A stretch of 64,000 nt of DNA, from NCBI GenBank assembly GCA_038727135.1, contig JAVYWL010000001.1, forward strand, positions 128,001 to 192,000, given 5' to 3'. This DNA is from Candidatus Bathyarchaeia archaeon. Its GTDB lineage: Archaea; Thermoproteota; Bathyarchaeia; Bathyarchaeales; Bathycorpusculaceae. Of the stretch, positions 1 through 64,000 are shown piece after piece (the stretch's first letter is position 1; every line of letters starts with the position of its first letter). The notes under the pieces are model-generated. The model worked only from the letters and a program-made list of their open reading frames with translations, had not been told where the DNA came from and did no database searches. A program made the position numbers and the translations under genes.

Positions 1-562
1 CATACTCCGCACCTGTGTGGTAGGTGTCTCTAACAACAAAATCTAACTTGTCAACATCAATAGAACTTCTTATTATCTGGTTTAGGAAGGCTTTACCGCG
101 GATGGACAAGGAACCAACAGCGAGTTCAGCTATGTCTTCGGCTTTATACCCAAAATTGGCGAGAACATCTTTCAGCTCACTATTTTTGATTATCCACGCG
201 GTTATGTCCTCATGGGTTTTGTTAAGCTTTTTTGTCAACAAATGCTCAAAAACGTGGGAGAAAGGACCGTGTCCAACATCGTGGAGCAATCCGGCAATCC
301 GCACAGCCTCAGCTTCTTCTTCGCCTACCAGCTGGGAAACGTTTGGGTTTTCAGCCACCTTACCAGCCAAGTACATAACGCCTATGGAATGTTCAAAGCG
401 TGTGTGATTAGCCCCGGGATAAACGTATTCAGCGCCAGCCAACTGCCTCAGCCTACGGAGCCTCTGCACCGGATAAGAGTCTATTATTTCCTTCTCTTCC
501 TCTGTTATGTATACGTATCCATGCACAGGGTCTTTTATTTCACCCCAATAGCTTTTCGGCAT
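1..562 (-). CDS. HD-domain phosphohydrolase (dNTP triphosphohydrolase/SAMHD1-like), runs off the window start
   Basis: Not in the ORF track. Manual minus-strand translation from ATG 562: MPKSYWGEIKDPVHGYVYITEEEKEIIDSYPVQRLRRLRQLAGAEYVYPGANHTRFEHSIG, containing the DPVHG / QRLRR.RQL / HTRFEHS.G motifs of this family. Confidence 0.9.
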   Translation of the reverse strand, partial: MPKSYWGEIKDPVHGYVYITEEEKEIIDSYPVQRLRRLRQLAGAEYVYPGANHTRFEHSIGVMYLAGKVAENPNVSQLVGEEEAEAVRIAGLLHDVGHGPFSHVFEHLLTKKLNKTHEDITAWIIKNSELKDVLANFGYKAEDIAELAVGSLSIRGKAFLNQIIRSSIDVDKLDFVVRDTYHTGAEY

Positions 563-646
563 TGCAAATTCTCCAGCAATTGCAGCTTAACAATTATTAA
601 TGCATGCTCCTCTTATAATGTCTAATGCCGGCTGGAGGATAAAACA

Positions 647-1246
647 TTGGAAAAACGGGGGTTCTTCATATGTGTCGAAGGCTTGGACGGTTGCGGAAAA
701 ACGACCCAAGCCAAAATTCTAGTGAGGAAACTGCGGAAGATTGGCTACGATGCAGTTTACACAGCTGAACCAAGCCGTGGAAAAATTGGAAAATTTATAA
801 AGAGGTACTGCCTCCATGGCAGCAAACGTATCTCCAGCATAGTTGAAGCCTTACTCTTTGCTGCTGACCGATACGAACATGTGGAAACCGAAATAATCCC
901 AGCCTTAAAAGAGGGAAAAGTAGTGGTTTCCGACCGCTACCTTTACTCCTCTCTGGCTTATCAGGGAGCAGCTGGGCTAAACCTGGACTGGATTAGAAGA
1001 ATAAACGAGCATGCAATACCTCCAAATTTGGCGATTTTCATAGACGTGGAGCCAAACACTGTCATCAAAAGGCTGAAACCTAAAAAATCCGTCATGGAAA
1101 ATCTTGAAACCCAGCGTAAGGTTCGAGAAGTCTATCTGAAATTTGTTGAAAATGGTGAACTCGTCAGAGTGAATGGAAACAAATCGAAAAGGGAAGTTGC
1201 CAAAGAAATTTTGTCCACAGTTTTAGATCATTTGAAAGGCATCTAG
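647..1246 (+). CDS. tmk: thymidylate (dTMP) kinase
   Basis: EGLDGCGKTTQ P-loop, EP motif, VVSDRYLYSSLAYQG. Confidence 0.95.
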   Translation: MEKRGFFICVEGLDGCGKTTQAKILVRKLRKIGYDAVYTAEPSRGKIGKFIKRYCLHGSKRISSIVEALLFAADRYEHVETEIIPALKEGKVVVSDRYLYSSLAYQGAAGLNLDWIRRINEHAIPPNLAIFIDVEPNTVIKRLKPKKSVMENLETQRKVREVYLKFVENGELVRVNGNKSKREVAKEILSTVLDHLKGI

Positions 1247-1743
1247 ATAGTCTTCAAAACTTTTCGTGAATAAAATTTGTTAACCCTCTCAATGATTAGG
1301 TTGGCGAGGTCTTCTGGTGGCACGTGTCTCGGTCCCCTTTCATGAAAAATAAGCGCTTCCAAAGAGCCCATGTTGAATATTAGGCGGAGCATGTAATAGT
1401 CAAATTTCAGCGGAGACCTCTTCCCATCATGCTCTTTATAATATCGTATGGCGCAGAAAAAGTCCATTATCCGAAGAGAAGAACGACTGATTTCTCCCAA
1501 AACTATCCGTGCTTCCTCCGAGTCCAAATAGTTGAATGCGTCACCATCGGCTATTCCAAACTCGAAGGCAACAATGCAATCAGAGGTAGAAGGACTTGTG
1601 ACATCTTGCAGGCGCAGGTTTTCGTTGTTAAGTTTCTCTAGGCACTGGACCAAAACCCTTTGAAGTGTTTTATTGGAAATAGCGGTTGTGAAGCGCATAA
1701 CCTTCTGCACGTTCACTGGAAAATTTTCGTAAAAGCCTAGCAT
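1243..1743 (-). CDS. hypothetical protein
   Basis: 166-aa ORF with protein-like composition, packed tail-to-tail with tmk. Confidence 0.6.
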   Translation of the reverse strand: MLGFYENFPVNVQKVMRFTTAISNKTLQRVLVQCLEKLNNENLRLQDVTSPSTSDCIVAFEFGIADGDAFNYLDSEEARIVLGEISRSSLRIMDFFCAIRYYKEHDGKRSPLKFDYYMLRLIFNMGSLEALIFHERGPRHVPPEDLANLIIERVNKFYSRKVLKTI

Positions 1744-1764
1744 GCTTCCACCTCGCCTTAAGGG

Positions 1765-2151
1765 CTAGATTCTTTTGGCTTTCCTCACTTTTTCTAAATT
1801 TTCCAGCAGTCCAGAAAGCGCTGAACCGAGTTTCTGAAGCTCTTCAACATTCGTTTCATGCAGCATCTTTTCTTGAATCTCCTGTATTTTCGCCAGTAAA
1901 GTGGCCTCAAGGGTTTCAAGACTTAAGGCGCTTGTCACCTTTGCAAGCTCCGCCTCTTCTTTAACAACGATCACTTTTTTCTCGCACCGTGCACACCATA
2001 GCTCTCCGCTTTTAAGCCTAAACAATGGAGAAGCGCAAACGGGACAAGCTAACTCCGTTAAGGTTTGACCTTGACGTAGCAAGTCAGCCATACGCTTAAT
2101 ATACTGTTCTTCAGCTGTTTTTGCATCTGCTTCTTTTGTGTTTCGCGACAT
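1765..2151 (-). CDS. UPF0148 / autoantigen p27-like Zn-ribbon protein
   Basis: MADLLRQG..L..ACPVCASPLF...GELWCARCE then a coiled coil; divergent from UPF0147. Confidence 0.85.
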   Translation of the reverse strand: MSRNTKEADAKTAEEQYIKRMADLLRQGQTLTELACPVCASPLFRLKSGELWCARCEKKVIVVKEEAELAKVTSALSLETLEATLLAKIQEIQEKMLHETNVEELQKLGSALSGLLENLEKVRKAKRI

Positions 2152-2213
2152 CCCTCAAGCCTCGAAAATAGATAGGTATAAAAGCCTATATAACTTGATT
2201 ATCTGAAATTGGT

Positions 2214-2504
2214 GTGGTGACAGCCATGGTTAGGAAGAAGAAGCTTGAGGAGTATGAGGAGCGGATAAAGCAGGCTATGGCTGTGCTTGCTGAAGTTTCA
2301 GAAGACACGACAACTCCCCGTAACATTAGGAGGGCGGCTAAGGACTCGATGGACGCCTTGCAGACAACGGAGTTCACACCAGCTGTTAGAGCTTCAAACG
2401 CCATATCCATACTGGACGAGATTTTACAAGATCCAAACATGCCGCCCTACACGCGTGTTAAGCTTTGGAATGTTATGAGTATACTTGAAGCCATAAAAGA
2501 TTAG
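2214..2504 (+). CDS. UPF0147 family protein
   Basis: EDTTTPRNIRRAA...AISILDEILQDPNMP.YTRVKLW signature. Confidence 0.9.
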   Translation: MVTAMVRKKKLEEYEERIKQAMAVLAEVSEDTTTPRNIRRAAKDSMDALQTTEFTPAVRASNAISILDEILQDPNMPPYTRVKLWNVMSILEAIKD

Positions 2505-2544
2505 GAAACCAAACGCCAAAATTGCATTGGGGGTAGCGTTTTCA

Positions 2545-2895
2545 ATGAAAGTTTTCCATTATAGTGAGGTTAAACCAGAAGAAGCCATAGAAGAAGGAGC
2601 CTCAAAGTTAAAGGTTAGATGGCTGATTACACGGGAAATTGGTGCTCCGAATTTTGCAATGAGGCTTTTTGAAATGGAGCCTGGAGGACACAGTCCATTG
2701 CATACTCATCCATGGGAGCATGAAGTCTTCATTTTAGAGGGTGAAGGTGTTGTCGTCGGCGCCGATGGAGAAAGAAGGTTTAAGCCCGGCGACGTGGTTT
2801 TTGTTCCACCCAATGAGAAGCACCAGTTTAGAAACGACGGAAGCAAGACTGTGAAGTTTCTTTGTCTTGTTCCTCACCACGACAAATCTAAATAA
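2545..2895 (+). CDS. cupin domain protein
   Basis: PGGHSPLHTHPWEHEVFILEGEG and GDVVFVPPNEKH cupin motifs; ATG at 2545 preferred over the upstream TTG. Confidence 0.9.
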   Translation: MKVFHYSEVKPEEAIEEGASKLKVRWLITREIGAPNFAMRLFEMEPGGHSPLHTHPWEHEVFILEGEGVVVGADGERRFKPGDVVFVPPNEKHQFRNDGSKTVKFLCLVPHHDKSK

Positions 2896-2993
2896 GGCTT
2901 GACTTAGTCTAGCCATAGTTGCTGTTTTGGAATTCGCTAAAAATATATGCCTGTTGTTACATCTAGTTTTGGGCTTCAAAGAGGTATAAGGCT

Positions 2994-4394
2994 TTGAGAT
3001 ACGATGTGATAATTGTCGGCGCCGGTCCGGCTGGGATATTTTCAGCCCTTGAAATAGTTGGAAAAGCCGACCTCAACATATTGATGCTTGATAAGGGTCC
3101 AGACCTAGAGCGGAGGAAATGTCCAGCCAGCAGAGGCTTTGGATGCGTAAACTGTGAGCCATGCGGGCTTCTATGTGGTTGGGGCGGGGCTGGAGCCTTC
3201 AGCGATGGCAAACTAACCATATCAACAGAGGTTGGCGGCTGGTTAAACCAATATGTTTCAGAAAGGGAGTTGAGCGAACTGATAGATTATGTAGACAGCG
3301 TTTACATTAAATTTGGCGCTCCAAACCGTGTTTATGGCGAAGACGTAGAAAAAGTTGAGGAAATCGAGAGAAAGGCGTCATTAGCTGGACTGAAACTTAT
3401 CCACCAGAAGATTAGGCACATGGGAACAGAACGATGCGCCCAAACACTGCGAAAGATGCGCCAAGAACTCAACGGAAAAGTCGACATCAGAATGGGGAAG
3501 GACGTTAAAGGGCTCATAGTGAAAAACGGCGCCATAGAAGGGGTCGAAACAGTTGATGGCGAAAAGTTCTTCGGCAAATATGTTATTGTAGCGCCAGGAA
3601 GGGGCGGTGCAGAATGGCTTCAAACAGAAGCCCAAGCATTAGGTTTAAAAACACTTAACAACCCCGTGGACGTCGGCGTCAGAGTAGAAGTTTTAGCCGC
3701 GGTAATGGAGGAGCTAACAAACATTCTCTATGAACCAAAATTTGTTTACTATTCAAAGTTTTTCGACGATCAGGTTAGGACTTTCTGCGTAGCGCCATAC
3801 GGCGAGGTCATATCTGAATCCTACAATGGAGTCTTAACGGTTAACGGTCAAAGCTATGCAGAGCGGAAGACGGAAAACACAAATTTCGCTATTCTCGTCA
3901 GCACCTCATTTACAGAACCGTTTAAAGAGCCAATAGCCTATGGAAAATATCTGGCAAGGCTTTCGAACCTCCTAAGCGGAGGCATCCTAATACAGCGTTT
4001 AGGCGACTTGGAAGCTGGAAGACGCTCAACGCCAGAGAGGATCGCAAGAAGTGTTGTAACGCCAACCTTGAAGAACGCCACACCCGGCGACTTGAGCTTT
4101 GTTTTACCATACCGCTATCTTGCAGATATAAGGGAGATGCTGGAAGCCCTCGACAAGATAGCCCCTGGAATACACTCGCGAGACACACTATTATATGGTG
4201 TCGAAGTGAAATTCTACTCTTCAAGACTGGAACTGAGCAACGCCCTTGAAACAAAAATACGAAACCTATTCACAATAGGCGACGGTGCAGGAGTAACAAG
4301 AGGACTAATACAGGCGTCGGCATCCGGCGTCATAGTAGCAAGAGAGATCTTGAAGCGTGAAAAACAGAAGGTTAAAGGAAATGTCAATCGTTAA
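2994..4394 (+). CDS. FAD-dependent oxidoreductase (uncharacterised, COG2509-like)
   Basis: IVGAGPAG Rossmann motif, GWGGAGAFSDGKL, C-terminal GDGAGVTRG. Confidence 0.85.
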   Translation: MRYDVIIVGAGPAGIFSALEIVGKADLNILMLDKGPDLERRKCPASRGFGCVNCEPCGLLCGWGGAGAFSDGKLTISTEVGGWLNQYVSERELSELIDYVDSVYIKFGAPNRVYGEDVEKVEEIERKASLAGLKLIHQKIRHMGTERCAQTLRKMRQELNGKVDIRMGKDVKGLIVKNGAIEGVETVDGEKFFGKYVIVAPGRGGAEWLQTEAQALGLKTLNNPVDVGVRVEVLAAVMEELTNILYEPKFVYYSKFFDDQVRTFCVAPYGEVISESYNGVLTVNGQSYAERKTENTNFAILVSTSFTEPFKEPIAYGKYLARLSNLLSGGILIQRLGDLEAGRRSTPERIARSVVTPTLKNATPGDLSFVLPYRYLADIREMLEALDKIAPGIHSRDTLLYGVEVKFYSSRLELSNALETKIRNLFTIGDGAGVTRGLIQASASGVIVAREILKREKQKVKGNVNR

Positions 4395-5133
4395 GGAGTT
4401 AAGTTGCTCCTACTGTGGCGCACCTATCTCTTTTGAGCCGGGCGAAATTATAGCAACATGCAGATACTGCGGCTACACGGTGATAATTGAAACCGGAAAA
4501 GCCTTCACCTTTGAGCATTCAATGCTGCTGAACAAGTATAATTTGGTGCAAGTAGAAGAGCCTATCAGAGGTTGGATGAGTTCTGGATTTCTCAAACCGG
4601 CAGATCTAGCTAAGAGGTCAAAAATAATTGAGAAGACGCTGATATACCTCCCCTTCTGGATCATATCGGTTGAAGCGGAAAGCACCTACAAAGGCATTTT
4701 TGAAAGGATAACCCCACCCCTTATGAAGGAGGGGAAGATCGTGAAAAAGTATGACTGGCTTGTTCTTGCAAGGAAAGCCACACAATTTCCAACGAGAGAA
4801 TACGACGTTCCATTAGAGGGTAAGATTCCATACGACTTTAGGAAAATTGAGGATTTCGCAAAAATATTAAACAGCGAAATCGACAGAGATGAGGCTGTTG
4901 AAATCGCTAAACAGCAGATTGTGGAACACCACCAATACCTCGCACAGCAAGATGTCGACAGAATCATTGAAATGAAAAACGAGATAAAAATTGGTCAAAC
5001 GGTTTACCTTCACGCGCCGATATGGTTCATAAAATACGAGTATAGGGGCGAAATCTACAATTTGTGGCTGGATGGAGCAACGGGGACCGTCATAAAAGGG
5101 GACATACCAATAGCCAAATTTGGGATATTATAG
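4381..5133 (+). CDS. Zn-ribbon domain protein
   Basis: CSYCGA...CRYCG at the N-terminus, YLPFW and LHAPIW motifs; ATG 4381 overlaps the upstream gene end. Confidence 0.7.
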   Translation: MSIVKELSCSYCGAPISFEPGEIIATCRYCGYTVIIETGKAFTFEHSMLLNKYNLVQVEEPIRGWMSSGFLKPADLAKRSKIIEKTLIYLPFWIISVEAESTYKGIFERITPPLMKEGKIVKKYDWLVLARKATQFPTREYDVPLEGKIPYDFRKIEDFAKILNSEIDRDEAVEIAKQQIVEHHQYLAQQDVDRIIEMKNEIKIGQTVYLHAPIWFIKYEYRGEIYNLWLDGATGTVIKGDIPIAKFGIL

Positions 5134-5215
5134 GCTTTGCTAAACCTTATTCTAATTCTAAACATTTTTTATCCACATACCACAAAAAGAATATTCGGTA
5201 AGGGTTGAAAGCCCA

Positions 5216-6826
5216 ATGGGCAGCGAAATCATCGGTCGAGGAACATGGTACGACAAAATGGCTCTGAAAATAATTGAAAGAGAGCGGAAGCTGGGCAGAA
5301 GCCTAGACATAATAAGGACCGAGATGGGGCTGGGAGCTTCAGGTTTTCCCCACATTGGAAGTTTAGGCGACGCCGCTCGCGCCTACGCTGTCACCCTAGC
5401 CTTGAGGGAGCAAGGCTACCGTTCAGAGCTAATAGCCTTTTGCGACGACAAAGACGGACTACGCAAAGTCCCGGCGGGGCTGCCGAAAACTCTAGAGAAA
5501 TATTTGGGATTTCCTGTCACGGACATACCAGACCCGTTTAAATGCCATGACAGTTACGGCAGACACATGAGCCATCTCCTACTTGAAGCCCTAGACAAAT
5601 GCAACATAGAATACCATTACATATCGGCAAAAGACGCCTACAAAAACGGCTTACTAAACAACGAAATCCGAATATTGCTCTTAAATGCGAAGAAGGTTGG
5701 GGAAATTGTCAAGGAAGAGGTGGGACAAGAAAGATACATGGAGGTCTTGCCATACTTCGCAGTTTGCGGAAACTGTGGGAGAATATACACCACAAAAGCG
5801 CTGGAATACCTTCCAAAAGAGGATAAGGTGCTTTACGTTTGCGATGGTATGGAAATTAAGGGCAGGTGGATTGAAGGCTGTGGATACAAAGGCGAAGCCA
5901 ACATTACAAAGGGTGAGGGAAAGTTAAGCTGGAAGGGCGAATTTGCAGCAAGATGGAAAGCCCTAGACATAAGGTTTGAGGCTTATGGCAAGGATATTGC
6001 CGACTCGGTTCGCGTAAATGACAGAATATGCCGCGAAGTGTTAGGCTGCGAACCGCCAGCCCACGCAAAATATGAAATGTTCCTTGACAAAAGCGGGAGA
6101 AAAATTTCAAAGTCAACAGGCAACGTTTTCACGCCGCAAGTATGGTTTAGGTATGGTTCACCCCAATCGCTCATGCTCCTCATGCTAAAAAGGTTTGTTG
6201 GGACTCGCACTTTGGACGTGACGGACATACCGTCATACATGAACGAATTGGACTATTTGGAAGACATATACTTTGGAAAGAAGATAATTCCAGACAAAAA
6301 GGAGCTAGCAAAGCTTAGAGGCTTATATGAGTACTGCTGGGTCTTAAAACCGCCCAAACAACCGAGCATACATGTGCCATACAACATTCTAACTTTTCTG
6401 GCAAAAATCGCGCCGAAAGGCAAAGAAATAGAGTTCATAACAGAAAAGCTCCAAAGCTACGGCTACCTACAAAAAGGACAACAACCAGACCAAAACCTAA
6501 GAAGGCGAATAGAATATGCCCTCAACTGGGTTAAAGACTTCGAAGAAATCCGAGAAACAGCTATAACCCTAAAACCAGAAGAGAAAAACGCCATAAAAGA
6601 ACTAATCGAAACCCTAAAAACAGAAGAAGAAGCGGAAAAAATACAAAACGCTATATTCAATACTGCCAAAAAACACGGCATACCACCGCCAGAACTCTTC
6701 AAAACCCTATACAACATACTAATAGGCGCGCCACAAGGACCCAGACTAGGCCCATACATAACCGCCATGGGCAAACAAAACGTGATAAACGCCCTACAAA
6801 GAGCGTTAAACCAAAGTCAGAAATGA
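5216..6826 (+). CDS. lysS: lysyl-tRNA synthetase, class I
   Basis: GASGFPHIGS (HIGH-like), KISKS (KMSKS-like), C-terminal GPRLG. Confidence 0.95.
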   Translation: MGSEIIGRGTWYDKMALKIIERERKLGRSLDIIRTEMGLGASGFPHIGSLGDAARAYAVTLALREQGYRSELIAFCDDKDGLRKVPAGLPKTLEKYLGFPVTDIPDPFKCHDSYGRHMSHLLLEALDKCNIEYHYISAKDAYKNGLLNNEIRILLLNAKKVGEIVKEEVGQERYMEVLPYFAVCGNCGRIYTTKALEYLPKEDKVLYVCDGMEIKGRWIEGCGYKGEANITKGEGKLSWKGEFAARWKALDIRFEAYGKDIADSVRVNDRICREVLGCEPPAHAKYEMFLDKSGRKISKSTGNVFTPQVWFRYGSPQSLMLLMLKRFVGTRTLDVTDIPSYMNELDYLEDIYFGKKIIPDKKELAKLRGLYEYCWVLKPPKQPSIHVPYNILTFLAKIAPKGKEIEFITEKLQSYGYLQKGQQPDQNLRRRIEYALNWVKDFEEIRETAITLKPEEKNAIKELIETLKTEEEAEKIQNAIFNTAKKHGIPPPELFKTLYNILIGAPQGPRLGPYITAMGKQNVINALQRALNQSQK

Positions 6827-6829
6827 TCT

Positions 6830-7822
6830 TCAACTTTTTGCTAGATGACAAGCCACGAAATGCTCTGCTGCTACAGCTCTCAATTCTGGCTCCTCTTTTG
6901 CGCATATATTTTCGGCGAACGGGCATCTTGGGTGAAAACGGCAGCCCGTGGGAATTTTTATAGCTGAAGGCACTTCACCCTTAAGCTCTATCACTTTCCT
7001 TTTACGTTCCGGATTTGGAACAGGTATGGCTGAAAGAAGCGCTTGAGTGTAGGGATGCACGGGTTTTAAGAATATTTCTTTTTTATCGCCCATTTCCACG
7101 ATTTTTCCGAGGTACATTATCGCGATTCTGTCAGAAATGTATTTGGCTATTGCCAAATCATGTGTTATGAAAAGATATGTGAGTTGCAATGCTTTTTTAA
7201 GGTCTAACATCAAGTCAATTATAGTTGTTCTAAGAGAGACATCAATCATGGAAACTGGTTCGTCTGCAACAATAAATTCAGGTTCTAAGATAAGTGACCG
7301 CGCCATTGCTGCCCTCTGTCTTTGTCCTCCGCTCAGCTGATGGGGGTATAAATCTATGAATTGTTCTGGAGGTGTTAAGCCGACACGTTCCAACATCGCC
7401 AAAACTTTCTTCCGCTTTTCCTCACCCGTAGCTAATCCGTGAATCTCCAGCGGATGTCCTATGGCGTCTCCTATTCTCATTCGAGGATTAAATGAAGCGT
7501 AAGGATCTTGAAAGATTATCTGCATTTTTCTTCTCACAAGCCTTAATTCATTCTGGCCCAGTTTTGTTATTTCCTGATCTTTAAAAAACACCTTTCCAGA
7601 TGTTGGCGGAATAAGCCCTAAAATAAGCTTCCCAGTGGTGGTTTTTCCACAACCACTTTCACCAGCCAAAGTGAAAACTTCACCCTTCCGAACAGAGAAA
7701 GTTACACCGTCAACCGCGTGGACAAAGCTTCTGGTGCGAGTTAGTAATCTCTCTAAAAAGCTTTTTTCAACCGGAAAATACTTTTTCAAGTTTTCAACCC
7801 TTATAATCTCTGTTTGACTCAT
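6830..7822 (-). CDS. oligo/dipeptide ABC transporter ATP-binding subunit (DppF/OppF)
   Basis: GESGCGKT, LSGGQRQR, ADEP, C-terminal GCRFHPRC domain. Confidence 0.93.
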   Translation of the reverse strand: MSQTEIIRVENLKKYFPVEKSFLERLLTRTRSFVHAVDGVTFSVRKGEVFTLAGESGCGKTTTGKLILGLIPPTSGKVFFKDQEITKLGQNELRLVRRKMQIIFQDPYASFNPRMRIGDAIGHPLEIHGLATGEEKRKKVLAMLERVGLTPPEQFIDLYPHQLSGGQRQRAAMARSLILEPEFIVADEPVSMIDVSLRTTIIDLMLDLKKALQLTYLFITHDLAIAKYISDRIAIMYLGKIVEMGDKKEIFLKPVHPYTQALLSAIPVPNPERKRKVIELKGEVPSAIKIPTGCRFHPRCPFAENICAKEEPELRAVAAEHFVACHLAKS

Positions 7823-7828
7823 TTTCCG

Positions 7829-8809
7829 CTATCCCCCATACAAAAAGCAGCGAATAAGGTGGTCTGTTTCGGTTTCTACCAATTGTGGAATGGCTTTTCT
7901 ACACTTCTCCATAGCGTAAGAGCAGCGGGGCCAAAACCGGCAACCCTTTGGAGGGCTAAGGAGATCTGGAGGGGATCCCGGTATGGCTTCAAGTTTTTGG
8001 TCTGCCAACTCGATGTTTGGAATGGATTTTAAAAGGCCTTGTGTATACGGATGCTGGGGATTTTTATAGACATTCCTTATATTGGAATACTCAACCATTT
8101 GTCCGGCATACATCACAAGAATTTTGTCACATCTTTCAATCGTTATGCTTAAGTCGTGTGTGATAAAGATGAGGGCCATAGAATACATGTTTTGAACATC
8201 CTTTAGGAGGTCAAGTATCTTTGCTTGAACAATTACGTCTAATGCTGTTGTTGGTTCGTCGGCGACAACCACGCATGGATTTAGGGTTATTGCTAAAGCT
8301 ATCATCACACGTTGCCGCATTCCACCGCTTAACTGATGCGGATAGTCGTCGATGCGCTCGGGTTGTATACCAACATCTGCAAGAAGCCTCTCCGCGCGTT
8401 TAAAGGCCTCATCCCTGCTCACGTTTGGTTCATGGGTTTGAATTAACTCTACAAAGTGTTCGCCTATTCGCTTAACCGGGTTTAAAGAAGTCATTGGATC
8501 TTGAAAAACGAAGGAGATTTTCCTTCCCCTAATGTTTCTTATTTCGCCCTCACGAAGCTTTAAAATGTCTTTACCCTCAAGCCACACATTTCCTTTAACT
8601 ATTCTACCCGGCGGAGGAACGAGACGGATCAAGGAAAGACCTAATGTGGACTTTCCAGAGCCCGACTCTCCAACTACACCCAGAGTTTCAGCCTTATCCA
8701 AAGAGAAGGAGACGTCGTCTACTGCTCGCACTTTTCCCTTTCTTGTCCAGTATTCAACTGTTAAGTTTTCCACAGTCAACAGTTGTTTTTGCATTTCCTT
8801 ATTCTCCAA
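7829..8809 (-). CDS. oligo/dipeptide ABC transporter ATP-binding subunit (DppD/OppD)
   Basis: GESGSGKS, LSGGMRQR, ADEPTTALD, GCRFWPRC. Confidence 0.93.
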   Translation of the reverse strand: MENKEMQKQLLTVENLTVEYWTRKGKVRAVDDVSFSLDKAETLGVVGESGSGKSTLGLSLIRLVPPPGRIVKGNVWLEGKDILKLREGEIRNIRGRKISFVFQDPMTSLNPVKRIGEHFVELIQTHEPNVSRDEAFKRAERLLADVGIQPERIDDYPHQLSGGMRQRVMIALAITLNPCVVVADEPTTALDVIVQAKILDLLKDVQNMYSMALIFITHDLSITIERCDKILVMYAGQMVEYSNIRNVYKNPQHPYTQGLLKSIPNIELADQKLEAIPGSPPDLLSPPKGCRFWPRCSYAMEKCRKAIPQLVETETDHLIRCFLYGG

Positions 8810-9689
8810 GTTTCGGATTTAATATTTCGCTCAGTCCCTCCCCCATTAACGTGAATCCCAAGGCTAAAAGGATTATAAATATTCCAGGAAATGTTATTAC
8901 CCACCAAGCTCCACTTGGAAGAAGTTTACGACCGTTTGCAAGATCCCATCCCCAGTCAGGGACGTCTACTTCAACGCCTAAACCGACGAAGGTTAAACCA
9001 GCAGCCGTAAGGATGGCGTCGGCAAAATTTACGGTTGCAACAACAACTATTGATGGAACAACATTTGGCAAAATATATTTGAAGAGTATTGTGCTGCTTT
9101 TTGCCCCAATGGATCGAGCGGCCTCAACGTAGGGCATCTCTTTTATGCTTAGCACCTGACTTCGAACAACTCTGAAGTAGGATGGAACGTATACCACGGC
9201 TATTGATAAGGCCATGTTCACAACTCCTCTACCAAGCATTGCCGCAATTGCAATCGCAAGAATTAGACTGGGGAACGCGTAAATGCTGTCCATAACGAGG
9301 CAAATGCCTCTATCGAGCATCCCACCAATATAGGACGAGAATAGCCCTACCGGAACTCCAATTGCTAAGCAGATCGCAACTGATAGAAAAGCAACTTGAA
9401 GCATTATACCCCCTCCAGATATCACTCTACTTAACATGTCCTGGCCGAGATGATTAGTTCCGAAAGGAAATTTGGAGTTGGGTGGGGTTAGTGGCGCACC
9501 AACGTTTACTCCTTTAGTTGTTGGATCGTATGGAGAAATCCATGGAGCCAGCAAAGTCATAAGAATTATTGACGTTACTATAGCGGCGCCTAAGATTACA
9601 AGCCATCCAGACAACCCTCTCTCTTTCAGAGAACCTATGGCTGGAATAATGCTCGAAAGCATGCCTCGCTTTATACCAAACTTACTCAT
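8799..9689 (-). CDS. peptide ABC transporter permease (DppC/OppC)
   Basis: FGTNHLGQD, YVEAARSIGA (EAA loop), multiple TM helices. Confidence 0.92.
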   Translation of the reverse strand: MSKFGIKRGMLSSIIPAIGSLKERGLSGWLVILGAAIVTSIILMTLLAPWISPYDPTTKGVNVGAPLTPPNSKFPFGTNHLGQDMLSRVISGGGIMLQVAFLSVAICLAIGVPVGLFSSYIGGMLDRGICLVMDSIYAFPSLILAIAIAAMLGRGVVNMALSIAVVYVPSYFRVVRSQVLSIKEMPYVEAARSIGAKSSTILFKYILPNVVPSIVVVATVNFADAILTAAGLTFVGLGVEVDVPDWGWDLANGRKLLPSGAWWVITFPGIFIILLALGFTLMGEGLSEILNPKLGE

Positions 9690-9700
9690 GATGGCCCCCC

Positions 9701-10942
9701 TTACAATCTAATTCTCGGATCCAAATAGGCATATAACAAATCGATCAACAGGCTAACTATGGACACCAAAATCCCAAAGAAAACAACAGCCCCTTGAATA
9801 GCAGTGTAGTCTCTGAAGTTTATGCGTTCGACAATGTACCTTCCAAGACCAGGCCATGAAAAGGTGGTTTCCGTCAAAATTGCTCCGCCAAGGAGGGCTG
9901 CAAATTGTAGTCCCATCATGGTAAGTATTGGAAGGAAGGCATTTCTGAGGGCATAGCCGTAAATCACCGTGGTTTCTTTTAATCCTCTGGCTTTTGCCGC
10001 TGTGACAAAGTCAAGCCTAAGAGTTTCGAACATGTTACTCCTCGTCAGCCTAATGAAGACTCCAGAAAGAACCAAACCCAATGTTAGAGATGGTAGGATA
10101 AGGTATCGTAGGGCTTCAGCGAACTTGTAAAGGTTTCCTTCGAGCAAGCTGTCAATCGTGTATAAGCCAGTTGCTATGCGTAATTCGCCCTTGGAGATAA
10201 AGTACCAGCCTACCCAAGCCCACAGAATCCAAACTATTAAAAATATAGAAATAAGAGTTCCTAAGGTTTTTCTTGTAATTTTTTTGCCTTTTAATTTAAG
10301 TGCAACAAAGCATAAGATAGAGATTATCAAACCAGCTACACAAGACAAAATTAGGTGAGTGGCGAACCCTTCAGAAAGTTGAGAAAGCGGTATTTTTAAC
10401 CCTTCTGGCTCCATTGTTGGATATGTTCTTCCTCCCACTGGTAGCCAGCGCAAATTAACCGCGAAGATTATCTGGAATACCATGCCTAAGAAAAAAATGG
10501 GCATGGCATATGTGACTATTCCAAAAATTCTTATCGCGTGATCTTTTGGTTTATTGTAAGATTTTGACGCTTCCACTCCTAAAAATATGCCAATTAAAAC
10601 TGCAATGATCATGGAATAGATTGCGAGTTCTAATGTCGCAGGAAATGCGGAGAAAATTTGCTCAGCTACTGGGGAGAAGTCATGCATTGACTTGCCAAGA
10701 TCTCCCCTTAAAAGGCCAAGTAAATAGTCGAAATATTGAACCCATAGAGGCTTATCGAGCCCCAATTTTTGTCGCATTTCCTCTATTGCTTCTGGATGTT
10801 CTGCTTTCTCAAAGTGAAGTAAAACGGGGTCCCCGGGTAAAACTCGCATTATGACAAATACCATTGTAAGGAGTATCAATATCATTGGTATTGTAAGCAA
10901 TATTCGTGAAATTATGTAAGCGCGTAGTGTCATGTTGTCCAC
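9701..10942 (-). CDS. peptide ABC transporter permease (DppB/OppB) with extra internal TM segments
   Basis: LPGDP, LGLDKPL..QY, AKARGL, TFSWPGLG. Confidence 0.92.
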   Translation of the reverse strand: MDNMTLRAYIISRILLTIPMILILLTMVFVIMRVLPGDPVLLHFEKAEHPEAIEEMRQKLGLDKPLWVQYFDYLLGLLRGDLGKSMHDFSPVAEQIFSAFPATLELAIYSMIIAVLIGIFLGVEASKSYNKPKDHAIRIFGIVTYAMPIFFLGMVFQIIFAVNLRWLPVGGRTYPTMEPEGLKIPLSQLSEGFATHLILSCVAGLIISILCFVALKLKGKKITRKTLGTLISIFLIVWILWAWVGWYFISKGELRIATGLYTIDSLLEGNLYKFAEALRYLILPSLTLGLVLSGVFIRLTRSNMFETLRLDFVTAAKARGLKETTVIYGYALRNAFLPILTMMGLQFAALLGGAILTETTFSWPGLGRYIVERINFRDYTAIQGAVVFFGILVSIVSLLIDLLYAYLDPRIRL

Positions 10943-10985
10943 ATCAATAATGCATAAAAAGAAGGGAGAAATTAAAGTTTGTTTA

Positions 10986-12623
10986 TTACTCTTCTTTGTA
11001 CACTAGCCAGTGGCGCCAAGACTGTGTTATGTCCAAGTAGACTCCCTTAATGTTTGTCTTTGTAACAGCCCAAGCTGAACCTTGGTAAATCGGTATTATC
11101 GGGCAGTCCTCCACCATGAGTTCTTGAATTTCCTCATAAAGTTGTTCTCTTATGGACGCTGTTGTGTTGCCCCTCGCCCATTCAATGAGCTGATCCATAT
11201 GGGTATTGTTATAGTTATGGTGAAGCCACGATCCGCCGGAAGAATGGAGGAATGGATAGATGTAGTCGTCAGGGTCTATGTAGTCTGGATACCAGCCTAG
11301 GATATAGGCTTCCATTTCTTCATTTATTCGTTTCGTCCTGTATGCCGCCCAATCAACCCCTTGAAGGTTTACTGATATTACTCCACTAGCTTCTAAGGAA
11401 GCCTTTAGCATCTGGGCGAGTTCTGGACTTTGTGGATAGTGTCCGGAAGTTTCGTACCACAATGTGAATGTCAGTTTATTTTCTTCATTATATCCTAATG
11501 GAGCCAGCAGTTGCCGCGTTAGCGTATAGTTTGGATCGCCAAGCGTTAGAAAGGCATCTCTATGTCCGAACATGCCTATAGGTATCATACTGTATAATTT
11601 TTGAACTTGCCCAAGGAAAACCGTGTTAACAATAGCTGTTCTGTTGATAGCGGCAGCAACAGCTTGCCTTATTATCGGGTTATCGAAGGGCGGATATTTT
11701 TCTTGTAAAACAAGATATTGGATGAAAGCTCCTGTTCCTTCCCAAACCTTCAAGTGAGTTTTCGTTTTAAGGTTGTTTATATCCGTAGCTGAAAGCTGTC
11801 TGAAGGCAATGTCGATTTCCCCAGCATCAATAGCTAAAGCGAGACTTGCAGAATCCGAATAGAACTTAATAACAATTTTCTGAGTCTTCGGATAACCTCC
11901 GGACGCATTCCAGTAGTTAGGGTTAGCTTCAAGCACCATCTCTTCGTCTCTGCCAGCAGTTCTAGTCCATTTTGTCAGTCTGTAGGGGCCTAAGCCCATC
12001 GGGTGACTGCCACGGGCATCCCCAGCCTTATATTCAACAACCTGATCCGGTGGAGCATATTTTGGATCAACAATGTATGAGGCTTGACAAGCCAGAAGCG
12101 ATAGAAACGCAGAAAATGGAATCTTCAGGTAAAACTTTACAACATACTTGCTGACTACGGTAACGTTTTCAATAATGTCGCTATACCCGATGCCAACGAA
12201 AGGCCCTTCCGGATCAGCTATGCCTATGCCTCTGTCAAACGTGTATTTGACGTGGGTTGCATTAAACTCTGTGCCGTCGTCAAACTTGACGCCCTGCCTC
12301 AAGTTGAAAGTCCAAACTAACCCATCCTCAGAAACGCTCCAACTAGTCGCCAGCGCAGGAACAATATCCTCAGCAGCACCAGTAGCGCCCGGACGATACT
12401 CCACCAACCCAGCGCCCAAAGCCTGAATTATCTCCCAGCCAAAATAGTCATACGCCCTTGCAGGATCAAGACAAGACTCAACAGTGTCAGTCGTCCCCAT
12501 AATCAAAACACTTTCCTTCTTAGCCGGCTGCATCAAAAGGTAACCCAAAACAGCCGCCACAACTATTATGACTATCACTATACCCACAATAGCAATTCTA
12601 CTAACAGCCCTAATTCCCCTCAT
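10986..12623 (-). CDS. peptide ABC transporter substrate-binding protein (family 5), N-terminal membrane anchor
   Basis: LATSWSVSEDGLVWTFNLRQGVKFDDG family-5 signature; short basic leader plus hydrophobic helix. Confidence 0.93.
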   Translation of the reverse strand: MRGIRAVSRIAIVGIVIVIIVVAAVLGYLLMQPAKKESVLIMGTTDTVESCLDPARAYDYFGWEIIQALGAGLVEYRPGATGAAEDIVPALATSWSVSEDGLVWTFNLRQGVKFDDGTEFNATHVKYTFDRGIGIADPEGPFVGIGYSDIIENVTVVSKYVVKFYLKIPFSAFLSLLACQASYIVDPKYAPPDQVVEYKAGDARGSHPMGLGPYRLTKWTRTAGRDEEMVLEANPNYWNASGGYPKTQKIVIKFYSDSASLALAIDAGEIDIAFRQLSATDINNLKTKTHLKVWEGTGAFIQYLVLQEKYPPFDNPIIRQAVAAAINRTAIVNTVFLGQVQKLYSMIPIGMFGHRDAFLTLGDPNYTLTRQLLAPLGYNEENKLTFTLWYETSGHYPQSPELAQMLKASLEASGVISVNLQGVDWAAYRTKRINEEMEAYILGWYPDYIDPDDYIYPFLHSSGGSWLHHNYNNTHMDQLIEWARGNTTASIREQLYEEIQELMVEDCPIIPIYQGSAWAVTKTNIKGVYLDITQSWRHWLVYKEE

Positions 12624-12765
12624 CTATTCCACCGCAAACTTATGATTAGAACAGCATACATATAAAAAATTTTAGTTCCTAACAAAAACACAAAGACCAC
12701 ACCATCTAGCAACTGTAAAAGCAGAAAAGAAAAAGGTTATAGAAATGTTCAGACATGAAAAACTT

Positions 12766-12844
12766 GGGCCCGTAGTCTAGTATGGATTAGGACGCTGGCC
12801 TGCGGAGCCGGAGATCCTGGGTTCAAATCCCAGCGGGCCCGCCA
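12766..12844 (+). tRNA. tRNA-Arg(GCG), CCA encoded
   Basis: GGGCCCG...CGGGCCC acceptor stem, anticodon arm ctggc-ctGCGga-gccgg, T loop gttcaaatc, ends gCCA. Confidence 0.95.
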
Positions 12845-12929
12845 AAATGTTGTAGTGTGCCATAACATTTTGATAGGGAAGTTTGATTTTAGAAAAAGGA
12901 GGTTGAGTTTTGGAGGTTTTTGGTGATCA

Positions 12930-13250
12930 GCGGAGTATTCCATCGAGCCCTTCAAGGCGTTCTAGTTTGTCGAGTATGCACCGTTTTGGCAGTGGTAGGG
13001 TTCTGCTTTGAAATTGTAGTCTACCCATCCTTTGCGCATTGTTGGACTTATAACTGGTATTGTGTAGTTTGGTTTTTGGTGGGTGATATGTCAACATCTG
13101 TCTCTGTTTTGTCGCAGAGGCACATGTGAAGGGTATGTATAGGGTCATTCCGTCTATTATGTAGGCGTAGACTATTGTTACTTGGAAGTCTGCTTCTGGG
13201 TAGACTGGTGTCAGGGTTAGTTTTACTCCGCTTACGCTCGCTATACGTTA
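12930..13250 (-). pseudogene. frameshifted fragment resembling the C-terminus of a secreted peptidase paralog
   Basis: Pieces in different minus frames (LTPVYPEADFQVTIVYAY / LCDKTE / ISPTMRKGWVDYNFKAE) loosely parallel the neighbour's C-terminus (ENDFKVNFI...LSDETE); no N-terminus. Confidence 0.35.
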
Positions 13251-13253
13251 CAT

Positions 13254-13296
13254 TTTACAAGTTGTTGAAAATGAAAAGTTTTTAACAACTTGTAAA
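13254..13296. repeat. inverted repeat / hairpin (possible terminator of the peptidase gene)
   Basis: tttacaagttgtt (13254-13266) is the exact reverse complement of aacaacttgtaaa (13284-13296); the stem extends inward with one G-T pair. Confidence 0.75.
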
Positions 13297-13337
13297 CACA
13301 AATAAAAAAGGAGGATTTTGTTTGGAAAGTTTGTTTG

Positions 13338-15599
13338 CTAGTGTAGCCAGTAGTGGATGAGCCAGAAAGGTGCTTCATCTACTATGAAGTAGAATTCTGT
13401 GTAGAATGAGTGTTCGTAGCCTGGTTGGCTTGCGGCAATCATGACGGCTGGACCGCTAAAGGTTTTGGCTGTGTTAACGACTCTTAATAGTTCCCAGCCA
13501 TCTTCAGTTTCATCGCTGAGTTGCACTGGGCTTATTTTGTATCTAACTTTTAATCCGAAGGGTTGTATCGTGTATAGGGATTCGATGAAGTTTACTTTGA
13601 AGTCGTTTTCTACTACGCCTGTTGTTATGTGCCATCCGGCTGTTGCTGTCCATCCATCTGTGCCAGCTTCAACATCGTCGTAGAAGCCTATTTCGGGGAT
13701 TTCTATATCGTCTATGTACCATCCTAGCCATAGTGTATAGCCGTCAGTCCAGTATGTGAAGTATAGTTCGATTGTGTGGCCTGCGAAGGGTGTTAGGTCC
13801 ATTACTTCTTGGTACCAGCCGCCGCTGCTTCCTGTGAAGGCGTTCCACTTTCCTGCATTATAATATGCGAATGGTTCGAATTCGTCTGGGCAGTTGGGGT
13901 TGTCTTGTGGGTTTGGTAGTGTTGAGGTTGTCCCTATTCCTGGCAGCGTGTACCATTCGCCTGTTGTTAGGTCGTGGACTTCAACGTAGCCGTAGTCCCA
14001 GTCCTCTTCGATTTCGTAGCATGTCCAGAATTTGAGGGTTGCGCCTGTTTCTGGTATTGTGAAGGTTTGGCCTAGTCTGAACCATGACCATGCTGTTCCA
14101 TCTGAATGCCATTCATATGAGCCGCTGTGTGGAAATACGCCAGCGTAATCGTCGCCATCGAAGTATACTTTCAGTTCTGGTTCGCCATCGTATAGCTCCC
14201 AGTACCAGACGATGTATGGTAGGCGTTCTGGTAGTATCCATCCTGTTGGATATGCTTCGTCATAGCATCCCCAATATGATATTGCATATGGTATGCTCCA
14301 GCCTCGTGTTGCGGCTGTTCCGAAGTCTAAGCCGTAATAGCCGTAGACTCCTTTTGCGAAGGTTGTGTCGTCTAGGTAATTTGCAATTGCCCATTCTTGG
14401 AAGACTTGGTCGAAGTCCTTCTTTATTCCACGGGCTTTGAAGACGTTGTTGTAGCCTTCTATTCCGTTTGCTTGTTCGTGGACTATGTCCCATATAAATT
14501 CTCTTCCATAATGCTCATAGATATAGTATGTCCAGAGGGCGACTGCGCCGTAGTTTGATAGGGTTCCTTCCCATACTACGAGGGATGTGTCCCAGAAGTA
14601 GGCTAGGTAGTACATTATGTGACCTGATGGGAAGCCGTATCCACATATTGTTTGGGCTAATTCTGAGCAGCCCTCATTAACCCATGAGTATTCGTCTGGG
14701 TCTATGTCGCGGTGTATTAAGTGCTGGAACTCATGGGCGAATGTGCCTTCATACTCGTATGGCATGCATGCTGTTGGCGGATACGGCGGATATACGTAGT
14801 ATTCTGGTCTACCGCCATCCGGGCTTGGTCCTTGCCTTCTGAACCACTGGTACGTGTCAATGTGAATTATGTTTGCATTGTAAAGATTGCTTACATAAGA
14901 CCAGAAGTAGCCTTCAATGAACCATGGAGCATTAACTGGGTCCCAGAACAATCCATCACGGATGTTGAATATCAGTATTTGTATCTTATAGTCATCCAGC
15001 GGGCCTGGTCTGTCTTTATACATGCCGAAGAATGACGTGTCCTTTTCCCATATGTTTTCGTCGAACTCGTGCATTATCTGGATTAGTTGGCTTCCAAAAA
15101 TGTAGTCACGATAGCCTGGTTTAAGGCGCCAAGCTCCCCAGAATGCACCGCCAAGATAGCTCCATGGATAGGCGAAATAGAATACGTCATCTTCAATTTC
15201 TGGCGTTCCTTTAGTATCCCATTCGTCTTTGTAGCCGCCAGTCCAAACATCCGGGGCTAATCCAACCCATATGTTGCAGTGTTCGCCACTTAGCACAAGC
15301 TCAAAGTCCAGATAATACCATGTGCCGTAATAATCGTCTATAACTGCAACCCTCCACGGTGAATGTGGCGTAAGCTCAGGTACGACGCCTTCAGCCACCG
15401 CAAACTCTAGGAATGAAGATGCGTCAAGTCCCGGAATCTCCTCAGGATCTGAGGGGCGACTTATCTTAGGATGTGTTATGCCCTTAATGGCTCCATCTAT
15501 CCTCGGTCCACTTGCAGTTTCCGAAGCAGAGACGCTATTTAATGGCACCATAGAAGCCAAAAGCACCAAAGCGAAGACTAAAGCCAATAACTTCTTCAT
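13338..15599 (-). CDS. secreted zinc metallopeptidase (M30/immune inhibitor A-like) with C-terminal beta-sandwich domain
   Basis: Signal peptide MKKLLALVFALVLLAS, AHEFQHLIH (HEXXH), downstream W.NEG, InhA-like YEIEEDWDYGYVEV and GWYIDDI. Confidence 0.85.
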   Translation of the reverse strand: MKKLLALVFALVLLASMVPLNSVSASETASGPRIDGAIKGITHPKISRPSDPEEIPGLDASSFLEFAVAEGVVPELTPHSPWRVAVIDDYYGTWYYLDFELVLSGEHCNIWVGLAPDVWTGGYKDEWDTKGTPEIEDDVFYFAYPWSYLGGAFWGAWRLKPGYRDYIFGSQLIQIMHEFDENIWEKDTSFFGMYKDRPGPLDDYKIQILIFNIRDGLFWDPVNAPWFIEGYFWSYVSNLYNANIIHIDTYQWFRRQGPSPDGGRPEYYVYPPYPPTACMPYEYEGTFAHEFQHLIHRDIDPDEYSWVNEGCSELAQTICGYGFPSGHIMYYLAYFWDTSLVVWEGTLSNYGAVALWTYYIYEHYGREFIWDIVHEQANGIEGYNNVFKARGIKKDFDQVFQEWAIANYLDDTTFAKGVYGYYGLDFGTAATRGWSIPYAISYWGCYDEAYPTGWILPERLPYIVWYWELYDGEPELKVYFDGDDYAGVFPHSGSYEWHSDGTAWSWFRLGQTFTIPETGATLKFWTCYEIEEDWDYGYVEVHDLTTGEWYTLPGIGTTSTLPNPQDNPNCPDEFEPFAYYNAGKWNAFTGSSGGWYQEVMDLTPFAGHTIELYFTYWTDGYTLWLGWYIDDIEIPEIGFYDDVEAGTDGWTATAGWHITTGVVENDFKVNFIESLYTIQPFGLKVRYKISPVQLSDETEDGWELLRVVNTAKTFSGPAVMIAASQPGYEHSFYTEFYFIVDEAPFWLIHYWLH

Positions 15600-15679
15600 T
15601 TTCTCCTCTCTCCTTCCTTTCGCCTTTTAGGCATTATAAAATGTACGAAATGCAAATATGAAGTTTACGGAAACATCTT

Positions 15680-16039
15680 CTATGGCCACAACACGTCACT
15701 AAAAATGATCCTCTCTTTAATCATGACAAACAATAAAATGCGATTTCCCTTTAAACTGACAATATCAGAACATCCACAGTCACCCAAAGGCGGCGCATCA
15801 TCGCCAAAAGAACCACTAGAATAGTCAATAGGGAACCTATGCTTAAAACGAAAAGTAGGCATTGTTAAGTTAGGCCAGAAATCATCCAAAGGCTGAATGT
15901 TATTAACACAATCACGCCTAACAACATTGCTGGAACAATCATCCATAATTAACATAACAGCCTTTGCATCCTCAATCCAGACAACTAAACCTAACAGAAT
16001 AGACACGGCAATGATTCCTATGGCAAACTTTCCTCTCAT
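15680..16039 (-). CDS. hypothetical protein with N-terminal hydrophobic segment
   Basis: 119-aa ORF with a signal-like N-terminus; no recognised motif. Confidence 0.35.
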   Translation of the reverse strand: MRGKFAIGIIAVSILLGLVVWIEDAKAVMLIMDDCSSNVVRRDCVNNIQPLDDFWPNLTMPTFRFKHRFPIDYSSGSFGDDAPPLGDCGCSDIVSLKGNRILLFVMIKERIIFSDVLWP

Positions 16040-16208
16040 ATTTCTTAACTAAAATTTTTCCAGTTTATTAGACTTTTATAATTTCTGGAAAAATCTTCTA
16101 TAAATGAAACTACCTCAGCGAAAAGTGCACTACTTAAAAACTATAGTTAGCTTCCACAGAAATCAATAAATCCGCAGAGCGTTCAGTTTAATAGAAAGGT
16201 GAAAATTA

Positions 16209-16880
16209 TTGGCTATATCAAAGGAGCAACTAGCAAAAATGATAGATTCTACTCTTGTGAAGGCTACAGCAACCAAAACAGAGGTTGAAAAATTATGCTC
16301 TGAAGCAGTCCAATACGAGTTTGGATGTGTTGTTGTAAACCCAACATACGTGAAGCTGGCAGCATCACTTCTCGAAGGCACAGGCATTAAAGTTTGCTCA
16401 ACAGTAGGTTTTCCGTTCGGCGTCACCTTACCAGAAGTTAAAGCCTTAGAAGCCATAAAAGCCATCGAAGACGGAGCATGCGAACTCGACATGGTCGTTA
16501 ATTTGGGCGCATTAAAATCAAGAGACTACGAACTTGTTAGACAGGATATAAGGGCCGTTGTCGACGTCAAACGCTTGTTCAAGGACATAATAGTTAAAGT
16601 GATTATTGAAACGCCGCTGTTAACTACCGAGGAAAAGATAGCCGCTTGCAAGTTAGTTAAGGAGGCTGGAGCAGACTTTGTTAAGACCTCGACTGGCTTG
16701 TTTGGTGGAGGAGCTACGGTTGAAGATGTTAGGCTCATGCGTCAAATTGTTGGGAAAGACATGGGCGTGAAGGCTGCGGGCGGCATCAGATCCTATGCTG
16801 ATGCACTAGCTATGATAGAGGCTGGAGCCAACCGCATAGGAACAAGCACAGCAAAAGCCATAATCCAAGAAGCACCCTAA
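16209..16880 (+). CDS. deoC: deoxyribose-phosphate aldolase
   Basis: VGFPFG, ELDMVVN, DFVKTSTG (Schiff-base Lys), GVKAAGGIR, RIGTS. Confidence 0.96.
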   Translation: MAISKEQLAKMIDSTLVKATATKTEVEKLCSEAVQYEFGCVVVNPTYVKLAASLLEGTGIKVCSTVGFPFGVTLPEVKALEAIKAIEDGACELDMVVNLGALKSRDYELVRQDIRAVVDVKRLFKDIIVKVIIETPLLTTEEKIAACKLVKEAGADFVKTSTGLFGGGATVEDVRLMRQIVGKDMGVKAAGGIRSYADALAMIEAGANRIGTSTAKAIIQEAP

Positions 16881-16884
16881 AAGG

Positions 16885-18831
16885 CTACATTCTTTCTGGC
16901 GCATGTATGCCAATAAGATTTAGGGCATTCCTTAAGACAATTCTGACAGCATCAACTAAGGCAAGCCTTGCATCGCTGAGTTCCGGCGGCTCAGCCCTAA
17001 TTACTGGAAAAGCGTTGTAAAAAGTGTTAAACTTGTCGGCTAAAGCGTTGGCGTAATCGGCTATCATATTAGGCTTGAGAAGGTCCGCTGCTTCGATGAA
17101 GACTTCTGGAAACTCAGCTAGGGTAAAGACAATCTCATTTTCAAGTTTCTCCCTTAATAAGCCATAGTCTGGTTTTTCCGGCTTTCTCGAAGCTTTACGC
17201 AGTATGCTGCAAGCCCTAGCATGAGTGTACTGAATGTATGGGGCGCTGTTCCGCTCAAAGTTTATCACGCGTTCCCAGCTGAACTCAACGGGCTTTGATG
17301 GGTCAACCTCCACCAGCGCATAGCGGACAGCACCTATTCCCACAAACTCTGCAACTTTACGCTTCTCCTCTTCTGGCAGCTGGGGCGAACGCTTAGCAAC
17401 TTCCTCATACGCCCTATTAACCGCTTCGTCCATAACCTCGTCCAATGTTATGTAACGTCCCCTACGACTAGACATTTTATATCCGGGCAAGGTCACGAGG
17501 TTGTAAGCAAAATGCGTCAAGTTTTCAGCCTGTTTATCATAGCCTAAAGCGTATAAGGCTATTTTCAGCTGCATCTGCGCCAGAGACTGCTCCATCCCAA
17601 TAACATTAATGCACTTTTCAGCTCTCTCAAACTTCCATAAGGTGTAAGCTATATCCCTAGTCGTATACAATGTTGTGCCATCAGCCCTCACCAGAGTCAA
17701 GGAGGGAACAACATAATCCCTTCTTAAGCCCAGCTTATCCCTGAGGTTAAGGTCTTCAACAACCTTGTCAGCCTCAAACTCCAAAACATCGCCCAAGAAA
17801 GAAACGTAAGGCGTCTGCTTCAACCTTTGGAGAACTTCTGCCACAAGCCCGCTCCAAACAAGGTCGCTTTCCCAATCCCAAGAATCATAAAAGACCCCGG
17901 CACGACTTAGCGTTTCCTTAAAACCTTCCAAGCAGAGTTGACTAACCTCCCTAATAAGCCGCCTAGCCTTCACATCCCCAGCCTCATAAGCCCTATTCAA
18001 CTCACCAACAATCTTTTCAGGGTCTTCATCTTCACCTATTTTCTGAAGCAGCTTTTCAAAAAGCTCAGGATATTTGCTCCTCAGCTCGAAGGCAACAGAC
18101 ATCCAGTCATCCAGTTCCCTATTAATCTTCATAATTTCGTCTTCGGCTGAAACAGCCTTAGCACGCTCAAGCTCCCTTTTAAGGCGGTTAATCTCCACAA
18201 GGCAGCTTGTTATGGTGTAAATCTTACCAATGAAATGGTCAGGCTTCTCTGGGGGCTTTGGTCTTCCAAGCTTCTCATAGCCGTAGGCGATTACGGCTGT
18301 CTGCCTCCCAACATCATCCACATAATAATGACGTGCAACCACATGCCCCCTAGCCGAAAGCAAACGGGCAATGGCGTCGCCGAGCATTGGATTTCTTGCT
18401 TGCCCAATATGTATTGGGTGAAGCGGATTAACACTTGTATGCTCAACAATAACTTTCGAGGGTTTCTCAACTTTCACAAACCCATAAGCTTCATTTAAAC
18501 GTCTAACAGACTCTATAGTTAGTTCAGAAAATTTCGCAAAATTTACATGAAAATTTATGTAGCCCCCACCAGCTGCGGTAACGTTGCCTACCAATGAAAA
18601 CTTTGACTTGTCCATGGCGCTTATGAGGCATTCAGCGAGAACCAGCGGCTTTTCGCCGGTCTGTTTAGCAAGTTCGAAACAAACGGATGAAGCCAGCTGC
18701 CCAAACTCCCAAACTGGAGGCTTCTCAAAAACCAATTTAGGCGGCATTTCAAGTGAAAGCTTTTGGATAGCACCGCATAACGCGGATTCGCATTCCCTCT
18801 TTAACTCTGCAAGGGGGTTCTCTGAAACCAT
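16885..18831 (-). CDS. argS: arginyl-tRNA synthetase
   Basis: EHTSVNPLHPIHIGQARN, DGTTLYTTRDIAY, KMSSRRG, APYIQYTHARACSIL. Confidence 0.96.
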   Translation of the reverse strand: MVSENPLAELKRECESALCGAIQKLSLEMPPKLVFEKPPVWEFGQLASSVCFELAKQTGEKPLVLAECLISAMDKSKFSLVGNVTAAGGGYINFHVNFAKFSELTIESVRRLNEAYGFVKVEKPSKVIVEHTSVNPLHPIHIGQARNPMLGDAIARLLSARGHVVARHYYVDDVGRQTAVIAYGYEKLGRPKPPEKPDHFIGKIYTITSCLVEINRLKRELERAKAVSAEDEIMKINRELDDWMSVAFELRSKYPELFEKLLQKIGEDEDPEKIVGELNRAYEAGDVKARRLIREVSQLCLEGFKETLSRAGVFYDSWDWESDLVWSGLVAEVLQRLKQTPYVSFLGDVLEFEADKVVEDLNLRDKLGLRRDYVVPSLTLVRADGTTLYTTRDIAYTLWKFERAEKCINVIGMEQSLAQMQLKIALYALGYDKQAENLTHFAYNLVTLPGYKMSSRRGRYITLDEVMDEAVNRAYEEVAKRSPQLPEEEKRKVAEFVGIGAVRYALVEVDPSKPVEFSWERVINFERNSAPYIQYTHARACSILRKASRKPEKPDYGLLREKLENEIVFTLAEFPEVFIEAADLLKPNMIADYANALADKFNTFYNAFPVIRAEPPELSDARLALVDAVRIVLRNALNLIGIHAPERM

Positions 18832-18923
18832 GAAATTTTCGCCTTTCACCTTTAACAGTAAATGTGAACACTAATATATGAAACTAGCCAATTTAAGCTA
18901 AAAGCGTAAAACGGCTGGTACAA

Positions 18924-19763
18924 ATGAGAACAAAGATAATTTTTTCGGAAAAGTGTTTGGAGTATGGATCGTGGCACATTGAAAGCCCCCAAAGGGTTAG
19001 AAAAGCCTACGAAATCCTAAAAGAACGGGGCTACGAGTTTGTTACGCCAGAACCAGCCAAGGAAGAAGACCTACTAAAAGTCCACGACCCAGACTACATT
19101 GAACTGCTCAAAAGAGGAGCCATAGAAGACCCAGACACACCAGCCTACGAGAACATATATGAATACGCGAGGCTTTCAGCTGGAGCAGCAATCCTAGCAG
19201 CAAAAATTCAAGGGTTCTCACTTATGAGGCCGCCGGGGCATCACGCCGGCAAGTACGGCGTTGCATTAGGCGCTTATACAAAGGGCTTCTGCTACATAAA
19301 CAACATCGCTGTAGCCGTAAAGCATCTAGATAAACCGACATTAATCTTGGATATTGACGGGCACCATGGAAACGGAACACAAGAAATCTTCCAAGGAGAC
19401 CCAAAAGTTGTTTACGTTTCACTGCATAGGCATCCCCACTATCCAGGCACGGGCTATTATTCGGAGGCTAATTGCTTAAACTATCCACTGCCAGCAGACT
19501 GCGGCGAGGAAGCCTACTTAAAAACCCTCCAAGAAGCTTTAAAAAAGGTTGACATGCAAAGAGTCGAAGTGATAGCTGTTTCAGCAGGTTTTGACGCTTA
19601 CTCTGGAGACTTGGCTTCTCTTGGATTAACTGAAAGAACCTATTATAAGATTGGGAAAACGCTTGCAGCTTTGCAGAAGCCCACATTCTTTATCCTGGAA
19701 GGCGGATACAAGGGCGAAAATGTCGGAAAAGCCATTGACGCACTTCTAAGAGGCTTCGGATAA
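18924..19763 (+). CDS. histone deacetylase family (acetoin utilisation/acetylpolyamine deacetylase-like)
   Basis: RPPGHHA, GFC, DIDGHHGNGT, SAGFDA, LEGGY. Confidence 0.93.
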   Translation: MRTKIIFSEKCLEYGSWHIESPQRVRKAYEILKERGYEFVTPEPAKEEDLLKVHDPDYIELLKRGAIEDPDTPAYENIYEYARLSAGAAILAAKIQGFSLMRPPGHHAGKYGVALGAYTKGFCYINNIAVAVKHLDKPTLILDIDGHHGNGTQEIFQGDPKVVYVSLHRHPHYPGTGYYSEANCLNYPLPADCGEEAYLKTLQEALKKVDMQRVEVIAVSAGFDAYSGDLASLGLTERTYYKIGKTLAALQKPTFFILEGGYKGENVGKAIDALLRGFG

Positions 19764-19813
19764 GGACAAATTTAATCCTAAAGCTTATGAACCCTTAGGG
19801 CTCATTTAGGGTT

Positions 19814-20371
19814 ATGAAACAAGTAAACAAAGTGGCTGGCGCCCTAATATTTGTTGGAGCAACCCAATTCATCTTATGTATGCTGATCGCTGAATGCCTT
19901 TACTCTGGCTATAGTATCTCTGGAAATTACATAAGCGACCTTGGAAAACTTGGTGTAGTCTCCGCACCCATTTTCAATGCTTCAGTTTTTGTGCTTGGCT
20001 TAACCGTTGTGGCTGGCGCCTACTTTCTGAAGAAAACAATTGCCAATAAGGTCTTTCTATGCCTTCTAATTTTATGTGGAGTTGGCGCCATGGGTGTTGG
20101 AGTATTCCCAGAAGACTTCGGCCCAATACACCTCACACTCTCGTTAATAGCATTTCTTTTCGGAGCCTTATCAGCAATAGCCTCCTACAAGTTCCAAAAA
20201 GCTCCATTATCCCACTTCGCCGTTGTTTTGGGCGTAATCTCGCTGGTGGCGCTCATACTCTTTGGACTGAAAATTGACCTTGGCTTGGGTGTTGGCGGAA
20301 TGGAGCGCATGATAGCCTATCCAATTCTTTTATGGGCAATAGGGTTCGGCGGATACCTAATAAAAGAATAA
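19814..20371 (+). CDS. DUF998-like membrane protein
   Basis: YSISGNYISDLG, GVGVFP, GGMER motifs; about 5 TM helices. Confidence 0.8.
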   Translation: MKQVNKVAGALIFVGATQFILCMLIAECLYSGYSISGNYISDLGKLGVVSAPIFNASVFVLGLTVVAGAYFLKKTIANKVFLCLLILCGVGAMGVGVFPEDFGPIHLTLSLIAFLFGALSAIASYKFQKAPLSHFAVVLGVISLVALILFGLKIDLGLGVGGMERMIAYPILLWAIGFGGYLIKE

Positions 20372-20397
20372 GAGCACAACAGTTTGATATGGACGCT

Positions 20398-21690
20398 TTA
20401 AATGTTACATTGTGCCAAGTCAACACTGTATAGGCACTCGTTGCATGTGGGCGTATTTGCGTAACAGTCAACTTCACTGGTTTTTGTATAAAAGCATCCT
20501 AAAGCCGAGTAGGGGCAGTCTCCACACCAAGGCATGTTTTTAGCCATTTCCCGCCTAACTTCTCTAAATTTGACGTAGGCGTCTCGCTGCCAAACTTCTT
20601 CAACCTTTTCTTTTACTGCATCCCCGAAGATTACTTCATGGGCATCTTTCTTGTGGGCGTTAACATAGTAAGGGTGGGTATACATGAAATCTTGGCATGG
20701 TGAAACTTTTCCATCGCTTCTTATGACTAAAGTTCTCTTTTCAATGTAGGGGCATGTTCTTTTCTTGGCGTCTGGGTATAGATTTGGCAGCCTCAAATCA
20801 ATTTGGTATTCGTGTGCAATTTTCTCGCTTTTTTGTAAAACTTTCTCAAGATGACTCAACATGTCAAGCTTTTCTGTAGAGCTTAAAAGTAAGGGTAGAT
20901 TAATCCAGTAGCCCTTCTTTTCAGCTTTGGCCCAAAAGCTTCTGATAAGCTGGGTTGAGGCGGTTTCCATTTCCACACCGTAAGCTTTGCCGAAAAGCTC
21001 TAAGGTAGATTCGCGTATAAGGTTCCACCCGTGTTTCAGTGATGGTTTCAGTATTTCAATTGTTGGCTTGCTTAGGGTTAGATAAATAGTTTCAGTGAAA
21101 ATCTCTTTTGTGTAAGGCAAAACATGAGATGCTATCATATAGTTAACATTGTTCAAAGCTGCAAACTTGACTAGTTCTGGAATGTCTAGGAAATTATCCT
21201 TCATTATGACTGTTTCTAAGCCTAGCTTAAAATCCCTTTTAGCCTTGTCCTTTTCCCTTGCTAGTTCTATAATGTTATTGGCCATTAATTTGAAGTTGGA
21301 ACCTTCTCTTATGCGGCTTAGTTTGGCTTGGCTGATGGTGTCTATGGAAAAAGATATGGAGTCAACACCTATTTCCTTTACAATTTTGCTTGCAGTTTTT
21401 GTAGTTATTAGCGAGCCGTTTGTGCTTATAATGATTTCTCCATTTTCCGGGAGGTTTCTTCTGGCTATGCGGAGCATTTCAAGAATTTGTGGATGAATAA
21501 AAGGTTCTCCGAAGCCATAAAGCATAAGCCTCCTCAATCTTGAAAAGCATGCCCTAGCGATTTTTCTGTATAAGGTCATGTCCATGTTCAATGGCTTTGC
21601 GTTCCAAATACGTCTAACACACATTTTGCAGTTAAAGTTGCACTTGTTTGTAACTTCTATCTGCAGAGCTTCTGGGAATTCATCATCCAT
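20398..21690 (-). CDS. radical SAM/SPASM protein, likely tungsten-cofactor oxidoreductase maturase
   Basis: CNFNCKMC (CX3CX2C), GFGEPF, Cys-rich SPASM C-terminus; downstream of aor-moaD. Confidence 0.85.
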   Translation of the reverse strand: MDDEFPEALQIEVTNKCNFNCKMCVRRIWNAKPLNMDMTLYRKIARACFSRLRRLMLYGFGEPFIHPQILEMLRIARRNLPENGEIIISTNGSLITTKTASKIVKEIGVDSISFSIDTISQAKLSRIREGSNFKLMANNIIELAREKDKAKRDFKLGLETVIMKDNFLDIPELVKFAALNNVNYMIASHVLPYTKEIFTETIYLTLSKPTIEILKPSLKHGWNLIRESTLELFGKAYGVEMETASTQLIRSFWAKAEKKGYWINLPLLLSSTEKLDMLSHLEKVLQKSEKIAHEYQIDLRLPNLYPDAKKRTCPYIEKRTLVIRSDGKVSPCQDFMYTHPYYVNAHKKDAHEVIFGDAVKEKVEEVWQRDAYVKFREVRREMAKNMPWCGDCPYSALGCFYTKTSEVDCYANTPTCNECLYSVDLAQCNI

Positions 21691-21708
21691 GAGGATGCTT
21701 TCCTATGT

Positions 21709-21996
21709 TTAGCCTCCGGCTAGAGGGGGGAATATGGCTATTACATCATTGTCTTTTAGGGTTATCTCTCCCTTCAAGTCTTTAATGTTTCGTCCATTCA
21801 CCATAATTATCATGTCGTCCCTGATTTTTCCCCTATTTCTGTCATAAACATCGTCAATGAATTCTGGCCCCAGTATTTTGGATGAGTTCTCAATCATGCT
21901 TAAGAGTGTTCCATCACATGCAACAGCGAGCTCTCTAGTCTTATATTTGCTTCGCAAAGTTGCGAAAAGCAAAATTTTTACAGATATCATGGCCAA
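21709..21996 (-). CDS. MoaD/ThiS ubiquitin-like sulfur carrier
   Basis: FATLR, VNGRNI, C-terminal FPPLAGG. Confidence 0.92.
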   Translation of the reverse strand: MAMISVKILLFATLRSKYKTRELAVACDGTLLSMIENSSKILGPEFIDDVYDRNRGKIRDDMIIMVNGRNIKDLKGEITLKDNDVIAIFPPLAGG

Positions 21997-22041
21997 GGTG
22001 CTTCCAACAAATGAAAAGAAGAAAAAGGGATTTTTACTTTT

Positions 22042-23919
22042 CTAAAGCTCTATTTCAAGCTCAGCCAACTTCTCCTTTGTTGGAACGCCATTAACCCAGC
22101 CGCGCAGCTTGTAATATTCTTCCTTCATTTTCTCCAGCTCGGTTATTTGGCCTTTTGCTGGGCCTTCCGGCATGGGCTCTTCCAATAGGCGTTTTGGCAA
22201 AGTGTCATCTTTTCCGTCGAATCCATACTTGTTGATTATGACTCTTTCTAGGTTGTAGATGCGCTCTCCAATTTTTAGGATTTCATCCTCCGTCAGCTCC
22301 CATCCAGTGACTGCTGACAAAAGCTCAGCGTAGTCCTTCGTTCCTAAAGCGAAGGTTGTGAACAAACAGTTCACAGCCGAATTAACCACACATGTGAAGT
22401 CTTGGAATATTTTAACCCATTTCGCCTTTTCTTCAGTCTTCAACGGGTCTATTTTTTCTGGTATTCCTAAAACTTCTGGAGAGACCGTGTACCCGGTTAC
22501 ATGGCAGCCTCCTCTATTCGCTGTGGCATAGTTTAGCCCTATGCCTTTTATGGCTCTCGAGTCGTAGGCTGGCATTTCCAAGCCTTTAACGCTCATGGAA
22601 AGCTCCGGATGCCCATAAATCTCGCAGAGCTTCTTTGAACCCAGGGCCAAGTATTTTCCAAATCCAGCTTTGTAGGCTGTTCGCCAAACCGCCTCCACAA
22701 GGGCCGCGGCATTTCCAAAACGTAAGTCCAGGCCTTGCAGGTCTTCTTGCGGAATGTACCCCCTTTCATTAAGTTCCATGGCCGCTGCTATTGTTGAGCC
22801 CATGCTTATTGGGTCCAGTCCAAACTCGTCACAATAGTGGTTTGCCTTAACAACAGCATCTAAATCTTTAACTCCTGTGCTGCTTCCCAAAGCCCAAACA
22901 GACTCGTATTCAGGGCCTTCTGAGGCCAAAATTTGGAACGGCCCAGACTTGACGCTTGTAACTCTTCCACAGCCAATTGGGCAGCCCCAGCACGACCTCC
23001 GACTGGTCAGATATTTTTCTGCAAGAGTTTCACCACTTATCTTCTCCGCGTCTGGGTTCACACCTGTCTGCCAGTTCTTGTATGGCAGTCCGCCAGCAGT
23101 GTTAATTATGTTTATGAGTATGGCTGTGCCGTATGTTGGCAGTCCAACACCGGTGACAGCGTTTGTTTTAAGAGCATCTAAGCATCTTTTTGAAACTTCT
23201 GAGAATTCTTTTGGCTTAGCAACCGGAACCTTTTCTTCTCCAGAAACAACAATGGCCTTAAGCTTCTTCGAACCCATAACAGCCCCAACGCCTGTTCTCC
23301 CCGCAGCCCTGTGTTCATCATTAACTATGCAAGCCATATACGCCAAATTCTCACCAGCAGGCCCGATACAAGCAACGCTTGTGTTTTTGCCACCAACCTT
23401 ATCCCTCAATATTCTACAAGTGTCAAACACGTTTTTACCCCAGAGGTTACTCGCATCTCTTAATTCGGCCTCCCCATTCACAACAGCCAAGTATATGGGA
23501 GACTCAGAGACTCCCTCAACTACAATGGCGTCAAAGCCGGAAAACTTTAGGAAGGGGCCAAACTCCCCACCTGAATTTGCACTTCCAACAGAGCCTGTCA
23601 ACGGCGACTTCAGCGCCATCACATGATATCTGCCAGAAGACGGAAAGCCCGGCACGCCGGTTCCGGGTCCTGTTGCAAATATTAGAACATTTTCTGGACC
23701 TAAGGCGTCAATATCTTTTGGTGAAATTCCGGCCTTTTCATATTCTTTCAAATACTTGTAGAGGAGGTATACGGCGTAACCTTTACCCCCTAGATATTTC
23801 CTTGCAACTTCTTCTGAAGTCGGCTCAACCTTCAAGCTTTTAGTGGTCAAGTTTACTCTGAGAATTTTCCCCATATAACCCCTAGGCATAGAATCACCGC
23901 TGTAAAATTTCTGCGGCAA
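22042..23919 (-). CDS. aor: tungsten aldehyde:ferredoxin oxidoreductase
   Basis: YLGGKG, KSPLTG, IGPAGEN, AGRTGVGAVMGSKKLKAI, CWGCPIGC, EGPEYE, NRGGCH. Confidence 0.95.
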   Translation of the reverse strand: MPQKFYSGDSMPRGYMGKILRVNLTTKSLKVEPTSEEVARKYLGGKGYAVYLLYKYLKEYEKAGISPKDIDALGPENVLIFATGPGTGVPGFPSSGRYHVMALKSPLTGSVGSANSGGEFGPFLKFSGFDAIVVEGVSESPIYLAVVNGEAELRDASNLWGKNVFDTCRILRDKVGGKNTSVACIGPAGENLAYMACIVNDEHRAAGRTGVGAVMGSKKLKAIVVSGEEKVPVAKPKEFSEVSKRCLDALKTNAVTGVGLPTYGTAILINIINTAGGLPYKNWQTGVNPDAEKISGETLAEKYLTSRRSCWGCPIGCGRVTSVKSGPFQILASEGPEYESVWALGSSTGVKDLDAVVKANHYCDEFGLDPISMGSTIAAAMELNERGYIPQEDLQGLDLRFGNAAALVEAVWRTAYKAGFGKYLALGSKKLCEIYGHPELSMSVKGLEMPAYDSRAIKGIGLNYATANRGGCHVTGYTVSPEVLGIPEKIDPLKTEEKAKWVKIFQDFTCVVNSAVNCLFTTFALGTKDYAELLSAVTGWELTEDEILKIGERIYNLERVIINKYGFDGKDDTLPKRLLEEPMPEGPAKGQITELEKMKEEYYKLRGWVNGVPTKEKLAELEIEL

Positions 23920-24011
23920 AGCAGATTTAATACTTGCCCTCTTTAAGGCTTTTGACTTTCAGAAAATCTTAATGGTAAAATCGATAAGACCTAAAGCCAC
24001 CATATTTTAGT

Positions 24012-25790
24012 GTGGAGATTTGTATGGCCCGCATAACTGGCGGCGAAGTTTTAAAACGCTGCCTAATTCAGGAAGGCGTCCGCTATGTTTTCGGAGTTCC
24101 CGGAGACCAGCTATGCCCACTATTGGATGCCATTTACAAGGATAAGCGCATAGAATTCATAACAATGCGCCACGAGGCCGCTGCGGCCCACGCCGCTGAC
24201 GCTTGGGCTAGAACGACTGGGCAGCCTGGAGTCTGTATAGGAACGGTTGGTCCCGGAGCTGCAAACCTTATTGGAGGTGTTTATCCGGCTTTTGCTGACA
24301 GCATACCGATAGTTGTTATTACGGCTCAAAATCAGTCTTGGCGTTCATATCCAGACCAAGGTTCCCAACAAGCTCTTGATCAATTAACGCTCTTTAAAGC
24401 GGTTACGAAATGGAATGCTGTGGTTTCCCATTGGAAACGCATCTCAGAGCTCACCCATTGGGCTTTTAGGGCGGCAATGTCCGGAAAACCAGGCCCAGTG
24501 CATCTAGATTTTCCCTCTGATGTTCTATTCCAAACTGGAGAGGAGGCGGAAGTGGAAATTTTGCCTCCAAAGAGTTATAGGGCCATGAAAAAGCCTGTCG
24601 GAGAGTTATTCCTCATAGACAAAGCTGCAAGAATACTTGCAGAAGCGAAAACACCTCTAATACATGCCGGCGGCGGTGTTCTAAGGTCTGGAGCATCAAA
24701 AGAGCTTATGGAATTGGCTGAATACTTACAAGCCCCTGTTACTACATCAATGAGTGGAAGAGGAGCAATACCTGAAGACCATCCCCTATGCCTTATTCCA
24801 GCGGCGCCGGGCAATGGGGCTATTGTGGCTCAGGCTGAGGCTGACGTTGTTCTTCTCGTTGGTTGCAGACTTGGAGCCTTGGATATGTGGGGGAAACCGC
24901 CGGCGTGGGGTGAACCACCCAAGCAGAAAATCATTCAGATAGACATTTCAGGCGACATGATAGGCTTAAACAGACCTGTTGATTTAGGAATTGTGGGTGA
25001 TGCGAAAGCAACACTTAAGGCTTTGTTGGAAGCCGTTAAAAAGTATACGCCTCCTAGGAAAGAGAATCCCTTCCTTCAGGATTATAAGCGTCTAGAAAGG
25101 ATGTGGCTTGAAAATTTTGAGGAAATGTCACGATTAGACACCGTGCCAATTCATCCGCTACGCGTGGTGAGGGAGGTCAGGGAGTTCTTCCCGAGAGACG
25201 CTATAACAATTGTTGATGGAGGAAACACAGCCGTTTGGTGCTTCTACCTAAACAGGGTTTATGAACCAAACACCTACATTAGCTGTGTTAGTGGTGATTC
25301 TGGACACTTGGGCGCTGGAATCCCATACGCCATTGCGGCAAAACTTGCCCATCCGGAAAGGCATGTTTACTGCATAACCGGTGATGGAGCCTTCGGCTTA
25401 AACATTCAAGAGCTTGAAACTGCAAGCCGCCTCCAACTGCCAATAGTGTTCGTGGTTTTGAACGACTGCGCTTGGGGAATGATAAGGGCTGGACAAACGC
25501 TGTTCTATTCGAGAAGACATATCGGGGTTGATTTCTCAGACATAAGGTATGACGAAGTGGCGAGGGGCATGAACTGCTACGGCGAGAGGATTGTCGAGCC
25601 ATCCCAAATAAAACCTGCCCTGCAAAGGGCTGTGAACTCCGGAAAACCAGCTGTCCTAGACGTCAGAATCGATAGAGAGGTTATACCCCCAGACTTCGCT
25701 GTTCTTGCGTCAATATGGCTTGAAGGTTGTGAACTACCGGAAGAGGAGAGGGAAGCAGTCAAAGAAGCAGCGAAAATCGTGCAACTCTAG
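24012..25790 (+). CDS. thiamine-diphosphate enzyme (acetolactate synthase / hydroxyacyl-CoA lyase-like)
   Basis: FGVPG, RHE catalytic Glu, GPGAAN, GPVHLDFP, TPP motif GDGAFG...LND. Confidence 0.9.
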   Translation: MEICMARITGGEVLKRCLIQEGVRYVFGVPGDQLCPLLDAIYKDKRIEFITMRHEAAAAHAADAWARTTGQPGVCIGTVGPGAANLIGGVYPAFADSIPIVVITAQNQSWRSYPDQGSQQALDQLTLFKAVTKWNAVVSHWKRISELTHWAFRAAMSGKPGPVHLDFPSDVLFQTGEEAEVEILPPKSYRAMKKPVGELFLIDKAARILAEAKTPLIHAGGGVLRSGASKELMELAEYLQAPVTTSMSGRGAIPEDHPLCLIPAAPGNGAIVAQAEADVVLLVGCRLGALDMWGKPPAWGEPPKQKIIQIDISGDMIGLNRPVDLGIVGDAKATLKALLEAVKKYTPPRKENPFLQDYKRLERMWLENFEEMSRLDTVPIHPLRVVREVREFFPRDAITIVDGGNTAVWCFYLNRVYEPNTYISCVSGDSGHLGAGIPYAIAAKLAHPERHVYCITGDGAFGLNIQELETASRLQLPIVFVVLNDCAWGMIRAGQTLFYSRRHIGVDFSDIRYDEVARGMNCYGERIVEPSQIKPALQRAVNSGKPAVLDVRIDREVIPPDFAVLASIWLEGCELPEEEREAVKEAAKIVQL

Positions 25791-25851
25791 CCATTACAAA
25801 GCCTCCCCATTTTTCACATCAGACATAGAAAAGGGGATGATGAGCATTAAA

Positions 25852-27018
25852 TTAGAAATCTACAGCCTTACCTTCAAACGCATACACAAAAAGCTTCCTA
25901 TAATCCTCTGCTGTTGGAACTCTTGGGCTTGCTATAGTGCCAGTTGACCCAATAGCCCTTTCCACGAGGTTATCAAGTTCGCTTTGGAAGTTTTCCCAGC
26001 TAATTCCCAACTCTTTTATGGAAGCTGGCTCGTCAATATCTCTTAAAAGCCGCTTTAAGGCTTGGATAAACTTTTCAAAGGCTTCCTTGTCCGTTTCCGC
26101 CTTAATTCCAGCAGCTTCAGCAAGGGCGCTGAACCTTTCCATCGCTTCCTTGGCCATATACTCAACCGCAAAGGTTAGCACTGCCGCCACACTCTTGCCG
26201 TGGGGGATTTTGAATAAAGCGCCTAAAGCGTGACCCATAGCATGAGCCACACATATTTGAGAGTTGCTGAAGGCAAGACCAGCCATAGTGGCCGCATAAT
26301 GCATATTCTCTTTCGCCTCCCTGTCTTGGCTGTTGCTGTAAGACCTTGGAAGATACTTGAAAACTGCTTGTATGGCATTTATGGCCAGAGCATCTGAAAA
26401 ATGGTTTCGCCACTGGGAGAGGTAAGCCTCCAACGCGTTCACAAGCGCATCAACACCGGTATCAGCCACAAGCCTCTTAGGCATAGTCATAGGAAGCTGA
26501 GGGTCAAGAATCACTATGTCGGCAACCAGCTCCTTTGAGGCAAGCTCCATCTTCCTCCTCTCCCTAGCATCGGTAATAACTATCGCCCATGTAGCCTCAG
26601 AACCCGTCCCGCTTGTAGTTGGTATCGCTATAAGCCTCGCTTTCTTTCTCAAACCAAGCTTCAACAACGGACTTATCTCGTCAATTTGGATGTCCGGCCT
26701 CTCATAAAGCGCCCATGAAGCCTTAGCCGCGTCAATACAGCTTCCACCACCCAATCCAACAATCCAATCGGGCTCAAAAAGGCTAGCACACTTTGCACAT
26801 TTAACCACAGTCTCTTTAGAAGGCTCAGCCTCAACATCATCAAAAATTTCCACGCCCAATCCTGCCTCTTTAAGGTAGCCCACGGCCTTTTCGGCGAAAC
26901 CTAATCCGCGAATCACCTTGTCCGTGACTATTAGCGCCTTTTTGCCCTCAATCTCCCTCAAAAATTCTAGCGCGCCTTCTCCAAAAACTATGGACTTTGG
27001 GGATGCAAACTCCCACAT
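25852..27018 (-). CDS. iron-containing alcohol dehydrogenase
   Basis: GLGGGSCIDAAK, IPTTSGTGSE, HAMGH, PHG. Confidence 0.93.
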   Translation of the reverse strand: MWEFASPKSIVFGEGALEFLREIEGKKALIVTDKVIRGLGFAEKAVGYLKEAGLGVEIFDDVEAEPSKETVVKCAKCASLFEPDWIVGLGGGSCIDAAKASWALYERPDIQIDEISPLLKLGLRKKARLIAIPTTSGTGSEATWAIVITDARERRKMELASKELVADIVILDPQLPMTMPKRLVADTGVDALVNALEAYLSQWRNHFSDALAINAIQAVFKYLPRSYSNSQDREAKENMHYAATMAGLAFSNSQICVAHAMGHALGALFKIPHGKSVAAVLTFAVEYMAKEAMERFSALAEAAGIKAETDKEAFEKFIQALKRLLRDIDEPASIKELGISWENFQSELDNLVERAIGSTGTIASPRVPTAEDYRKLFVYAFEGKAVDF

Positions 27019-27031
27019 GAATGTTAGACCT

Positions 27032-27475
27032 CTAAATAAACTCTGTTGGAACCTTGCTAGCAGTTTTTACAAGCTCAGAAGCCGCCTTGGTATAACGCAT
27101 AATTTTGGCCATATTACCCTTCAACTTAAACTTCCGCATAAGCAAACTCTGAATGGGGTCCAACTGCCCCATTATCAACTTCTTCCAATTGGAATACGGC
27201 CCCTCATAAACAAACTCGGCAGTCTTAGCCTCTCTGCTGGGCACTATGTAGGCGTCCCGACACTTCCCATGCCAAAGATCAACATAAAAAACCATCTCCT
27301 TGTCCAAGCCTTCGTCTGGAGTCACAATAAAAAGGAAGTCGCCCTCCCAGTCCTTAGCAGCGTCAGCATAAGCCTCGTTCTTGTTAAGCTCTTCTTTGTA
27401 GGCTTTAATCCACTCCTCGCTTGGAAACCTAAACTTCCCCATACAAACCACAAAAACACTTTCAAACCAACACAT
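27032..27475 (-). CDS. SCP2 sterol/lipid-binding domain protein
   Basis: FPSEEW...LN...Y..AAKDWEGD and LDPIQSL...KFKLKGNM; true start probably the ATG at about 27442. Confidence 0.85.
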   Translation of the reverse strand: MCWFESVFVVCMGKFRFPSEEWIKAYKEELNKNEAYADAAKDWEGDFLFIVTPDEGLDKEMVFYVDLWHGKCRDAYIVPSREAKTAEFVYEGPYSNWKKLIMGQLDPIQSLLMRKFKLKGNMAKIMRYTKAASELVKTASKVPTEFI

Positions 27476-27527
27476 ATATAATAATTTTAAGCCAATTCGG
27501 CTTACATCGCTTCTGGAGCCCTTATTT

Positions 27528-27606
27528 TGGCGGGCCCGGTGGGATTTGAACCCACGTTCTCCGGCTCCGAAGGCCGGCGCCTTGATCCGTTCTTGGCCAC
27601 GGGCCC
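27528..27606 (-). tRNA. tRNA-Arg(TCG), CCA encoded
   Basis: Reverse complement gggcccgtggccaagaacggatcaaggcg-ccggc-ctTCGga-gccgg-agaacgtgggttcaaatcccaccgggcccgcca. Confidence 0.95.
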
Positions 27607-27698
27607 CTTTTCCTGTGAAGATAATGTTTTAAATGGGTTAAAAGGGTTCTGAAAACCTTAAAAATGTTGGTTTGTTATTACTGTTTAGTGTTGTGGGT

Positions 27699-27773
27699 GG
27701 GCCGGTAGCTCAGCTTGGTTGGAGCGTTCGGCTGATAACCGAAAGGTCGCCGGTTCAAATCCGGCCCGGCCCA
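27699..27773 (+). tRNA. tRNA-Ile(GAT), CCA not encoded
   Basis: gggccgg...ccggccc-a acceptor stem, ttcgg-ctGATaa-ccgaa anticodon arm, ggttcaaatcc T arm. Confidence 0.95.
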
Positions 27774-27826
27774 TTTTCAGCGTTTTGGCATCAATTTTTT
27801 ATACTGCCTATGGAGAACTTTATTGT

Positions 27827-28504
27827 ATGATATCTGTTGAGGAAGTGGTTGCCACAGTTGTACTTTTTGTTTGGGTTATTTTTGTAGCTGAAGTTCTAAC
27901 TAGAAGGCTTTATGGCTTTTTAACGGGGCGGGGTGTGGGGCATTATGTTGCAGTCTATTATAACCGGAAGATTATTCATATCTTGACCGGTGGAGTTGTG
28001 GCTTTTCTTGTGCCTTTTATTTTTAAGACGCCCATTTTTCCATTTGCTATGGCTATGCTTTTGGCTGTTTTTCTCTATGTGCCGCATAGACGCGGCAAGC
28101 TTATGTACTGGTTCCAGACTGAGGAGAACGCTTACGAGGTTTCCTTCTGCATCATGTGGGGTGTTGTGATAACTCTCGGCTGGCTTGTTTCCGGCGGGGA
28201 AAGCTTCTGGTTTGGAGTTTTACCAGTTATTTTTATGTCTGTTGGGGACGCCATAACTGGGATTGTGCGGAACATTCTTTATAAGAGGAGGACAAAGTCT
28301 TGGTGGGGAAACTTGGCTATGGCTTCCTTCTCTATACCGGTAGGTGCAGTTTTAGGCGGGGCTGGGGTTATAGCTGGAGCGGTAGCCTCTTTTATTGAGC
28401 ATTTTGAGTCAAATCCGATAGATGATAATGTTACTGTGCCCCTTTCCTCGTTCCTAATACTTGTTTTGGCAAAGGCTTTTGCGCCTTGGCTCTTGTCATT
28501 TTAG
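27827..28504 (+). CDS. dolichol/phytol kinase-like membrane protein (CTP-dependent)
   Basis: RKIIHILTGG, GDAITGIV, KSWWG, DDNVTVP; start moved to ATG 27827 because the track start lies inside tRNA-Ile. Confidence 0.85.
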   Translation: MISVEEVVATVVLFVWVIFVAEVLTRRLYGFLTGRGVGHYVAVYYNRKIIHILTGGVVAFLVPFIFKTPIFPFAMAMLLAVFLYVPHRRGKLMYWFQTEENAYEVSFCIMWGVVITLGWLVSGGESFWFGVLPVIFMSVGDAITGIVRNILYKRRTKSWWGNLAMASFSIPVGAVLGGAGVIAGAVASFIEHFESNPIDDNVTVPLSSFLILVLAKAFAPWLLSF

Positions 28505-28854
28505 AGCCTTTTCACTAGAAAATAGCTCCAGAGTTTAAAACCAAGTTTTTCAAAAAGTTTTTTGGCGTTCTCGTTCCAATAGTTAACGAGCAGACCAACC
28601 TTTTCAACTTCTAAAGACTTTAAATAAGCCATTGTATTTTTGAGAAGGGCTGTTCCAACACCTTTGTTTCTGTATTCCTTAGCGACATAAATGTCCCATA
28701 TGTACGCTGTTTTCCACGTGATATCCATCACCATCCCTTTGTAATTATGCAATTTTTTAACTGCAACAAAATAGCCAATAATTTTGCCGTTAATACATGC
28801 AGTTTTAACGAGATTTTCGTCGTGGTGGCTTATTCCTAAAACTGCCTTAGCCAC
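28501..28854 (-). CDS. GNAT acetyltransferase, probably 5'-truncated or frameshifted
   Basis: YVAKEYRNKGVGTALL acetyl-CoA motif, N..AKKLFEKLGF; short N-terminus. Confidence 0.7.
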   Translation of the reverse strand: MAKAVLGISHHDENLVKTACINGKIIGYFVAVKKLHNYKGMVMDITWKTAYIWDIYVAKEYRNKGVGTALLKNTMAYLKSLEVEKVGLLVNYWNENAKKLFEKLGFKLWSYFLVKRL

Positions 28855-28917
28855 CCATCTAAATACTCTTGTGGAGGTTCCCAGCCTAACTCTGTCTGGG
28901 ACATGGCTTTAGGGCAG

Positions 28918-30267
28918 TTATTGTTTTGAGATTATGTGGATGTTGTCCACGAGTATTGGCGGTGTATAGGCGCGTATTTCTGTTGGGCGAATTTCGCATC
29001 CTATTTCGATTATGTCTTGTAGTGCTTGGAAGGCGTTGCCCGAAATCATAGTCTCTCCTAGTGCATGTTTGATTTGTCCTTTTTCTATGTAGCTTGCTTG
29101 TTTGGCTATTCCTGAGAATTCTCCGCTGTCCGGTCGGACGTTGCCGCTAAAGCGTCGGACAATTATGCCCTTGTCAACTTCGGCTATGAGATCTTCAAGC
29201 TTTCTTTTTCCGGCTTTGACCACGAGGTTTGAAGGCGCCACTGTTGGAAGCATAGTGTAACTTTCTCTATAGGCGTTTCCGGTTGATTTTCTTCCTTCCT
29301 TATTTGCTGTGTAGGAGTTGTGTATGAAGCCTTCAAGCTTGCCACGCGTTATTATTGGCGTTTTTTGTCTTGGAACACCTTCAAAATCGAAGTTTAGGGA
29401 GCCTATTCCCTTTGGCATTAAACCATCATCAAAAACCGTAAGTTTTGGCGCCGCAACTTTTTCGCCGACTTTTCCAGCCCATAGGCTTCTTCCCCTTTGC
29501 ACGTTGTCGGCGTTCACACTGCTGATAACCGGGTAAAGCAGTATGAAGGAGGCTGGATCTGAGTCGAAGATGACTTTTCCGGTGAAGGATTTAATTGTCT
29601 TTGGATGGAGGGAGGATAGGGCTTTTTCTGCGGCTGTTCTTCCAATTTTTTCTGGTGAAAATTCCTCCAGCATTGTGGAGGCATCATATCCATATGCCAT
29701 GCTTGATGTTTCGCCGCGTTCCTTTGCCACGCAGACTAAATATCCCTCAATACGGGTTGTTTTTTCTTGAACTTCAACTCCGTGGGAATTGGCGACTGCT
29801 ATTTCGTTTAGGATTGCAGAGAACTTTCCATCGTCGATGTCCACGCGTTTGTCGTAGCCTTTCGCTGCATCATAGGCGTTGATGACGAGACTTAGCATTT
29901 TGTCTGCGCTAATGTTGGCGATTTCTGGGTCGAATATGCCCTTTGGAGTTTTTGGGAGCCTCTCTTTTGTTGGAAGGGAAACCCATTCAGGGTTTGGCAC
30001 CGAAAACTTTGCTAGGCTTATGGCGGCCTTGCAGGTTTCCTCTATGCTTTCTTTTGAGAGTTTTGATGTGAAGGCGAAGCCAAGTTTCTTGTCTTTTATT
30101 ATGCGTATGCCTATGCCGCTTTGGGTTTTGAAGCGTTCATTTTGGATTTCAGCCCTTTCAAGGACAACTTCTACTATTTGCTGGTTTTGTACGAAGGCTT
30201 CAGCCTCGTCTGCTCCGAATTTCTGGCATACTTTAACGGCTAATTCTGCAAAATCTAGAAGGCTCAT
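28918..30267 (-). CDS. pmbA: PmbA/TldE family protein
   Basis: FDFEGVP, STGNA.R, SGEFSG, TMISGN; lacks the HEXXXH motif. Confidence 0.88.
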   Translation of the reverse strand: MSLLDFAELAVKVCQKFGADEAEAFVQNQQIVEVVLERAEIQNERFKTQSGIGIRIIKDKKLGFAFTSKLSKESIEETCKAAISLAKFSVPNPEWVSLPTKERLPKTPKGIFDPEIANISADKMLSLVINAYDAAKGYDKRVDIDDGKFSAILNEIAVANSHGVEVQEKTTRIEGYLVCVAKERGETSSMAYGYDASTMLEEFSPEKIGRTAAEKALSSLHPKTIKSFTGKVIFDSDPASFILLYPVISSVNADNVQRGRSLWAGKVGEKVAAPKLTVFDDGLMPKGIGSLNFDFEGVPRQKTPIITRGKLEGFIHNSYTANKEGRKSTGNAYRESYTMLPTVAPSNLVVKAGKRKLEDLIAEVDKGIIVRRFSGNVRPDSGEFSGIAKQASYIEKGQIKHALGETMISGNAFQALQDIIEIGCEIRPTEIRAYTPPILVDNIHIISKQ

Positions 30268-31649
30268 TTGGCTCCCCCTATCAAAACTTTTGTTCTTAGG
30301 CTTGCCCCGCCCATGCCAACGTAGTTTATCTGTTCTTTACCGCATAAGCCTACACGCATTATGAAGTCTTTTCCTATAGCGTCCACATTTTTTAGAACTT
30401 CGAAGGCGTTTCCGCTTATCGTCACGCCTCGAAGGGATTCGGCGAATTCGCCGTTCTTTATTCTTATGGCTTCTTGTGTGCCGAACATGAATTCTCCATT
30501 GAAGTCAGCTTGCCCCGAAAGCCCGCCCTTTAGGAAGAAGCCCTCTTCTATGTCTTCTGCAAGCTCCTCTAATGTGTAATCGCCTTTTTCGATGTAGGTG
30601 TTCCTCATCCTTATGATTGGGTCGTATTCGAAGGTCCATGCACGGGCGTTTCCGGTTGGGCTGACCCCGAAATGTTGGGCTGTTTCACGGGAGTGCAGAA
30701 AACTTTTGCAGACGCCTTTCTCTATTATGACCGTTTTCTGCGTTGGCACACCCTCATCATCATACTTCATTGTTCCAAAACCGTTTGGATATACTCCATC
30801 ATCAACCAGAGTTACCTTTTCAGAGGCAACCTTTTCGCCTATCTTGTTGGCTAGGAAGCTTCCGCCGAAAACGAGATCTGCCTCCGCACAGTGTCCAACA
30901 GCCTCGTGGGCTAATAATCCAACAATGCGATTTTCGAGAATTACTTGATGATATCCCGCGGGCGCCACTTTTGCTGAAACAAGTTTACTCGCTCTCTCAG
31001 CAGCTGTTAAGCCAGCATTCATTAACGGCGTTTTCTCCAAAACCTCTAATCCAGATTGTTCACCAATGCTTTCGTAGGCGGAGGTGATGTTTCCCTTTTC
31101 TTTGGCGACAACCATTACGCTTCCAAAGCACCGCACTATCCGCTGGTGAATTTCGGAACCCTCAGAGTTTAGGAAGGCTAGGTTGTCGTCAACAATGTTG
31201 AAGGTTACAGTGTCGGAAACTATTGTTTTGGAGAAGTCCCTAACGGCTTTGTCCACGTCTATGACTAGGCTTACAAGCTCTTCTCTGTCCGCTTTTTCGG
31301 GGTCTTTCTTCATTGGAGTTTCATACTTGTCCACGTATGGTTTTAGGCTCGCAAGTTTCACGGCGCGTTTCTTTTTTGGCTTTGAGGACCTAGCAAGGGA
31401 AGAAGCATCCTTCAACATTTTAGCAATTTTCTCCTTCTCAAGCGTTGTTGAAGAGGCGAAACCCCAGCTTCCATCTATAAGAACCCTTGCACATGCACCC
31501 TCCACAGCTCCGCTGTTTAGCGCGTCGATTTTTCCATCCTTAACGGAAATGTTGAAGGCTTGTCTTTTATGGTATCGCAGTTCCACATAACCTTCCACGT
31601 GTTTTTTGAGGCTTTCCTTCAAAACTTCAACAGCCACAATTTTCACCAA
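30264..31649 (-). CDS. tldD: TldD metalloprotease
   Basis: LAHEAVGHCAEAD (HEXXXH), YDDEGVP, RMRNTY, CGK. Confidence 0.92.
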   Translation of the reverse strand: MVKIVAVEVLKESLKKHVEGYVELRYHKRQAFNISVKDGKIDALNSGAVEGACARVLIDGSWGFASSTTLEKEKIAKMLKDASSLARSSKPKKKRAVKLASLKPYVDKYETPMKKDPEKADREELVSLVIDVDKAVRDFSKTIVSDTVTFNIVDDNLAFLNSEGSEIHQRIVRCFGSVMVVAKEKGNITSAYESIGEQSGLEVLEKTPLMNAGLTAAERASKLVSAKVAPAGYHQVILENRIVGLLAHEAVGHCAEADLVFGGSFLANKIGEKVASEKVTLVDDGVYPNGFGTMKYDDEGVPTQKTVIIEKGVCKSFLHSRETAQHFGVSPTGNARAWTFEYDPIIRMRNTYIEKGDYTLEELAEDIEEGFFLKGGLSGQADFNGEFMFGTQEAIRIKNGEFAESLRGVTISGNAFEVLKNVDAIGKDFIMRVGLCGKEQINYVGMGGASLRTKVLIGGAK

Positions 31650-31700
31650 TCAGCATAATCATAGGCTTTAGAATAAAAAATTTGGCATTAGAATTGACTA

Positions 31701-31946
31701 TTAGTCTTCGCTTTCTTGCAATTCTTGAATTCCGCTTAGCTCGGTTTTAATGAAGACCTTTTTTATTCCAAGGTAAATTGTTAGGCAGCCGAATATTACT
31801 GCTCCAGCTAGGAGGGACGCTAAGGCGAGTAGGATAAACTGCTTTTTTAAGGTGTCGTCAAAGGCTTGCAGGGATAAATATGAAAAGTAGAAAGTTAGGA
31901 AGAGGCAGATTGCAACTGTTACAACTATTGCTGACTCCGCCTTCAA
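31701..31946 (-). CDS. small two-TM membrane protein
   Basis: Two hydrophobic helices. Confidence 0.5.
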   Translation of the reverse strand: MKAESAIVVTVAICLFLTFYFSYLSLQAFDDTLKKQFILLALASLLAGAVIFGCLTIYLGIKKVFIKTELSGIQELQESED

Positions 31947-32119
31947 TCGTAATGCACCATGTCGCCTTTCAAGGCTAAAAAACGGTTGAGTTTCAAAAAG
32001 GCTTTATGAATTAAAAATTCAAATAGAAACTAAACAGTTAGATGGTTTGGAAATGGCTTTAAGGCTTAAAGGGAAAAACCGTATAAAAAGGTTCAGAAAA
32101 GTTGCGGCTAATTTGATAT

Positions 32120-33205
32120 CTAAGTTATATGTGGAGAAGGTTTTACGTCAGAGGCTTTAGCCCAGAAAAGGTAAACTTTTGTCTGCATTAGGAAGCTTAG
32201 CCTTTTCAACACTTTTGCCAGCCCTTCACTGTTTAGCTTTTCTATTTTTTCTTTGAATTCCGTGTGGCTTGGGTAGGCTTTGCTTGCTGGTATGATTCTT
32301 TTTCTTGGGATGACGCCTTTCTCTGAAAGTTCTGTTAGGATTTTTATGATCTCGCTTCTGCCGATTTCGTTTATCTTTTCTATGTTGCATTTCTGGTTTT
32401 GGAGCATGTAGGGCTTAAAGCCTAGGGCTTCCAGCTTTTCTATGGCTTTTTGCAGATGGGGGTTGGGTTTGCTTTCTGCTATTTTTTGCATTCCAGCCCT
32501 TTCAAAGAAGGGGTTGTATTTTGCCATAACTGCCAGTGTTTCCACGTAGGGTGTTCCAGCTAATGGTAGGGTTTCTTTGACGAGTTTTGTGCCTAAGCCT
32601 ATTGCACGGTATTTTGGGTGTATTATTACTCGGGTTATTGTGCTGACTTGTTCTTGGAGTTGTTGGTGGTTTCCTTTCCAGACTTGGCTTCTGCCGAACA
32701 TTGTTGGCGGCGGGTGGCTGTAGACGATTACTCCGCATGTTTCTTCTTCGCGTTTCATGGCGAAGATTTTTCTTGGCGGTGGCAGGTGGCTTGAGCGGTA
32801 GTGGAATTGGCTTAAAGCCTTGTAGTCGGCTGTTGTGCCTTGTTCTATACGTATTTCTCGGGTTAGGCTGCACTCTTTTGCTGGTGTGTTTGGTTGGTGG
32901 TGGACTGTTATTTCTTTGCCTAACCTCTTGTGGATGTGAACTGATGGGTTTAGGTCTTCGTGGAGGTCTGTGTGGGTTGTGGCGGCTATAACTGTTTTTG
33001 CCATGCGTCTTGCTGTTTTTTGGAGGTTGTATGCCACTATTTTTGCTGTGTCGCGGTCTAGAGTTGCTGCGAACTCGTCTAGTATCCAGAATTGGGCTTG
33101 GCTTTCTATTAGTTTGGCGATTTTGTATCGGTATTTTTGTCCTTCGCTGAGTTGCCGATAGGTGCGGAGGAATAGGAAGGCGTCATTTAGGCCTACTAGG
33201 CTGAG
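32120..33205 (-). pseudogene. 5'-truncated ABC-ATPase-GNAT acetyltransferase fusion (COG2401-like)
   Basis: The frame upstream of the GTG at 33037 reads LSLVGLNDAFLFLRTYRQLSEGQKYR...FWILDEFAATLDR (ABC signature and Walker B) up to a TAA at about 33208. Walker A is missing. GNAT motifs FHYR, RVIIHPKYRAIGLG, MAKYNPFFERAG are intact. Confidence 0.8.
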
Positions 33206-33974
33206 TTAGCCATGTGTTTTGGTCTTCTGCCCATTCTGCTTGCATTTCGCGTTGCCATCGCCACTGGTCGTTTTCCAGCTGGCGCCTAATCTTTTGGAGG
33301 ATTTCGCGTTTTAGTGGTCCGTTGGGTTCTGTGGCTTGTTGGTGGGTTACGTGGCTTTTTGCGTAGTCGCTGTAGGCTGGGTCGTGCCAGATCCGCCAGA
33401 AGATGCTGTCTGTGTGCCATGGCGTTGATGTGCATATGAATTTTCCGTTTGTTGCGCTTAGTGTAAAGAGTATGGCGTCGTAGAGTTCTTTGTCGTTTGG
33501 TATAAAATTGAATTCGTCTGCGTAGACGATATGCAATGTTGGTCCGCGTATTGTTTCCGGATTGTTCGGATAAGCCTCTATTATGCTTCCGTTTTTTAGG
33601 CGTACCGCCGTTTGCTGGGGTTTTTCGTATAATCCTTTTGGGAGCCTTTTGAGGAGCGTGTTTATTCGGCGGACGACGTGTTTTGTTTGGCGCCAGCTTG
33701 GTCCAACTATGCCTATCTGCGTGTTTGGGTTTGTTAGTGCGTAGTGGAGTAGGAGGGCGGATACTGTTTGGGTTTTTCCGCTTTGACGGCACCATCTGGC
33801 GGCTGTGAATTGGCTGGTTTGGAACTGGCGGATTAGGTCTGTTTGGTACTGGGTTGGTTGGAAGCCTAGGATTTGGGTGCAGAATTCTATTGGGTCTTTT
33901 GGTATGGGCGGCGTTAGGGCTTCAGCAAGCGCCTGTTCCAGTTGGCGGAGTTTTTGTTTTTGTCTTGGCTTCAT
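33183..33974 (-). pseudogene. terminase large subunit, ATPase domain only (nuclease domain missing)
   Basis: RWCRQSGKT Walker A, IRGPT, YADEF Walker B, STP coupling motif, REMQAEW; ends at 263 aa. Confidence 0.85.
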
Positions 33975-34320
33975 CTATGAGCCTCTCGAGTTTTGCTAGG
34001 TCTTCATCTATTTGGTGTTCGTCGAAGTGAGTGGCTACGCCGTTTATTATTTGGGCTATGTAGGCGGCTACGCGTGCCCATCTTTGCCTCTGGCTGATGG
34101 TTATTCTTTGGGGTTTGCCGTTTTCTGTTTGGTATTGGATTTCTCCTTTTGCCATTTCGGAAGCCATGTTGAAGAGTTCTTCGAGTTGTTTCATGGTTTT
34201 CAGTCTGATTTTCTGGGTATCTGTTTTCACCTCCTCTTTTAGTTCTGCCACTCGTCTCTTCAACATGGCTGTGCGGGAAGGCTTTGCGGTGTCAATTTTG
34301 CTAGGCTGGAAGGACTGCAA
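33922..34320 (-). CDS. helical protein upstream of TerL, candidate terminase small subunit
   Basis: Position and overlap directly 5' of TerL, coiled-coil character; function inferred from synteny only. Confidence 0.5.
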   Translation of the reverse strand: MQSFQPSKIDTAKPSRTAMLKRRVAELKEEVKTDTQKIRLKTMKQLEELFNMASEMAKGEIQYQTENGKPQRITISQRQRWARVAAYIAQIINGVATHFDEHQIDEDLAKLERLIDEAKTKTKTPPTGTGAC

Positions 34321-34335
34321 AATTGGATACCCCCT

Positions 34336-34575
34336 CTAGGTTTTTTGTGCTATGAGGATGCCGCTTACTGTTCCAGTTAAGCCTGTTATGGCGGCGAAGA
34401 TTTCGCTATTCCATCTTCCAAGAAAAGCCAGGTGGGCGACTTCTAGGGCGGATAGGCATATTGTCATGGCTATGGCGAATTTTATGCCTATGAGAAGCCT
34501 TTGGTCTGGTGGGATTTCGCCCTTGCGGGTTCTTCTTGTTAAAGCCTTTTTAATCCAGTCAGGCATGGTTTTCAA
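34336..34575 (-). CDS. small two-TM membrane protein
   Basis: Basic N-terminus plus two hydrophobic helices; overlaps the upstream gene. Confidence 0.55.
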   Translation of the reverse strand: MKTMPDWIKKALTRRTRKGEIPPDQRLLIGIKFAIAMTICLSALEVAHLAFLGRWNSEIFAAITGLTGTVSGILIAQKT

Positions 34576-34951
34576 CCCTCTGTTGGTGGTGTTTTTTGCC
34601 CTTTATTGAGGCGCGTTTGCCGCCCACCAAGAAGCTGTTTAGGAGCTGTTTGGCTTCTTCAGGCGGAACATGGGCTTTGGCGATTACATTGGTGTTGCTT
34701 GTCCAAGCCAGTGGCACAGCCGTATAGTCAATGTCGTAGAAGCCATCAGCATAGCGAAAACAGTTCTGAGCCAAAATAATATGCCGGTTCTTAGAACCCA
34801 AAACGCCTAGAAATATGCCCCAACTGACGACCGGAACGTCTATGCCGTTTAAACCGCCGCTTAGGCTTTTGCCTATGCTGGCGTCAAACCACTCAACACG
34901 AACCAAATCACCAAGACTTAAACCTTTAACCCGCCTAACAACCTCCCTCAT
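34559..34951 (-). CDS. hypothetical virus-associated protein (SH3-like beta start GDLVRVEWFDAS)
   Basis: 130-aa ORF heading the terminase operon. Confidence 0.55.
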   Translation of the reverse strand: MREVVRRVKGLSLGDLVRVEWFDASIGKSLSGGLNGIDVPVVSWGIFLGVLGSKNRHIILAQNCFRYADGFYDIDYTAVPLAWTSNTNVIAKAHVPPEEAKQLLNSFLVGGKRASIKGKKHHQQRVENHA

Positions 34952-35029
34952 ACACCATCATCAAACAGAACACAAGCAAGGATTGAATATAAAGAGAGGC
35001 AAAATTCAGAAATTTACAAATTCATAAAC

Positions 35030-35527
35030 TTAAGGGATACGAACGCCTTTGGGAATTATAGTTGAGAAATCTATTTCTTTTTTCCGTTCATCCCATTGAG
35101 CAATAAAGATATGCCTATCGCGCGAATAGTAAAGTATATCATTCCTTCTGGCAACATTAAAAAGAAGATTTATTGAATTTGAGACTCCTTTTGGTGAAAG
35201 TATTATAGAATACAATGGTAAGGCAACCTTGCTGTATCCTAACAATTGGGAAAAATCCCGTAGGTTTATTCTACCGAGTTTACATTCAATAAGTCCCAAA
35301 TGCGCTTCTTTGTCTGATTTTACAACAACCCCGGTTACATCAACTTCAACCTCATACGTTTGGTGGTCAGGAAAGTATACATGAAAACCTTTCTCAAGAA
35401 GCCATTTTGAGAGAACCTTTTTAGAAGTATCCTCGACACATATTCTAGCATTTTTAAACTTACTTTGCAACGTTTTCTTGAACCACAAACAGACATCAGG
35501 ATACATTTCTTTCTCTTTCTTATACAA
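35030..35527 (-). CDS. small PD-(D/E)xK nuclease-like protein
   Basis: N-terminal E (KEKEMY), EVDVTG, IECK, then SQLLGY helix (Q..Y motif typical of Mrr/RecB-like nucleases). Confidence 0.7.
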   Translation of the reverse strand: MYKKEKEMYPDVCLWFKKTLQSKFKNARICVEDTSKKVLSKWLLEKGFHVYFPDHQTYEVEVDVTGVVVKSDKEAHLGLIECKLGRINLRDFSQLLGYSKVALPLYSIILSPKGVSNSINLLFNVARRNDILYYSRDRHIFIAQWDERKKEIDFSTIIPKGVRIP

Positions 35528-35534
35528 TTCCTTT

Positions 35535-36515
35535 TCACTTCTTCTTTTTAGATTCCATCCATTTGGTCAGTCGTTTATGCCTTTTAACGAAATTTGCGTA
35601 TCTTACGCAACCCAAATCCGCGCAAATCTGCCAATAAGAGTCGTAATGCTTTCCACGAATTTCTAAAGGTAGTTTCTCAGAATTTTCAGCAGGATGCTTC
35701 GGTTTAGTTTTTCTTCTTTTTGGCGGATTGCAAAAGTTTGCCTTTGCAAACCCCTTCGTCTTATTATATTCTGCAAGTTCTTCAAGTATTTCTTGTTTAT
35801 GGGACATATAGAAACCTATTTTCTCAAAATCATCTGCAAAAATTTTTATTTGGTGCTCTCTCGCCCAAGCATCCTTCCGTCCAGCCTTATATTCCCTTAA
35901 ACTTGGGTCTCTAGTATTAGGGTGACCCCACTGAATAACATCTACAGGAATTCCCAAATGATCTTGCAAAAGATGACAAATTTGAACCGGCAAACGCCAA
36001 TTGGATGGACTGTTAAGGACATCCAGATAAACCCTACATTTTCCCCACCTATTTCTGTTCGCCCACCTGGCAGATCCAGCAACATCGGCAAATCCGCGGA
36101 TAAATTCCTTTTTAATGGAATCGCTTGACTCAAAAATTTGGTCGGGAATTTCGAACTCATAGTAAGAGCTTCTACCTTTCATAAGCATTCTGATATTCCG
36201 CAAAAACATGGTATTTTTTAATGTTTCGAGTACAAGATAGACCGAATGTTCGCTCTCAGTTTTTCTAACGTTAACATCTGCAAGTTCATTAACCCTATTT
36301 ATGGCTCTGTCCAAGCTTAACAATATTTTATCTTTTTGTGTTATCTTCTTCTCTACACCTTCAACCTCTAAATTCCTAAAGGGAAATTCTATGGAAATTC
36401 GCTTTACTCTTCCTTGATCAGATATTTCGCCCCTAGCGGTTATTAATCCAATAAAATAAGCCACATCTTCATCGATATAGTCAAGCGAGGTCTTCTTCGA
36501 CTTCAATTTCTTCAA
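35535..36515 (-). CDS. double LAGLIDADG-like domain protein, third-party to or subunit of a restriction system
   Basis: AYFIGLITARGEI and KEFIRGFADVAGS resemble the two LAGLIDADG helices; IPDQIFESSDSIKKEFIRG matches the usual block before helix 2. Confidence 0.65.
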   Translation of the reverse strand: MKKLKSKKTSLDYIDEDVAYFIGLITARGEISDQGRVKRISIEFPFRNLEVEGVEKKITQKDKILLSLDRAINRVNELADVNVRKTESEHSVYLVLETLKNTMFLRNIRMLMKGRSSYYEFEIPDQIFESSDSIKKEFIRGFADVAGSARWANRNRWGKCRVYLDVLNSPSNWRLPVQICHLLQDHLGIPVDVIQWGHPNTRDPSLREYKAGRKDAWAREHQIKIFADDFEKIGFYMSHKQEILEELAEYNKTKGFAKANFCNPPKRRKTKPKHPAENSEKLPLEIRGKHYDSYWQICADLGCVRYANFVKRHKRLTKWMESKKKK

Positions 36516-37344
36516 CCCTATTCTTCCTGAATATTAAGATGTATTCATGAACTTTATTCACAATGAAAACATACGGATAGCCCAATGGTCGCAAGTTACT
36601 GTACTCTTTACGTCTATCCCAAATTATTATATCTTCAAGAAGAAAACCTATCTCCGCCATCATATTTGCTACGCGCATATGAAACGGAATGAACTGAGAA
36701 CCTTGACGAATATCCATAACAATAACGATACATCGTTTACCGTTTTTTAAAACAACATAAACTTTTTCAAAAATAGACTTCAATTCATCCATAAACTTAT
36801 TGAAATCTGAGATGTTCCCGAGATCCCTTTCTAAAGACGAATATGGTCTTGGTTCCTTATAGTCTGCCGTCCTCTTTCTTGTATGAATGTTCCAGTAGGG
36901 GGGAGAAGTTATCACTAAATCCACAGAGTTAGGTTTTACATACATCAATAGGTTTTTGGCGTCCTCACAATAAATATCAGGATCTTCAACACCAAGGTGT
37001 ATAAGCTTCTGTTGAGATATCCTCTTTTTTGCAAGCTCTACAAAATCTGGGTTGATATCAAAACCAATTCCCTTCCGTTCCAAGTCTCTAGCAGCAACTA
37101 TTGCACTACCACTACCCATAAAGGGGTCTAAAACCACATCACCTTTTTTAGTATATATCTCAATCAGTCTTCGACATAATTCCACAGGAAACATAGCTGG
37201 ATGTTTGAGTTTAACTTCTTCCCTTGACTTTACAATATCCCATATGCTAATAGAATATCTCTCCCAAGTTTTCCCATCTAACTCGTTCAACTTCTCCTTT
37301 TTCTTAATGGTTGCCTGAACTTCCTGGTCATTCATAAGCCTCAC
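36481..37344 (-). CDS. amino (likely N4-cytosine) DNA methyltransferase
   Basis: HPAMFP, VLDPFMGSGS (motif I), DLVITSPPY (motif IV), IIIWD..K, HEYILIFRK. Confidence 0.92.
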   Translation of the reverse strand: MRLMNDQEVQATIKKKEKLNELDGKTWERYSISIWDIVKSREEVKLKHPAMFPVELCRRLIEIYTKKGDVVLDPFMGSGSAIVAARDLERKGIGFDINPDFVELAKKRISQQKLIHLGVEDPDIYCEDAKNLLMYVKPNSVDLVITSPPYWNIHTRKRTADYKEPRPYSSLERDLGNISDFNKFMDELKSIFEKVYVVLKNGKRCIVIVMDIRQGSQFIPFHMRVANMMAEIGFLLEDIIIWDRRKEYSNLRPLGYPYVFIVNKVHEYILIFRKNRVEEIEVEEDLA

Positions 37345-37436
37345 TACTCTAAATTGTATTTGTGTAGGTTATTTATAAGTTGAGATATTATGAAAGTGCA
37401 AGGTAAGAGCGCGGTGGTTTAGGGTAAAGTGAAAGC

Positions 37437-37655
37437 ATGTACGACAAAGACGTTGACATACTTTACCTGCTATTTAAAGAGGACCAAAGCCACGAAGTGA
37501 TGGAGGCTGATCCAGACATCTACCGAGAACTCGGAAAAGGCGAAATCAGTCATATCCACAGCCATCAAAAACTTCACTTCCGAAGGAAGCCCTTCCAGAC
37601 TTTTCAAGAAGCCCCAACTCCTCAACCCTTAATAAAGCATGAAACAATAAAATAG
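37437..37655 (+). pseudogene. degenerate DUF2283-like small protein
   Basis: YDKDVDILYLLF matches the YD..D.LY motif; the C-terminal half diverges and the upstream gtg aaa gca tg tac looks like a 1-nt deletion. Confidence 0.45.
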
Positions 37656-37679
37656 CTTTCACAAACATAGACCGGCTGG

Positions 37680-38594
37680 ATGAAAATGAAACCCAGAAAG
37701 TTTGAAGGCATATTTGTCCCATGCATTACGCCTTTCACGGAAAAAGGCGAAATAGACTTTGAAGCACTACGCACATGCACACGGTTCTGGATTGAAAATG
37801 GCATAGATGGGCTTATGCCTTGTGGCAGTAATGGCGAAGCCCCCTACCTGGCGAGGGAGGAACGCCAAAAAATAGTCGCCACAGTCCTAGAAGAGGCTAA
37901 AAACAGCGTGAGGGTTGTTGCTGGCACTGGTGCGCCCAGCACATGGGAAACCATACGCCTAACAAGAGACGCCAAGGACTTGGGCGTTGACGCCGCAGTA
38001 GTGGTTACACCCTACTATTTTAGGCTTTCAAACCGAGAACTAATAGCCCACTACAAAGCTGTTTTAGAGGCCGTAGACCTGCCAATAATCCTATACAGCG
38101 TTCCAAAGTTTACAGGCTACGCCCTAGAACCAGCCGTAATAGCAGAACTCGCCAAAGAATATTCGAACGTGGTGGGCGTGAAGGACAGCGGCGGAAACAT
38201 AGCCACAATAACGGAGACAATACGCCTAGTAGGCGAAAAAATGGCTGTTTTGGCTGGAACAGCTGACGTTGTGCTGCCAACACTAATGTTGGGAGGAAAA
38301 GGCGCCGTAATAGCCGTAGCCAACACCTACCCTAAGCTTTGTGCAAACCTATACAAAGCCTACAAGCAAGGCAATATCGGAAAAGCGGCAAAACTTCAAA
38401 GGACAATAACCCACATAAACGAAGTTCTAGTCAGACGCTTCAACCAGCTCTCAGCCATAAAAGAAGCAATGCGGATGTTAGGATTGCCTGGAGGCTACCC
38501 GCGCATGCCAACCCTACCCCTAAGCGATGTGGAAAAAGCCGAAATAAAAAGCCTACTGGAAGCTGTCAAGGTGGAGGCGGAAACTGAAGCCTAA
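37680..38594 (+). CDS. dapA: dihydrodipicolinate synthase family aldolase
   Basis: ITPF, CGSNGE, AGTGA, VTPYY, ILYSVP, GVKDSGG (Schiff-base Lys). Confidence 0.85.
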   Translation: MKMKPRKFEGIFVPCITPFTEKGEIDFEALRTCTRFWIENGIDGLMPCGSNGEAPYLAREERQKIVATVLEEAKNSVRVVAGTGAPSTWETIRLTRDAKDLGVDAAVVVTPYYFRLSNRELIAHYKAVLEAVDLPIILYSVPKFTGYALEPAVIAELAKEYSNVVGVKDSGGNIATITETIRLVGEKMAVLAGTADVVLPTLMLGGKGAVIAVANTYPKLCANLYKAYKQGNIGKAAKLQRTITHINEVLVRRFNQLSAIKEAMRMLGLPGGYPRMPTLPLSDVEKAEIKSLLEAVKVEAETEA

Positions 38595-38769
38595 GCCTCT
38601 TTATTAGGGCTTTCACCCGCTCCCCATCCCTCAAGTAATCCTCGATTATGGCGTTTACAAGCTGATAAATCCTCAAATCATTCAACAATGCCAACTTCCG
38701 AACCTCCCGATGCAAGTCTTCACGAACTTCCACGACTGTCCTCCTAAAATCCCTAGACAACCCGCGCAC
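38566..38769 (-). CDS. ribbon-helix-helix DNA-binding protein
   Basis: RTVVEVREDLHREVRKLA...IYQLVNAIIEDYL pattern; last gene of the tail operon. Confidence 0.65.
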   Translation of the reverse strand: MRGLSRDFRRTVVEVREDLHREVRKLALLNDLRIYQLVNAIIEDYLRDGERVKALIKRLRLQFPPPP

Positions 38770-40369
38770 CCACCTTATAACGGCTCAAATGGTCTGTCCT
38801 GCTGCGAAGCACATACAGGTAATCCGCCAGCATTGGCGTTTCCCTTCCAAGCTCCAGTGTAACCTCAAGCGTCTGCGTTTTGGCGTCAACATAGTATTCC
38901 ACGCTTTCAACACGGAAATAGCCGCCAACACCCTCGTTTGGTAGTTCCATATAAACTCTGTCCGCGGCAAGAATTGGCGTAACGCCATAGTCTAACACTG
39001 TGGTTTTTATGGTTAACGATTCTGTTGGGTTCTTGTAATAGTTGAGGAGGGCTTTAGCCCTTAAAAGGCATTCATTGTCGCTTTTCAACTCTTCATCAGT
39101 TTCTGTTAGCTCCCTTAAGCCGTAGGATGATTGGCTGCCGGCGTCTTCTTGCATGGCGTAGTAGCGGCTGTCCGACAGGTACAGGTGGTCAAGATAAAGC
39201 CAAATGTCCTCACATATCTGGCTGAAATAAATGATGAAGTCTATGCCCGTGAAGGGGTTACGCCAGTCAGCGTTGCCAACCTTGTTCCATGAAGGCTGGT
39301 CTGTCCGTAAAACAAGTTTGCCCCAAGTGTTTGCCGGCGGAAGCATAGGCTTAATGTCCATGTCAAAGTGGTCGTTGCTGCTTTGCCAGAGGCGACAGTA
39401 AGCGTTTGCTAATCCGTAGGCTGGATAATTCCCCCACATAATCCAAGTGTTAATCTGTTTGAAGCCTTCTGGACCACTAAACTTCAGATTGTTTAAGCTG
39501 CGGTACAAGTAGAGTTGAGTGCCTCCGCCATAAGCGTAAACACAGTAAGCGTCCGAATACTTCTTCTGCCCATCCTGCGTCACATGGTCTGAGTAGGTGC
39601 TTATTCCCCCGTTAGACTGCCAGCCAACCGTGGACTCTGTCCAACCATCCTCATTAGCGTCTGAAGGCAATTTTCTTTCGGCTGCTCCGTAAACGTGGAT
39701 TCTGTTTCTTATGCGGCTAATGTCCTTGCGGTATTCATACTCTTCAATAATTTCGGAAAGGCTTACAGGCGAAGTTTTGCTGTTCCGCTTGAAAAACTCG
39801 AATTTTCCGTCTGGAGCCACTCGGAAATCGTAGCCTATAACGCCATTATAGTCGGCTGAATCGGCAATATAACGGATTATGTCAAAAACAGGCGTGTTTT
39901 CATAATTCAGCTTAACATAAGTTGTGGTTGTAGTCTCTACAAGCTCTGTGCTGTCCCGCGTGTGGCTCAAACCAACAAGGTTATCCAGCAAATATTTGAC
40001 TATATCCTCGCCTTTCATGTTTTCAAAAATGCCCGTAAAAACTCGACGGAAGAGGCGCTCTCCAACACATCTTCCGCCCACACGGATATAATGCTCGGCT
40101 GGCGTGTTTTCGTATTTTAGGCTTTCAATTCGGCAGGTGATTATCTTGGGAACATTTGTGCCTCTCCCGATGGAAATTGAGCCATCCATGCCAACAGTCA
40201 ACGGAATAGAGCCGCCGGGGCTATATTTTCCATTCCAGTTTTGCAGTGTAAGCTCGAAGCTGCTTACTTCTTTTGTGCAGCCGAGATGCACTCGACACTC
40301 GATAATGTCGTTTTCATCTATGGAATAACTGCCGAAAGCAACACTTATTCGTGGAATGTCAACGCTCAT
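38753..40369 (-). CDS. tail tip / baseplate hub-like protein with inserted beta-sandwich domain
   Basis: Follows the tape measure; GYDFRVAPDG, IRNRIHVYG, SQSSYGLRE, RAKALL, FRVESVEY pattern of hub/tail proteins; central aromatic-rich insert. Confidence 0.65.
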   Translation of the reverse strand: MSVDIPRISVAFGSYSIDENDIIECRVHLGCTKEVSSFELTLQNWNGKYSPGGSIPLTVGMDGSISIGRGTNVPKIITCRIESLKYENTPAEHYIRVGGRCVGERLFRRVFTGIFENMKGEDIVKYLLDNLVGLSHTRDSTELVETTTTTYVKLNYENTPVFDIIRYIADSADYNGVIGYDFRVAPDGKFEFFKRNSKTSPVSLSEIIEEYEYRKDISRIRNRIHVYGAAERKLPSDANEDGWTESTVGWQSNGGISTYSDHVTQDGQKKYSDAYCVYAYGGGTQLYLYRSLNNLKFSGPEGFKQINTWIMWGNYPAYGLANAYCRLWQSSNDHFDMDIKPMLPPANTWGKLVLRTDQPSWNKVGNADWRNPFTGIDFIIYFSQICEDIWLYLDHLYLSDSRYYAMQEDAGSQSSYGLRELTETDEELKSDNECLLRAKALLNYYKNPTESLTIKTTVLDYGVTPILAADRVYMELPNEGVGGYFRVESVEYYVDAKTQTLEVTLELGRETPMLADYLYVLRSRTDHLSRYKVGARVV

Positions 40370-40370
40370 G

Positions 40371-40913
40371 CTATTCTACGCCTCGCCTATAAAGTTCCAT
40401 TTCACCAGCCCTACGAATGCTTCTGCCAGCAAAGCTGAGTTCACTAGCCGCCTCGTTGTATTCGCGGACGCTTTCTGTGGCGTTTCGCATTTGGCTGGCA
40501 AAATAGGATATGGCAGCAGCAGCCCCTATAATGGCGGCTATTCCAACGCCCGTTAAAGCTAGGAAGGTGGCGAAGCTTATGTTTAGGGCTTGCTGGGCAG
40601 CGTTGGCAACCCAACAAGCTGCGGCATAAACTTTCTGGGCTACAGCTACACCCCAACTGGTGCGCATAAACATGCCCATGGTGGTGACAAGGTATGTGAG
40701 GCTGGCTAAGGCTCTTGTTTGCTCGCTGTTTAATAAACCGAAGGAATGAGCAATGTGGACAACCGCTGAGCCGGCGGCTCCTAAACCAGCCATTGTGGCG
40801 CCGAGGCTTTTAATCCGCACGCTCAAGGTTTCGGCGTCTGATTGGATTCTGGCAAACTCGTGGCTTGCGCGGTTTATGGCGCGGATGGTTATGGCTATTT
40901 CACGGAAACTCAT
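40371..40913 (-). CDS. very short tape-measure-like protein (180 aa)
   Basis: N-terminal I.I.A.N.AS start typical of TMPs, Ala/Gly-rich amphipathic helices, position after chaperone and before hub. Confidence 0.6.
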   Translation of the reverse strand: MSFREIAITIRAINRASHEFARIQSDAETLSVRIKSLGATMAGLGAAGSAVVHIAHSFGLLNSEQTRALASLTYLVTTMGMFMRTSWGVAVAQKVYAAACWVANAAQQALNISFATFLALTGVGIAAIIGAAAAISYFASQMRNATESVREYNEAASELSFAGRSIRRAGEMELYRRGVE

Positions 40914-41274
40914 AATCCAGCCTCCGAGGCGGCGTGCTCCAAAGCCTCAACTATAACTGCTTCAAGTCTTGGAAGATGTTCTTGAATGGCTGGGTAAAGA
41001 TATGGGCGGGCTTTCATGTGGCGGGTGCCAAACTCCACAAACATGGCGTAAGAAGCCTCTGCGCCTATTTCAGCCACCCAATCTTTAACAGTCGCGTAAA
41101 TGGTGCTTCTCAAGTAGCCCGTTCGAACCGGAGCGAGGCTTCTGGCGTATTCACGGACACCACAGCCCAATGCTCAAGTAGCTCTTGGACCTGTCGCAGC
41201 ATAGCCCCTTCTAGGTGTTGAAGGGCTTGCAAAACCTCTTCGCCGTATATTTCGATGTTTACTTCAACCGCCAA
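40910..41274 (-). pseudogene. HK97 gp10-like tail-completion protein with a 1-nt frameshift
   Basis: C-terminal frame has APVRTGYLRSTI, YAMFVEFGT, ARPYLYPA. N-terminal frame from TTG 41274 reads MAVEVNIEIYG...LLEHWAV. Total 365 nt, frames meet at about 41160. Confidence 0.75.
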
Positions 41275-41800
41275 CGACTTTCACGCTCCATTCGAGCTTT
41301 TTCCTCTTCCGCTTGGCGGTCCAGCTCGTTTAGGATTATGATGAATTGTTGGATGGTCTTGGCTGGTTGTCGGGCGAGCTGGCATGGTGTCCAGCCGAAC
41401 TCTTTGCATAGGCGAAACTCCGTTAACGCTTGGTTTGGTTTTTGGCGTCTGATGCTGCGGATAAAAAAGCTGTTTCCTCAAAGCTGACGCTGTTAAGCCT
41501 ATTGACAATTTGGCTGAATAACTCGCCGAGAGCTATTGGAACGCCCTTTTCTGGGTCTTCGCTGAGAAGCTTTTCAAGGCTAATGGGTTGGTGGGGTGGC
41601 TGCTCTTTAAGCGAAGCCATTATTGTTTCTGCTTGGATGGCTATGTAGTCGCTGCTGATGACTTGCCCTGTCAACGGGTGGTATTTTGTGTATTTTTGGA
41701 TTATGCGGCTCCGCCTCGCCCATGTCAATTCTTGGAAAACGTATTTGCCAGCATACTCCTTGCCGTACTCTTCGCCTATCACAACGGTTTCTGTTCGCAT
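41259..41800 (-). CDS. tail assembly chaperone G (41800-41423) and -1 frameshifted GT product (ends 41259)
   Basis: ATG 41800 overlaps the tail-tube stop (TAATG); slippery T TTT TTA at 41468-41462; the -1 frame is open for about 68 codons. Confidence 0.8.
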
Positions 41801-42702
41801 TAGGCTATCACCACATCCCTTGCTATGAAGCGGGCTTTTAGGTTGACGAGGTCTTCTATGCGTGTTGGTGTTGTCACGCTTTCCCATTTGCAGTACTTGA
41901 ACAAGGCGTAGTTGGAGTCGCCAAGCCCAAATTTTAAGCTGAACTCGCCGTCGTTTACAACGTCTTCAAACTCACCTTTGTCCTCAAACTCGAAAGTTAA
42001 TTCTCCACTTAATTCGCGGTGGCGGGCTGGCAAGTATTTAAGCAGGTGTCCGCTTGTTGTGCGGATGACTGGCACTGGTTTAAGATTGTTTTCTATGGTG
42101 AATTTCCAGTCTGTGACTCGCTCAACCGCCGCTAACCCTGAACCGTCTGCCGTGCCTCGCTGAACAAAGCATTGATGGTATGGAACTGCTCCGGCATAGT
42201 CTGCGTATGTGGCGCCTGTGATTTTGCCAGTCCCAACAGCAACGTCCCGCCCAATAAGCTCAACAGTTGCCTTAACAACCTCGTCTATGCCGCATTCAAC
42301 AGTTAGCTTGTCTACTCGCATGCCCTTGTAGAGGAGGCTGATAATGTCTGTGGCTGAAGTGAATAATCCCTTGTAGTAGAGGATTTGTATGCTTAGGCTG
42401 TTGAGGGTTTGCACATGCTGAACAAAGCTTATAGGCGCGTCGCTGGGTATTATGTGGCTAATCTTTAATGCTGGTTTTAGCAGTCCCCGTTTTAGAGCCG
42501 CCAAGTCTCTGTTGCCTATGCCTCGCACTTGAATGAGGCTTGGATTTAAAGAAGGCTCAATGTTTTCGGCGTTTACTCCAAGCATAGAAGGGTTGGATGG
42601 TGTCTGCCCATACGTGGATTCTTGCACATAGTAGACGCGGCACTCATGCGCCCCATATGTGTCAACCACTTTCATCACGCTCCCAAATTCTCGAATACCC
42701 AT
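41800..42702 (-). CDS. tail tube (major tail) protein
   Basis: YVQESTYGQTP N-terminus, YKGMRVDKLTV, WKFTIENNL, RELSGELTF; position between terminator and chaperone; start probably near 42675. Confidence 0.8.
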   Translation of the reverse strand: MGIREFGSVMKVVDTYGAHECRVYYVQESTYGQTPSNPSMLGVNAENIEPSLNPSLIQVRGIGNRDLAALKRGLLKPALKISHIIPSDAPISFVQHVQTLNSLSIQILYYKGLFTSATDIISLLYKGMRVDKLTVECGIDEVVKATVELIGRDVAVGTGKITGATYADYAGAVPYHQCFVQRGTADGSGLAAVERVTDWKFTIENNLKPVPVIRTTSGHLLKYLPARHRELSGELTFEFEDKGEFEDVVNDGEFSLKFGLGDSNYALFKYCKWESVTTPTRIEDLVNLKARFIARDVVIA

Positions 42703-43115
42703 GACCTCAAGACGAACTCGGTTCTGTAAATGACTGGTTTAACATCCACACGGTCAACATCCCGAAAACTAACCACATCTAAATAAGCCAAGGAGCCGAC
42801 TGGGTTAATGCGGTTTTGGCGGATAACCCGCATGACCTCCTCAACCATTTTCTGGCGGACTAGCGGGTCTCGGCTCCAAACGTTAACGCGCATAGCATAT
42901 ACACGTCTGCGAAGTTTGCCGCTTAGCTCAAGTTTTGTGTCGAGGCACTCCGCCAAGCCAACGGTCACATGCCCATCAATCTGCTGTAAAGCTTCTTGGC
43001 TTAGCCATTCACGGCTAACCTGAATTTTGGCAAGGCTTCCATCCTCTTTAACCACCTGCATGTTCTCGCTCAACAGCTGAATGACAACGTCCACAGGGCT
43101 TCCAACTTCGCTCAT
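42675..43115 (-). CDS. tail terminator-like protein
   Basis: RVNVWS...VEEV.R.I pattern, about 146 aa, between head closure and tail tube; ATGA overlap with the upstream gene. Confidence 0.6.
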   Translation of the reverse strand: MSEVGSPVDVVIQLLSENMQVVKEDGSLAKIQVSREWLSQEALQQIDGHVTVGLAECLDTKLELSGKLRRRVYAMRVNVWSRDPLVRQKMVEEVMRVIRQNRINPVGSLAYLDVVSFRDVDRVDVKPVIYRTEFVLRSWVFENLGA

Positions 43116-44497
43116 GCATTTAGCCTCCTGCAACTAGCCCTAAAATAGGCGGTTTCGCCCCTCCAATCGAAGGCTTGAACGCTTAAAACCTCGTAGTCAA
43201 TGCTGCCAACCAAGATTTTATCACGAACACGCAACGGCACGAAAGTATAAACCGTAATGTAGTCGCTTATGACGTAACCCGGCTCCAAAAACACTTCATC
43301 AACCCGCGCTGGAGCGATAAAGGCTTGGATTTCCACGCCTTCGCCATAATTAGCGGATTCGCCGGAAGCCACAAGCGGATAAAGCGTAACCCATCTGCCA
43401 TGAGCCCTAAGCACTTGCGTAAAACGTGTTAAAGGCTCTTCATAGTTGAGGAAAAACCTTGCGAGCCAGCAAACCGTAGCCATAGCCCACTTTTCTTCAA
43501 CTGGGCTGTAGTCCGCATGCTTAACGCCCCAAAACATGAAATTTTCAGCGTATTTCTCTATAATTTTCATGCTGTAGGCGAGGCTTGGCTTGTCATGGTA
43601 TCTGCGAACTTGCCACAAGATGCCAGCGGTAACACCATCATAATAGTCGCATGCTGGAAAACGCGAAACAACGTCTATGTAGCCAGCCCAACAAACAGCC
43701 GGATTATAGGCTGGATACCTGGCGGAAGTCCCTATCGAGTTGAGGAAGTTGTAAACTTTTTGACATGAGGGGCTCCAGCCCTCATAAACGTACAAGCCTA
43801 AAAGCGCATAGGCGAAACAGTCGTCGTAAACCTCGTTTTCCGCCAAACCAACACGATGCCATTTGCCGTCAGAAGGGTCGTAGTAAAGCCATAAACCCTC
43901 AAAGCCTTCTCGGAGAAAATCAGCAGCCTTTCGCATCATGTTTTGGTATAGGCTCGCGTTTGCCACATCGTACTTTTCAGCCAGCATTTTTAAGCCCAAA
44001 AGCCCGTAAAGGCACTCCACATCCAGCTGCAAAAGCCAATTTCCATTAATGTCAACGACCCTTGCAAAACCGCCATAAGGCTGCTGCCCCTGCATAGTCT
44101 TGAGGAAAGTGGCGGCGAGCTTTGCGGCATTCAAATAGTTGTTGTCGCCAGTTAACTCGTAGGCTTTCAGAAGCGCTGGAATAACACGACAGGCGTCCAC
44201 TGCATAATAATAAGTGCTGTTTTCAGCCGATTTGAAACCGCCGTAAGCCCTTTTCTGCTGGTCTGTGCACTGCTGAGTTAAAACCCAATCCGCAAGGCCA
44301 ACAATCCTGTTGTATATGGCTGCTTTGCAGTCGCAGAACTGCTCCGCCCAATAAGCCTCGCAAAGGAAGTCTATAGCGAAGGCGGCCGCAAAGGCAGCTC
44401 TTCCCCACTCATGATCTGGAACGCCCGGCGGTAAAACATAAACGTAGGGCGCATAATCCATGATAAAAGTGTAATAGGCTTCTGGAACTTTTCCCAA
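43112..44497 (-). CDS. (alpha/alpha) toroid glycosidase-like domain fused to a C-terminal head-closure (stopper)-like domain
   Basis: Helical repeats (LLKAYELTGDNNYLNAAKLAATFL, YGGF x2) over about 350 aa; last ~105 aa read G..VTL...RDKILVGSIDYEVLSV, like head-tail joining proteins. Confidence 0.6.
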   Translation of the reverse strand: MGKVPEAYYTFIMDYAPYVYVLPPGVPDHEWGRAAFAAAFAIDFLCEAYWAEQFCDCKAAIYNRIVGLADWVLTQQCTDQQKRAYGGFKSAENSTYYYAVDACRVIPALLKAYELTGDNNYLNAAKLAATFLKTMQGQQPYGGFARVVDINGNWLLQLDVECLYGLLGLKMLAEKYDVANASLYQNMMRKAADFLREGFEGLWLYYDPSDGKWHRVGLAENEVYDDCFAYALLGLYVYEGWSPSCQKVYNFLNSIGTSARYPAYNPAVCWAGYIDVVSRFPACDYYDGVTAGILWQVRRYHDKPSLAYSMKIIEKYAENFMFWGVKHADYSPVEEKWAMATVCWLARFFLNYEEPLTRFTQVLRAHGRWVTLYPLVASGESANYGEGVEIQAFIAPARVDEVFLEPGYVISDYITVYTFVPLRVRDKILVGSIDYEVLSVQAFDWRGETAYFRASCRRLNA

Positions 44498-44502
44498 AAG
44501 GC

Positions 44503-44856
44503 TTAAGCCCTCCCAACATAAGGCTGCTTCAAAACGGCTAGAATCCGCTCCAACTCGCTCTGCAAAACGTTCAGCGGCGGAGCATTACCCAGCACGCTTA
44601 CGCTTTTGTCGCCTAGAGTGAAGTTTAGGCCGACAGCCGAGCCGCCGGTCAAATAGCAGATGGCGTATATGGCTGCGAGAAGCGTTATAGCCTCCTTTTC
44701 GGGTTCTGTGCAGTCTGCATAGTCTAAGTCTTTTCCAAGCTCAAGCTCAAGCGCCACCTCAGCCCTCTTAATCATTTTAACAATTTTATCGTCTGAAATG
44801 TCCCCGCTATCCAGGTTTAGAACGTCCCGGACATCAGCCGTAGAGACGCTTGCCAA
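44503..44856 (-). CDS. head-tail connector (adaptor, gp6/gp15-like)
   Basis: VSTADVR.VL...ISD..I..MI.RA pattern, 117 aa, first gene of the neck/tail operon. Confidence 0.65.
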   Translation of the reverse strand: MASVSTADVRDVLNLDSGDISDDKIVKMIKRAEVALELELGKDLDYADCTEPEKEAITLLAAIYAICYLTGGSAVGLNFTLGDKSVSVLGNAPPLNVLQSELERILAVLKQPYVGRA

Positions 44857-45093
44857 GGGGCATCACCTCAACAGAATCTTGGAAAGGCAAAATTTAAGCA
44901 ATTTTCACGTTTTTAAAGCCTTTTTCTGAACAATTTTTTATTTAAACTATAATTTTTAGTTATTTCTTTGAAATGCTTTGTTTTAGGCTTATGCCCTGTC
45001 GATAATAACAGGCGGATTCTAACCTTCCGCGGCGGGAACAAAACATTTTTGAAGACACTTGCTAAAGAGTATAAGGCAATAGAGGTTTGAAAC

Positions 45094-46095
45094 TTGAAAA
45101 TCCAAAAGGTAAAGGTTCTTCTCGTAATATTCATAGTTCTAACGGTTATTGCGCTTATGACGTTTTACGTGGTGCACCAAACCCCGGTGGAGGAGACTAG
45201 AACAGAAACGCTTTGCACATATGAAAGCACGGCGGAATACACCTATTTGGCTTTGGTTAAAACACCAAACAAGGTTTATGACAATGAAAGTGTGATAGGA
45301 CCAGAATATCAAACGCTTTACACAAGGCTTATTCGCCACATAAACGTAACCCTGACATACGAGTTTAACGCAGACCAGCCGCTAGAAGATGTTCAAATAA
45401 CTTACACGGTGACAAGAAGCCTCAAAGCTTCAGCATGGACCTATGAAATAGAAAGAGTCGCCCCGAACACCACTAGTCAAACGCAAATCCAAATCTCGCT
45501 TCCAACAGTAAATAAGACGCTGTTAGACCAGTTGAAGGAGGAAATTGACAAAGAAACAGGGGCTAGCACCACAACATATGCCTTGGAGATTAAGCCAACT
45601 TTTACGGTGAGAGCCAACACCACCGCTGGCAGGATATATCAAGTGTTTACGCCCACCATAACGGTTTCCTTCCAGCGAACCGACAAGGGCGAGGTAACAG
45701 TAATTGAGCCGCTGTATCATTCGAGGGCTGGCGCACTAACAGAGACTGAAACAATAACTCGTCAGGAGGTTGTCAGCCAACGTTACACCTCATACATTTT
45801 AGTTACAATGGCTTTTGCCGGACTAGCCTTCTCAACCCTATTCTATATTAAGACAAGACCGAAAATTGAAAAACCATTGGAGAAAATTATAGCTCCATTC
45901 AAGGATCTGATTATTGAGGCTTTGGAGGCGCCGAAAACTTTGCCGCAGACAACCATAACGGTTAAGGATTTAAGCGAACTGACGAAAATCGCCGAAGTTC
46001 TTGCAAAGCCGATAGTGCACGTGGCTGAAGATCAGGAGCACACATTCTACATAATAGATGAAAGTGTAAGGTATCAGTTTAAAATGAAGGCTTAG
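45094..46095 (+). CDS. DUF5305-like archaeal membrane protein (host-type gene, opposite strand)
   Basis: N-terminal TM, large extracellular region, second TM, C-terminal V..LSEL.KIAE.L.KPI.H...Y.IID..VRY. Confidence 0.65.
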   Translation: MKIQKVKVLLVIFIVLTVIALMTFYVVHQTPVEETRTETLCTYESTAEYTYLALVKTPNKVYDNESVIGPEYQTLYTRLIRHINVTLTYEFNADQPLEDVQITYTVTRSLKASAWTYEIERVAPNTTSQTQIQISLPTVNKTLLDQLKEEIDKETGASTTTYALEIKPTFTVRANTTAGRIYQVFTPTITVSFQRTDKGEVTVIEPLYHSRAGALTETETITRQEVVSQRYTSYILVTMAFAGLAFSTLFYIKTRPKIEKPLEKIIAPFKDLIIEALEAPKTLPQTTITVKDLSELTKIAEVLAKPIVHVAEDQEHTFYIIDESVRYQFKMKA

Positions 46096-46105
46096 GCTTC
46101 CGGCC

Positions 46106-47527
46106 CTAATCTCCTGAAAGCTGAAAAGCCAATTCGCCAATAACTAGGAAAAGCCTTGTTTTTCTTACACCCGGCTTGGAAACATAAAATGTGTGGACCA
46201 GCCTGGATTGTTGAAGAAGCCTCATCAGGCGGTGGATTCGCTTAGAAGAATGGGTTAGGTTGAGAAGAACTGGAATCTTTATGACCCTTAGGGGTCTTCT
46301 GAAGGCGTAGATTGGTTTTAAGGCTTGTGCGTATAGCATTTTCCTTTCAGGTCTGCGGAATACATGGGTTGTTTGAATGGCGGCGAACCATTGTTTTAGG
46401 AAAAGCGGAGCCGGCAGCGTCCAAGTCCTTAACACTTTTAAGGCTTGAGTAAACTGCATAAAACGGTGGCGGATAAAAGCGTGAGCCAAGTTTAAAGTTT
46501 GCATTAACTTTAAACTGCGGAAGGGTCTTGAAAAAGCGTGGTTTGTTTTTAATGGTGCGCTCCACGTTATGGTTTGTCCAACGGCGGCAGGTTTGCAGTA
46601 GCCTATAAGGTAAAATTTGATGAGAGTACTGCTTATATAGCCTTCAAAGATTTGCTCGGAATCTAAACCGACAGCGGCGCTTCTACATTCACCTTGGTAA
46701 AGGTTTGTGTTTGCTGTATGGTTGTCTGTGCTTCCATTTTTTCTCACATCGCCTTTATAAGCAGCAGTCGCACTGGCGTTGACCAAGAAGAGTATTGCTC
46801 CGTCTGCGGTTGACTCGGTTTCGCTGGTTATATCGATGTCCGTCCATGCGTTAGTAGAAGTTATGCTTTTGTCTATACCATTAGTAAAAAATGTTATGGG
46901 CTGCTTGGTGTAACCGATAAGCATAACCTTGAAGTTTGTGTTTTCAATATTTGCTTCGAAAATGCGGTTTGAATCTACCCCGCAAAGTTGATAGACGAAC
47001 CTTTTACTGTATCGGATTTGTCCATAAGTAAATGTGTCGCTGCTCCCATTTTTCCGGATACCTCCATAGTAGTTGGTGGCCGTGTCGGCGTTATAAAGGA
47101 GACAAATGACACCTGTGCTTCCTTCGGGAATATTTCCCGACGCATCAACGTCCACCCAATCGCCGGTGGTGCTGGGTGTTTTGTCAACTGCGTTTGTGAA
47201 AAAATCAACCGTTGAATCGCAATATCCAGCAAGGTAAATTTTCACATTTGTGTTTCCGATGTATGCCTCGAAAATGCGGTTTGAGTCCACCCCGACAAAG
47301 GCGTGCCTCGCATAAGTATTGGGAATGTAAAGTCCAAAATTATCTGAACTTCCGTTTTTCCTCACTCCAACATTATACGTTGCGGTTCCAGTATTCATTA
47401 TTTTTAGTATTACGCCCGTGCTTCCTTCAGGGATGTATACTGAAACATCAACGTCCACCCAGCTGCCCGTTGTGCTTGGAGTAACATCTATACCGTTGGT
47501 GAAGAAGTTGAATCCGCTGCCCATCAA
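46106..47527 (-). CDS. putative virion fibre/receptor-binding protein with three ~104-aa repeats
   Basis: Repeats FFTN.D.TPS.T..W.DVD...GVI...RKNGS.D...G.DS..IFE.YI...K.YL.GY; basic repetitive C-terminus. Confidence 0.6.
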   Translation of the reverse strand: MMGSGFNFFTNGIDVTPSTTGSWVDVDVSVYIPEGSTGVILKIMNTGTATYNVGVRKNGSSDNFGLYIPNTYARHAFVGVDSNRIFEAYIGNTNVKIYLAGYCDSTVDFFTNAVDKTPSTTGDWVDVDASGNIPEGSTGVICLLYNADTATNYYGGIRKNGSSDTFTYGQIRYSKRFVYQLCGVDSNRIFEANIENTNFKVMLIGYTKQPITFFTNGIDKSITSTNAWTDIDITSETESTADGAILFLVNASATAAYKGDVRKNGSTDNHTANTNLYQGECRSAAVGLDSEQIFEGYISSTLIKFYLIGYCKPAAVGQTITWSAPLKTNHAFSRPFRSLKLMQTLNLAHAFIRHRFMQFTQALKVLRTWTLPAPLFLKQWFAAIQTTHVFRRPERKMLYAQALKPIYAFRRPLRVIKIPVLLNLTHSSKRIHRLMRLLQQSRLVHTFYVSKPGVRKTRLFLVIGELAFQLSGD

Positions 47528-47808
47528 AGCTTCCTCAATTGTTCAATTAGGCTAACCACGTCGTGCGTCTGTAAAATGGAGAGAAGCTCGACAATTTGTC
47601 TGGAACGCTCCTGTCTTGTAATTTCGTCCACTTCATAGTCTGGTAAAACGCCATTTTCAATGCTTTCCTTTTCATGCAGAAGCCAAAGAACGGCGTGAGC
47701 TTTCTCGAAAAGCTCTCGGCTTATTTTCTTTTCAACATAGTAAAGCCTTGTCAGTTTATCATGTAAAGGCTTCCAAGCATCATCTACGTCTTTGCGGGTT
47801 TTAGACAA
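47524..47808 (-). CDS. hypothetical protein
   Basis: 94-aa ORF coupled (ATGA overlap) to the fibre gene. Confidence 0.55.
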   Translation of the reverse strand: MSKTRKDVDDAWKPLHDKLTRLYYVEKKISRELFEKAHAVLWLLHEKESIENGVLPDYEVDEITRQERSRQIVELLSILQTHDVVSLIEQLRKL

Positions 47809-47820
47809 TTAAGCCACCAT

Positions 47821-48309
47821 CTACGGGTTTTGGAATTGCACTTCCACTTCAGCCGTCCACTCTTCACCGCTGCTTTTGGTCCCTTTGCTTGCCACTATAC
47901 GAAGCATGTTTACAGCAGCGTCGCTGCCTCCATTAGCCACTGTAACCTCATTCCAAGCAAAGTTTGCCTCGTTGCTTCCAAAGACACTTCTGAAAACGGC
48001 TTTCTTGTCGCCGGCTTGTGAAGGGCCTTGTGGATAGCCGCTTGCCATGCCCTTATAATACTTGTTTGTGCCTTGAAGCCCCGTTTGACTTTCGCTTTCA
48101 GAGGCTGTTCCGTCGCCCACGCCGATGTAAGCGTTTGAGCTGTTAAAGGGGGTTGCAGTTAATCCCAAAATTAAGTTCCACATTTCATTCATGCCTTCGA
48201 TGAGGAAGCAGTTGTGGCTGCTTTCTTCTACGCTGTAGGGTTTCTGCTCGTAGACACGCCTTTTAATCACACGATACTTCACCAACGCGCCTACTCTAAT
48301 CTTCTCCAT
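47821..48309 (-). CDS. putative virion structural protein
   Basis: AYIGVGDGT..E...QTGLQG, EANFAWNE, KGTKSSGEEW motifs recalled from tailed-virus structural proteins; ATG 48309 follows a ggagg RBS. Confidence 0.6.
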   Translation of the reverse strand: MEKIRVGALVKYRVIKRRVYEQKPYSVEESSHNCFLIEGMNEMWNLILGLTATPFNSSNAYIGVGDGTASESESQTGLQGTNKYYKGMASGYPQGPSQAGDKKAVFRSVFGSNEANFAWNEVTVANGGSDAAVNMLRIVASKGTKSSGEEWTAEVEVQFQNP

Positions 48310-48358
48310 TTTCAATCCTCCATTTTGTTTTGGGTTTCTCGCATAAGCGGAAAGCCGC

Positions 48359-48592
48359 CTATGTTCGAGCCACCTCCCGCAAGGTTCCGTCAGCATTCCA
48401 AGAAAAGGTGAGGGTGAAAAGAAGCTCGTCGCCCATAAACGCCTTGAGGGTGTTAACAGTGCCATCAGCGTTCCAAGTAAACGTCAGCTTTGTAACCCTT
48501 TTACCGCTTGGCGGCGCCATAAGCCCGCATAAGGCGCTGTGGACAGCCTTGAAAGCCTCTTCATAACGCCAATAGGGCACCTCTTGGTTCAT
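48359..48592 (-). CDS. small protein with tandem LTF(T/S)WNADGT repeat
   Basis: LTFTWNADGTVNTL and LTFSWNADGTLREV; ATG 48592 after ggaggag. Confidence 0.6.
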   Translation of the reverse strand: MNQEVPYWRYEEAFKAVHSALCGLMAPPSGKRVTKLTFTWNADGTVNTLKAFMGDELLFTLTFSWNADGTLREVART

Positions 48593-48615
48593 TTTGCTTG
48601 CACTCCTCCATGTTC

Positions 48616-48855
48616 TCAGTGTTTTGCGGTGTCCACGAGCTTCTGAAGCCAAACTGTGATGGCTGTTGGTCCAACAAGCGCCGTGTAAACGTCAAAGGTC
48701 ATTCCAGCCAAGTCCAAGCCAAGAGCAGAGAAAACCGCAATAGCCACTGTCCGCAGGAACTTTCGCCAGTTGAAGGGCTTATCTTGGGCTGCAAATCCGA
48801 GAAAGGCGTAGGTTAAGGCGGCGCCCACGCCTAAACCAATATGTAGAAGGTTCAT
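48616..48855 (-). CDS. small membrane protein (holin-like topology)
   Basis: 2-3 hydrophobic helices in 79 aa, inside the virion operon, ggaggtgg RBS. Confidence 0.5.
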   Translation of the reverse strand: MNLLHIGLGVGAALTYAFLGFAAQDKPFNWRKFLRTVAIAVFSALGLDLAGMTFDVYTALVGPTAITVWLQKLVDTAKH

Positions 48856-48964
48856 CCATCCACCTCCTTAATGTTAATGCCTTTTATTGGCTGTTCCGCC
48901 ACTCCAGAAATGGGGAAGCGCATCCATTTTCGAGGGGAGAAAGGAGAAAACCGCAAAAACAGCA

Positions 48965-50185
48965 TTAGGCTTCCTTCCGCCTTTCTGGAGTGGTTTCGGA
49001 GCGCTCCCACAACTCCCAACCCCACTTTGAGGCGTTCTTACGAAACTCTTCTGGGCGGATAAGCCCTAATTCGGCGGCTTTCAACATGTCTGCAACGCTT
49101 ATCTGGGGCGTCTTAGGAGAACCCCAGTTTAGGCGAACCCCAGCCTCAACAGAGTCTAGTCCAGCCTGAAAAAGAACGGGCTTGAAAATGGCGTGTTCCA
49201 CTTGCCGCTTAATGTAGCGTTGAATGGGTTTTATGAGCATATCCTGCAGCTCCAATGCGGCTTTGGCGCTGGCTTCGGTGAAGCCCGGAGTGCTGAAAAG
49301 CCTCGGCAGTGGCGTTTCACAGCCAAGATAGAACTGGTTAACAATGTAGTCGATGTAATATTCAAATCTGGCTCTGGGGTCTATTGTGAGCGGTTTTATG
49401 TCGCCTCTCCCGCTATAGAATAGCCAGACACCCTCTTCTGGGCGGCTCTTAATGGCTTTTTCAAACTTTTGGATAGTGCCGGCGTCAGCCCTCTCCAGTA
49501 GGGCTAAAACGTCTGGTCCGGCATACTTCTCAAAGATTTTTGGCATTATGCGTTCAATTTTTGCTTTCATCCAGGCGTAGGCTGGTCGCCGGTCAGAAAA
49601 GAAGGCAAGCGTATGCAATAGAACCTGTAAAACACCTGTTCCAAAACCGGAAGAGCCTAAACAGTTTATTCGCCAGTGGATAACCGCCTCTGGATTTAGG
49701 GTTTCGCCGCCATAAGCCAAGCGGAGCTTGTAACCCTCAACCTTGTATGGGATTTTCAGTCCGCCATCTTGGATTAGGCTGTACTCGATTTTTTCTACGG
49801 CGTCCACTGGCAACCGCTGGAGACCTGTGAGCCTTTCAGGTGTTATTTTGAGCCAGAAATCGTTTCCACAGGCGATTAGAACTCTTGCCATATCGCATAA
49901 GAGCATGTCCAAATTAGCCTCTTCGTTAAATTGGTCTATGACTCGTTTGGCTTCCCCAGCCCTTGCATAGTTCTCGTTTACCGTTGTGTAGAAGCCCATT
50001 CCAACGGCTGAAGCCGCCAAAAGGTCTACGCTTGCCTTGCATGCTGGATCCCGCTCATAAAGCCTCATAACATCAGCCAACGGAATGCTCGGCGTCTCGT
50101 AGACCATTTGAGGTTCTACGGAAGCGTAGCCGCTATGCCTCTTCAAAGTGAAAGCTTCAATGAGCCTTCTTAAAACGCCGCTCAT
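48965..50185 (-). CDS. portal protein
   Basis: LYERDP...SVD, LIACGNDF, VIHWRIN....GFGTG, GFTEASA, IKPIQRYIKRQVE..IF; 406 aa. Confidence 0.85.
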   Translation of the reverse strand: MSGVLRRLIEAFTLKRHSGYASVEPQMVYETPSIPLADVMRLYERDPACKASVDLLAASAVGMGFYTTVNENYARAGEAKRVIDQFNEEANLDMLLCDMARVLIACGNDFWLKITPERLTGLQRLPVDAVEKIEYSLIQDGGLKIPYKVEGYKLRLAYGGETLNPEAVIHWRINCLGSSGFGTGVLQVLLHTLAFFSDRRPAYAWMKAKIERIMPKIFEKYAGPDVLALLERADAGTIQKFEKAIKSRPEEGVWLFYSGRGDIKPLTIDPRARFEYYIDYIVNQFYLGCETPLPRLFSTPGFTEASAKAALELQDMLIKPIQRYIKRQVEHAIFKPVLFQAGLDSVEAGVRLNWGSPKTPQISVADMLKAAELGLIRPEEFRKNASKWGWELWERSETTPERRKEA

Positions 50186-50189
50186 AAGC

Positions 50190-50462
50190 CTACAAGCCCT
50201 CCAGAAGCTTCAAACCCTTCTCTGTTATCATGTATGGTGCACGGTGACGCCTCTCGCTTTTCGCCACGTAGCCGCCTTGAACAAGGTATCGGAATATCCC
50301 CTCGAAGGCGCTGTGGGTTCCAAACTGGCGGATAGTCCTCTTCTCCAGCTCTGTCCTGCCCAGCGGGCGTTTTTTAAGCTCTGAAAGTACAATCTTCGCC
50401 AAGTGCAGCCTGTCGCCGAGCTTACGCATCAGCCATAACCTCCACAGGCTTTTGCGTGCCAT
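50190..50462 (-). CDS. winged-helix DNA-binding protein
   Basis: PLGRTEL...F.YLVQGGYV....Y.ITEKG wHTH pattern. Confidence 0.7.
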   Translation of the reverse strand: MARKSLWRLWLMRKLGDRLHLAKIVLSELKKRPLGRTELEKRTIRQFGTHSAFEGIFRYLVQGGYVAKSERRHRAPYMITEKGLKLLEGL

Positions 50463-50697
50463 AAAAATTGGGGTGGTGGCGGGTGCAAACCATTAGGACT
50501 TGCATTTCCCTTAAGCCGTCCAACCCGTAGGTTTTCGGCGCAGTGTCAGGCGTGTAGGGCGTCATCTCCTCTCCGCATATTGGGCAGATGCGCCAGCAGT
50601 CGCAGACTACGGCGTCTTGTCTGCTTCGCAGATGGTGGGTTCTGCCGCATTTCTGGCATTTTGCAACAAGAGTTTCCATAAAGGATGCACCCGCCAC
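50422..50697 (-). CDS. small Zn-finger protein
   Basis: CQKCG, CDC, CPICG and C..HH. Confidence 0.65.
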   Translation of the reverse strand: MAGASFMETLVAKCQKCGRTHHLRSRQDAVVCDCWRICPICGEEMTPYTPDTAPKTYGLDGLREMQVLMVCTRHHPNFYGTQKPVEVMADA

Positions 50698-50729
50698 CCT
50701 TTTTCAAGGATTCTTCAGCGACTGTTTGG

Positions 50730-51683
50730 CTACAGCGAAGTGCTAATGTTGACCATTTTGGCTACTGCCTTGCTGCGTAGTACGCCTAAGCCAAAGCGGG
50801 TTGTTGCCCTAACTCCGAACTCGCCCGTCCTAGGGTCTTCCCAGTCCTCCACAGTTATGTCTCTGCGGAGAAGCATGACCGCTGCCACTCTTGTGTCTAT
50901 GGCGTAAGCCACTCCGTTGGGCACTAGGGTGCTTGCCAAAACCTTCATGCCTAAAACGCTGCCGACAACGCCCCGCTCCAAATCCACATGTTCGGAAGGC
51001 AGGTACTGCGCATGAATGAACTTGTCATCGTTAAGCAGTTGGTGGAGTTGAACCTCGTTTAGGGCTAGCACTGTTGGACGCCAGTTTTCGCCCCTAACAG
51101 CATTGTGAAGCTTAACAACGCCAGACCAGTTTAGGGCTTGCCCATTATTGTCTATTGGGGCGCCGCCAGCCAAATCCGCATTGGCAATAGCCCCATACAT
51201 GGATAGAATCTTGTTGGTTTCAGCCTCGCCTAGGGCTCTTCCAACCTTCTCAGTCATGGTTTCCATAACATTCCATGTGGCGTCTTCCAAAAACTCCCTA
51301 GTCCAAACTTCAGAAGCCTCAGCCACAATGTTTGTGTAAACGTCCACGGTGCTGACCTTCTTGCCACTAAGCCTCGTGTAGGCGCCCTCAGCATAACGAT
51401 AAGCCACAGCCTTCTCATCTAACGGGAATCTTTCCATGGCTTCAGTTGTGGGACGCACCATTACGATTTCTCTTCCAATCATTTCTGGGTAGGCAGCCTC
51501 AACCAGCGTATCATGCATATGCCCAATGGCGCCAACGGTGTCGCTGAAAAGCCTCTCTTTAAGGGCTACCTCACAGTAACGCCTCAAAAAAGGGTGCGAC
51601 GAAGCCCTTCGGCTCAGATTCTCCATGAGCTGGCGGAACTCGCTGTCCGTCTCCATCAAACTCTCAAAAAGTCTCGGTTTCAC
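50730..51683 (-). CDS. major capsid protein (HK97 fold)
   Basis: AEGA, TREFLEDA..NV......VGRALG..E, GSVLGMKV..S..VPNG, RFGLGVLRSKAV; 317 aa. Confidence 0.9.
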   Translation of the reverse strand: MKPRLFESLMETDSEFRQLMENLSRRASSHPFLRRYCEVALKERLFSDTVGAIGHMHDTLVEAAYPEMIGREIVMVRPTTEAMERFPLDEKAVAYRYAEGAYTRLSGKKVSTVDVYTNIVAEASEVWTREFLEDATWNVMETMTEKVGRALGEAETNKILSMYGAIANADLAGGAPIDNNGQALNWSGVVKLHNAVRGENWRPTVLALNEVQLHQLLNDDKFIHAQYLPSEHVDLERGVVGSVLGMKVLASTLVPNGVAYAIDTRVAAVMLLRRDITVEDWEDPRTGEFGVRATTRFGLGVLRSKAVAKMVNISTSL

Positions 51684-51695
51684 GACATGTCCCTC

Positions 51696-52127
51696 CTACT
51701 TTTCCACGTAGATGAAGATGAGGTCTTCAGCCGCAGAGGCAGACTCCAAAGCCCACCCAAGCTTGCGGTTATAGTATATGGTGTAGGTTGCTGTCCCACC
51801 TTCGTTCACGGCTTGGTCTGTCAACTGCAGTACCCGCCTACTGGAATCAGCACCGTAAACCGCTTTACCACGAGTTACAGCGCCGCCAACCTTCACCTTA
51901 ACTCTTCCACGAACCAGCACTGGGCAAGGATCGCCTGCCGCCACACTCTTTAGGGCTATGCCAATACAGTCCTGCGCTGAAGCTGCTGGGCTAACCTTGT
52001 CATCAGCACTTAAATAGACTGGGTCGCCCTTTGTTATGGCTGCTGCAGCCTCAAAGGTTTCAATAACGGCCCTAGGGTCGTCTGTTTCGCCGATACCCAT
52101 CCAAGGCTTACCAGTGTTGTCAGCCAT
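51696..52127 (-). CDS. DUF2190-like capsid decoration/cement protein
   Basis: FEAAAAITKGDPV, IGIALKSVAAGD, VGGAVTRG, GWALESASAAEDLI; directly upstream of MCP. Confidence 0.8.
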   Translation of the reverse strand: MADNTGKPWMGIGETDDPRAVIETFEAAAAITKGDPVYLSADDKVSPAASAQDCIGIALKSVAAGDPCPVLVRGRVKVKVGGAVTRGKAVYGADSSRRVLQLTDQAVNEGGTATYTIYYNRKLGWALESASAAEDLIFIYVEK

Positions 52128-52235
52128 AAACCCACTCCCTCTCCAAACGTGAAACTGGTTTCAGCCAGTTCGTCCTGGCTTACTCCCGAAAAGGCGTGAA
52201 AACCGTCAAAGCAAGTTTCAAAGTCTAAAATCATT

Positions 52236-53405
52236 TCATTCACCGTTCCCGCCAAACTTCTGAAGCTTGTAGATGACGCCGCGAAGTTCTTGGCACATGC
52301 GCTGCGGGCCTAGACCCCAGCTTCTCTCAACCATTGGGCTTGGCAAAACGTTCCTAAGCATTCCAATAACTGTCTCCACTGGAATCACACGCTTGGCATT
52401 TTTCACAAAAACCCCTTCAACCAAGCTTCCGCTGTTTACGCTGACGCCTTTGCCAACGCTTTGGGAAGCCTTAACTGGTGTCATGTAGGCTGGATGCAAA
52501 CTGAGCCAGTCGCGGATTTTCCGTTCATCCCACATCTTCTCCTTGGCAAAGAATATGCTCTGAACAAGGCTGGTGTCCGGCTCCGCTTTAGGGCGTCCCA
52601 TGATGGCTAAAACTCCATTTTCACGGTCAAGCCAAACAGTGGCGAAATGCTCCGGCATAAAAGCCTCCACGTCCTGGTAAAATCCAAGAATGTACTCTTC
52701 AGAAGCTATTGGGCTGAAGCCCTGCTCACTAAGCCTCTCCAAGATTTGGATGTTTGCCTCTGGCACGCCTGGAACAGCCACAAGGCTGAGTTCGGCGTTG
52801 TGCAATCCTCTAGGAATTTTGCCATCAACAAAATCCAGCCTCTCATAGTCGGCGCCTATGCTCACGTGGCGGATTAGCCCCTTGCGGATTTTTTCAGCTA
52901 TTTCGTCATCGTAAATTTCAGCCTCATACCATAGGCTCTTGCCATCCCATTGGGCATCTACAACCTTTCCAACAGCATTCGCGGCAGCCACATGCTCCAC
53001 ATAAACGGGCGCGGAAACAAGCCGACTGGCAAAGGCTTCAAGCTCTTCTGGCAAGTAAATGTTCAAGTTTCGGCTCATGCCAGCAGTTAATGCTATGCCG
53101 CGGATGCGCAGCGGCTTATCAACAACCTTCTCAAGCACTTTGAAGGGCAAGACGGCAAAGTAGTGCTCCTTTCTGCCACGATGCCTTTCAAACCATTCTT
53201 TGGCCTTCTCCAAAGTCCATCCCTTAGAAACATCAAAAAGGTAGCTAACCACCTCAGTGGAGCCTTTGCCACCCTTGGGCTTGCCAATGATGGCTTTAAT
53301 CCCATCAGCCTCAGAAAGCACAATAGTGCGGAGACTTTCAGGCTCAAACTCATCCGGGTTTCGGTGGCCACTACGAATATAGTTGGCGGTTACTTCCCAA
53401 GGCAA
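52236..53405 (-). CDS. prohead (capsid maturation) protease with a duplicated accessory domain
   Basis: IRGIA...SRNLNIY..EEL, VYVEH (His), HVSIG (Ser), ELSLVAVPG.PEA. Confidence 0.85.
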   Translation of the reverse strand: MPWEVTANYIRSGHRNPDEFEPESLRTIVLSEADGIKAIIGKPKGGKGSTEVVSYLFDVSKGWTLEKAKEWFERHRGRKEHYFAVLPFKVLEKVVDKPLRIRGIALTAGMSRNLNIYLPEELEAFASRLVSAPVYVEHVAAANAVGKVVDAQWDGKSLWYEAEIYDDEIAEKIRKGLIRHVSIGADYERLDFVDGKIPRGLHNAELSLVAVPGVPEANIQILERLSEQGFSPIASEEYILGFYQDVEAFMPEHFATVWLDRENGVLAIMGRPKAEPDTSLVQSIFFAKEKMWDERKIRDWLSLHPAYMTPVKASQSVGKGVSVNSGSLVEGVFVKNAKRVIPVETVIGMLRNVLPSPMVERSWGLGPQRMCQELRGVIYKLQKFGGNGE

Positions 53406-53558
53406 CCGGACACCAGCCCCTTAACACGCCGTTCTCAGTAAAAGAGAATACAGCAAAGAAAATGAAAAGCCGAATTGTACCACACAAGGGCCAATCTATT
53501 AGCCCAAACACGGCCCAACCTGTTAGCCTAATGGCAAAATTTTCAGAATGGGAAAAGG

Positions 53559-53885
53559 CTAGTCTTTTGTTTTCCACCATATTATTGGGAAGAACCAGAA
53601 GAAGGGCCAGATAACCCAATACTCCTCAGCAGCATGGGTGCATATTGTAAATATTGTTCCGCATTTCTTGCACCTCATTGTGCGTCTTCCAACAAGCTCT
53701 AGCTCTTTTGAGCCACATTTTGGACATGCATAATCCTCCACTTTTATGACTTGCGGCCTCTCGTAGTAGGCTGAGGTTTTCATCCATTTTAGGAAGGACA
53801 GTGCCATAAAGGCGAAGATTAGGAGGAAAAGCACAAGCATTAGGATTATGATGATGCTTGCGATAAGCGAAACGTCAAAAGCCAT
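53559..53885 (-). CDS. membrane-anchored Zn-ribbon protein
   Basis: N-terminal TM, CPKCGS...CKKCG, Trp/Phe-rich C-terminal tail. Confidence 0.6.
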   Translation of the reverse strand: MAFDVSLIASIIIILMLVLFLLIFAFMALSFLKWMKTSAYYERPQVIKVEDYACPKCGSKELELVGRRTMRCKKCGTIFTICTHAAEEYWVIWPFFWFFPIIWWKTKD

Positions 53886-53890
53886 TACGC

Positions 53891-54136
53891 CTAGATCACC
53901 CATGTTATTATTTCCTCTCCACGCTTTTGTTTTCGCCTTAACCAAGCCCTTATGAATTCCTCTATCTCGCGTTTGTTGTAGGGGTCTTGCCAAGCGTTTT
54001 CTAGGGCTTGACACTTGTTTAACGCGCCCACAAGCCCAAAATAGGCTAAAAGCTCATGGTAAAGCAGCTCTTTTTCCGTTTCATTTAGCATTACGCCGAT
54101 TTCGGCTAGGATTGCGGTTAGAACTGCTCGGCTCAT
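53891..54136 (-). CDS. hypothetical protein
   Basis: ATGA-coupled to the upstream RHH gene. Confidence 0.55.
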   Translation of the reverse strand: MSRAVLTAILAEIGVMLNETEKELLYHELLAYFGLVGALNKCQALENAWQDPYNKREIEEFIRAWLRRKQKRGEEIITWVI

Positions 54137-54564
54137 GGGCGTTTCCTCGCGCCTTCTTTGGTTTTGAGCCATTCCTCGTACTGTTCTAGGGCTCTTTGAA
54201 TCTGCTTGTAGATGAAGTCTTCAGCATTGGCATAGGGCGTGTCCATCTCTTTTAAGGCTTTGTTTAGTCTTTCATAGTCTTCCCTTGGAACTTCCACATA
54301 CTCGTATTCGCCGGATTCCCACTTCAGCATGAAGCGCACCGCCTGGCGGATAAACTCCTCCTTAGTTGTGTAGCCCCTTCCTCTGTGGGTTTGGATGAAG
54401 CGTTCAACCTCGCCTAGGAGTTCTGGCGGCAATATAACCGACTGGTATAGCATAGCCTCAATGGCGTCTTGGTATGTTTGCATCTTGCTGGTTTGAGCCA
54501 TAAGCTCGCCGAGCAGAGCGGTGAGTTTCTGATGGACGTCATCTGATATGCGCAACGTTTTCAT
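54133..54564 (-). CDS. multi-RHH (CopG/Arc-like) regulator
   Basis: MKTLRISDDVHQKL, SVILPPELL.EVE.....GYTTKEEFIRQAVR and a third similar unit. Confidence 0.7.
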   Translation of the reverse strand: MKTLRISDDVHQKLTALLGELMAQTSKMQTYQDAIEAMLYQSVILPPELLGEVERFIQTHRGRGYTTKEEFIRQAVRFMLKWESGEYEYVEVPREDYERLNKALKEMDTPYANAEDFIYKQIQRALEQYEEWLKTKEGARKRP

Positions 54565-54656
54565 TTTAACCCCTTTTCTCCGTGATATTTTGTGTGGAGT
54601 AAGTCTTTTAAGTGTTTCTGATATACTAAATATACAGAATACGCTGAAGGCAAAAA

Positions 54657-54839
54657 GTGATGCCTAGAAAACGCATAGTAAAAGTTGTCCTAAGCGCCGA
54701 GCAAAAGGAAATATTAGAGGAGCTTTCGAAGAGACTTGGCACAAGCGAAAGCGAAACCCTAAGGATGGCTTTAATGAACTACGCGAAGGAGCTAAGCCTA
54801 ATGAAGGAGCGCGTCCGAAAACAAGCCCCAAAACCCTAA
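54657..54839 (+). CDS. CopG-like RHH regulator (divergent)
   Basis: VKVVLSAEQKEILEELSKRLGTSESETLRMAL. Confidence 0.75.
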   Translation: MMPRKRIVKVVLSAEQKEILEELSKRLGTSESETLRMALMNYAKELSLMKERVRKQAPKP

Positions 54840-54969
54840 ATCCGATTCGAATTCCGCCCAATCAACAATTTAAAATTGAGGCGCCACACAAATTTTATAA
54901 CGAGAAAAAGGGTAAACCGTTACTCTAATCTGGATGGGGCCAATTTAGGGAGGATAAGAGGAGCAAAAG

Positions 54970-55302
54970 TTGACGGGCAAAAGCTTCGAGGGAATCTTGC
55001 TGGAGGCTATTGACGAGGCTTTAGCCTCGCTGGGTGAATCCGCAAAACAATCAATTTATTATCACCTTGAAGAAAAGTTCAAACTACCCAGAAAAGAGAT
55101 CCCGAAACGCATAGGGGATTTTGCAGAAGGCCTCGAAAAAATTTTTGGCATAGGTGCGCGGTTTCTCGAAATCCTGATAATGAGGAAGCTTTATGACCGC
55201 ATTGGTATGCCCCTTGAATGGGATGAGCGGAAAGAGTTTGTTTTTGTGAATTATGTGGAAGCTGCTAGGGAGAGCTTTAAGAAGGGTAAGGCTAGGCGTT
55301 AA
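54970..55302 (+). CDS. small helical archaeal signalling-associated domain protein (DUF3227-like), paralog 1
   Basis: LEAIDEAL.SLGE..KQ.IYYHLE..F......IP.....F..GLEKIFG.GA..LE..I..KLY. Confidence 0.65.
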   Translation: MTGKSFEGILLEAIDEALASLGESAKQSIYYHLEEKFKLPRKEIPKRIGDFAEGLEKIFGIGARFLEILIMRKLYDRIGMPLEWDERKEFVFVNYVEAARESFKKGKARR

Positions 55303-55402
55303 GTGTTTTATTGATTTTGGATTCATAAGGATTTTAATTTTGTTTTTCGAAAAGGTTTAATGCATCTTAATATTTAATATACTGAATTAAAGGCGAACAG
55401 AA

Positions 55403-55729
55403 GTGCCCCCAAAAGACTTCCAAAAAACATTCCTAGAAGCCATCGAAGAGGGACTATCAACCCTCGGCGACACGCCAAAACAAGCCATCCTATACCACTT
55501 GGAAAACACCTTCAAAATAAAACTGGATGAAATCCCAAAAAACCTAACAGAATTCCAAAAAGCCCTAGAAAAAATCTTCGGACCTGGGGCATCATACCTA
55601 GAAAAACTCATACTGAAAAAGCTTTACGACAAGTTTCAGCTGGAATTTGGGGAACCAGAAAACCAGCAGCCAAACCTAATGAGCGGGGTGGAAAGCCTAA
55701 AAAAGCGCATTTTCTCGGGTGATGCCTAA
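55403..55729 (+). CDS. small helical archaeal signalling-associated domain protein (DUF3227-like), paralog 2
   Basis: Clear paralog of 54970-55302 (LEAIEEGLSTLGD..KQAILYHLE...LEKIFGPGA.YLE). Confidence 0.65.
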   Translation: MPPKDFQKTFLEAIEEGLSTLGDTPKQAILYHLENTFKIKLDEIPKNLTEFQKALEKIFGPGASYLEKLILKKLYDKFQLEFGEPENQQPNLMSGVESLKKRIFSGDA

Positions 55730-55732
55730 AAC

Positions 55733-58700
55733 ATGGAAAAGAACGAAAACGTAGCCCATGTTTTGGAAAAGCTTCACTCATTATTTGACGGTTTAGAAGA
55801 CCTCGTCTATGTGGCAGACCCTGAAACCTATGAGATACTTTTTGCAAATGACAAGTTTAAAGAGGTTCTCGGCGGGGAAGTTGTAGGCAGAAAATGTTAT
55901 GAGGTTATTCATGGCGCCAAAAGCCCATGCACGTTCTGCACCAACAAATACATTTTTGGAGAAAACCTTGGAAAAACCTATGTATGGGAGTACCACTGCA
56001 AGAAAAGGAATCAATGGTACAAGTGCATAGACAAGGCCATAATTTGGCCTGGAAACAAGTATGTCCGATTTGAAATTGCCATAGACGTAACTGCGCATAA
56101 GAAGATGGAGAGGGCTTTAGCTGAAAGTGAAAAGCGGTACCGTACCCTTGTTGAGGCTGCCCCAGATGTAATTTACAGCATCTCATCTGATGGGAGGATT
56201 ATCTCGCTTAATCCAGCTTTTGAGAAGGTTACCGGCTGGAAATGTGAGGACTGGATTGGAAAACCCTTTACCGAGCTTATTCATCCAGAAGACCTTGAAA
56301 AGGCTGTGGATTCCTTCCAGAAAACTCTCGCCGGCAAGCCTGAAATGGTGGAGCTCCGTGTCCGCTCAAAGTCAGGCGACTATTTGGTTGGCGAATTCAT
56401 AAGTGTGCCTTTGATTGAGGATGGAAAGATTGTTGGCGAGCTTGGAATAGCCAGAGACGTGACAAGCCGCAAAGCCTACGAGGATAACCTTCAGAAGATT
56501 ACAACAACTCTTCAAACTTTAGTTCAGGCGATTCCAGACATTGTTTATTTCAAGGATGCTGAAAGGCGAAACCTAATAGTGAACAGCGCCTTCGAAAAGT
56601 TGGTAGGCTTAAAGAAAGAGGAGATTATTGGAAAGCGGGACGAGGAGCTCTTCCCGCCGGATTTGGCTGCTCAATGCCGAAAAAGCGACGAAGAAGTACT
56701 CAGCAAGGGCATTGCAGTCCGTGTGGAAGAACATACAGTTGACGAGAAAGGAGATAGGAGGTTTTTCGACACAATTAAGGTTCCAATTCGCGACAGAAAC
56801 GGGAACATTGCCGGCTTAATTGGTGTAAGCAGGGATATAACAGAGCACAAACTCGTTGAAGCGAAGCTAGCGGAGAGGGAGGAGCTCTTCCGCTCAATTG
56901 TTGAAAACTCCCATGACGGCATAGCAATAATAAATGGCAACTACAAAATTACTTACGCTAATGATGAGCTCTCCAACATTCTTGGATATCCGAAAGAGGA
57001 GATAGTTGGGCAGGATTTCAGAAAATTCCTAACAAACGAATGCAAGGCGCTTTTCACGAACAAGAGGCTTTGCGCACAAGCGAGGCAGCATAAAAACGAG
57101 GAGAAAGTTCTTTCGGAGTATAGGCTGAAAATCGTTAGGAAGGGCGGCGAGGAAAGGGAAATCGAGGTTAGAGCCGTAACATTAAGAAATGCCAAAGGTT
57201 GGATACGCACCATAGCCCAAGTTTTGGACATAACTGAACGCGTTAGGCTTGAAGAGGAAAGAAAACTTTTCGAGAAGAGGCTTTCAGAGCTGAACGTTTA
57301 TGCTAAGAGACTTAATGATGCAAAATCCATCAAAGAGATTTATCGACTTGCTTTAGACGCTATGGAGAAAACCCTCGGTTTTGAGTATGCCTCAATCCTC
57401 ATGGCAGAGGAAAACTTTCTGAAACTTGTTGCCTACAGAGGATACTCGAAAGTCTTCTTCCTTAAACTGCCCCTTGACGGAGATAAGGGCGTAACAGTAA
57501 AGGCAGCTAAAACTGGAAAATCAATAATTGTCCCAGACGTAAGAAAGGAAAAAGCCTACGTTAGGGGCGGCGAAGAAATCCTATCAGAACTCGCAACACC
57601 CATGAAGATAGGGAGGAAAGTTTTAGGCGTATTAAACGTTGAGAGCAGGAAGCCGGCAGCCTTCAAAGAGGAGGATAAGAAGCTCTTAGAAATATTGGCT
57701 TCACATGTGGCTATAGCGATAAGCAACCTCAGGAGAAGGGAAAAACTTTCAGCGCTAAACGCCTATGGACGCAGCTTGAACAGGGCAAGAAACGTGGATG
57801 AAGTGTGCACAAAAACTTTAGATGCAATGCAGAGGATCCTCGGGTTCAAAAATGTTGACTTCTTCCTCCTTGTCGGCAAAAAGCTTAGGCTAGCTAAAAC
57901 AAGGGGTTTAAGCTTCACGCCGAAAATTGCACTTCCACTGGATGGGGATAAGGGCATAACTGTTATGGCAGCAAAAACTGGTAAAACTGTTTATGTTCCA
58001 GATGTTAGAAGGGAGAAAGCCTACGTTGAAGCTGGGATAAAGGGGATATTGTCCGAGCTTGCAGTGCCAATAAAGATTGGAAACCGTGTTTTGGGCGTGT
58101 TAAACGTTGAAAGCGAGAAGCTGGCAGCCTTCGACGAGGAGGATAAAAGGCTTCTTGAAATACTGGCTTCCCACGTTGCAATAGCATTAAGCAACATAGA
58201 GAGAAGAGAAAGCCTCGAAAGCCTATCGGAAAAGCTTGAAAACTTGATGCGGAGCTCCACAAAAATAATGACGATTAAGGATGCCCGTAAAAGGCTTAAG
58301 GAAATAGCAAGGGCTATACAACGCTTCGGTTGGAGAAGAGTGGTTATTGGGCGTGTGGACGAAAACCTTGAACGAAAAGAGCTCATCACAGTAGGTCTAA
58401 CAAGGGAGGAGATTAAACTTCTTAAGGAGAGGAGAGCCCCGGGACACGTTTGGAAGGAACGCTTAGGTCCAAAGTTTGAGAAGTACAAGATTGGCGAGTT
58501 CTTCTACATACCATGGAGGGACCCGTGGATTAGGGAGCACTTCTTCCACATCCCACCAGAAATTCCGCTAGACATTGCAGAAAAACAGTACATGAAAGTT
58601 GCCGTTCCAAGCCGCCTTTCAGAGGAGAACATGGTGGACTGGCATCCGCAGGACATGCTTTATGCGCCACTACGTACGCCTGAAGGCAAAATAGTTGGCA

Positions 58701-59656
58701 TTTTAAGCATGGACGACCCCGTTGATGGAAAAAAGCCGACTAGGGAGTCCCTCATGCCGCTGGAGCTTTTCCTCCATCAGGCGGCAATAACTATTGAAAA
58801 TGCTGAGCTTATGGAGAGCCTTGAAAAGGCTAGGAGGGAGCTTCAGGCTTATGCTGACCAGCTTGAGCAGAAAGTTGAGGAGCGGACAAGGGAACTGCGG
58901 GAAATACAGGATAGGCTGCTTAAAGCACAGAGGCTAGCTGTCATAGGCGAACTAGCTGGAATGGTGGGACACGACCTCCGCAACCCGTTGACAAGCATTG
59001 CCGGCGCCACATACTATCTCAAGAGGAGGCTGAACCAGACCATAGATGGAAAGGTTATGGAGATGCTTAACCTTATAGAGAAGAATATTGGCTATTCGAA
59101 TAAGATAATAAACGATCTTTTGGACTATTCTAGGGAAATTAAGCTTGACATAACAGAGGCGAGTCCAAAAGCGTTAGTGGAGGAGGCTCTGGCTTCTGTT
59201 GAGATTCCAAGCAACATTCATGTAGTGAAGGTTGTTCGCAGTTCGCCAAAGATAAGGGCTGACTTTGAAAAGGTTAAGCGTGTTCTTGTGAATTTGATTA
59301 GGAATGCTGTTGACGCCATGCCTAAGGGTGGAACCCTAACAATAGGGTGTAGGAGGAGAGGCGCGAAGGTTGAGTTTGTTGTCGCGGACACGGGGGTTGG
59401 CATGTCAGAGGAAACCATGAAAAAGCTTTGGACTCCCCTGTTTACAACTAAAGCCAAGGGTATGGGTTTCGGCTTGTCCATTTGTAAACGTTTTGTTGAA
59501 GCCCACGGGGGCACAATAAAGGTTGAAAGCGCCTTAGGTAGGGGTTCAACCTTCACGGTAACCCTTCCCATAGAACCCGAAATAAAAGAAGAAGGAGGTG
59601 AAAAAATATGGTTGAAAACGCAAGAATCCTCGTTGTTGACGACGACGAAAACATAA
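55733..59656 (+). CDS. cytoplasmic sensor histidine kinase (about 4 PAS, 3 GAF, HisKA, HATPase)
   Basis: PAS/PAC ends (DVT, RDVT, RDIT, DIT), GAF motifs (SELA.P.K....LGVLNVES...AF.EED), GHDLRNPL H-box, NLIRNA, DTGVG, GMGFGL; no TM helix. Confidence 0.93.
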   Translation: MEKNENVAHVLEKLHSLFDGLEDLVYVADPETYEILFANDKFKEVLGGEVVGRKCYEVIHGAKSPCTFCTNKYIFGENLGKTYVWEYHCKKRNQWYKCIDKAIIWPGNKYVRFEIAIDVTAHKKMERALAESEKRYRTLVEAAPDVIYSISSDGRIISLNPAFEKVTGWKCEDWIGKPFTELIHPEDLEKAVDSFQKTLAGKPEMVELRVRSKSGDYLVGEFISVPLIEDGKIVGELGIARDVTSRKAYEDNLQKITTTLQTLVQAIPDIVYFKDAERRNLIVNSAFEKLVGLKKEEIIGKRDEELFPPDLAAQCRKSDEEVLSKGIAVRVEEHTVDEKGDRRFFDTIKVPIRDRNGNIAGLIGVSRDITEHKLVEAKLAEREELFRSIVENSHDGIAIINGNYKITYANDELSNILGYPKEEIVGQDFRKFLTNECKALFTNKRLCAQARQHKNEEKVLSEYRLKIVRKGGEEREIEVRAVTLRNAKGWIRTIAQVLDITERVRLEEERKLFEKRLSELNVYAKRLNDAKSIKEIYRLALDAMEKTLGFEYASILMAEENFLKLVAYRGYSKVFFLKLPLDGDKGVTVKAAKTGKSIIVPDVRKEKAYVRGGEEILSELATPMKIGRKVLGVLNVESRKPAAFKEEDKKLLEILASHVAIAISNLRRREKLSALNAYGRSLNRARNVDEVCTKTLDAMQRILGFKNVDFFLLVGKKLRLAKTRGLSFTPKIALPLDGDKGITVMAAKTGKTVYVPDVRREKAYVEAGIKGILSELAVPIKIGNRVLGVLNVESEKLAAFDEEDKRLLEILASHVAIALSNIERRESLESLSEKLENLMRSSTKIMTIKDARKRLKEIARAIQRFGWRRVVIGRVDENLERKELITVGLTREEIKLLKERRAPGHVWKERLGPKFEKYKIGEFFYIPWRDPWIREHFFHIPPEIPLDIAEKQYMKVAVPSRLSEENMVDWHPQDMLYAPLRTPEGKIVGILSMDDPVDGKKPTRESLMPLELFLHQAAITIENAELMESLEKARRELQAYADQLEQKVEERTRELREIQDRLLKAQRLAVIGELAGMVGHDLRNPLTSIAGATYYLKRRLNQTIDGKVMEMLNLIEKNIGYSNKIINDLLDYSREIKLDITEASPKALVEEALASVEIPSNIHVVKVVRSSPKIRADFEKVKRVLVNLIRNAVDAMPKGGTLTIGCRRRGAKVEFVVADTGVGMSEETMKKLWTPLFTTKAKGMGFGLSICKRFVEAHGGTIKVESALGRGSTFTVTLPIEPEIKEEGGEKIWLKTQESSLLTTTKT

Positions 59657-60075
59657 GGAAAGTCCTAACAACCATACTGGAGGAGGAGGGCTACATTGTT
59701 GACGAGGCTGAAAACGCCAAGAAAGCCATAGAGAAGACAAAGCGGAAAGTCTACAACCTAGCCCTAATAGACATACGCTTGCCGGACATGGAGGGTATAG
59801 AGCTCCTAACAAGGATGAAGGACACTGTGCCGAGGATGAGGAAAATAATTATAACGGGTTATCCGACGCTGCAGAACGCTATAGAAGCCGTCAACCGCGG
59901 TGCAGACGCCTACATACTGAAGCCCTTTGACATGGACAAGGTTCTGGCAACCATCAAGGAACAGCTGCGAAAATACGAGGAGGAGAAGCGCTACAGCCAA
60001 GAAAAAGTCGCGGAGTTCATCGAAACAAGAGTGAAGGAGTTGGAGGCTGAGAAGGCAGTCGAGAAGCGCCCGTAA
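59608..60075 (+). CDS. response regulator (receiver domain with short C-terminal helix)
   Basis: ILVVDDD, LIDIRLPDMEG, ITG, YILKPF. Confidence 0.95.
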   Translation: MVENARILVVDDDENIRKVLTTILEEEGYIVDEAENAKKAIEKTKRKVYNLALIDIRLPDMEGIELLTRMKDTVPRMRKIIITGYPTLQNAIEAVNRGADAYILKPFDMDKVLATIKEQLRKYEEEKRYSQEKVAEFIETRVKELEAEKAVEKRP

Positions 60076-60125
60076 ATTTTCTGGTATTTTCCAAATTTCT
60101 CATTCTTACCCTTTCTAGATTGTAT

Positions 60126-61037
60126 TCATTTAACTACATTTTTGTGCATAAATTTCCAGACGTGTTTGACCTCGAAGCCCAAATTTTTCAGAAGCGTAAC
60201 CGAAGGCTTGTTCTGCTCATTTGTGTGAAGCGCTACGGAGTCCATTCCCTTTTCGTAGAGGAAGTTCATGGCGCGGCGGGTTAGAGCCGAAGCCAAATTC
60301 CGCCCTCTATATTCTGACAGTGTCACGGCTGGTCCAAGGTAGCCTCTTCTGGCTTTAAAGAGCTTGTTGTATTCCGTGTCCGGTCTGGAAGCCACTGCTG
60401 AAACTATTTTGCCGTCTATCTCAGCTACGTGAATCCAGCTCTCATCAAAAGGCGGGTGCTCGGCTTTCCACTCGGCTATGAAGCCTTCCCTAAGCCTTTC
60501 CCAGCCATACCCCGTGTTTACAGTTTCGATTAGGGCTTTCTCCTCGTCTGGTCTTAGGCTTCTGATAATTGTGCCTTCTGGAACTGGCGGCAAGGGTTTT
60601 ACGCCGTCCAATTTTGCAACCATGTGATAGAATCCATCTTCGGCTTTGTAGCCCCGTTCAATCCAAAAACGCATTTTGGGGCTGTCGGCGTCAACCCTTA
60701 CAGAAATGTCAGAGCCACTAACCCGTTTTTCCACTTCGCTGACAAGCATTTCCTCGACAACTTGTTGGTGTGGACCTTTCGAAGAGGCTAGCCATTCGAT
60801 GTGTTCGCCGTGATGTCCCGCGTGGAGGGCTATGCATCCCAAGATTTCGCTGTCCCCTTTTGCAACTAGAACCGTTAGGTTTCGTTCCTCAATTTCTTTC
60901 AGAAGTTTCTCAACAGTGTATGGGATAAACTCGTAGGAGCTGGAATACTCCTCATTAAGCAGCTTAACCAGGCTGGCAATGTCTTCACGTGTGAAAGCCG
61001 CAATTTTCAAATCCATAACAGTTCTTGACAAGAGCAA
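60126..61037 (-). CDS. tandem-GNAT acetyltransferase
   Basis: YRGRNLASAL motif A, N..SV.LL..LGF; degenerate N-terminal GNAT. Confidence 0.85.
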   Translation of the reverse strand: MLLSRTVMDLKIAAFTREDIASLVKLLNEEYSSSYEFIPYTVEKLLKEIEERNLTVLVAKGDSEILGCIALHAGHHGEHIEWLASSKGPHQQVVEEMLVSEVEKRVSGSDISVRVDADSPKMRFWIERGYKAEDGFYHMVAKLDGVKPLPPVPEGTIIRSLRPDEEKALIETVNTGYGWERLREGFIAEWKAEHPPFDESWIHVAEIDGKIVSAVASRPDTEYNKLFKARRGYLGPAVTLSEYRGRNLASALTRRAMNFLYEKGMDSVALHTNEQNKPSVTLLKNLGFEVKHVWKFMHKNVVK

Positions 61038-61316
61038 GGCTAGAAATAAACATTACCTAGGCTCGGCAATGAAGCCTTTCATATTTAAAAACTTTTTCAG
61101 CTTTTACGCTCTTTAACGGGAAAGTTTTCTCCCCTTTAAAGATGGAATGCCTTTAAATGGAGTGTTTTAAAGTTATAGTTTTTGTTCGGTTGCCAACGCT
61201 TCTAAAATATTTGAAAATTCTCGCCATCCTCTTTTTGATTAGCACTGAATTTTGTTTATTGGTGGCTTTGGTTTTTGCTGATGTTTACATTTTTGTTGCA
61301 TAAAGTTTAAAAAGTC

Positions 61317-61365
61317 ACACTACATTTAGTGCTTGGAGATAAAAGTTAAACACTATATATTGAAG
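61317..61365 (+). promoter_or_regulatory. two tandem NrdR-box-like operators just downstream of a TATA-like element
   Basis: acactacatttagtgc (61317-61332) and acactatatattgaag (61350-61365) resemble the NrdR consensus acaCwAtATaTwGtg; tttaaaaa at about 61306-61313. Confidence 0.75.
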
Positions 61366-61386
61366 CACGCGACGCAGAGTGAAGCC

Positions 61387-61830
61387 ATGAAGTGCCCCTA
61401 CTGCGGCTCGGAAAACATAAAAACCCTTGAGACGAGGGACTCGCCAGACAACACCATAAGAAGGCGCAAAGAATGCGTCAGCTGTGGGAAGCGCTTCACA
61501 ACATACGAGTACATAGAAACCATTGAGCTGATGGTTCGGAAACGTGACGGAAGACTTGAACGCTTCGACCTAAACAAAATCGTTAGAGGCTTGCAAAAAG
61601 CATGCGAGAAAAGACCAGTGACAATGGAGCAGATTCACGCCTTAGCCGAAAAGGTTAGGCAGGAACTGATGGCTATGGGCAAGGAGGAAGTCACTTCACA
61701 GGAAATTGGCGACTTAGTGATGAAGCACTTGAAAAGCCTTGACCGTGTAGCCTATGTGCGCTTCGCATCCGTATACCGCAGGTTTGAGGAGCCGGAGGAC
61801 TTCCGTCGCGTGCTTCAAGAGGTTAGGTGA
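61387..61830 (+). CDS. nrdR: transcriptional repressor NrdR
   Basis: MKCPYCG...IRRRKECVSCGKRFTTYE Zn ribbon plus ATP cone, VAYVRFASVYR.F. Confidence 0.95.
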   Translation: MKCPYCGSENIKTLETRDSPDNTIRRRKECVSCGKRFTTYEYIETIELMVRKRDGRLERFDLNKIVRGLQKACEKRPVTMEQIHALAEKVRQELMAMGKEEVTSQEIGDLVMKHLKSLDRVAYVRFASVYRRFEEPEDFRRVLQEVR

Positions 61831-61837
61831 AGCTGAA

Positions 61838-63973
61838 ATGAAGTTTGTTAGGAAGCGGGATGGTAGGTTAGAACCCTTCGACCAAGAGCGGATAACAAAC
61901 GCCATTTGGAAGGCGGCAAAAGCCGTAGGCGGAAAAGACCGCGAACTTGCCAAGCGGCTAAGCGATCAAGTGGTGGCTGAGCTTAAAAGGCGCTTCGGGG
62001 AAGACGGCGTCCCAACGGTTGAGGAAATCCAAGACGTTGTAGAAAAAATCCTCATAGAGAATGGACATGCAAGAACAGCTAAGGCTTACATCCTCTATCG
62101 TAAACAGCACCAGGACATAAGGGAGTTGGCTGGACTCCTAAGCCAAGCAGACCTTGTGGACCAATACCTTGACATGGAAGACTGGAGGGTTAAGGAAAAC
62201 TCCAACATGAGCTACTCGCTGCAAGGCTTAAACAACTACCTATCATCCACAGTTATCGCTAAATACTGGATAACCCGCATCTACCCGCCAAACATTGCAG
62301 ACGCTCATTTCTCTGGAGACATGCATATTCACGACCTAGGCGTTTTGGGGCCTTACTGCGTGGGCTGGGACATTAAAGACTTACTTTTAACAGGTTTCGG
62401 CGGGGTCCCTGGAAAAATTGAGAGTGTTCCAGCTAAACACTTTAGAACAGCCCTTGGACAAGTGGTGAACTTCTTTTACACATTGCAGGGTGAGGCTGCG
62501 GGAGCCCAAGCCTTCTCAAACTTTGACACTTATTTGGCGCCCTTCATACGTTATGACGGACTTAGCCAGAAAGAGGTGGAGCAGTCGCTTCAGGAGTTCT
62601 TTTTCAACATGAACGTGCCAACACGGGTGGGCTTCCAGACGCCCTTCACAAACGTCACATTGGACTTGAAGGTTCCAGAATTCATGAAGGATGAGCCAGT
62701 AATAATTGGCGGAAAGGTCATGGACGCCACTTACGGCGACATGGAAAAGGAGATGGAGATGTTCAACATTGCCTTTGCAAAGGTTCTCGGCGAGGGCGAC
62801 GCCAAAGGAAGAGTATTCACGTTTCCAATACCAACTTACTGTATAACGAAGGATTTTGACTGGGATTCGCCGGTTTCCCAGAAAATCTTTGAGGTGGCAG
62901 CCAAGTATGGGGCGCCATACTTCTCAAACTTTGTTAACAGCGACATGAAACCAGAAGACGTCCGAAGCATGTGCTGCCGCCTACGCATAGACAACCGCGA
63001 ACTTCGAAAGCGTGGTGGAGGTTTCTTCGGGGCTAACCCTTTGACCGGCAGCATAGGCGTTGTAACCCTAAACCTCCCAAGGATTGGCTACCTAGCCAAA
63101 AACGAGGACGAATTCTTCGAGCGTTTAGAGACGCTCATGGAGCTGGCAAAAGACAGTCTAGAGATAAAGCGCAAGGTCTTAGAGCAGTTCACGGAGAAGG
63201 GTTTGTATCCGTATTCTAGGCGTTATCTTAGGGGTGTTAAGGAGACCTTTGGAAAGTACTGGAAGAACCACTTCTCAACAATAGGCTTGGTGGGCATGAA
63301 CGAGGCTATACTGAACTTGTTTGGCTATGGAATTGCAACACCAGACGGACTGGAGTTCGCCGTAAAAGTGCTGAACTTCATGAGAGAGAAACTCGCAGAC
63401 TTTCAAGAGGAGACTGGCAACATTTACAATTTAGAGGCAACGCCCGCAGAAGGCGCCAGCTATAGGCTGGCACGAATAGACAAGCGCAAATACCCAGACA
63501 TAATAGTGGCTAATGAAAAGTATTTGGCTAGGGGCGCGGAACCCTTCTACACGAACTCCTCCCAGCTCCCAGTGGACCACGAGGCAGACTTGTTTGAGGC
63601 TTTGGAGCATCAGGATAGGCTTCAGACGCTTTACACTGGCGGAACAGTCTTCCACATTTATCTTGGCGAGAGGCTCTACTCGTGGAGGGCTGCAGCCGAG
63701 CTGGTTCGAAAAGTGGCTTGGAACTTCCGCCTACCATACTTCACATTAACGCCAACCTTCAGCATATGCCCGACCCACGGCTACTTGAGCGGCGAGCATA
63801 GGCAGTGTCCAAAATGCGGGGCCAACTGCGAAGTCTACTCAAGAGTTGTTGGCTACCTACGCCCAGTAGACCAGTGGAACGACGGCAAACAAGCCGAATT
63901 CACCATCAGAAAAACCTTTGAGAAAGCCGCTGTCTTGCCACCAGCAACAGTGTCAGCAGGCGGCGGCGAGTGA
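61838..63973 (+). CDS. nrdD: anaerobic (class III) ribonucleoside-triphosphate reductase with ATP cone
   Basis: VRKRDG ATP cone, HIHDL, SMCCRL, EATPAEG, CPTHG..CPKCG, YSRVVGYL glycyl-radical loop. Confidence 0.95.
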   Translation: MKFVRKRDGRLEPFDQERITNAIWKAAKAVGGKDRELAKRLSDQVVAELKRRFGEDGVPTVEEIQDVVEKILIENGHARTAKAYILYRKQHQDIRELAGLLSQADLVDQYLDMEDWRVKENSNMSYSLQGLNNYLSSTVIAKYWITRIYPPNIADAHFSGDMHIHDLGVLGPYCVGWDIKDLLLTGFGGVPGKIESVPAKHFRTALGQVVNFFYTLQGEAAGAQAFSNFDTYLAPFIRYDGLSQKEVEQSLQEFFFNMNVPTRVGFQTPFTNVTLDLKVPEFMKDEPVIIGGKVMDATYGDMEKEMEMFNIAFAKVLGEGDAKGRVFTFPIPTYCITKDFDWDSPVSQKIFEVAAKYGAPYFSNFVNSDMKPEDVRSMCCRLRIDNRELRKRGGGFFGANPLTGSIGVVTLNLPRIGYLAKNEDEFFERLETLMELAKDSLEIKRKVLEQFTEKGLYPYSRRYLRGVKETFGKYWKNHFSTIGLVGMNEAILNLFGYGIATPDGLEFAVKVLNFMREKLADFQEETGNIYNLEATPAEGASYRLARIDKRKYPDIIVANEKYLARGAEPFYTNSSQLPVDHEADLFEALEHQDRLQTLYTGGTVFHIYLGERLYSWRAAAELVRKVAWNFRLPYFTLTPTFSICPTHGYLSGEHRQCPKCGANCEVYSRVVGYLRPVDQWNDGKQAEFTIRKTFEKAAVLPPATVSAGGGE

Positions 63974-63980
63974 CCCAACC

Positions 63981-64000
63981 ATGAAGTTCAGCGGCATACA
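63981..64000 (+). CDS. nrdG: start of probable RNR activating radical SAM enzyme (partial)
   Basis: ATG AAG TTC AGC GGC ATA CA (MKFSGIQ) directly after nrdD; only 20 nt visible. Confidence 0.5.

Follow-up and report, generated by a model that had tools for sequence, protein, structure and literature searches.

The window, the whole stretch of 64,000 nucleotides analysed here, comes from a hot-spring Bathyarchaeia MAG and carries, at 32.1-54.8 kb on the minus strand, head, tail and DNA-packaging genes grouped in one chromosomal cluster. Pfam and PHROG profile searches bear out the gene content of the morphogenesis-only head-tail cluster proposed in a preliminary description, as well as the interruption of its structural genes by host-type genes (DUF2283 with DHDPS, and DUF5305). 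The remark that the only other genes are small regulators holds as far as the regulators go but misses a type II methylase island. From the high-coordinate end, the features are:

54657..54839, plus strand: RHH (CopG-type) regulator (PF01402, E 1.4e-5), divergent from the structural strand
53371..54564, minus: small leader genes, conserved within the genus (the next four lines)
54133-54564, minus: r143, with an RHH-like N-terminus
53891-54172, minus: r93
53559-54014, minus: membrane Zn-ribbon protein
53371-53619, minus: doubtful 82-aa ORF
52236..53405, minus: candidate prohead protease (S78-like; phrog_976, E 0.006), first gene of the conserved head module
51696..52127, minus: capsid cement/decoration protein (PF09956, 8.6e-13; PF22758)
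50730..51683, minus: HK97-fold major capsid protein, MCP (PF05065, E 4e-7; phrog_267, 5e-14)
50422-50697 and 50190-50462, minus: h91 and h90, two small conserved head/connector genes
48965..50185, minus: portal protein (PF04860, 9e-5, under the curated cut-off)
46106..48855, minus: variable block p79, p97, p214 (phrog_23653), p94, p473
45094..46095, plus: inserted host-type DUF5305 membrane protein gene (PF17231, 1.8e-14)
42675..44856, minus: p117, p461 and p152, order conserved
41800..42702, minus: tail tube protein (PF18906, 5.7e-17; phrog_290)
41423-41887, minus: tail assembly chaperone, with an out-of-frame extension ending near 41260 (G/GT type)
40910..41274, minus: HK97 gp10-like tail-completion gene (C-terminal half 40910-41170, phrog_5, 2.5e-17)
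40371..40913, minus: putative short tape-measure protein (TMP), 180 aa, by position and composition
38753..40369, minus: baseplate hub, YqbQ-like (PF24032 YqbQ, 3.8e-13; phrog_400)
37437..38594, plus: inserted host-type DUF2283 and DHDPS-family genes (PF00701, 5e-82)
35030..37344, minus: low-GC (0.37) island with a type II DNA methyltransferase and two unknown genes
33922..34951, minus: three small genes, t34b, t34a and t33, 5' of TerL throughout the family
33183..33974, minus: stump of the terminase large subunit (TerL), ATPase domain (PF03237, 2e-17; phrog_2, 2e-30)
32120..33205, minus: remnant of a terminase-coupled ABC-ATPase/GNAT fusion

Two of the head assignments are weaker calls. For the protease, the closest Atlas clusters that bear a name belong to Peptidase_S78 (0.92). 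The portal match to PF04860 is sub-threshold, but 10 of the 24 members of its family match that model and no other; the portal structure model is too poor for use (pLDDT 51). The small genes h91 and h90 keep their position in nearly all relatives (dN/dS 0.01-0.37). Within the variable block, p473 bears three N-terminal repeats of ~100 aa that are swapped for others between sister species, and p79-p473 is a candidate adsorption/fibre region. The product of p461 has an alpha/alpha-toroid, C5-epimerase-C-like assignment in Pfam and Atlas (PF06662, 1.7e-7, above cut-off) and is likely a glycan-acting virion enzyme. In the chaperone gene, TTTTTTA at 41468-41462 forms a slippery heptamer for a -1 shift; the out-of-frame extension of this gene is conserved in all four species compared. 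The tiny TMP noted earlier fits its position and has a Gly/Ala-rich hydrophobic core, but it matched no family in the Pfam and PHROG searches; in 21 aligned relatives the coding stretches measure 519-687 nt (~173-229 aa), so that small size is a family-wide trait, not peculiar to the window copy. No contractile-tail sheath was found in the cluster, nor was a TerS recognised among its genes: t34b, tried for this role, is unlike TerS in its predicted beta-barrel fold and has weak ribosomal-protein matches only, t34a is a membrane peptide, and the helical t33 is the remaining candidate. Gene-order maps place the RHH regulator ahead of the protease gene also in relatives located elsewhere, and it is thus part of the ancestral virus; it is retained in sister genomes without the structural genes (in G012 homology picks up again at 54667).

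The inserted genes have histories of their own. The DUF5305 gene is missing from compact relatives, whereas DHDPS, which has a 36% paralogue elsewhere in the genome, is kept in G011, G012 and G013 although the structural genes on both sides are gone. At ~99% identity (dS 0.02-0.06), the methylase island is shared with G005 only. GC3 of the structural genes (0.50-0.57) lies inside the host-gene range (0.37-0.64). The reported lack of mobility functions was upheld within the window: none of the 14 PF00589 integrase matches of the genome falls there, none of the 67 window ORFs scanned (38 + 29) matched a replication family in Pfam, and neither an att-like direct repeat nor a tRNA-derived duplicate was found in it. 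Pfam likewise gave no integrase or replication family for those ORFs of G003 (8), G007 (10, the scan leaving out one 283-aa ORF) and G021 (29) that lack an orthologue in the window, or for 24 ORFs at and near the cluster of the complete genome G041. At the Pfam level, the cluster appears able neither to excise nor to replicate itself.

In sister species TerL has 454 aa with Terminase_6N and 6C domains, of which the window copy keeps aa 1-258. Here 981 bp are missing relative to the sisters (junction 33202-33205), a deletion that removed the TerL nuclease domain (aa 258-454) and also the start of the coupled ATPase-acetyltransferase, whose remnant is without its first ~136 aa (Walker A side). 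At a second junction, 32107-32114, 712 bp are missing. No second TerL exists elsewhere in the genome; with neither nuclease domain nor replacement, the packaging enzyme of the window copy fails as a working terminase. The gp10-like gene has suffered a 1-nt deletion at ~41160 compared with three sisters (G003, G005, G007), in which it is intact at 121 aa. The truncated TerL, the frameshifted gp10 and the defectiveness surmised from them are thereby accounted for, and the TerL and gp10-like lesions, read from the assembled sequence alone, indicate that the window copy is recently dead.

A fixed locus under purifying selection

In sister species and other genera alike, the cluster has TldD/PmbA on one side and RHH-HK-RR-NrdR-NrdD on the other, a constancy of flanking genes which the preliminary description had singled out for checking. 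Both flanks are identical in kind in G003, G005 and G007; G009, whose contig ends inside the element, offers the right flank and head-side genes only, and the right flank recurs in other genera (G021, G019). In gene-order maps of all loci, NrdD/NrdR/RR/HK adjoin RHH-Prot at many of them. The adjacent kinase is a PAS/GAF histidine kinase and, together with the response regulator, is retained in genomes without the cluster.

The branching pattern of the MCP+portal tree (97 rows, 17 of 114 sources having been dropped for incomplete genes) follows this location closely. One clade of 41 (SH-aLRT 99) holds 26 of the 27 locus-linked rows and excludes 25 of the 26 that come from other sites. Both kinds of copy coexist within single MAGs (G005; L097 and L101). 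The exceptions are L109 and L135, the latter locus-linked yet with head genes from another clade. The groups seen in a tree of the flanking HK+RR reappear in one built from four proteins of the element, with pairwise distances correlated at r=0.94 over 19 taxa, a congruence that rests in part on physically linked host genes. With the unlinked ArgRS, MCP identity to G000 declines in step: ArgRS/MCP values (per cent) are 92/99 for G005 and G009, 74/84 for G021, 73/84 for G045, 72/76 for G042, 70/79 for G019 and 63/73 for G041. The cluster has been inherited vertically at a fixed locus, co-diverging with its host.

Against G003, G005, G007 and G009, dN/dS of the head, tail and terminase genes is 0.03-0.2; the MCP, 97-99% identical across five sister species, stands at 0.03 and the portal at 0.06-0.10. 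Synonymous divergence is akin to that of the flanks (G005, G007, G009), with portal dS of 0.54-0.64 against 0.65-0.69 for HK and 0.58-0.62 for NrdD, and low dN/dS at flank-like dS is repeated in five other lineage pairs. The TTTTTTA slip site is conserved along with the chaperone extension. Structural genes have thus been under long-term purifying selection in several lineages.

Erosion, mosaicism and relatives at other sites

Three genomes that are 91-98% complete (G011, G012, G013) have lost the structural genes and keep remnants. At least seven locus-linked copies show a cut portal or a tail module that is partly or wholly absent (the eroded copies being G021, L092, L098, L101, L107, L123 and L130; in G021 the portal is cut and the tail lost), gene absence in these being judged by tblastn with window queries, which divergent genes could escape. 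In other lineages, erosion is visible in about a third of the locus-linked copies. Conservation is strongest in the head genes, which stay intact despite the loss of tail or portal in G021, L098, L101 and L107; dS in the eroded lineages is saturated and thus uninformative on selection after erosion. The cluster is dispensable, and often lost or eroded. Synonymous divergence is also mosaic, with 0.13 for the MCP where its neighbours have 0.55, and the protease allele of the window genome is equidistant (85-87% identity) from all four sisters. Together with the ~99% identical methylase island, these patterns indicate that DNA at the locus moves between species.

The virus family is common in Bathyarchaeia. 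Relatives at other sites include two with integrases (L080, PF00589; L041, PF16795), and second, related copies occur in G005 and G006. Integrase-bearing close relatives at variable sites, together with a phylogeny incongruent with the host, had been named beforehand as what would refute the GTA-like reading; such relatives exist, but outside the locus-linked clade, which is host-congruent. In passages of Xu et al. 2024 (PMC11705971), BATPV1 (JAAKEZ010000002_pro) is reported as a complete provirus of 33,358 bp, from a pipeline that searches for integrase and att sites. Locus L114, on the BATPV1 record, has an MCP 70% identical to that of the window and the same gene order (Prot-Dec-MCP-Portal-p117-p461-p152-Tube-Chap-gp10-p180-Hub-t34b-t34a-TerL), and the HEAT/'CpcE' gene which that paper mentions sits just upstream; L114 is very probably BATPV1. 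The window element follows the gene order of this family in its HK97 MCP, its portal, its TerL and its tail genes, but whereas L114 occupies another chromosomal site outside the locus-linked clade, the window element is fixed beside nrdD/RR, without integrase, att or variable insertion site. The 33-kb provirus in the family suggests that a capsid of this type would have room for all 22-25 kb of the cluster, and one GTA hallmark, a capsid too small for its own cluster, thus finds no indication here.

A proposed immobilised provirus and its possible functions

We favour, with about as much confidence as doubt, an anciently immobilised provirus kept by selection, whose sister copies likely assemble particles carrying host DNA. 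A tailed virus would have had its structural and packaging half fixed beside RHH-HK-RR-NrdR-NrdD before the hosts diverged to ~63% ArgRS identity; integrase and early genes would then have been lost, or were never present there, with vertical inheritance since. In several lineages selection would have maintained functional genes for head, tail, chaperone frameshift and terminase, and the sister species most probably still assemble DNA-filled tailed particles. With neither excision nor replication, packaging would begin on the chromosome in place, so that the particles would carry host DNA and might be GTA-like or lateral-transduction-like, possibly to the benefit of the host. In the window genome the system would have died recently through the TerL and gp10-like lesions. 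The earlier choice between a GTA-like system and a decaying provirus is answered in part on both sides: an immobilised, vertically inherited and selection-maintained element accords with the former, and part of the clade does decay.

A GTA-like system is credible but unproven, judging from the genes. The fuller version is a tentative possibility: a true Bathyarchaeia GTA, in which an independently domesticated tailed-virus module, present beside nrdD/RR in dozens of species, would package chromosomal DNA where it lies and pass it on to related cells. Its switch might be formed by the RHH, the histidine kinase and the response regulator next to it, and the mosaic dS and near-identical methylase island could be traces of transfer. 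Passages of PMC11841831 and PMC5721377 describe, for RcGTA-type GTAs of Alphaproteobacteria, a head-tail cluster without integrase or replication genes, as in the window, and a cluster that is inherited vertically under purifying selection yet in certain lineages often lost or eroded, as in the window clade. The window element differs from RcGTA in its independent origin, unrelated sequences and archaeal host, in a TerL at the cluster end coupled to an ABC-ATPase/GNAT fusion, and in being known from genes alone. Similarly, VTA of Methanococcus voltae (Bertani 1999; Eiserling 1999, as cited in PMC11841831), a tailed-particle system, is defined by experiment (transfer, particles); it is the only experimentally found archaeal GTA named in the review passages concerned, where its characterisation is called cursory. 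Our searches found no literature linking GTAs to Bathyarchaeia, PMC13669383 mentioning both terms in unrelated passages. A true GTA would be, as far as literature searches show, the first archaeal one whose gene set is defined, and its hosts would belong to an uncultured archaeal class that ranks among the most abundant.

Domestication for a purpose other than transfer, as killer or adsorption particles, anti-virus immunity or a capsid shell, seems unlikely. Bacillus offers a precedent in the PBSX-type defective prophages, chromosomally fixed, non-propagating tailed-particle clusters kept by the host. PBSX is contractile, whereas the window has no sheath that we found and encodes the alpha/alpha-toroid enzyme p461; its hub matches the YqbQ family, named by Pfam after a Bacillus protein, and the resemblance is functional only. 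Head genes that outlast tail and portal, active-looking related proviruses in the same genomes and a hypervariable fibre-like region would suit such a role; however, TerL, tail and chaperone genes are likewise under purifying selection where present, and no cargo-loading or toxin-like gene was recognised.

That the cluster is a plain decaying provirus, the inert remnant of an old integration, now functionless in every lineage and with a low dN/dS that dates from its life as a virus or reflects function lost only recently, is improbable. Decay is real in part of the locus-linked clade: the window copy has two breaks, three sister genomes have had their structural genes deleted, G021 has a cut portal and no tail, tail genes are missing from several other locus-linked copies, and cargo and defence genes accumulate inside the cluster. 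Yet ~20 open frames have dN/dS of 0.03-0.2 over dS of 0.4-1.3 in at least six lineage pairs, at rates resembling those of neighbouring host genes and with the slip site kept, and an inert remnant would not outlast divergence to 63% ArgRS identity. Equally doubtful is a still-autonomous temperate virus re-integrating at one site by an integrase in trans or unrecognised, with host congruence reflecting narrow host range, for although integrase-bearing relatives (BATPV1 included), the second copies in G005 and G006, the foreign head genes of L135, the mosaic dS and the shared methylase island favour it, no integrase or replication gene was found by Pfam in the window (nor an att repeat there) or in the G003, G007, G021 and G041 copies, element dS matches flank dS pair by pair, and sisters that lack structural genes have kept remnants of the deletion (G32 tail, DHDPS, regulators) in place of a clean empty site.

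The immobilised provirus provides a concrete gene set, with intact, eroded and deleted genomes, for testing virus domestication in archaea. It also advises caution, as some Bathyarchaeia sequences labelled 'proviruses' or, in IMG/VR, 'viral contigs' are residents of the chromosome flanked by host DNA (L067, L068).

Gene content and order

Pfam and PHROG searches place head, tail and packaging genes in series on the minus strand, from ~54.6 to 32.1 kb.

Features of the cluster
54564-53371, minus: small leader genes
52236-53405, minus: candidate prohead protease (weak alone; neighbours in the Atlas protein-cluster resource are Peptidase_S78 at 0.92)
51696-52127, minus: cement/decoration protein (Pfam/PHROG)
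50730-51683, minus: HK97-fold major capsid protein, MCP (Pfam/PHROG)
between MCP and portal, minus: two small head genes
48965-50185, minus: portal (weak alone; 10/24 family members match Phage_portal and no other family)
46106-47527, minus: 473-aa protein with three internal repeats, last gene of a variable block
45094-46095, plus: interrupting block, DUF5305
43112-44497, minus: p461 (alpha/alpha-toroid, C5-epimerase-C-like), preceded by p117 and followed by p152
41800-42702, minus: tail tube (Pfam/PHROG)
41423-41887, minus: tail chaperone
between chaperone and 180-aa protein, minus: gp10-like gene
40371-40913, minus: 180-aa hydrophobic protein (p180), fits a short tape measure
38753-40369, minus: YqbQ-like hub (Pfam/PHROG)
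37437-38594, plus: interrupting block, DUF2283 and DHDPS
35030-37344: interrupting block, low-GC type II methylase island
between hub and terminase, minus: three small genes
33183-33974, minus: large terminase (TerL) ATPase domain (Pfam/PHROG)
32120-33037, minus: GNAT-containing ORF

The tail chaperone carries a canonical -1 slippery heptamer (TTTTTTA, 41468-41462), and the ~65-aa out-of-frame extension that follows is kept in the sister species G003, G005 and G007. On both sides the flanking genes are ordinary host genes, namely TldD/PmbA, a GNAT gene and two tRNAs on the left, and an RHH gene, two small paralogous genes, a PAS/GAF histidine kinase (HK), a response regulator (RR), NrdR and NrdD on the right. 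The RHH gene, the paralogues, HK and RR share a common orientation. In this region a 74-aa minus-strand ORF (55387-55611) is probably spurious, and for the plus-strand ORF at 55403-55729, the genomes G003, G007 and G021 (the last from another genus) have a counterpart related as a ~43% paralogue to the 110-aa gene at 54970-55302.

No integrase, replication family or att-like repeat was found in the window, and all 14 PF00589 matches of the genome lie elsewhere. The Pfam/PHROG, PF00589 and repeat scans thus bear out the preliminary description of a head-tail cluster devoid of these functions, as do the DUF2283+DHDPS and DUF5305 blocks its claim that host-type genes split the structural operon. 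The tRNA-Ile/tRNA-Arg pair (27.5-27.8 kb) was rejected as an att site, having no genomic duplicate longer than 13 nt. A crude k-mer scan, which cannot establish absence, detected no CRISPR array in the genome. A gene-order survey of 110 further loci (49 from IMG/VR and 61 from genomes) recovered a constant family order, Prot-Dec-MCP-(h91-h90)-Portal-...-p117-p461-p152-Tube-Chap-gp10-p180-Hub-t34b-t34a-(t33)-TerL-fusion, and so the window represents the canonical order plus insertions.

A fixed locus and its provirus-like relatives

By their record titles, the related loci belong to hot-spring and sediment Bathyarchaeia MAGs. The MCP was found in 18 of the 41 relatives searched; five further species of the genus have it at 97-99% identity, and two further genera of the family at 79-84%. 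The complete cluster is bounded by the same flanking genes on either side in G003, G005 and G007. The sister species G009 shares the right flank and the genes of the head side, on a contig that stops inside the element. The right flank is also common to G021 and G019, from other genera, and the flanking genes are constant among sister species and, on one side, beyond the genus. A combined MCP and portal tree covered 97 sources (17 of 114 were omitted, their genes being incomplete). In this tree 26 of the 27 copies beside RR/NrdR/NrdD fall inside one 41-row clade (support 99), and 25 of the 26 whose upstream DNA is unrelated over at least 7 kb fall outside it; the remaining rows, with flanks too short, are unclassified. 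The exceptions are L135 and L109. L135 occupies the locus (NrdD-NrdR-RR-HK-f110-RHH) but has MCP and portal from the family's other major clade, an arrangement suggesting that the head module was replaced or that a second integration took place at the same site.

Locus-linked and elsewhere-sited copies coexist in the same MAGs. Judged by gene content, relatives outside the locus-linked clade look like ordinary proviruses: L080 carries a PF00589 integrase along with a C5 methylase, L041 a PF16795 archaeal integrase, and L114 is on the same record as the 33,358-bp provirus published as BATPV1, with which it is very probably identical. In the locus-linked copies of G003, G007 and G021, the 47 scanned ORFs that have no window orthologue included no integrase or replication family, nor did 24 ORFs within or next to the copy of G041, a complete Bathy-6 genome. 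Among the extra ORFs of those copies are AbiE, PIN, nucleotidyltransferase and metabolic genes.

The evolution of the locus-linked copies parallels that of the host. For 19 of them, one tree was built from the adjacent host HK and RR and another from four element proteins; the two agree in their groups, and the pairwise distances correlate at r=0.94. The unlinked marker ArgRS mirrors this pattern: ArgRS/MCP percent identities to this genome are 92/99 in the genus, 74/84 and 70/79 in two other genera and 63/73 in the complete Bathy-6 genome, the outlier being the L135 genome (73/70). Head, tail and terminase genes compared with those of four sister species have a dN/dS of 0.03-0.2, and dS is flank-like for G005, G007 and G009 (portal 0.54-0.64, HK 0.65-0.69, NrdD 0.58-0.62). 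Five further lineage pairs give the same dN/dS and dS picture, and structural-gene GC3 is inside the host range. The congruence of the element with its host and the low dN/dS values partly support the preliminary description, in that they favour a cluster immobilised, inherited vertically and maintained by selection.

We put forward, with about even confidence, that the cluster descends from a provirus immobilised long ago and that selection has maintained working virion and packaging genes in several lineages. On this account it is GTA-like (gene transfer agent-like) in its evolution, subject to recurrent decay and freshly decayed in this genome. The expected mechanism would be packaging of chromosomal DNA in situ. 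That the cluster is a bona fide GTA we regard as rather unlikely; by analogy with the published 33-kb provirus of the family, the family capsid could contain the entire cluster. In the literature consulted, including PMC10541130, PMC11705971, PMC11841831 and PMC13669383, we found Bathyarchaeia viruses and proviruses but no GTA-like element in Bathyarchaeia.

Lesions, erosion and exchange

Two lesions mark this copy, as proposed from its truncated TerL and frameshifted gp10. In G003, G005 and G007 the intact TerL has 454 aa with ATPase and nuclease domains, and overlaps an ABC-ATPase/GNAT fusion of 493-541 aa. Relative to these sisters, 981 bp are absent from the window at 33202-33205. The loss, which confirms the truncation, costs TerL its residues 258-454 and the fusion its first ~136 residues; the genome has no second TerL. 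A second gap of 712 bp lies at 32107-32114. The gp10-like gene (121 codons) is intact in the same three sisters and has a 1-nt deletion here at ~41160, outside any long homopolymer, in agreement with the proposed frameshift. Both lesions are read from this assembly, the public contigs available for comparison being fragmentary: among the listed assembled Logan contigs compared with 32000-51999, none from sequencing runs X1 and X2 spans 33202-33205 or covers ~41160. Contigs of runs X9 and X17 end loosely at 33201/33202, consistent with an undeleted allele in other populations. X17, an RNA-library run labelled as metatranscriptome, also yielded two contigs of 287-333 nt that match the MCP gene exactly (window 51076-51665); these are no evidence of expression, because DNA carry-over is possible and the same gene served to find the run. 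The fusion gene overlapping TerL (phrog_886) is also seen at L026 (2928-4448), and in relatives sited elsewhere (L041, L061, L145) it likewise comes after TerL.

The comparison of genomes indicates that the cluster is dispensable and prone to erosion. Both structural blocks are gone from three sisters (G011, G012 and G013; 91-98% complete), in which the flanks survive together with the RHH side, DHDPS and a tail fragment of the fusion gene, with somewhat varying deletion end points. In G001 one contig joins the right flank with a small remnant, and another has TerL and tail parts. In G021 the portal is cut, a 21-kb insertion is present and the tube-to-p180 genes are absent. This insertion (composite 23.3-44.2 kb, L031-L032) holds surface-protein genes (NosD/beta-helix, CarboxypepD_reg, signal peptidase), and KaiC-like ATPases and two PIN toxin genes lie past the surviving p117 and hub fragment. 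In L092, L098, L101, L107, L123 and L130, tblastn detected only part of the tail genes or none of them. The dS values of G021, L098, L101 and L107 against their nearest relatives are saturated at 1.1-3 and permit no reading of post-erosion selection. In the 3.0-Mb genome G041 (C1 about 1,436,000-1,488,000; L154-L156) the cluster runs from protease to hub, host rpS10 follows within 4.5 kb of the hub, and the nearest terminase match is 25 kb off on the other side, beyond a response regulator; this cluster may be split.

DNA at the locus also crosses species, as deduced from three observations. The MCP and decoration genes have a dS of 0.13 against 0.55 for their neighbours; the protease allele of this genome is 85-87% identical to that of every one of four sisters; and the methylase island (GC3 0.31-0.36, with two unknown genes beside the methylase) is ~99% identical in G005 only, with dS of 0.02-0.06 against 0.3-0.8 in adjoining genes. 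G003 and G007 carry different cargo at this spot (AbiEi/AbiEii in G003). The island points to a recent interspecies exchange or to a cassette hotspot within the element.

Doubtful protein identities

NCBIfam gave no match for any structural protein of the cluster, and profile searches against PDB sequences returned nothing below E 0.1 for portal, t34b or p180; the portal AlphaFold model has a pLDDT of 51. We discarded t34b as small terminase, since its model (pLDDT 78) is a beta-barrel whose best Foldseek rows are ribosomal proteins (E about 0.02), and p461 as tail sheath, given its C5-epimerase-C/alpha-alpha-toroid likeness. PADLOC reported only the methylase, plus weak mad3/mad8 matches on the ATPase-GNAT fusion. 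The 473-aa protein has three N-terminal repeats of ~100 aa and a basic, repetitive C-terminus; between sister species its N-terminal part is swapped and the last 100-150 aa are 56-64% identical, so that it looks like a fast-changing adsorption protein.

Follow-up and report, generated by a model that had tools for sequence, protein, structure and literature searches.

A candidate mobile restriction-modification cassette of Bathyarchaeia pairing a LAGLIDADG-fold protein without catalytic acids and a stand-alone PD-(D/E)xK nuclease domain

Three tightly packed minus-strand ORFs were identified at positions 35030-37344 of the window (the whole 64,000-nucleotide stretch of a Bathyarchaeia genome that was analysed). 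They encode a DNA methyltransferase, a protein resembling a homing endonuclease and a small nuclease domain, and raise the question of whether a restriction endonuclease may be divided between one protein which reads the target site and another which cuts it. Here we refer to them as g1, g2 and g3, respectively. We consider it likely that they form a mobile Type II-like restriction-modification (RM) cassette, with its endonuclease split into a dead LAGLIDADG reader (g2) and a PD-(D/E)xK cutter (g3).

The cassette and its setting

The g1 gene (36481..37344, minus strand; 287 aa) matched PF01555 (N6_N4_Mtase) in Pfam in two permuted stretches, with an E value of 1.1e-40, and the MTase_II models of PADLOC, with a best E value of 2.4e-53. 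FxGxG was read in its translation ahead of SPPY, the latter at residue 147, in line with the SPPY-type methylase that had been expected, and SPPY was also motif IV in 68/68 complete g1 relatives adjoining g2 homologues. SPPY points to N4-cytosine methylation, and g1 is probably, by this motif, an N4-cytosine (m4C) methylase. One feature of Type II RM systems, a DNA methyltransferase with AdoMet-binding and catalytic motifs, is thereby present.

The ORF list and the fold searches gave g2 (35535..36515, minus strand; 326 aa) as a double LAGLIDADG-fold protein, the proposed target-reading subunit, and g3 (35030..35527, minus strand; 165 aa) as a stand-alone PD-(D/E)xK nuclease domain, the proposed cleavage subunit. 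With a TTG start, g2 overlaps g1 by 35 nt, and 7 nt separate g2 from g3. Both g2 and g3 are real genes, with 774 and 136 relatives, respectively, at E ≤ 0.001 (the latter in a word-indexed search). The coordinates and the packing of this three-gene cassette agree with the original prediction, and the AT-richness that it had noted was also found, the GC content being 0.363 and 0.370 over 35001-37000 versus 0.43-0.49 in the adjoining kilobases.

Matches to phage-type proteins surround the cassette, as had been anticipated from the virus-like look of the region: the N-terminal domain of a terminase large subunit (33183-33974), tail proteins (38753-40369 and 41800-42702), a portal protein (48965-50185) and a capsid protein (50730-51683). 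The cassette is therefore placed in a provirus-like stretch of this 1.55-Mb archaeal genome. A cellular-type DHDPS gene (37680-38594) adjoins the cassette.

The edges of the cassette could be located by blastn. Four loci (L002-L005), which come from other Bathyarchaeia, Caldarchaeum and Nitrososphaerales, share 81-83% DNA similarity with the window between 35046 and 37335-37387, and their flanks are unrelated to it. The g2 gene was detected in 4 of 61 related genomes, including its own; of 13 further genomes from its genus, 2 carry it. Many of these genomes are incomplete. Judged from these blastn edges, the GC trough and the patchy distribution of g2, the unit of horizontal transfer is the whole three-gene cassette (35046..37387, no strand assigned), which has moved between lineages as one unit.

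Folds and conserved residues of g2 and g3

An AlphaFold2 model of g2, built with 29 sequences, reached a mean pLDDT of 89. Foldseek found 41 PDB matches to this model at E ≤ 0.001, and every match listed was a LAGLIDADG protein. The original prediction had named the lack of such a fold in g2 as a point on which it could fail; the search of the model found the LAGLIDADG fold, and the two LAGLIDADG-type helices read from the sequence were confirmed by it and by structural alignments. The helices carry the motifs FIGLITARGE (residues 21-30) and IRGFADVAGS (139-148). The accessible passages of a 2012 review of homing-endonuclease relatives describe metal-binding acids at the penultimate motif positions of active LAGLIDADG enzymes. 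In g2 both of these positions are occupied by other residues, R28 and A146, as had been suspected.

The replacement is not a peculiarity of this copy. Among 72 g2 relatives from the 80 loci described below, the first position holds R in 56, K in 6, H in 4, N in 2 and a gap in 4, while the second holds A in 44, T in 25, S in 2 and N in 1. With neither D nor E at either acid position in any of the 72, the alignment indicates that loss of the canonical acid site is a trait of the whole g2 family.

Searches of Pfam, NCBIfam, PADLOC, PHROGs and PDB sequences gave no match for g2, no PD-(D/E)xK match was obtained for it, and its 774 relatives are all unnamed. An Atlas cluster of g2 look-alikes bears the automatic name [quoted passage not shown], and the likeness of fold is therefore visible to some pipelines. 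The C-terminal 70 residues of g2 form an extension with a Cys/His cluster (C262/H274/C298/C303), which is common but not universal among relatives.

Other residues of g2 are kept far more strictly than the acid positions. G141, D144, H198, P199, E220, H221 and K240 were invariant in 72/72 relatives, and Q222 was kept in 71/72, although the methylases beside g2 differ between clades. Such conservation suggests that g2 could have a catalytic or other role beyond base reading. One rival explanation builds on it: the genes would still be an RM cassette, in which g2 itself cuts or nicks one strand through a non-canonical site made of H198-P-N200 and E220-H221-Q222, with g3 cutting the other strand. 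A large subunit that does cut is described, in the passages accessible to us, for the known heterodimers of the BtsI/BsrDI/BspD6I class. Against this, g2 has no match to a known nuclease motif or family, and the canonical LAGLIDADG acids are absent from all 72 relatives; the secondary structure of the model places the cluster where the beta3-beta4 loop of domain 2 has its base. We regard a nicking g2 as unlikely.

The residues expected of a PD-(D/E)xK nuclease were found in g3: D63, E81-C-K83 and Q94xxxY98. The D...ExK and Q..Y motifs of the original prediction are thus present and conserved, with D63 in 74/74 aligned g3 relatives and E81 and K83 each in 69/74, and the motif residues of both g2 and g3 proved invariant or nearly so (alignments A1 and A2). 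Many g3 relatives start at M8. A profile search extended the family to 346 representative clusters at E ≤ 0.001. Although Foldseek gave no match at E ≤ 0.001 for the g3 model (pLDDT 93), nearly all of the 50 top rows of a wide VIA search were PD-(D/E)xK nucleases, which places g3 in this fold. Pfam, NCBIfam, PADLOC, PDB sequences and PHROGs returned nothing usable for g3, the sole match being a weak one to NucS (E 0.01). A match to a characterised RM family, which the original prediction had named as a refutation, was not found for the pair, neither protein having a nuclease match in Pfam, NCBIfam or PADLOC.

The best fold matches of g3 in the VIA search were cleavage-only modules. To the original prediction g3 had looked too small to carry a recognition domain of its own; small size is no proof by itself, and it is on these fold matches, not on its size, that g3 is proposed to lack a recognition domain. 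The same matches speak against a second rival explanation, in which g3 would by itself be a whole Type II endonuclease, small and homodimeric, and g2 a WhiA-like regulator or an accessory protein outside the enzyme. Nor was any WhiA or HTH family matched by g2 in Pfam at E ≤ 1.

Gene neighbourhoods, fusions and methylase partners

One genome per species was scanned, and 80 loci with a g2 relative were collected. Their carriers include Bathyarchaeia, Caldarchaeum, Asgard archaea, Nanoarchaeota, Chloroflexota, Planctomycetota and Bacteroidota (including cultured strains), among others, and the nearest public locus (L001) belongs to a Bathyarchaeia MAG. Cultured carriers include Alkaliflexus imshenetskii DSM 15055 (L032), Winogradskyella epiphytica CECT 7945 (L044), Bizionia sediminis KCTC 42587 (L040) and, on plasmid p9, Lactiplantibacillus plantarum P9 (L081). 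A g3 relative was detected by tblastn in 73/80 loci and a g1-like SPPY methylase in 70/80, which bears out the synteny that the original prediction had proposed to look for across genomes. A second feature of Type II RM systems, an endonuclease gene with intact motifs (g3) adjoining the methylase and co-inherited with it, is likewise present. Five of the seven loci that miss g3 end at a contig edge (L016, L023, L024, L058 and L071), and the g2 relatives of the other two (L066 and L074) are truly without it. L074 is a cassette remnant; in L066 we examined a 1122-aa protein, whose N-terminal 780 residues showed no Pfam match, g3 similarity or Atlas match. Where present, g3 lies directly downstream of g2 on the same strand, save in L018, at which it is on the opposite strand, and in L060, at which a 628-nt gap and an extra ORF separate the two. 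The g2 search also matched two gut phages, one of which carries a methylase and a g2 relative followed by an ORF of about the size of g3.

In 5/80 loci (L063, L067, L068, L072 and L075) g2 and g3 form one ORF of 541-546 aa. In the alignment, these fused ORFs likewise carry R and A at the acid positions, and their D...ExK...QxxxY is intact. In an independent representative library, 3 of the 150 g3 representatives listed are 543-557 aa long with g3 at the C-terminus, and one of these three, P0357, aligns to g3 over residues 407-552 and to g2 over 3-339 (E 1e-60). A word-based search for longer proteins containing g3 found none, these fusions being missed by that search. If g2 were a regulator and g3 its target, their fusion in the five loci and in P0357 would not be expected.

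Each of the five fused genes is followed by a free g3 paralogue (hhalign probability 98%) which has lost ExK. An inactive paralogue at this place hints that the nuclease domain may work as a dimer. The fused clade is then left with one recognisable D-ExK active site per gene set, and thus how both strands would be cut by such a complex is unexplained; a second site in g2, as in the nicking alternative, would explain double-strand cutting.

The methylases around the pair are of several kinds. Of the 10 loci without a g1-like methylase, four are explained by contig edges. Another four (L035, L047, L079 and L080) have an EcoRI-type adenine methylase and a C5 methylase beside the g2-g3 pair in place of the g1-like one, and a 6.5-kb Lactiplantibacillus plasmid encodes a fused EcoRI-type and C5 methylase, then g2 and g3. 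The methylase partner is thus swapped from clade to clade around a constant g2-g3 pair. Two loci that are not at a contig edge (L069 and L076) show no methylase, and g2 is broken in each of them.

These observations also bear on a third rival explanation, in which the pair, instead of being a restriction enzyme, would be a selfish homing-type or repair-type nuclease module (e.g. for mismatch or deamination repair tied to cytosine methylation) which travels with methylases. Swapping of methylase types around a constant pair argues against this, and every locus that has lost the methylase has a broken g2, as expected for a toxic restriction gene. Most cassettes, including the one on the 6.5-kb plasmid, hold no other endonuclease candidate, and no intron or intein context for g2 was found among the ORFs of the window or in the 80 loci. 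Altogether, a homing or repair module seems very improbable.

Separate HTH regulators were found in some loci (L032 and L079), and g2 is therefore not needed as a controller. Since the fusions, the constant pair with swapped methylases, the decay of g2 and these separate regulators all favour a split enzyme over a regulatory g2, we hold that g3 acting alone beside a WhiA-like g2 is quite unlikely.

The original prediction had pictured one methylase protecting the host. This stands for the window, which has a single one, but not for 30/80 loci, at which two methylase activities were detected. In 4 of these, a Dam-like gene lies upstream of the g1-like methylase, and in 12 a Dam-like domain is fused to it; the others have a gamma-class N6 methylase (9 loci), the EcoRI-type and C5 methylases (4 loci) or a DPPY-type methylase (1 locus). 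According to the accessible text of a Type II review, two methylases, either fused or apart, usually accompany enzymes that recognise asymmetric sites.

A proposed split enzyme and its counterparts

In the preferred reading, most likely g2 reads the site and g3 cuts. The g2 protein would be a domesticated LAGLIDADG homing-endonuclease scaffold, with both metal-binding acids gone, which most likely binds the target site, probably an asymmetric one. The g3 protein would be a bare PD-(D/E)xK domain like that of FokI or of the BspD6I small subunit, most likely recruited by contact with g2 and then hydrolysing the DNA, and g1, probably an m4C methylase, would protect the host's own sites. Possibly one g2 works with a g3 dimer. 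The two-subunit enzyme of the original prediction is supported by the folds, the synteny and the g2-g3 fusions, the last being evidence that the prediction had lacked; contact between the two proteins and cleavage of DNA are inferred. Prediction of a g2 and g3 complex gave a score of 0.00, which speaks neither for nor against binding. With an asymmetric site and the single methylase of the window, protection of the second strand is unexplained.

Among known enzymes, the heterodimers of the BspD6I/BtsI type and FokI are the closer analogues. In BsrDI, BtsI and BspD6I, as stated in the accessible text of the Type II review, the large subunit reads the site and the small one only cuts. The large subunit of BspD6I/BstNBI, BtsI and BsrDI is a PD-(D/E)xK nickase with a FokI-like recognition domain, whereas g2 is a LAGLIDADG protein without the acids, and no sequence similarity links the BspD6I, BtsI and BsrDI heterodimers to the cassette. 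Two methylases, one per strand, would be expected for heterodimers with asymmetric sites; 30/80 loci of the cassette family have two methylase activities, and the window has one methylase. The Type IIS enzymes FokI and PaqCI join a recognition module to a non-specific cleavage domain; g2 differs from them in its reader fold, and in the window each module is a protein of its own. The original prediction had offered BslI as its model, which is a poor one: the review describes, where accessible, an alpha2beta2 enzyme with a palindromic site and Cys4 zinc motifs, and the cluster of g2 is of the C/H/C/C kind, unlike the Zn(Cys)4 motifs of BslI. BslI was set aside on this description alone rather than on a sequence comparison.

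LAGLIDADG folds that bind DNA are known from WhiA/DUF199 (e.g. 3hyi and 8dy7), which has a C-terminal HTH and a role in transcription; g2 has no match to a WhiA or HTH family, belongs to a cassette with a methylase and a nuclease, and in some lineages forms one protein with the latter. Structural alignments gave 9% identity of g2 to WhiA versus 19-21% to intein endonucleases. Like g2, WhiA of T. maritima has an arginine at the first acid position, as reported in the part of the literature accessible to us. The archaeal LAGLIDADG endonucleases TliVMA, PI-PfuI, I-Tsp061I and I-DmoI keep their catalytic acids and reside in inteins or introns, whereas g2 does neither. The accessible text of PMC3258161 describes an engineered fusion of inactive I-SceI and PvuII, in which a dead LAGLIDADG protein is the DNA-binding module for a PD-(D/E)xK nuclease. 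That construct is man-made, with an 18-bp specificity and no methylase partner; the cassette is natural and widespread.

In the open full-text literature that we searched, no paper was found to describe a restriction system with a LAGLIDADG-fold component. The word LAGLIDADG occurs 0 times in the restriction reviews PMC4081073 and PMC12707154, the accessible passages of the 2012 review name only WhiA for this fold, and Pfam, NCBIfam, PADLOC and PHROGs have no family naming g2 or g3. The proposed novelty lies in the scaffold that reads the site, and a characterised member of the family may exist in REBASE. We lean, if only slightly, towards a widespread mobile restriction family that uses a dead LAGLIDADG reader and a detachable FokI-like blade, which would be a recognition architecture unrecorded among restriction enzymes, and to which one clade adds an inactive blade partner.

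Only a few catalytic folds serve to classify restriction enzymes, and the range of their sequence readers is just as narrow. If the proposal is true, the cassette would be a natural two-part nuclease whose reader belongs to the best-understood reprogrammable DNA-binding fold, and a natural counterpart to engineered meganuclease-nuclease fusions. The relatives in cultured Bacteroidota and on the 6.5-kb Lactiplantibacillus plasmid make it accessible to bench work. For the family itself, it would mean that the homing-endonuclease scaffold has been domesticated a second time, independently, and it would connect selfish homing enzymes with restriction systems in evolution.

Fused gene 2-gene 3 proteins and their free paralogues

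In the five loci at which the LAGLIDADG-fold protein (gene 2) and the PD-(D/E)xK nuclease (gene 3) are encoded by one ORF, a free gene 3 paralogue of ~156-172 aa was identified downstream of every fused gene (L063, 4677-5174; L067, 7629-8135; L068, 7587-8096; L072, 7394-7864; and L075, 4302-4820). These free paralogues carry N-x-N, N-x-S or N-x-E in place of the ExK motif, and E in place of gene 3's Q; the free copy looks like a pseudo-nuclease partner. The fused proteins of the same five loci also have a CxxC...CxxC zinc-ribbon insertion within the first LAGLIDADG domain (residues ~43-75); for L067, Pfam gave weak matches to two zinc-ribbon families, TFIIB and Lar.

Loci with missing, replaced or additional components

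In the Chloroflexi locus L066, gene 3 was absent, and the gene 2 module forms the C-terminal part of a 1122-aa protein (763-4131), which is followed by the SPPY methylase and then by a 1404-aa helicase/exonuclease protein. The N-terminal 780 residues of the 1122-aa protein had no match in Pfam, in the comparison with gene 3 or in the Atlas. In L069, a locus without a methylase, a PLD-type (NgoFVII-like) nuclease gene (484-1407) replaces the 5′ part of gene 2, beside which gene 3 is still intact.

The first gene of the Bacteroidota cassettes encodes a 104-aa HTH_3 protein (L032, 3454-3768), which looks like a controller, and a 124-aa ORF (L032, 5603-5977) lies between their fused double methylase and gene 2. 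In the Firmicutes cassettes, the C5 methylase and gene 2 are separated by the gene for a 358-aa protein (L079, 4923-5999), which has a NOV_C domain (E 5.8e-08) and may be an additional nuclease-like component.

Plasmid, phage and provirus-like settings

A gene 2 relative also comes after a methylase on a 6.5-kb plasmid of Lactiplantibacillus plantarum (L081, NZ_CP060181.1), where a YafQ-type toxin gene lies beside these two genes, and in a Lachnospiraceae phage (L082, PV036410.1), with an excisionase gene adjacent. The ORF after the gene 2 relative is about as long as gene 3 in both records.

In the window, the provirus-like region holds a large terminase represented by its N-terminal ATPase part only (263 aa, 33183-33974), and the cassette is separated from the tail genes by a cellular-type DHDPS gene (37680-38594). 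The provirus-like element around the archaeal cassette may have been rearranged or have decayed.
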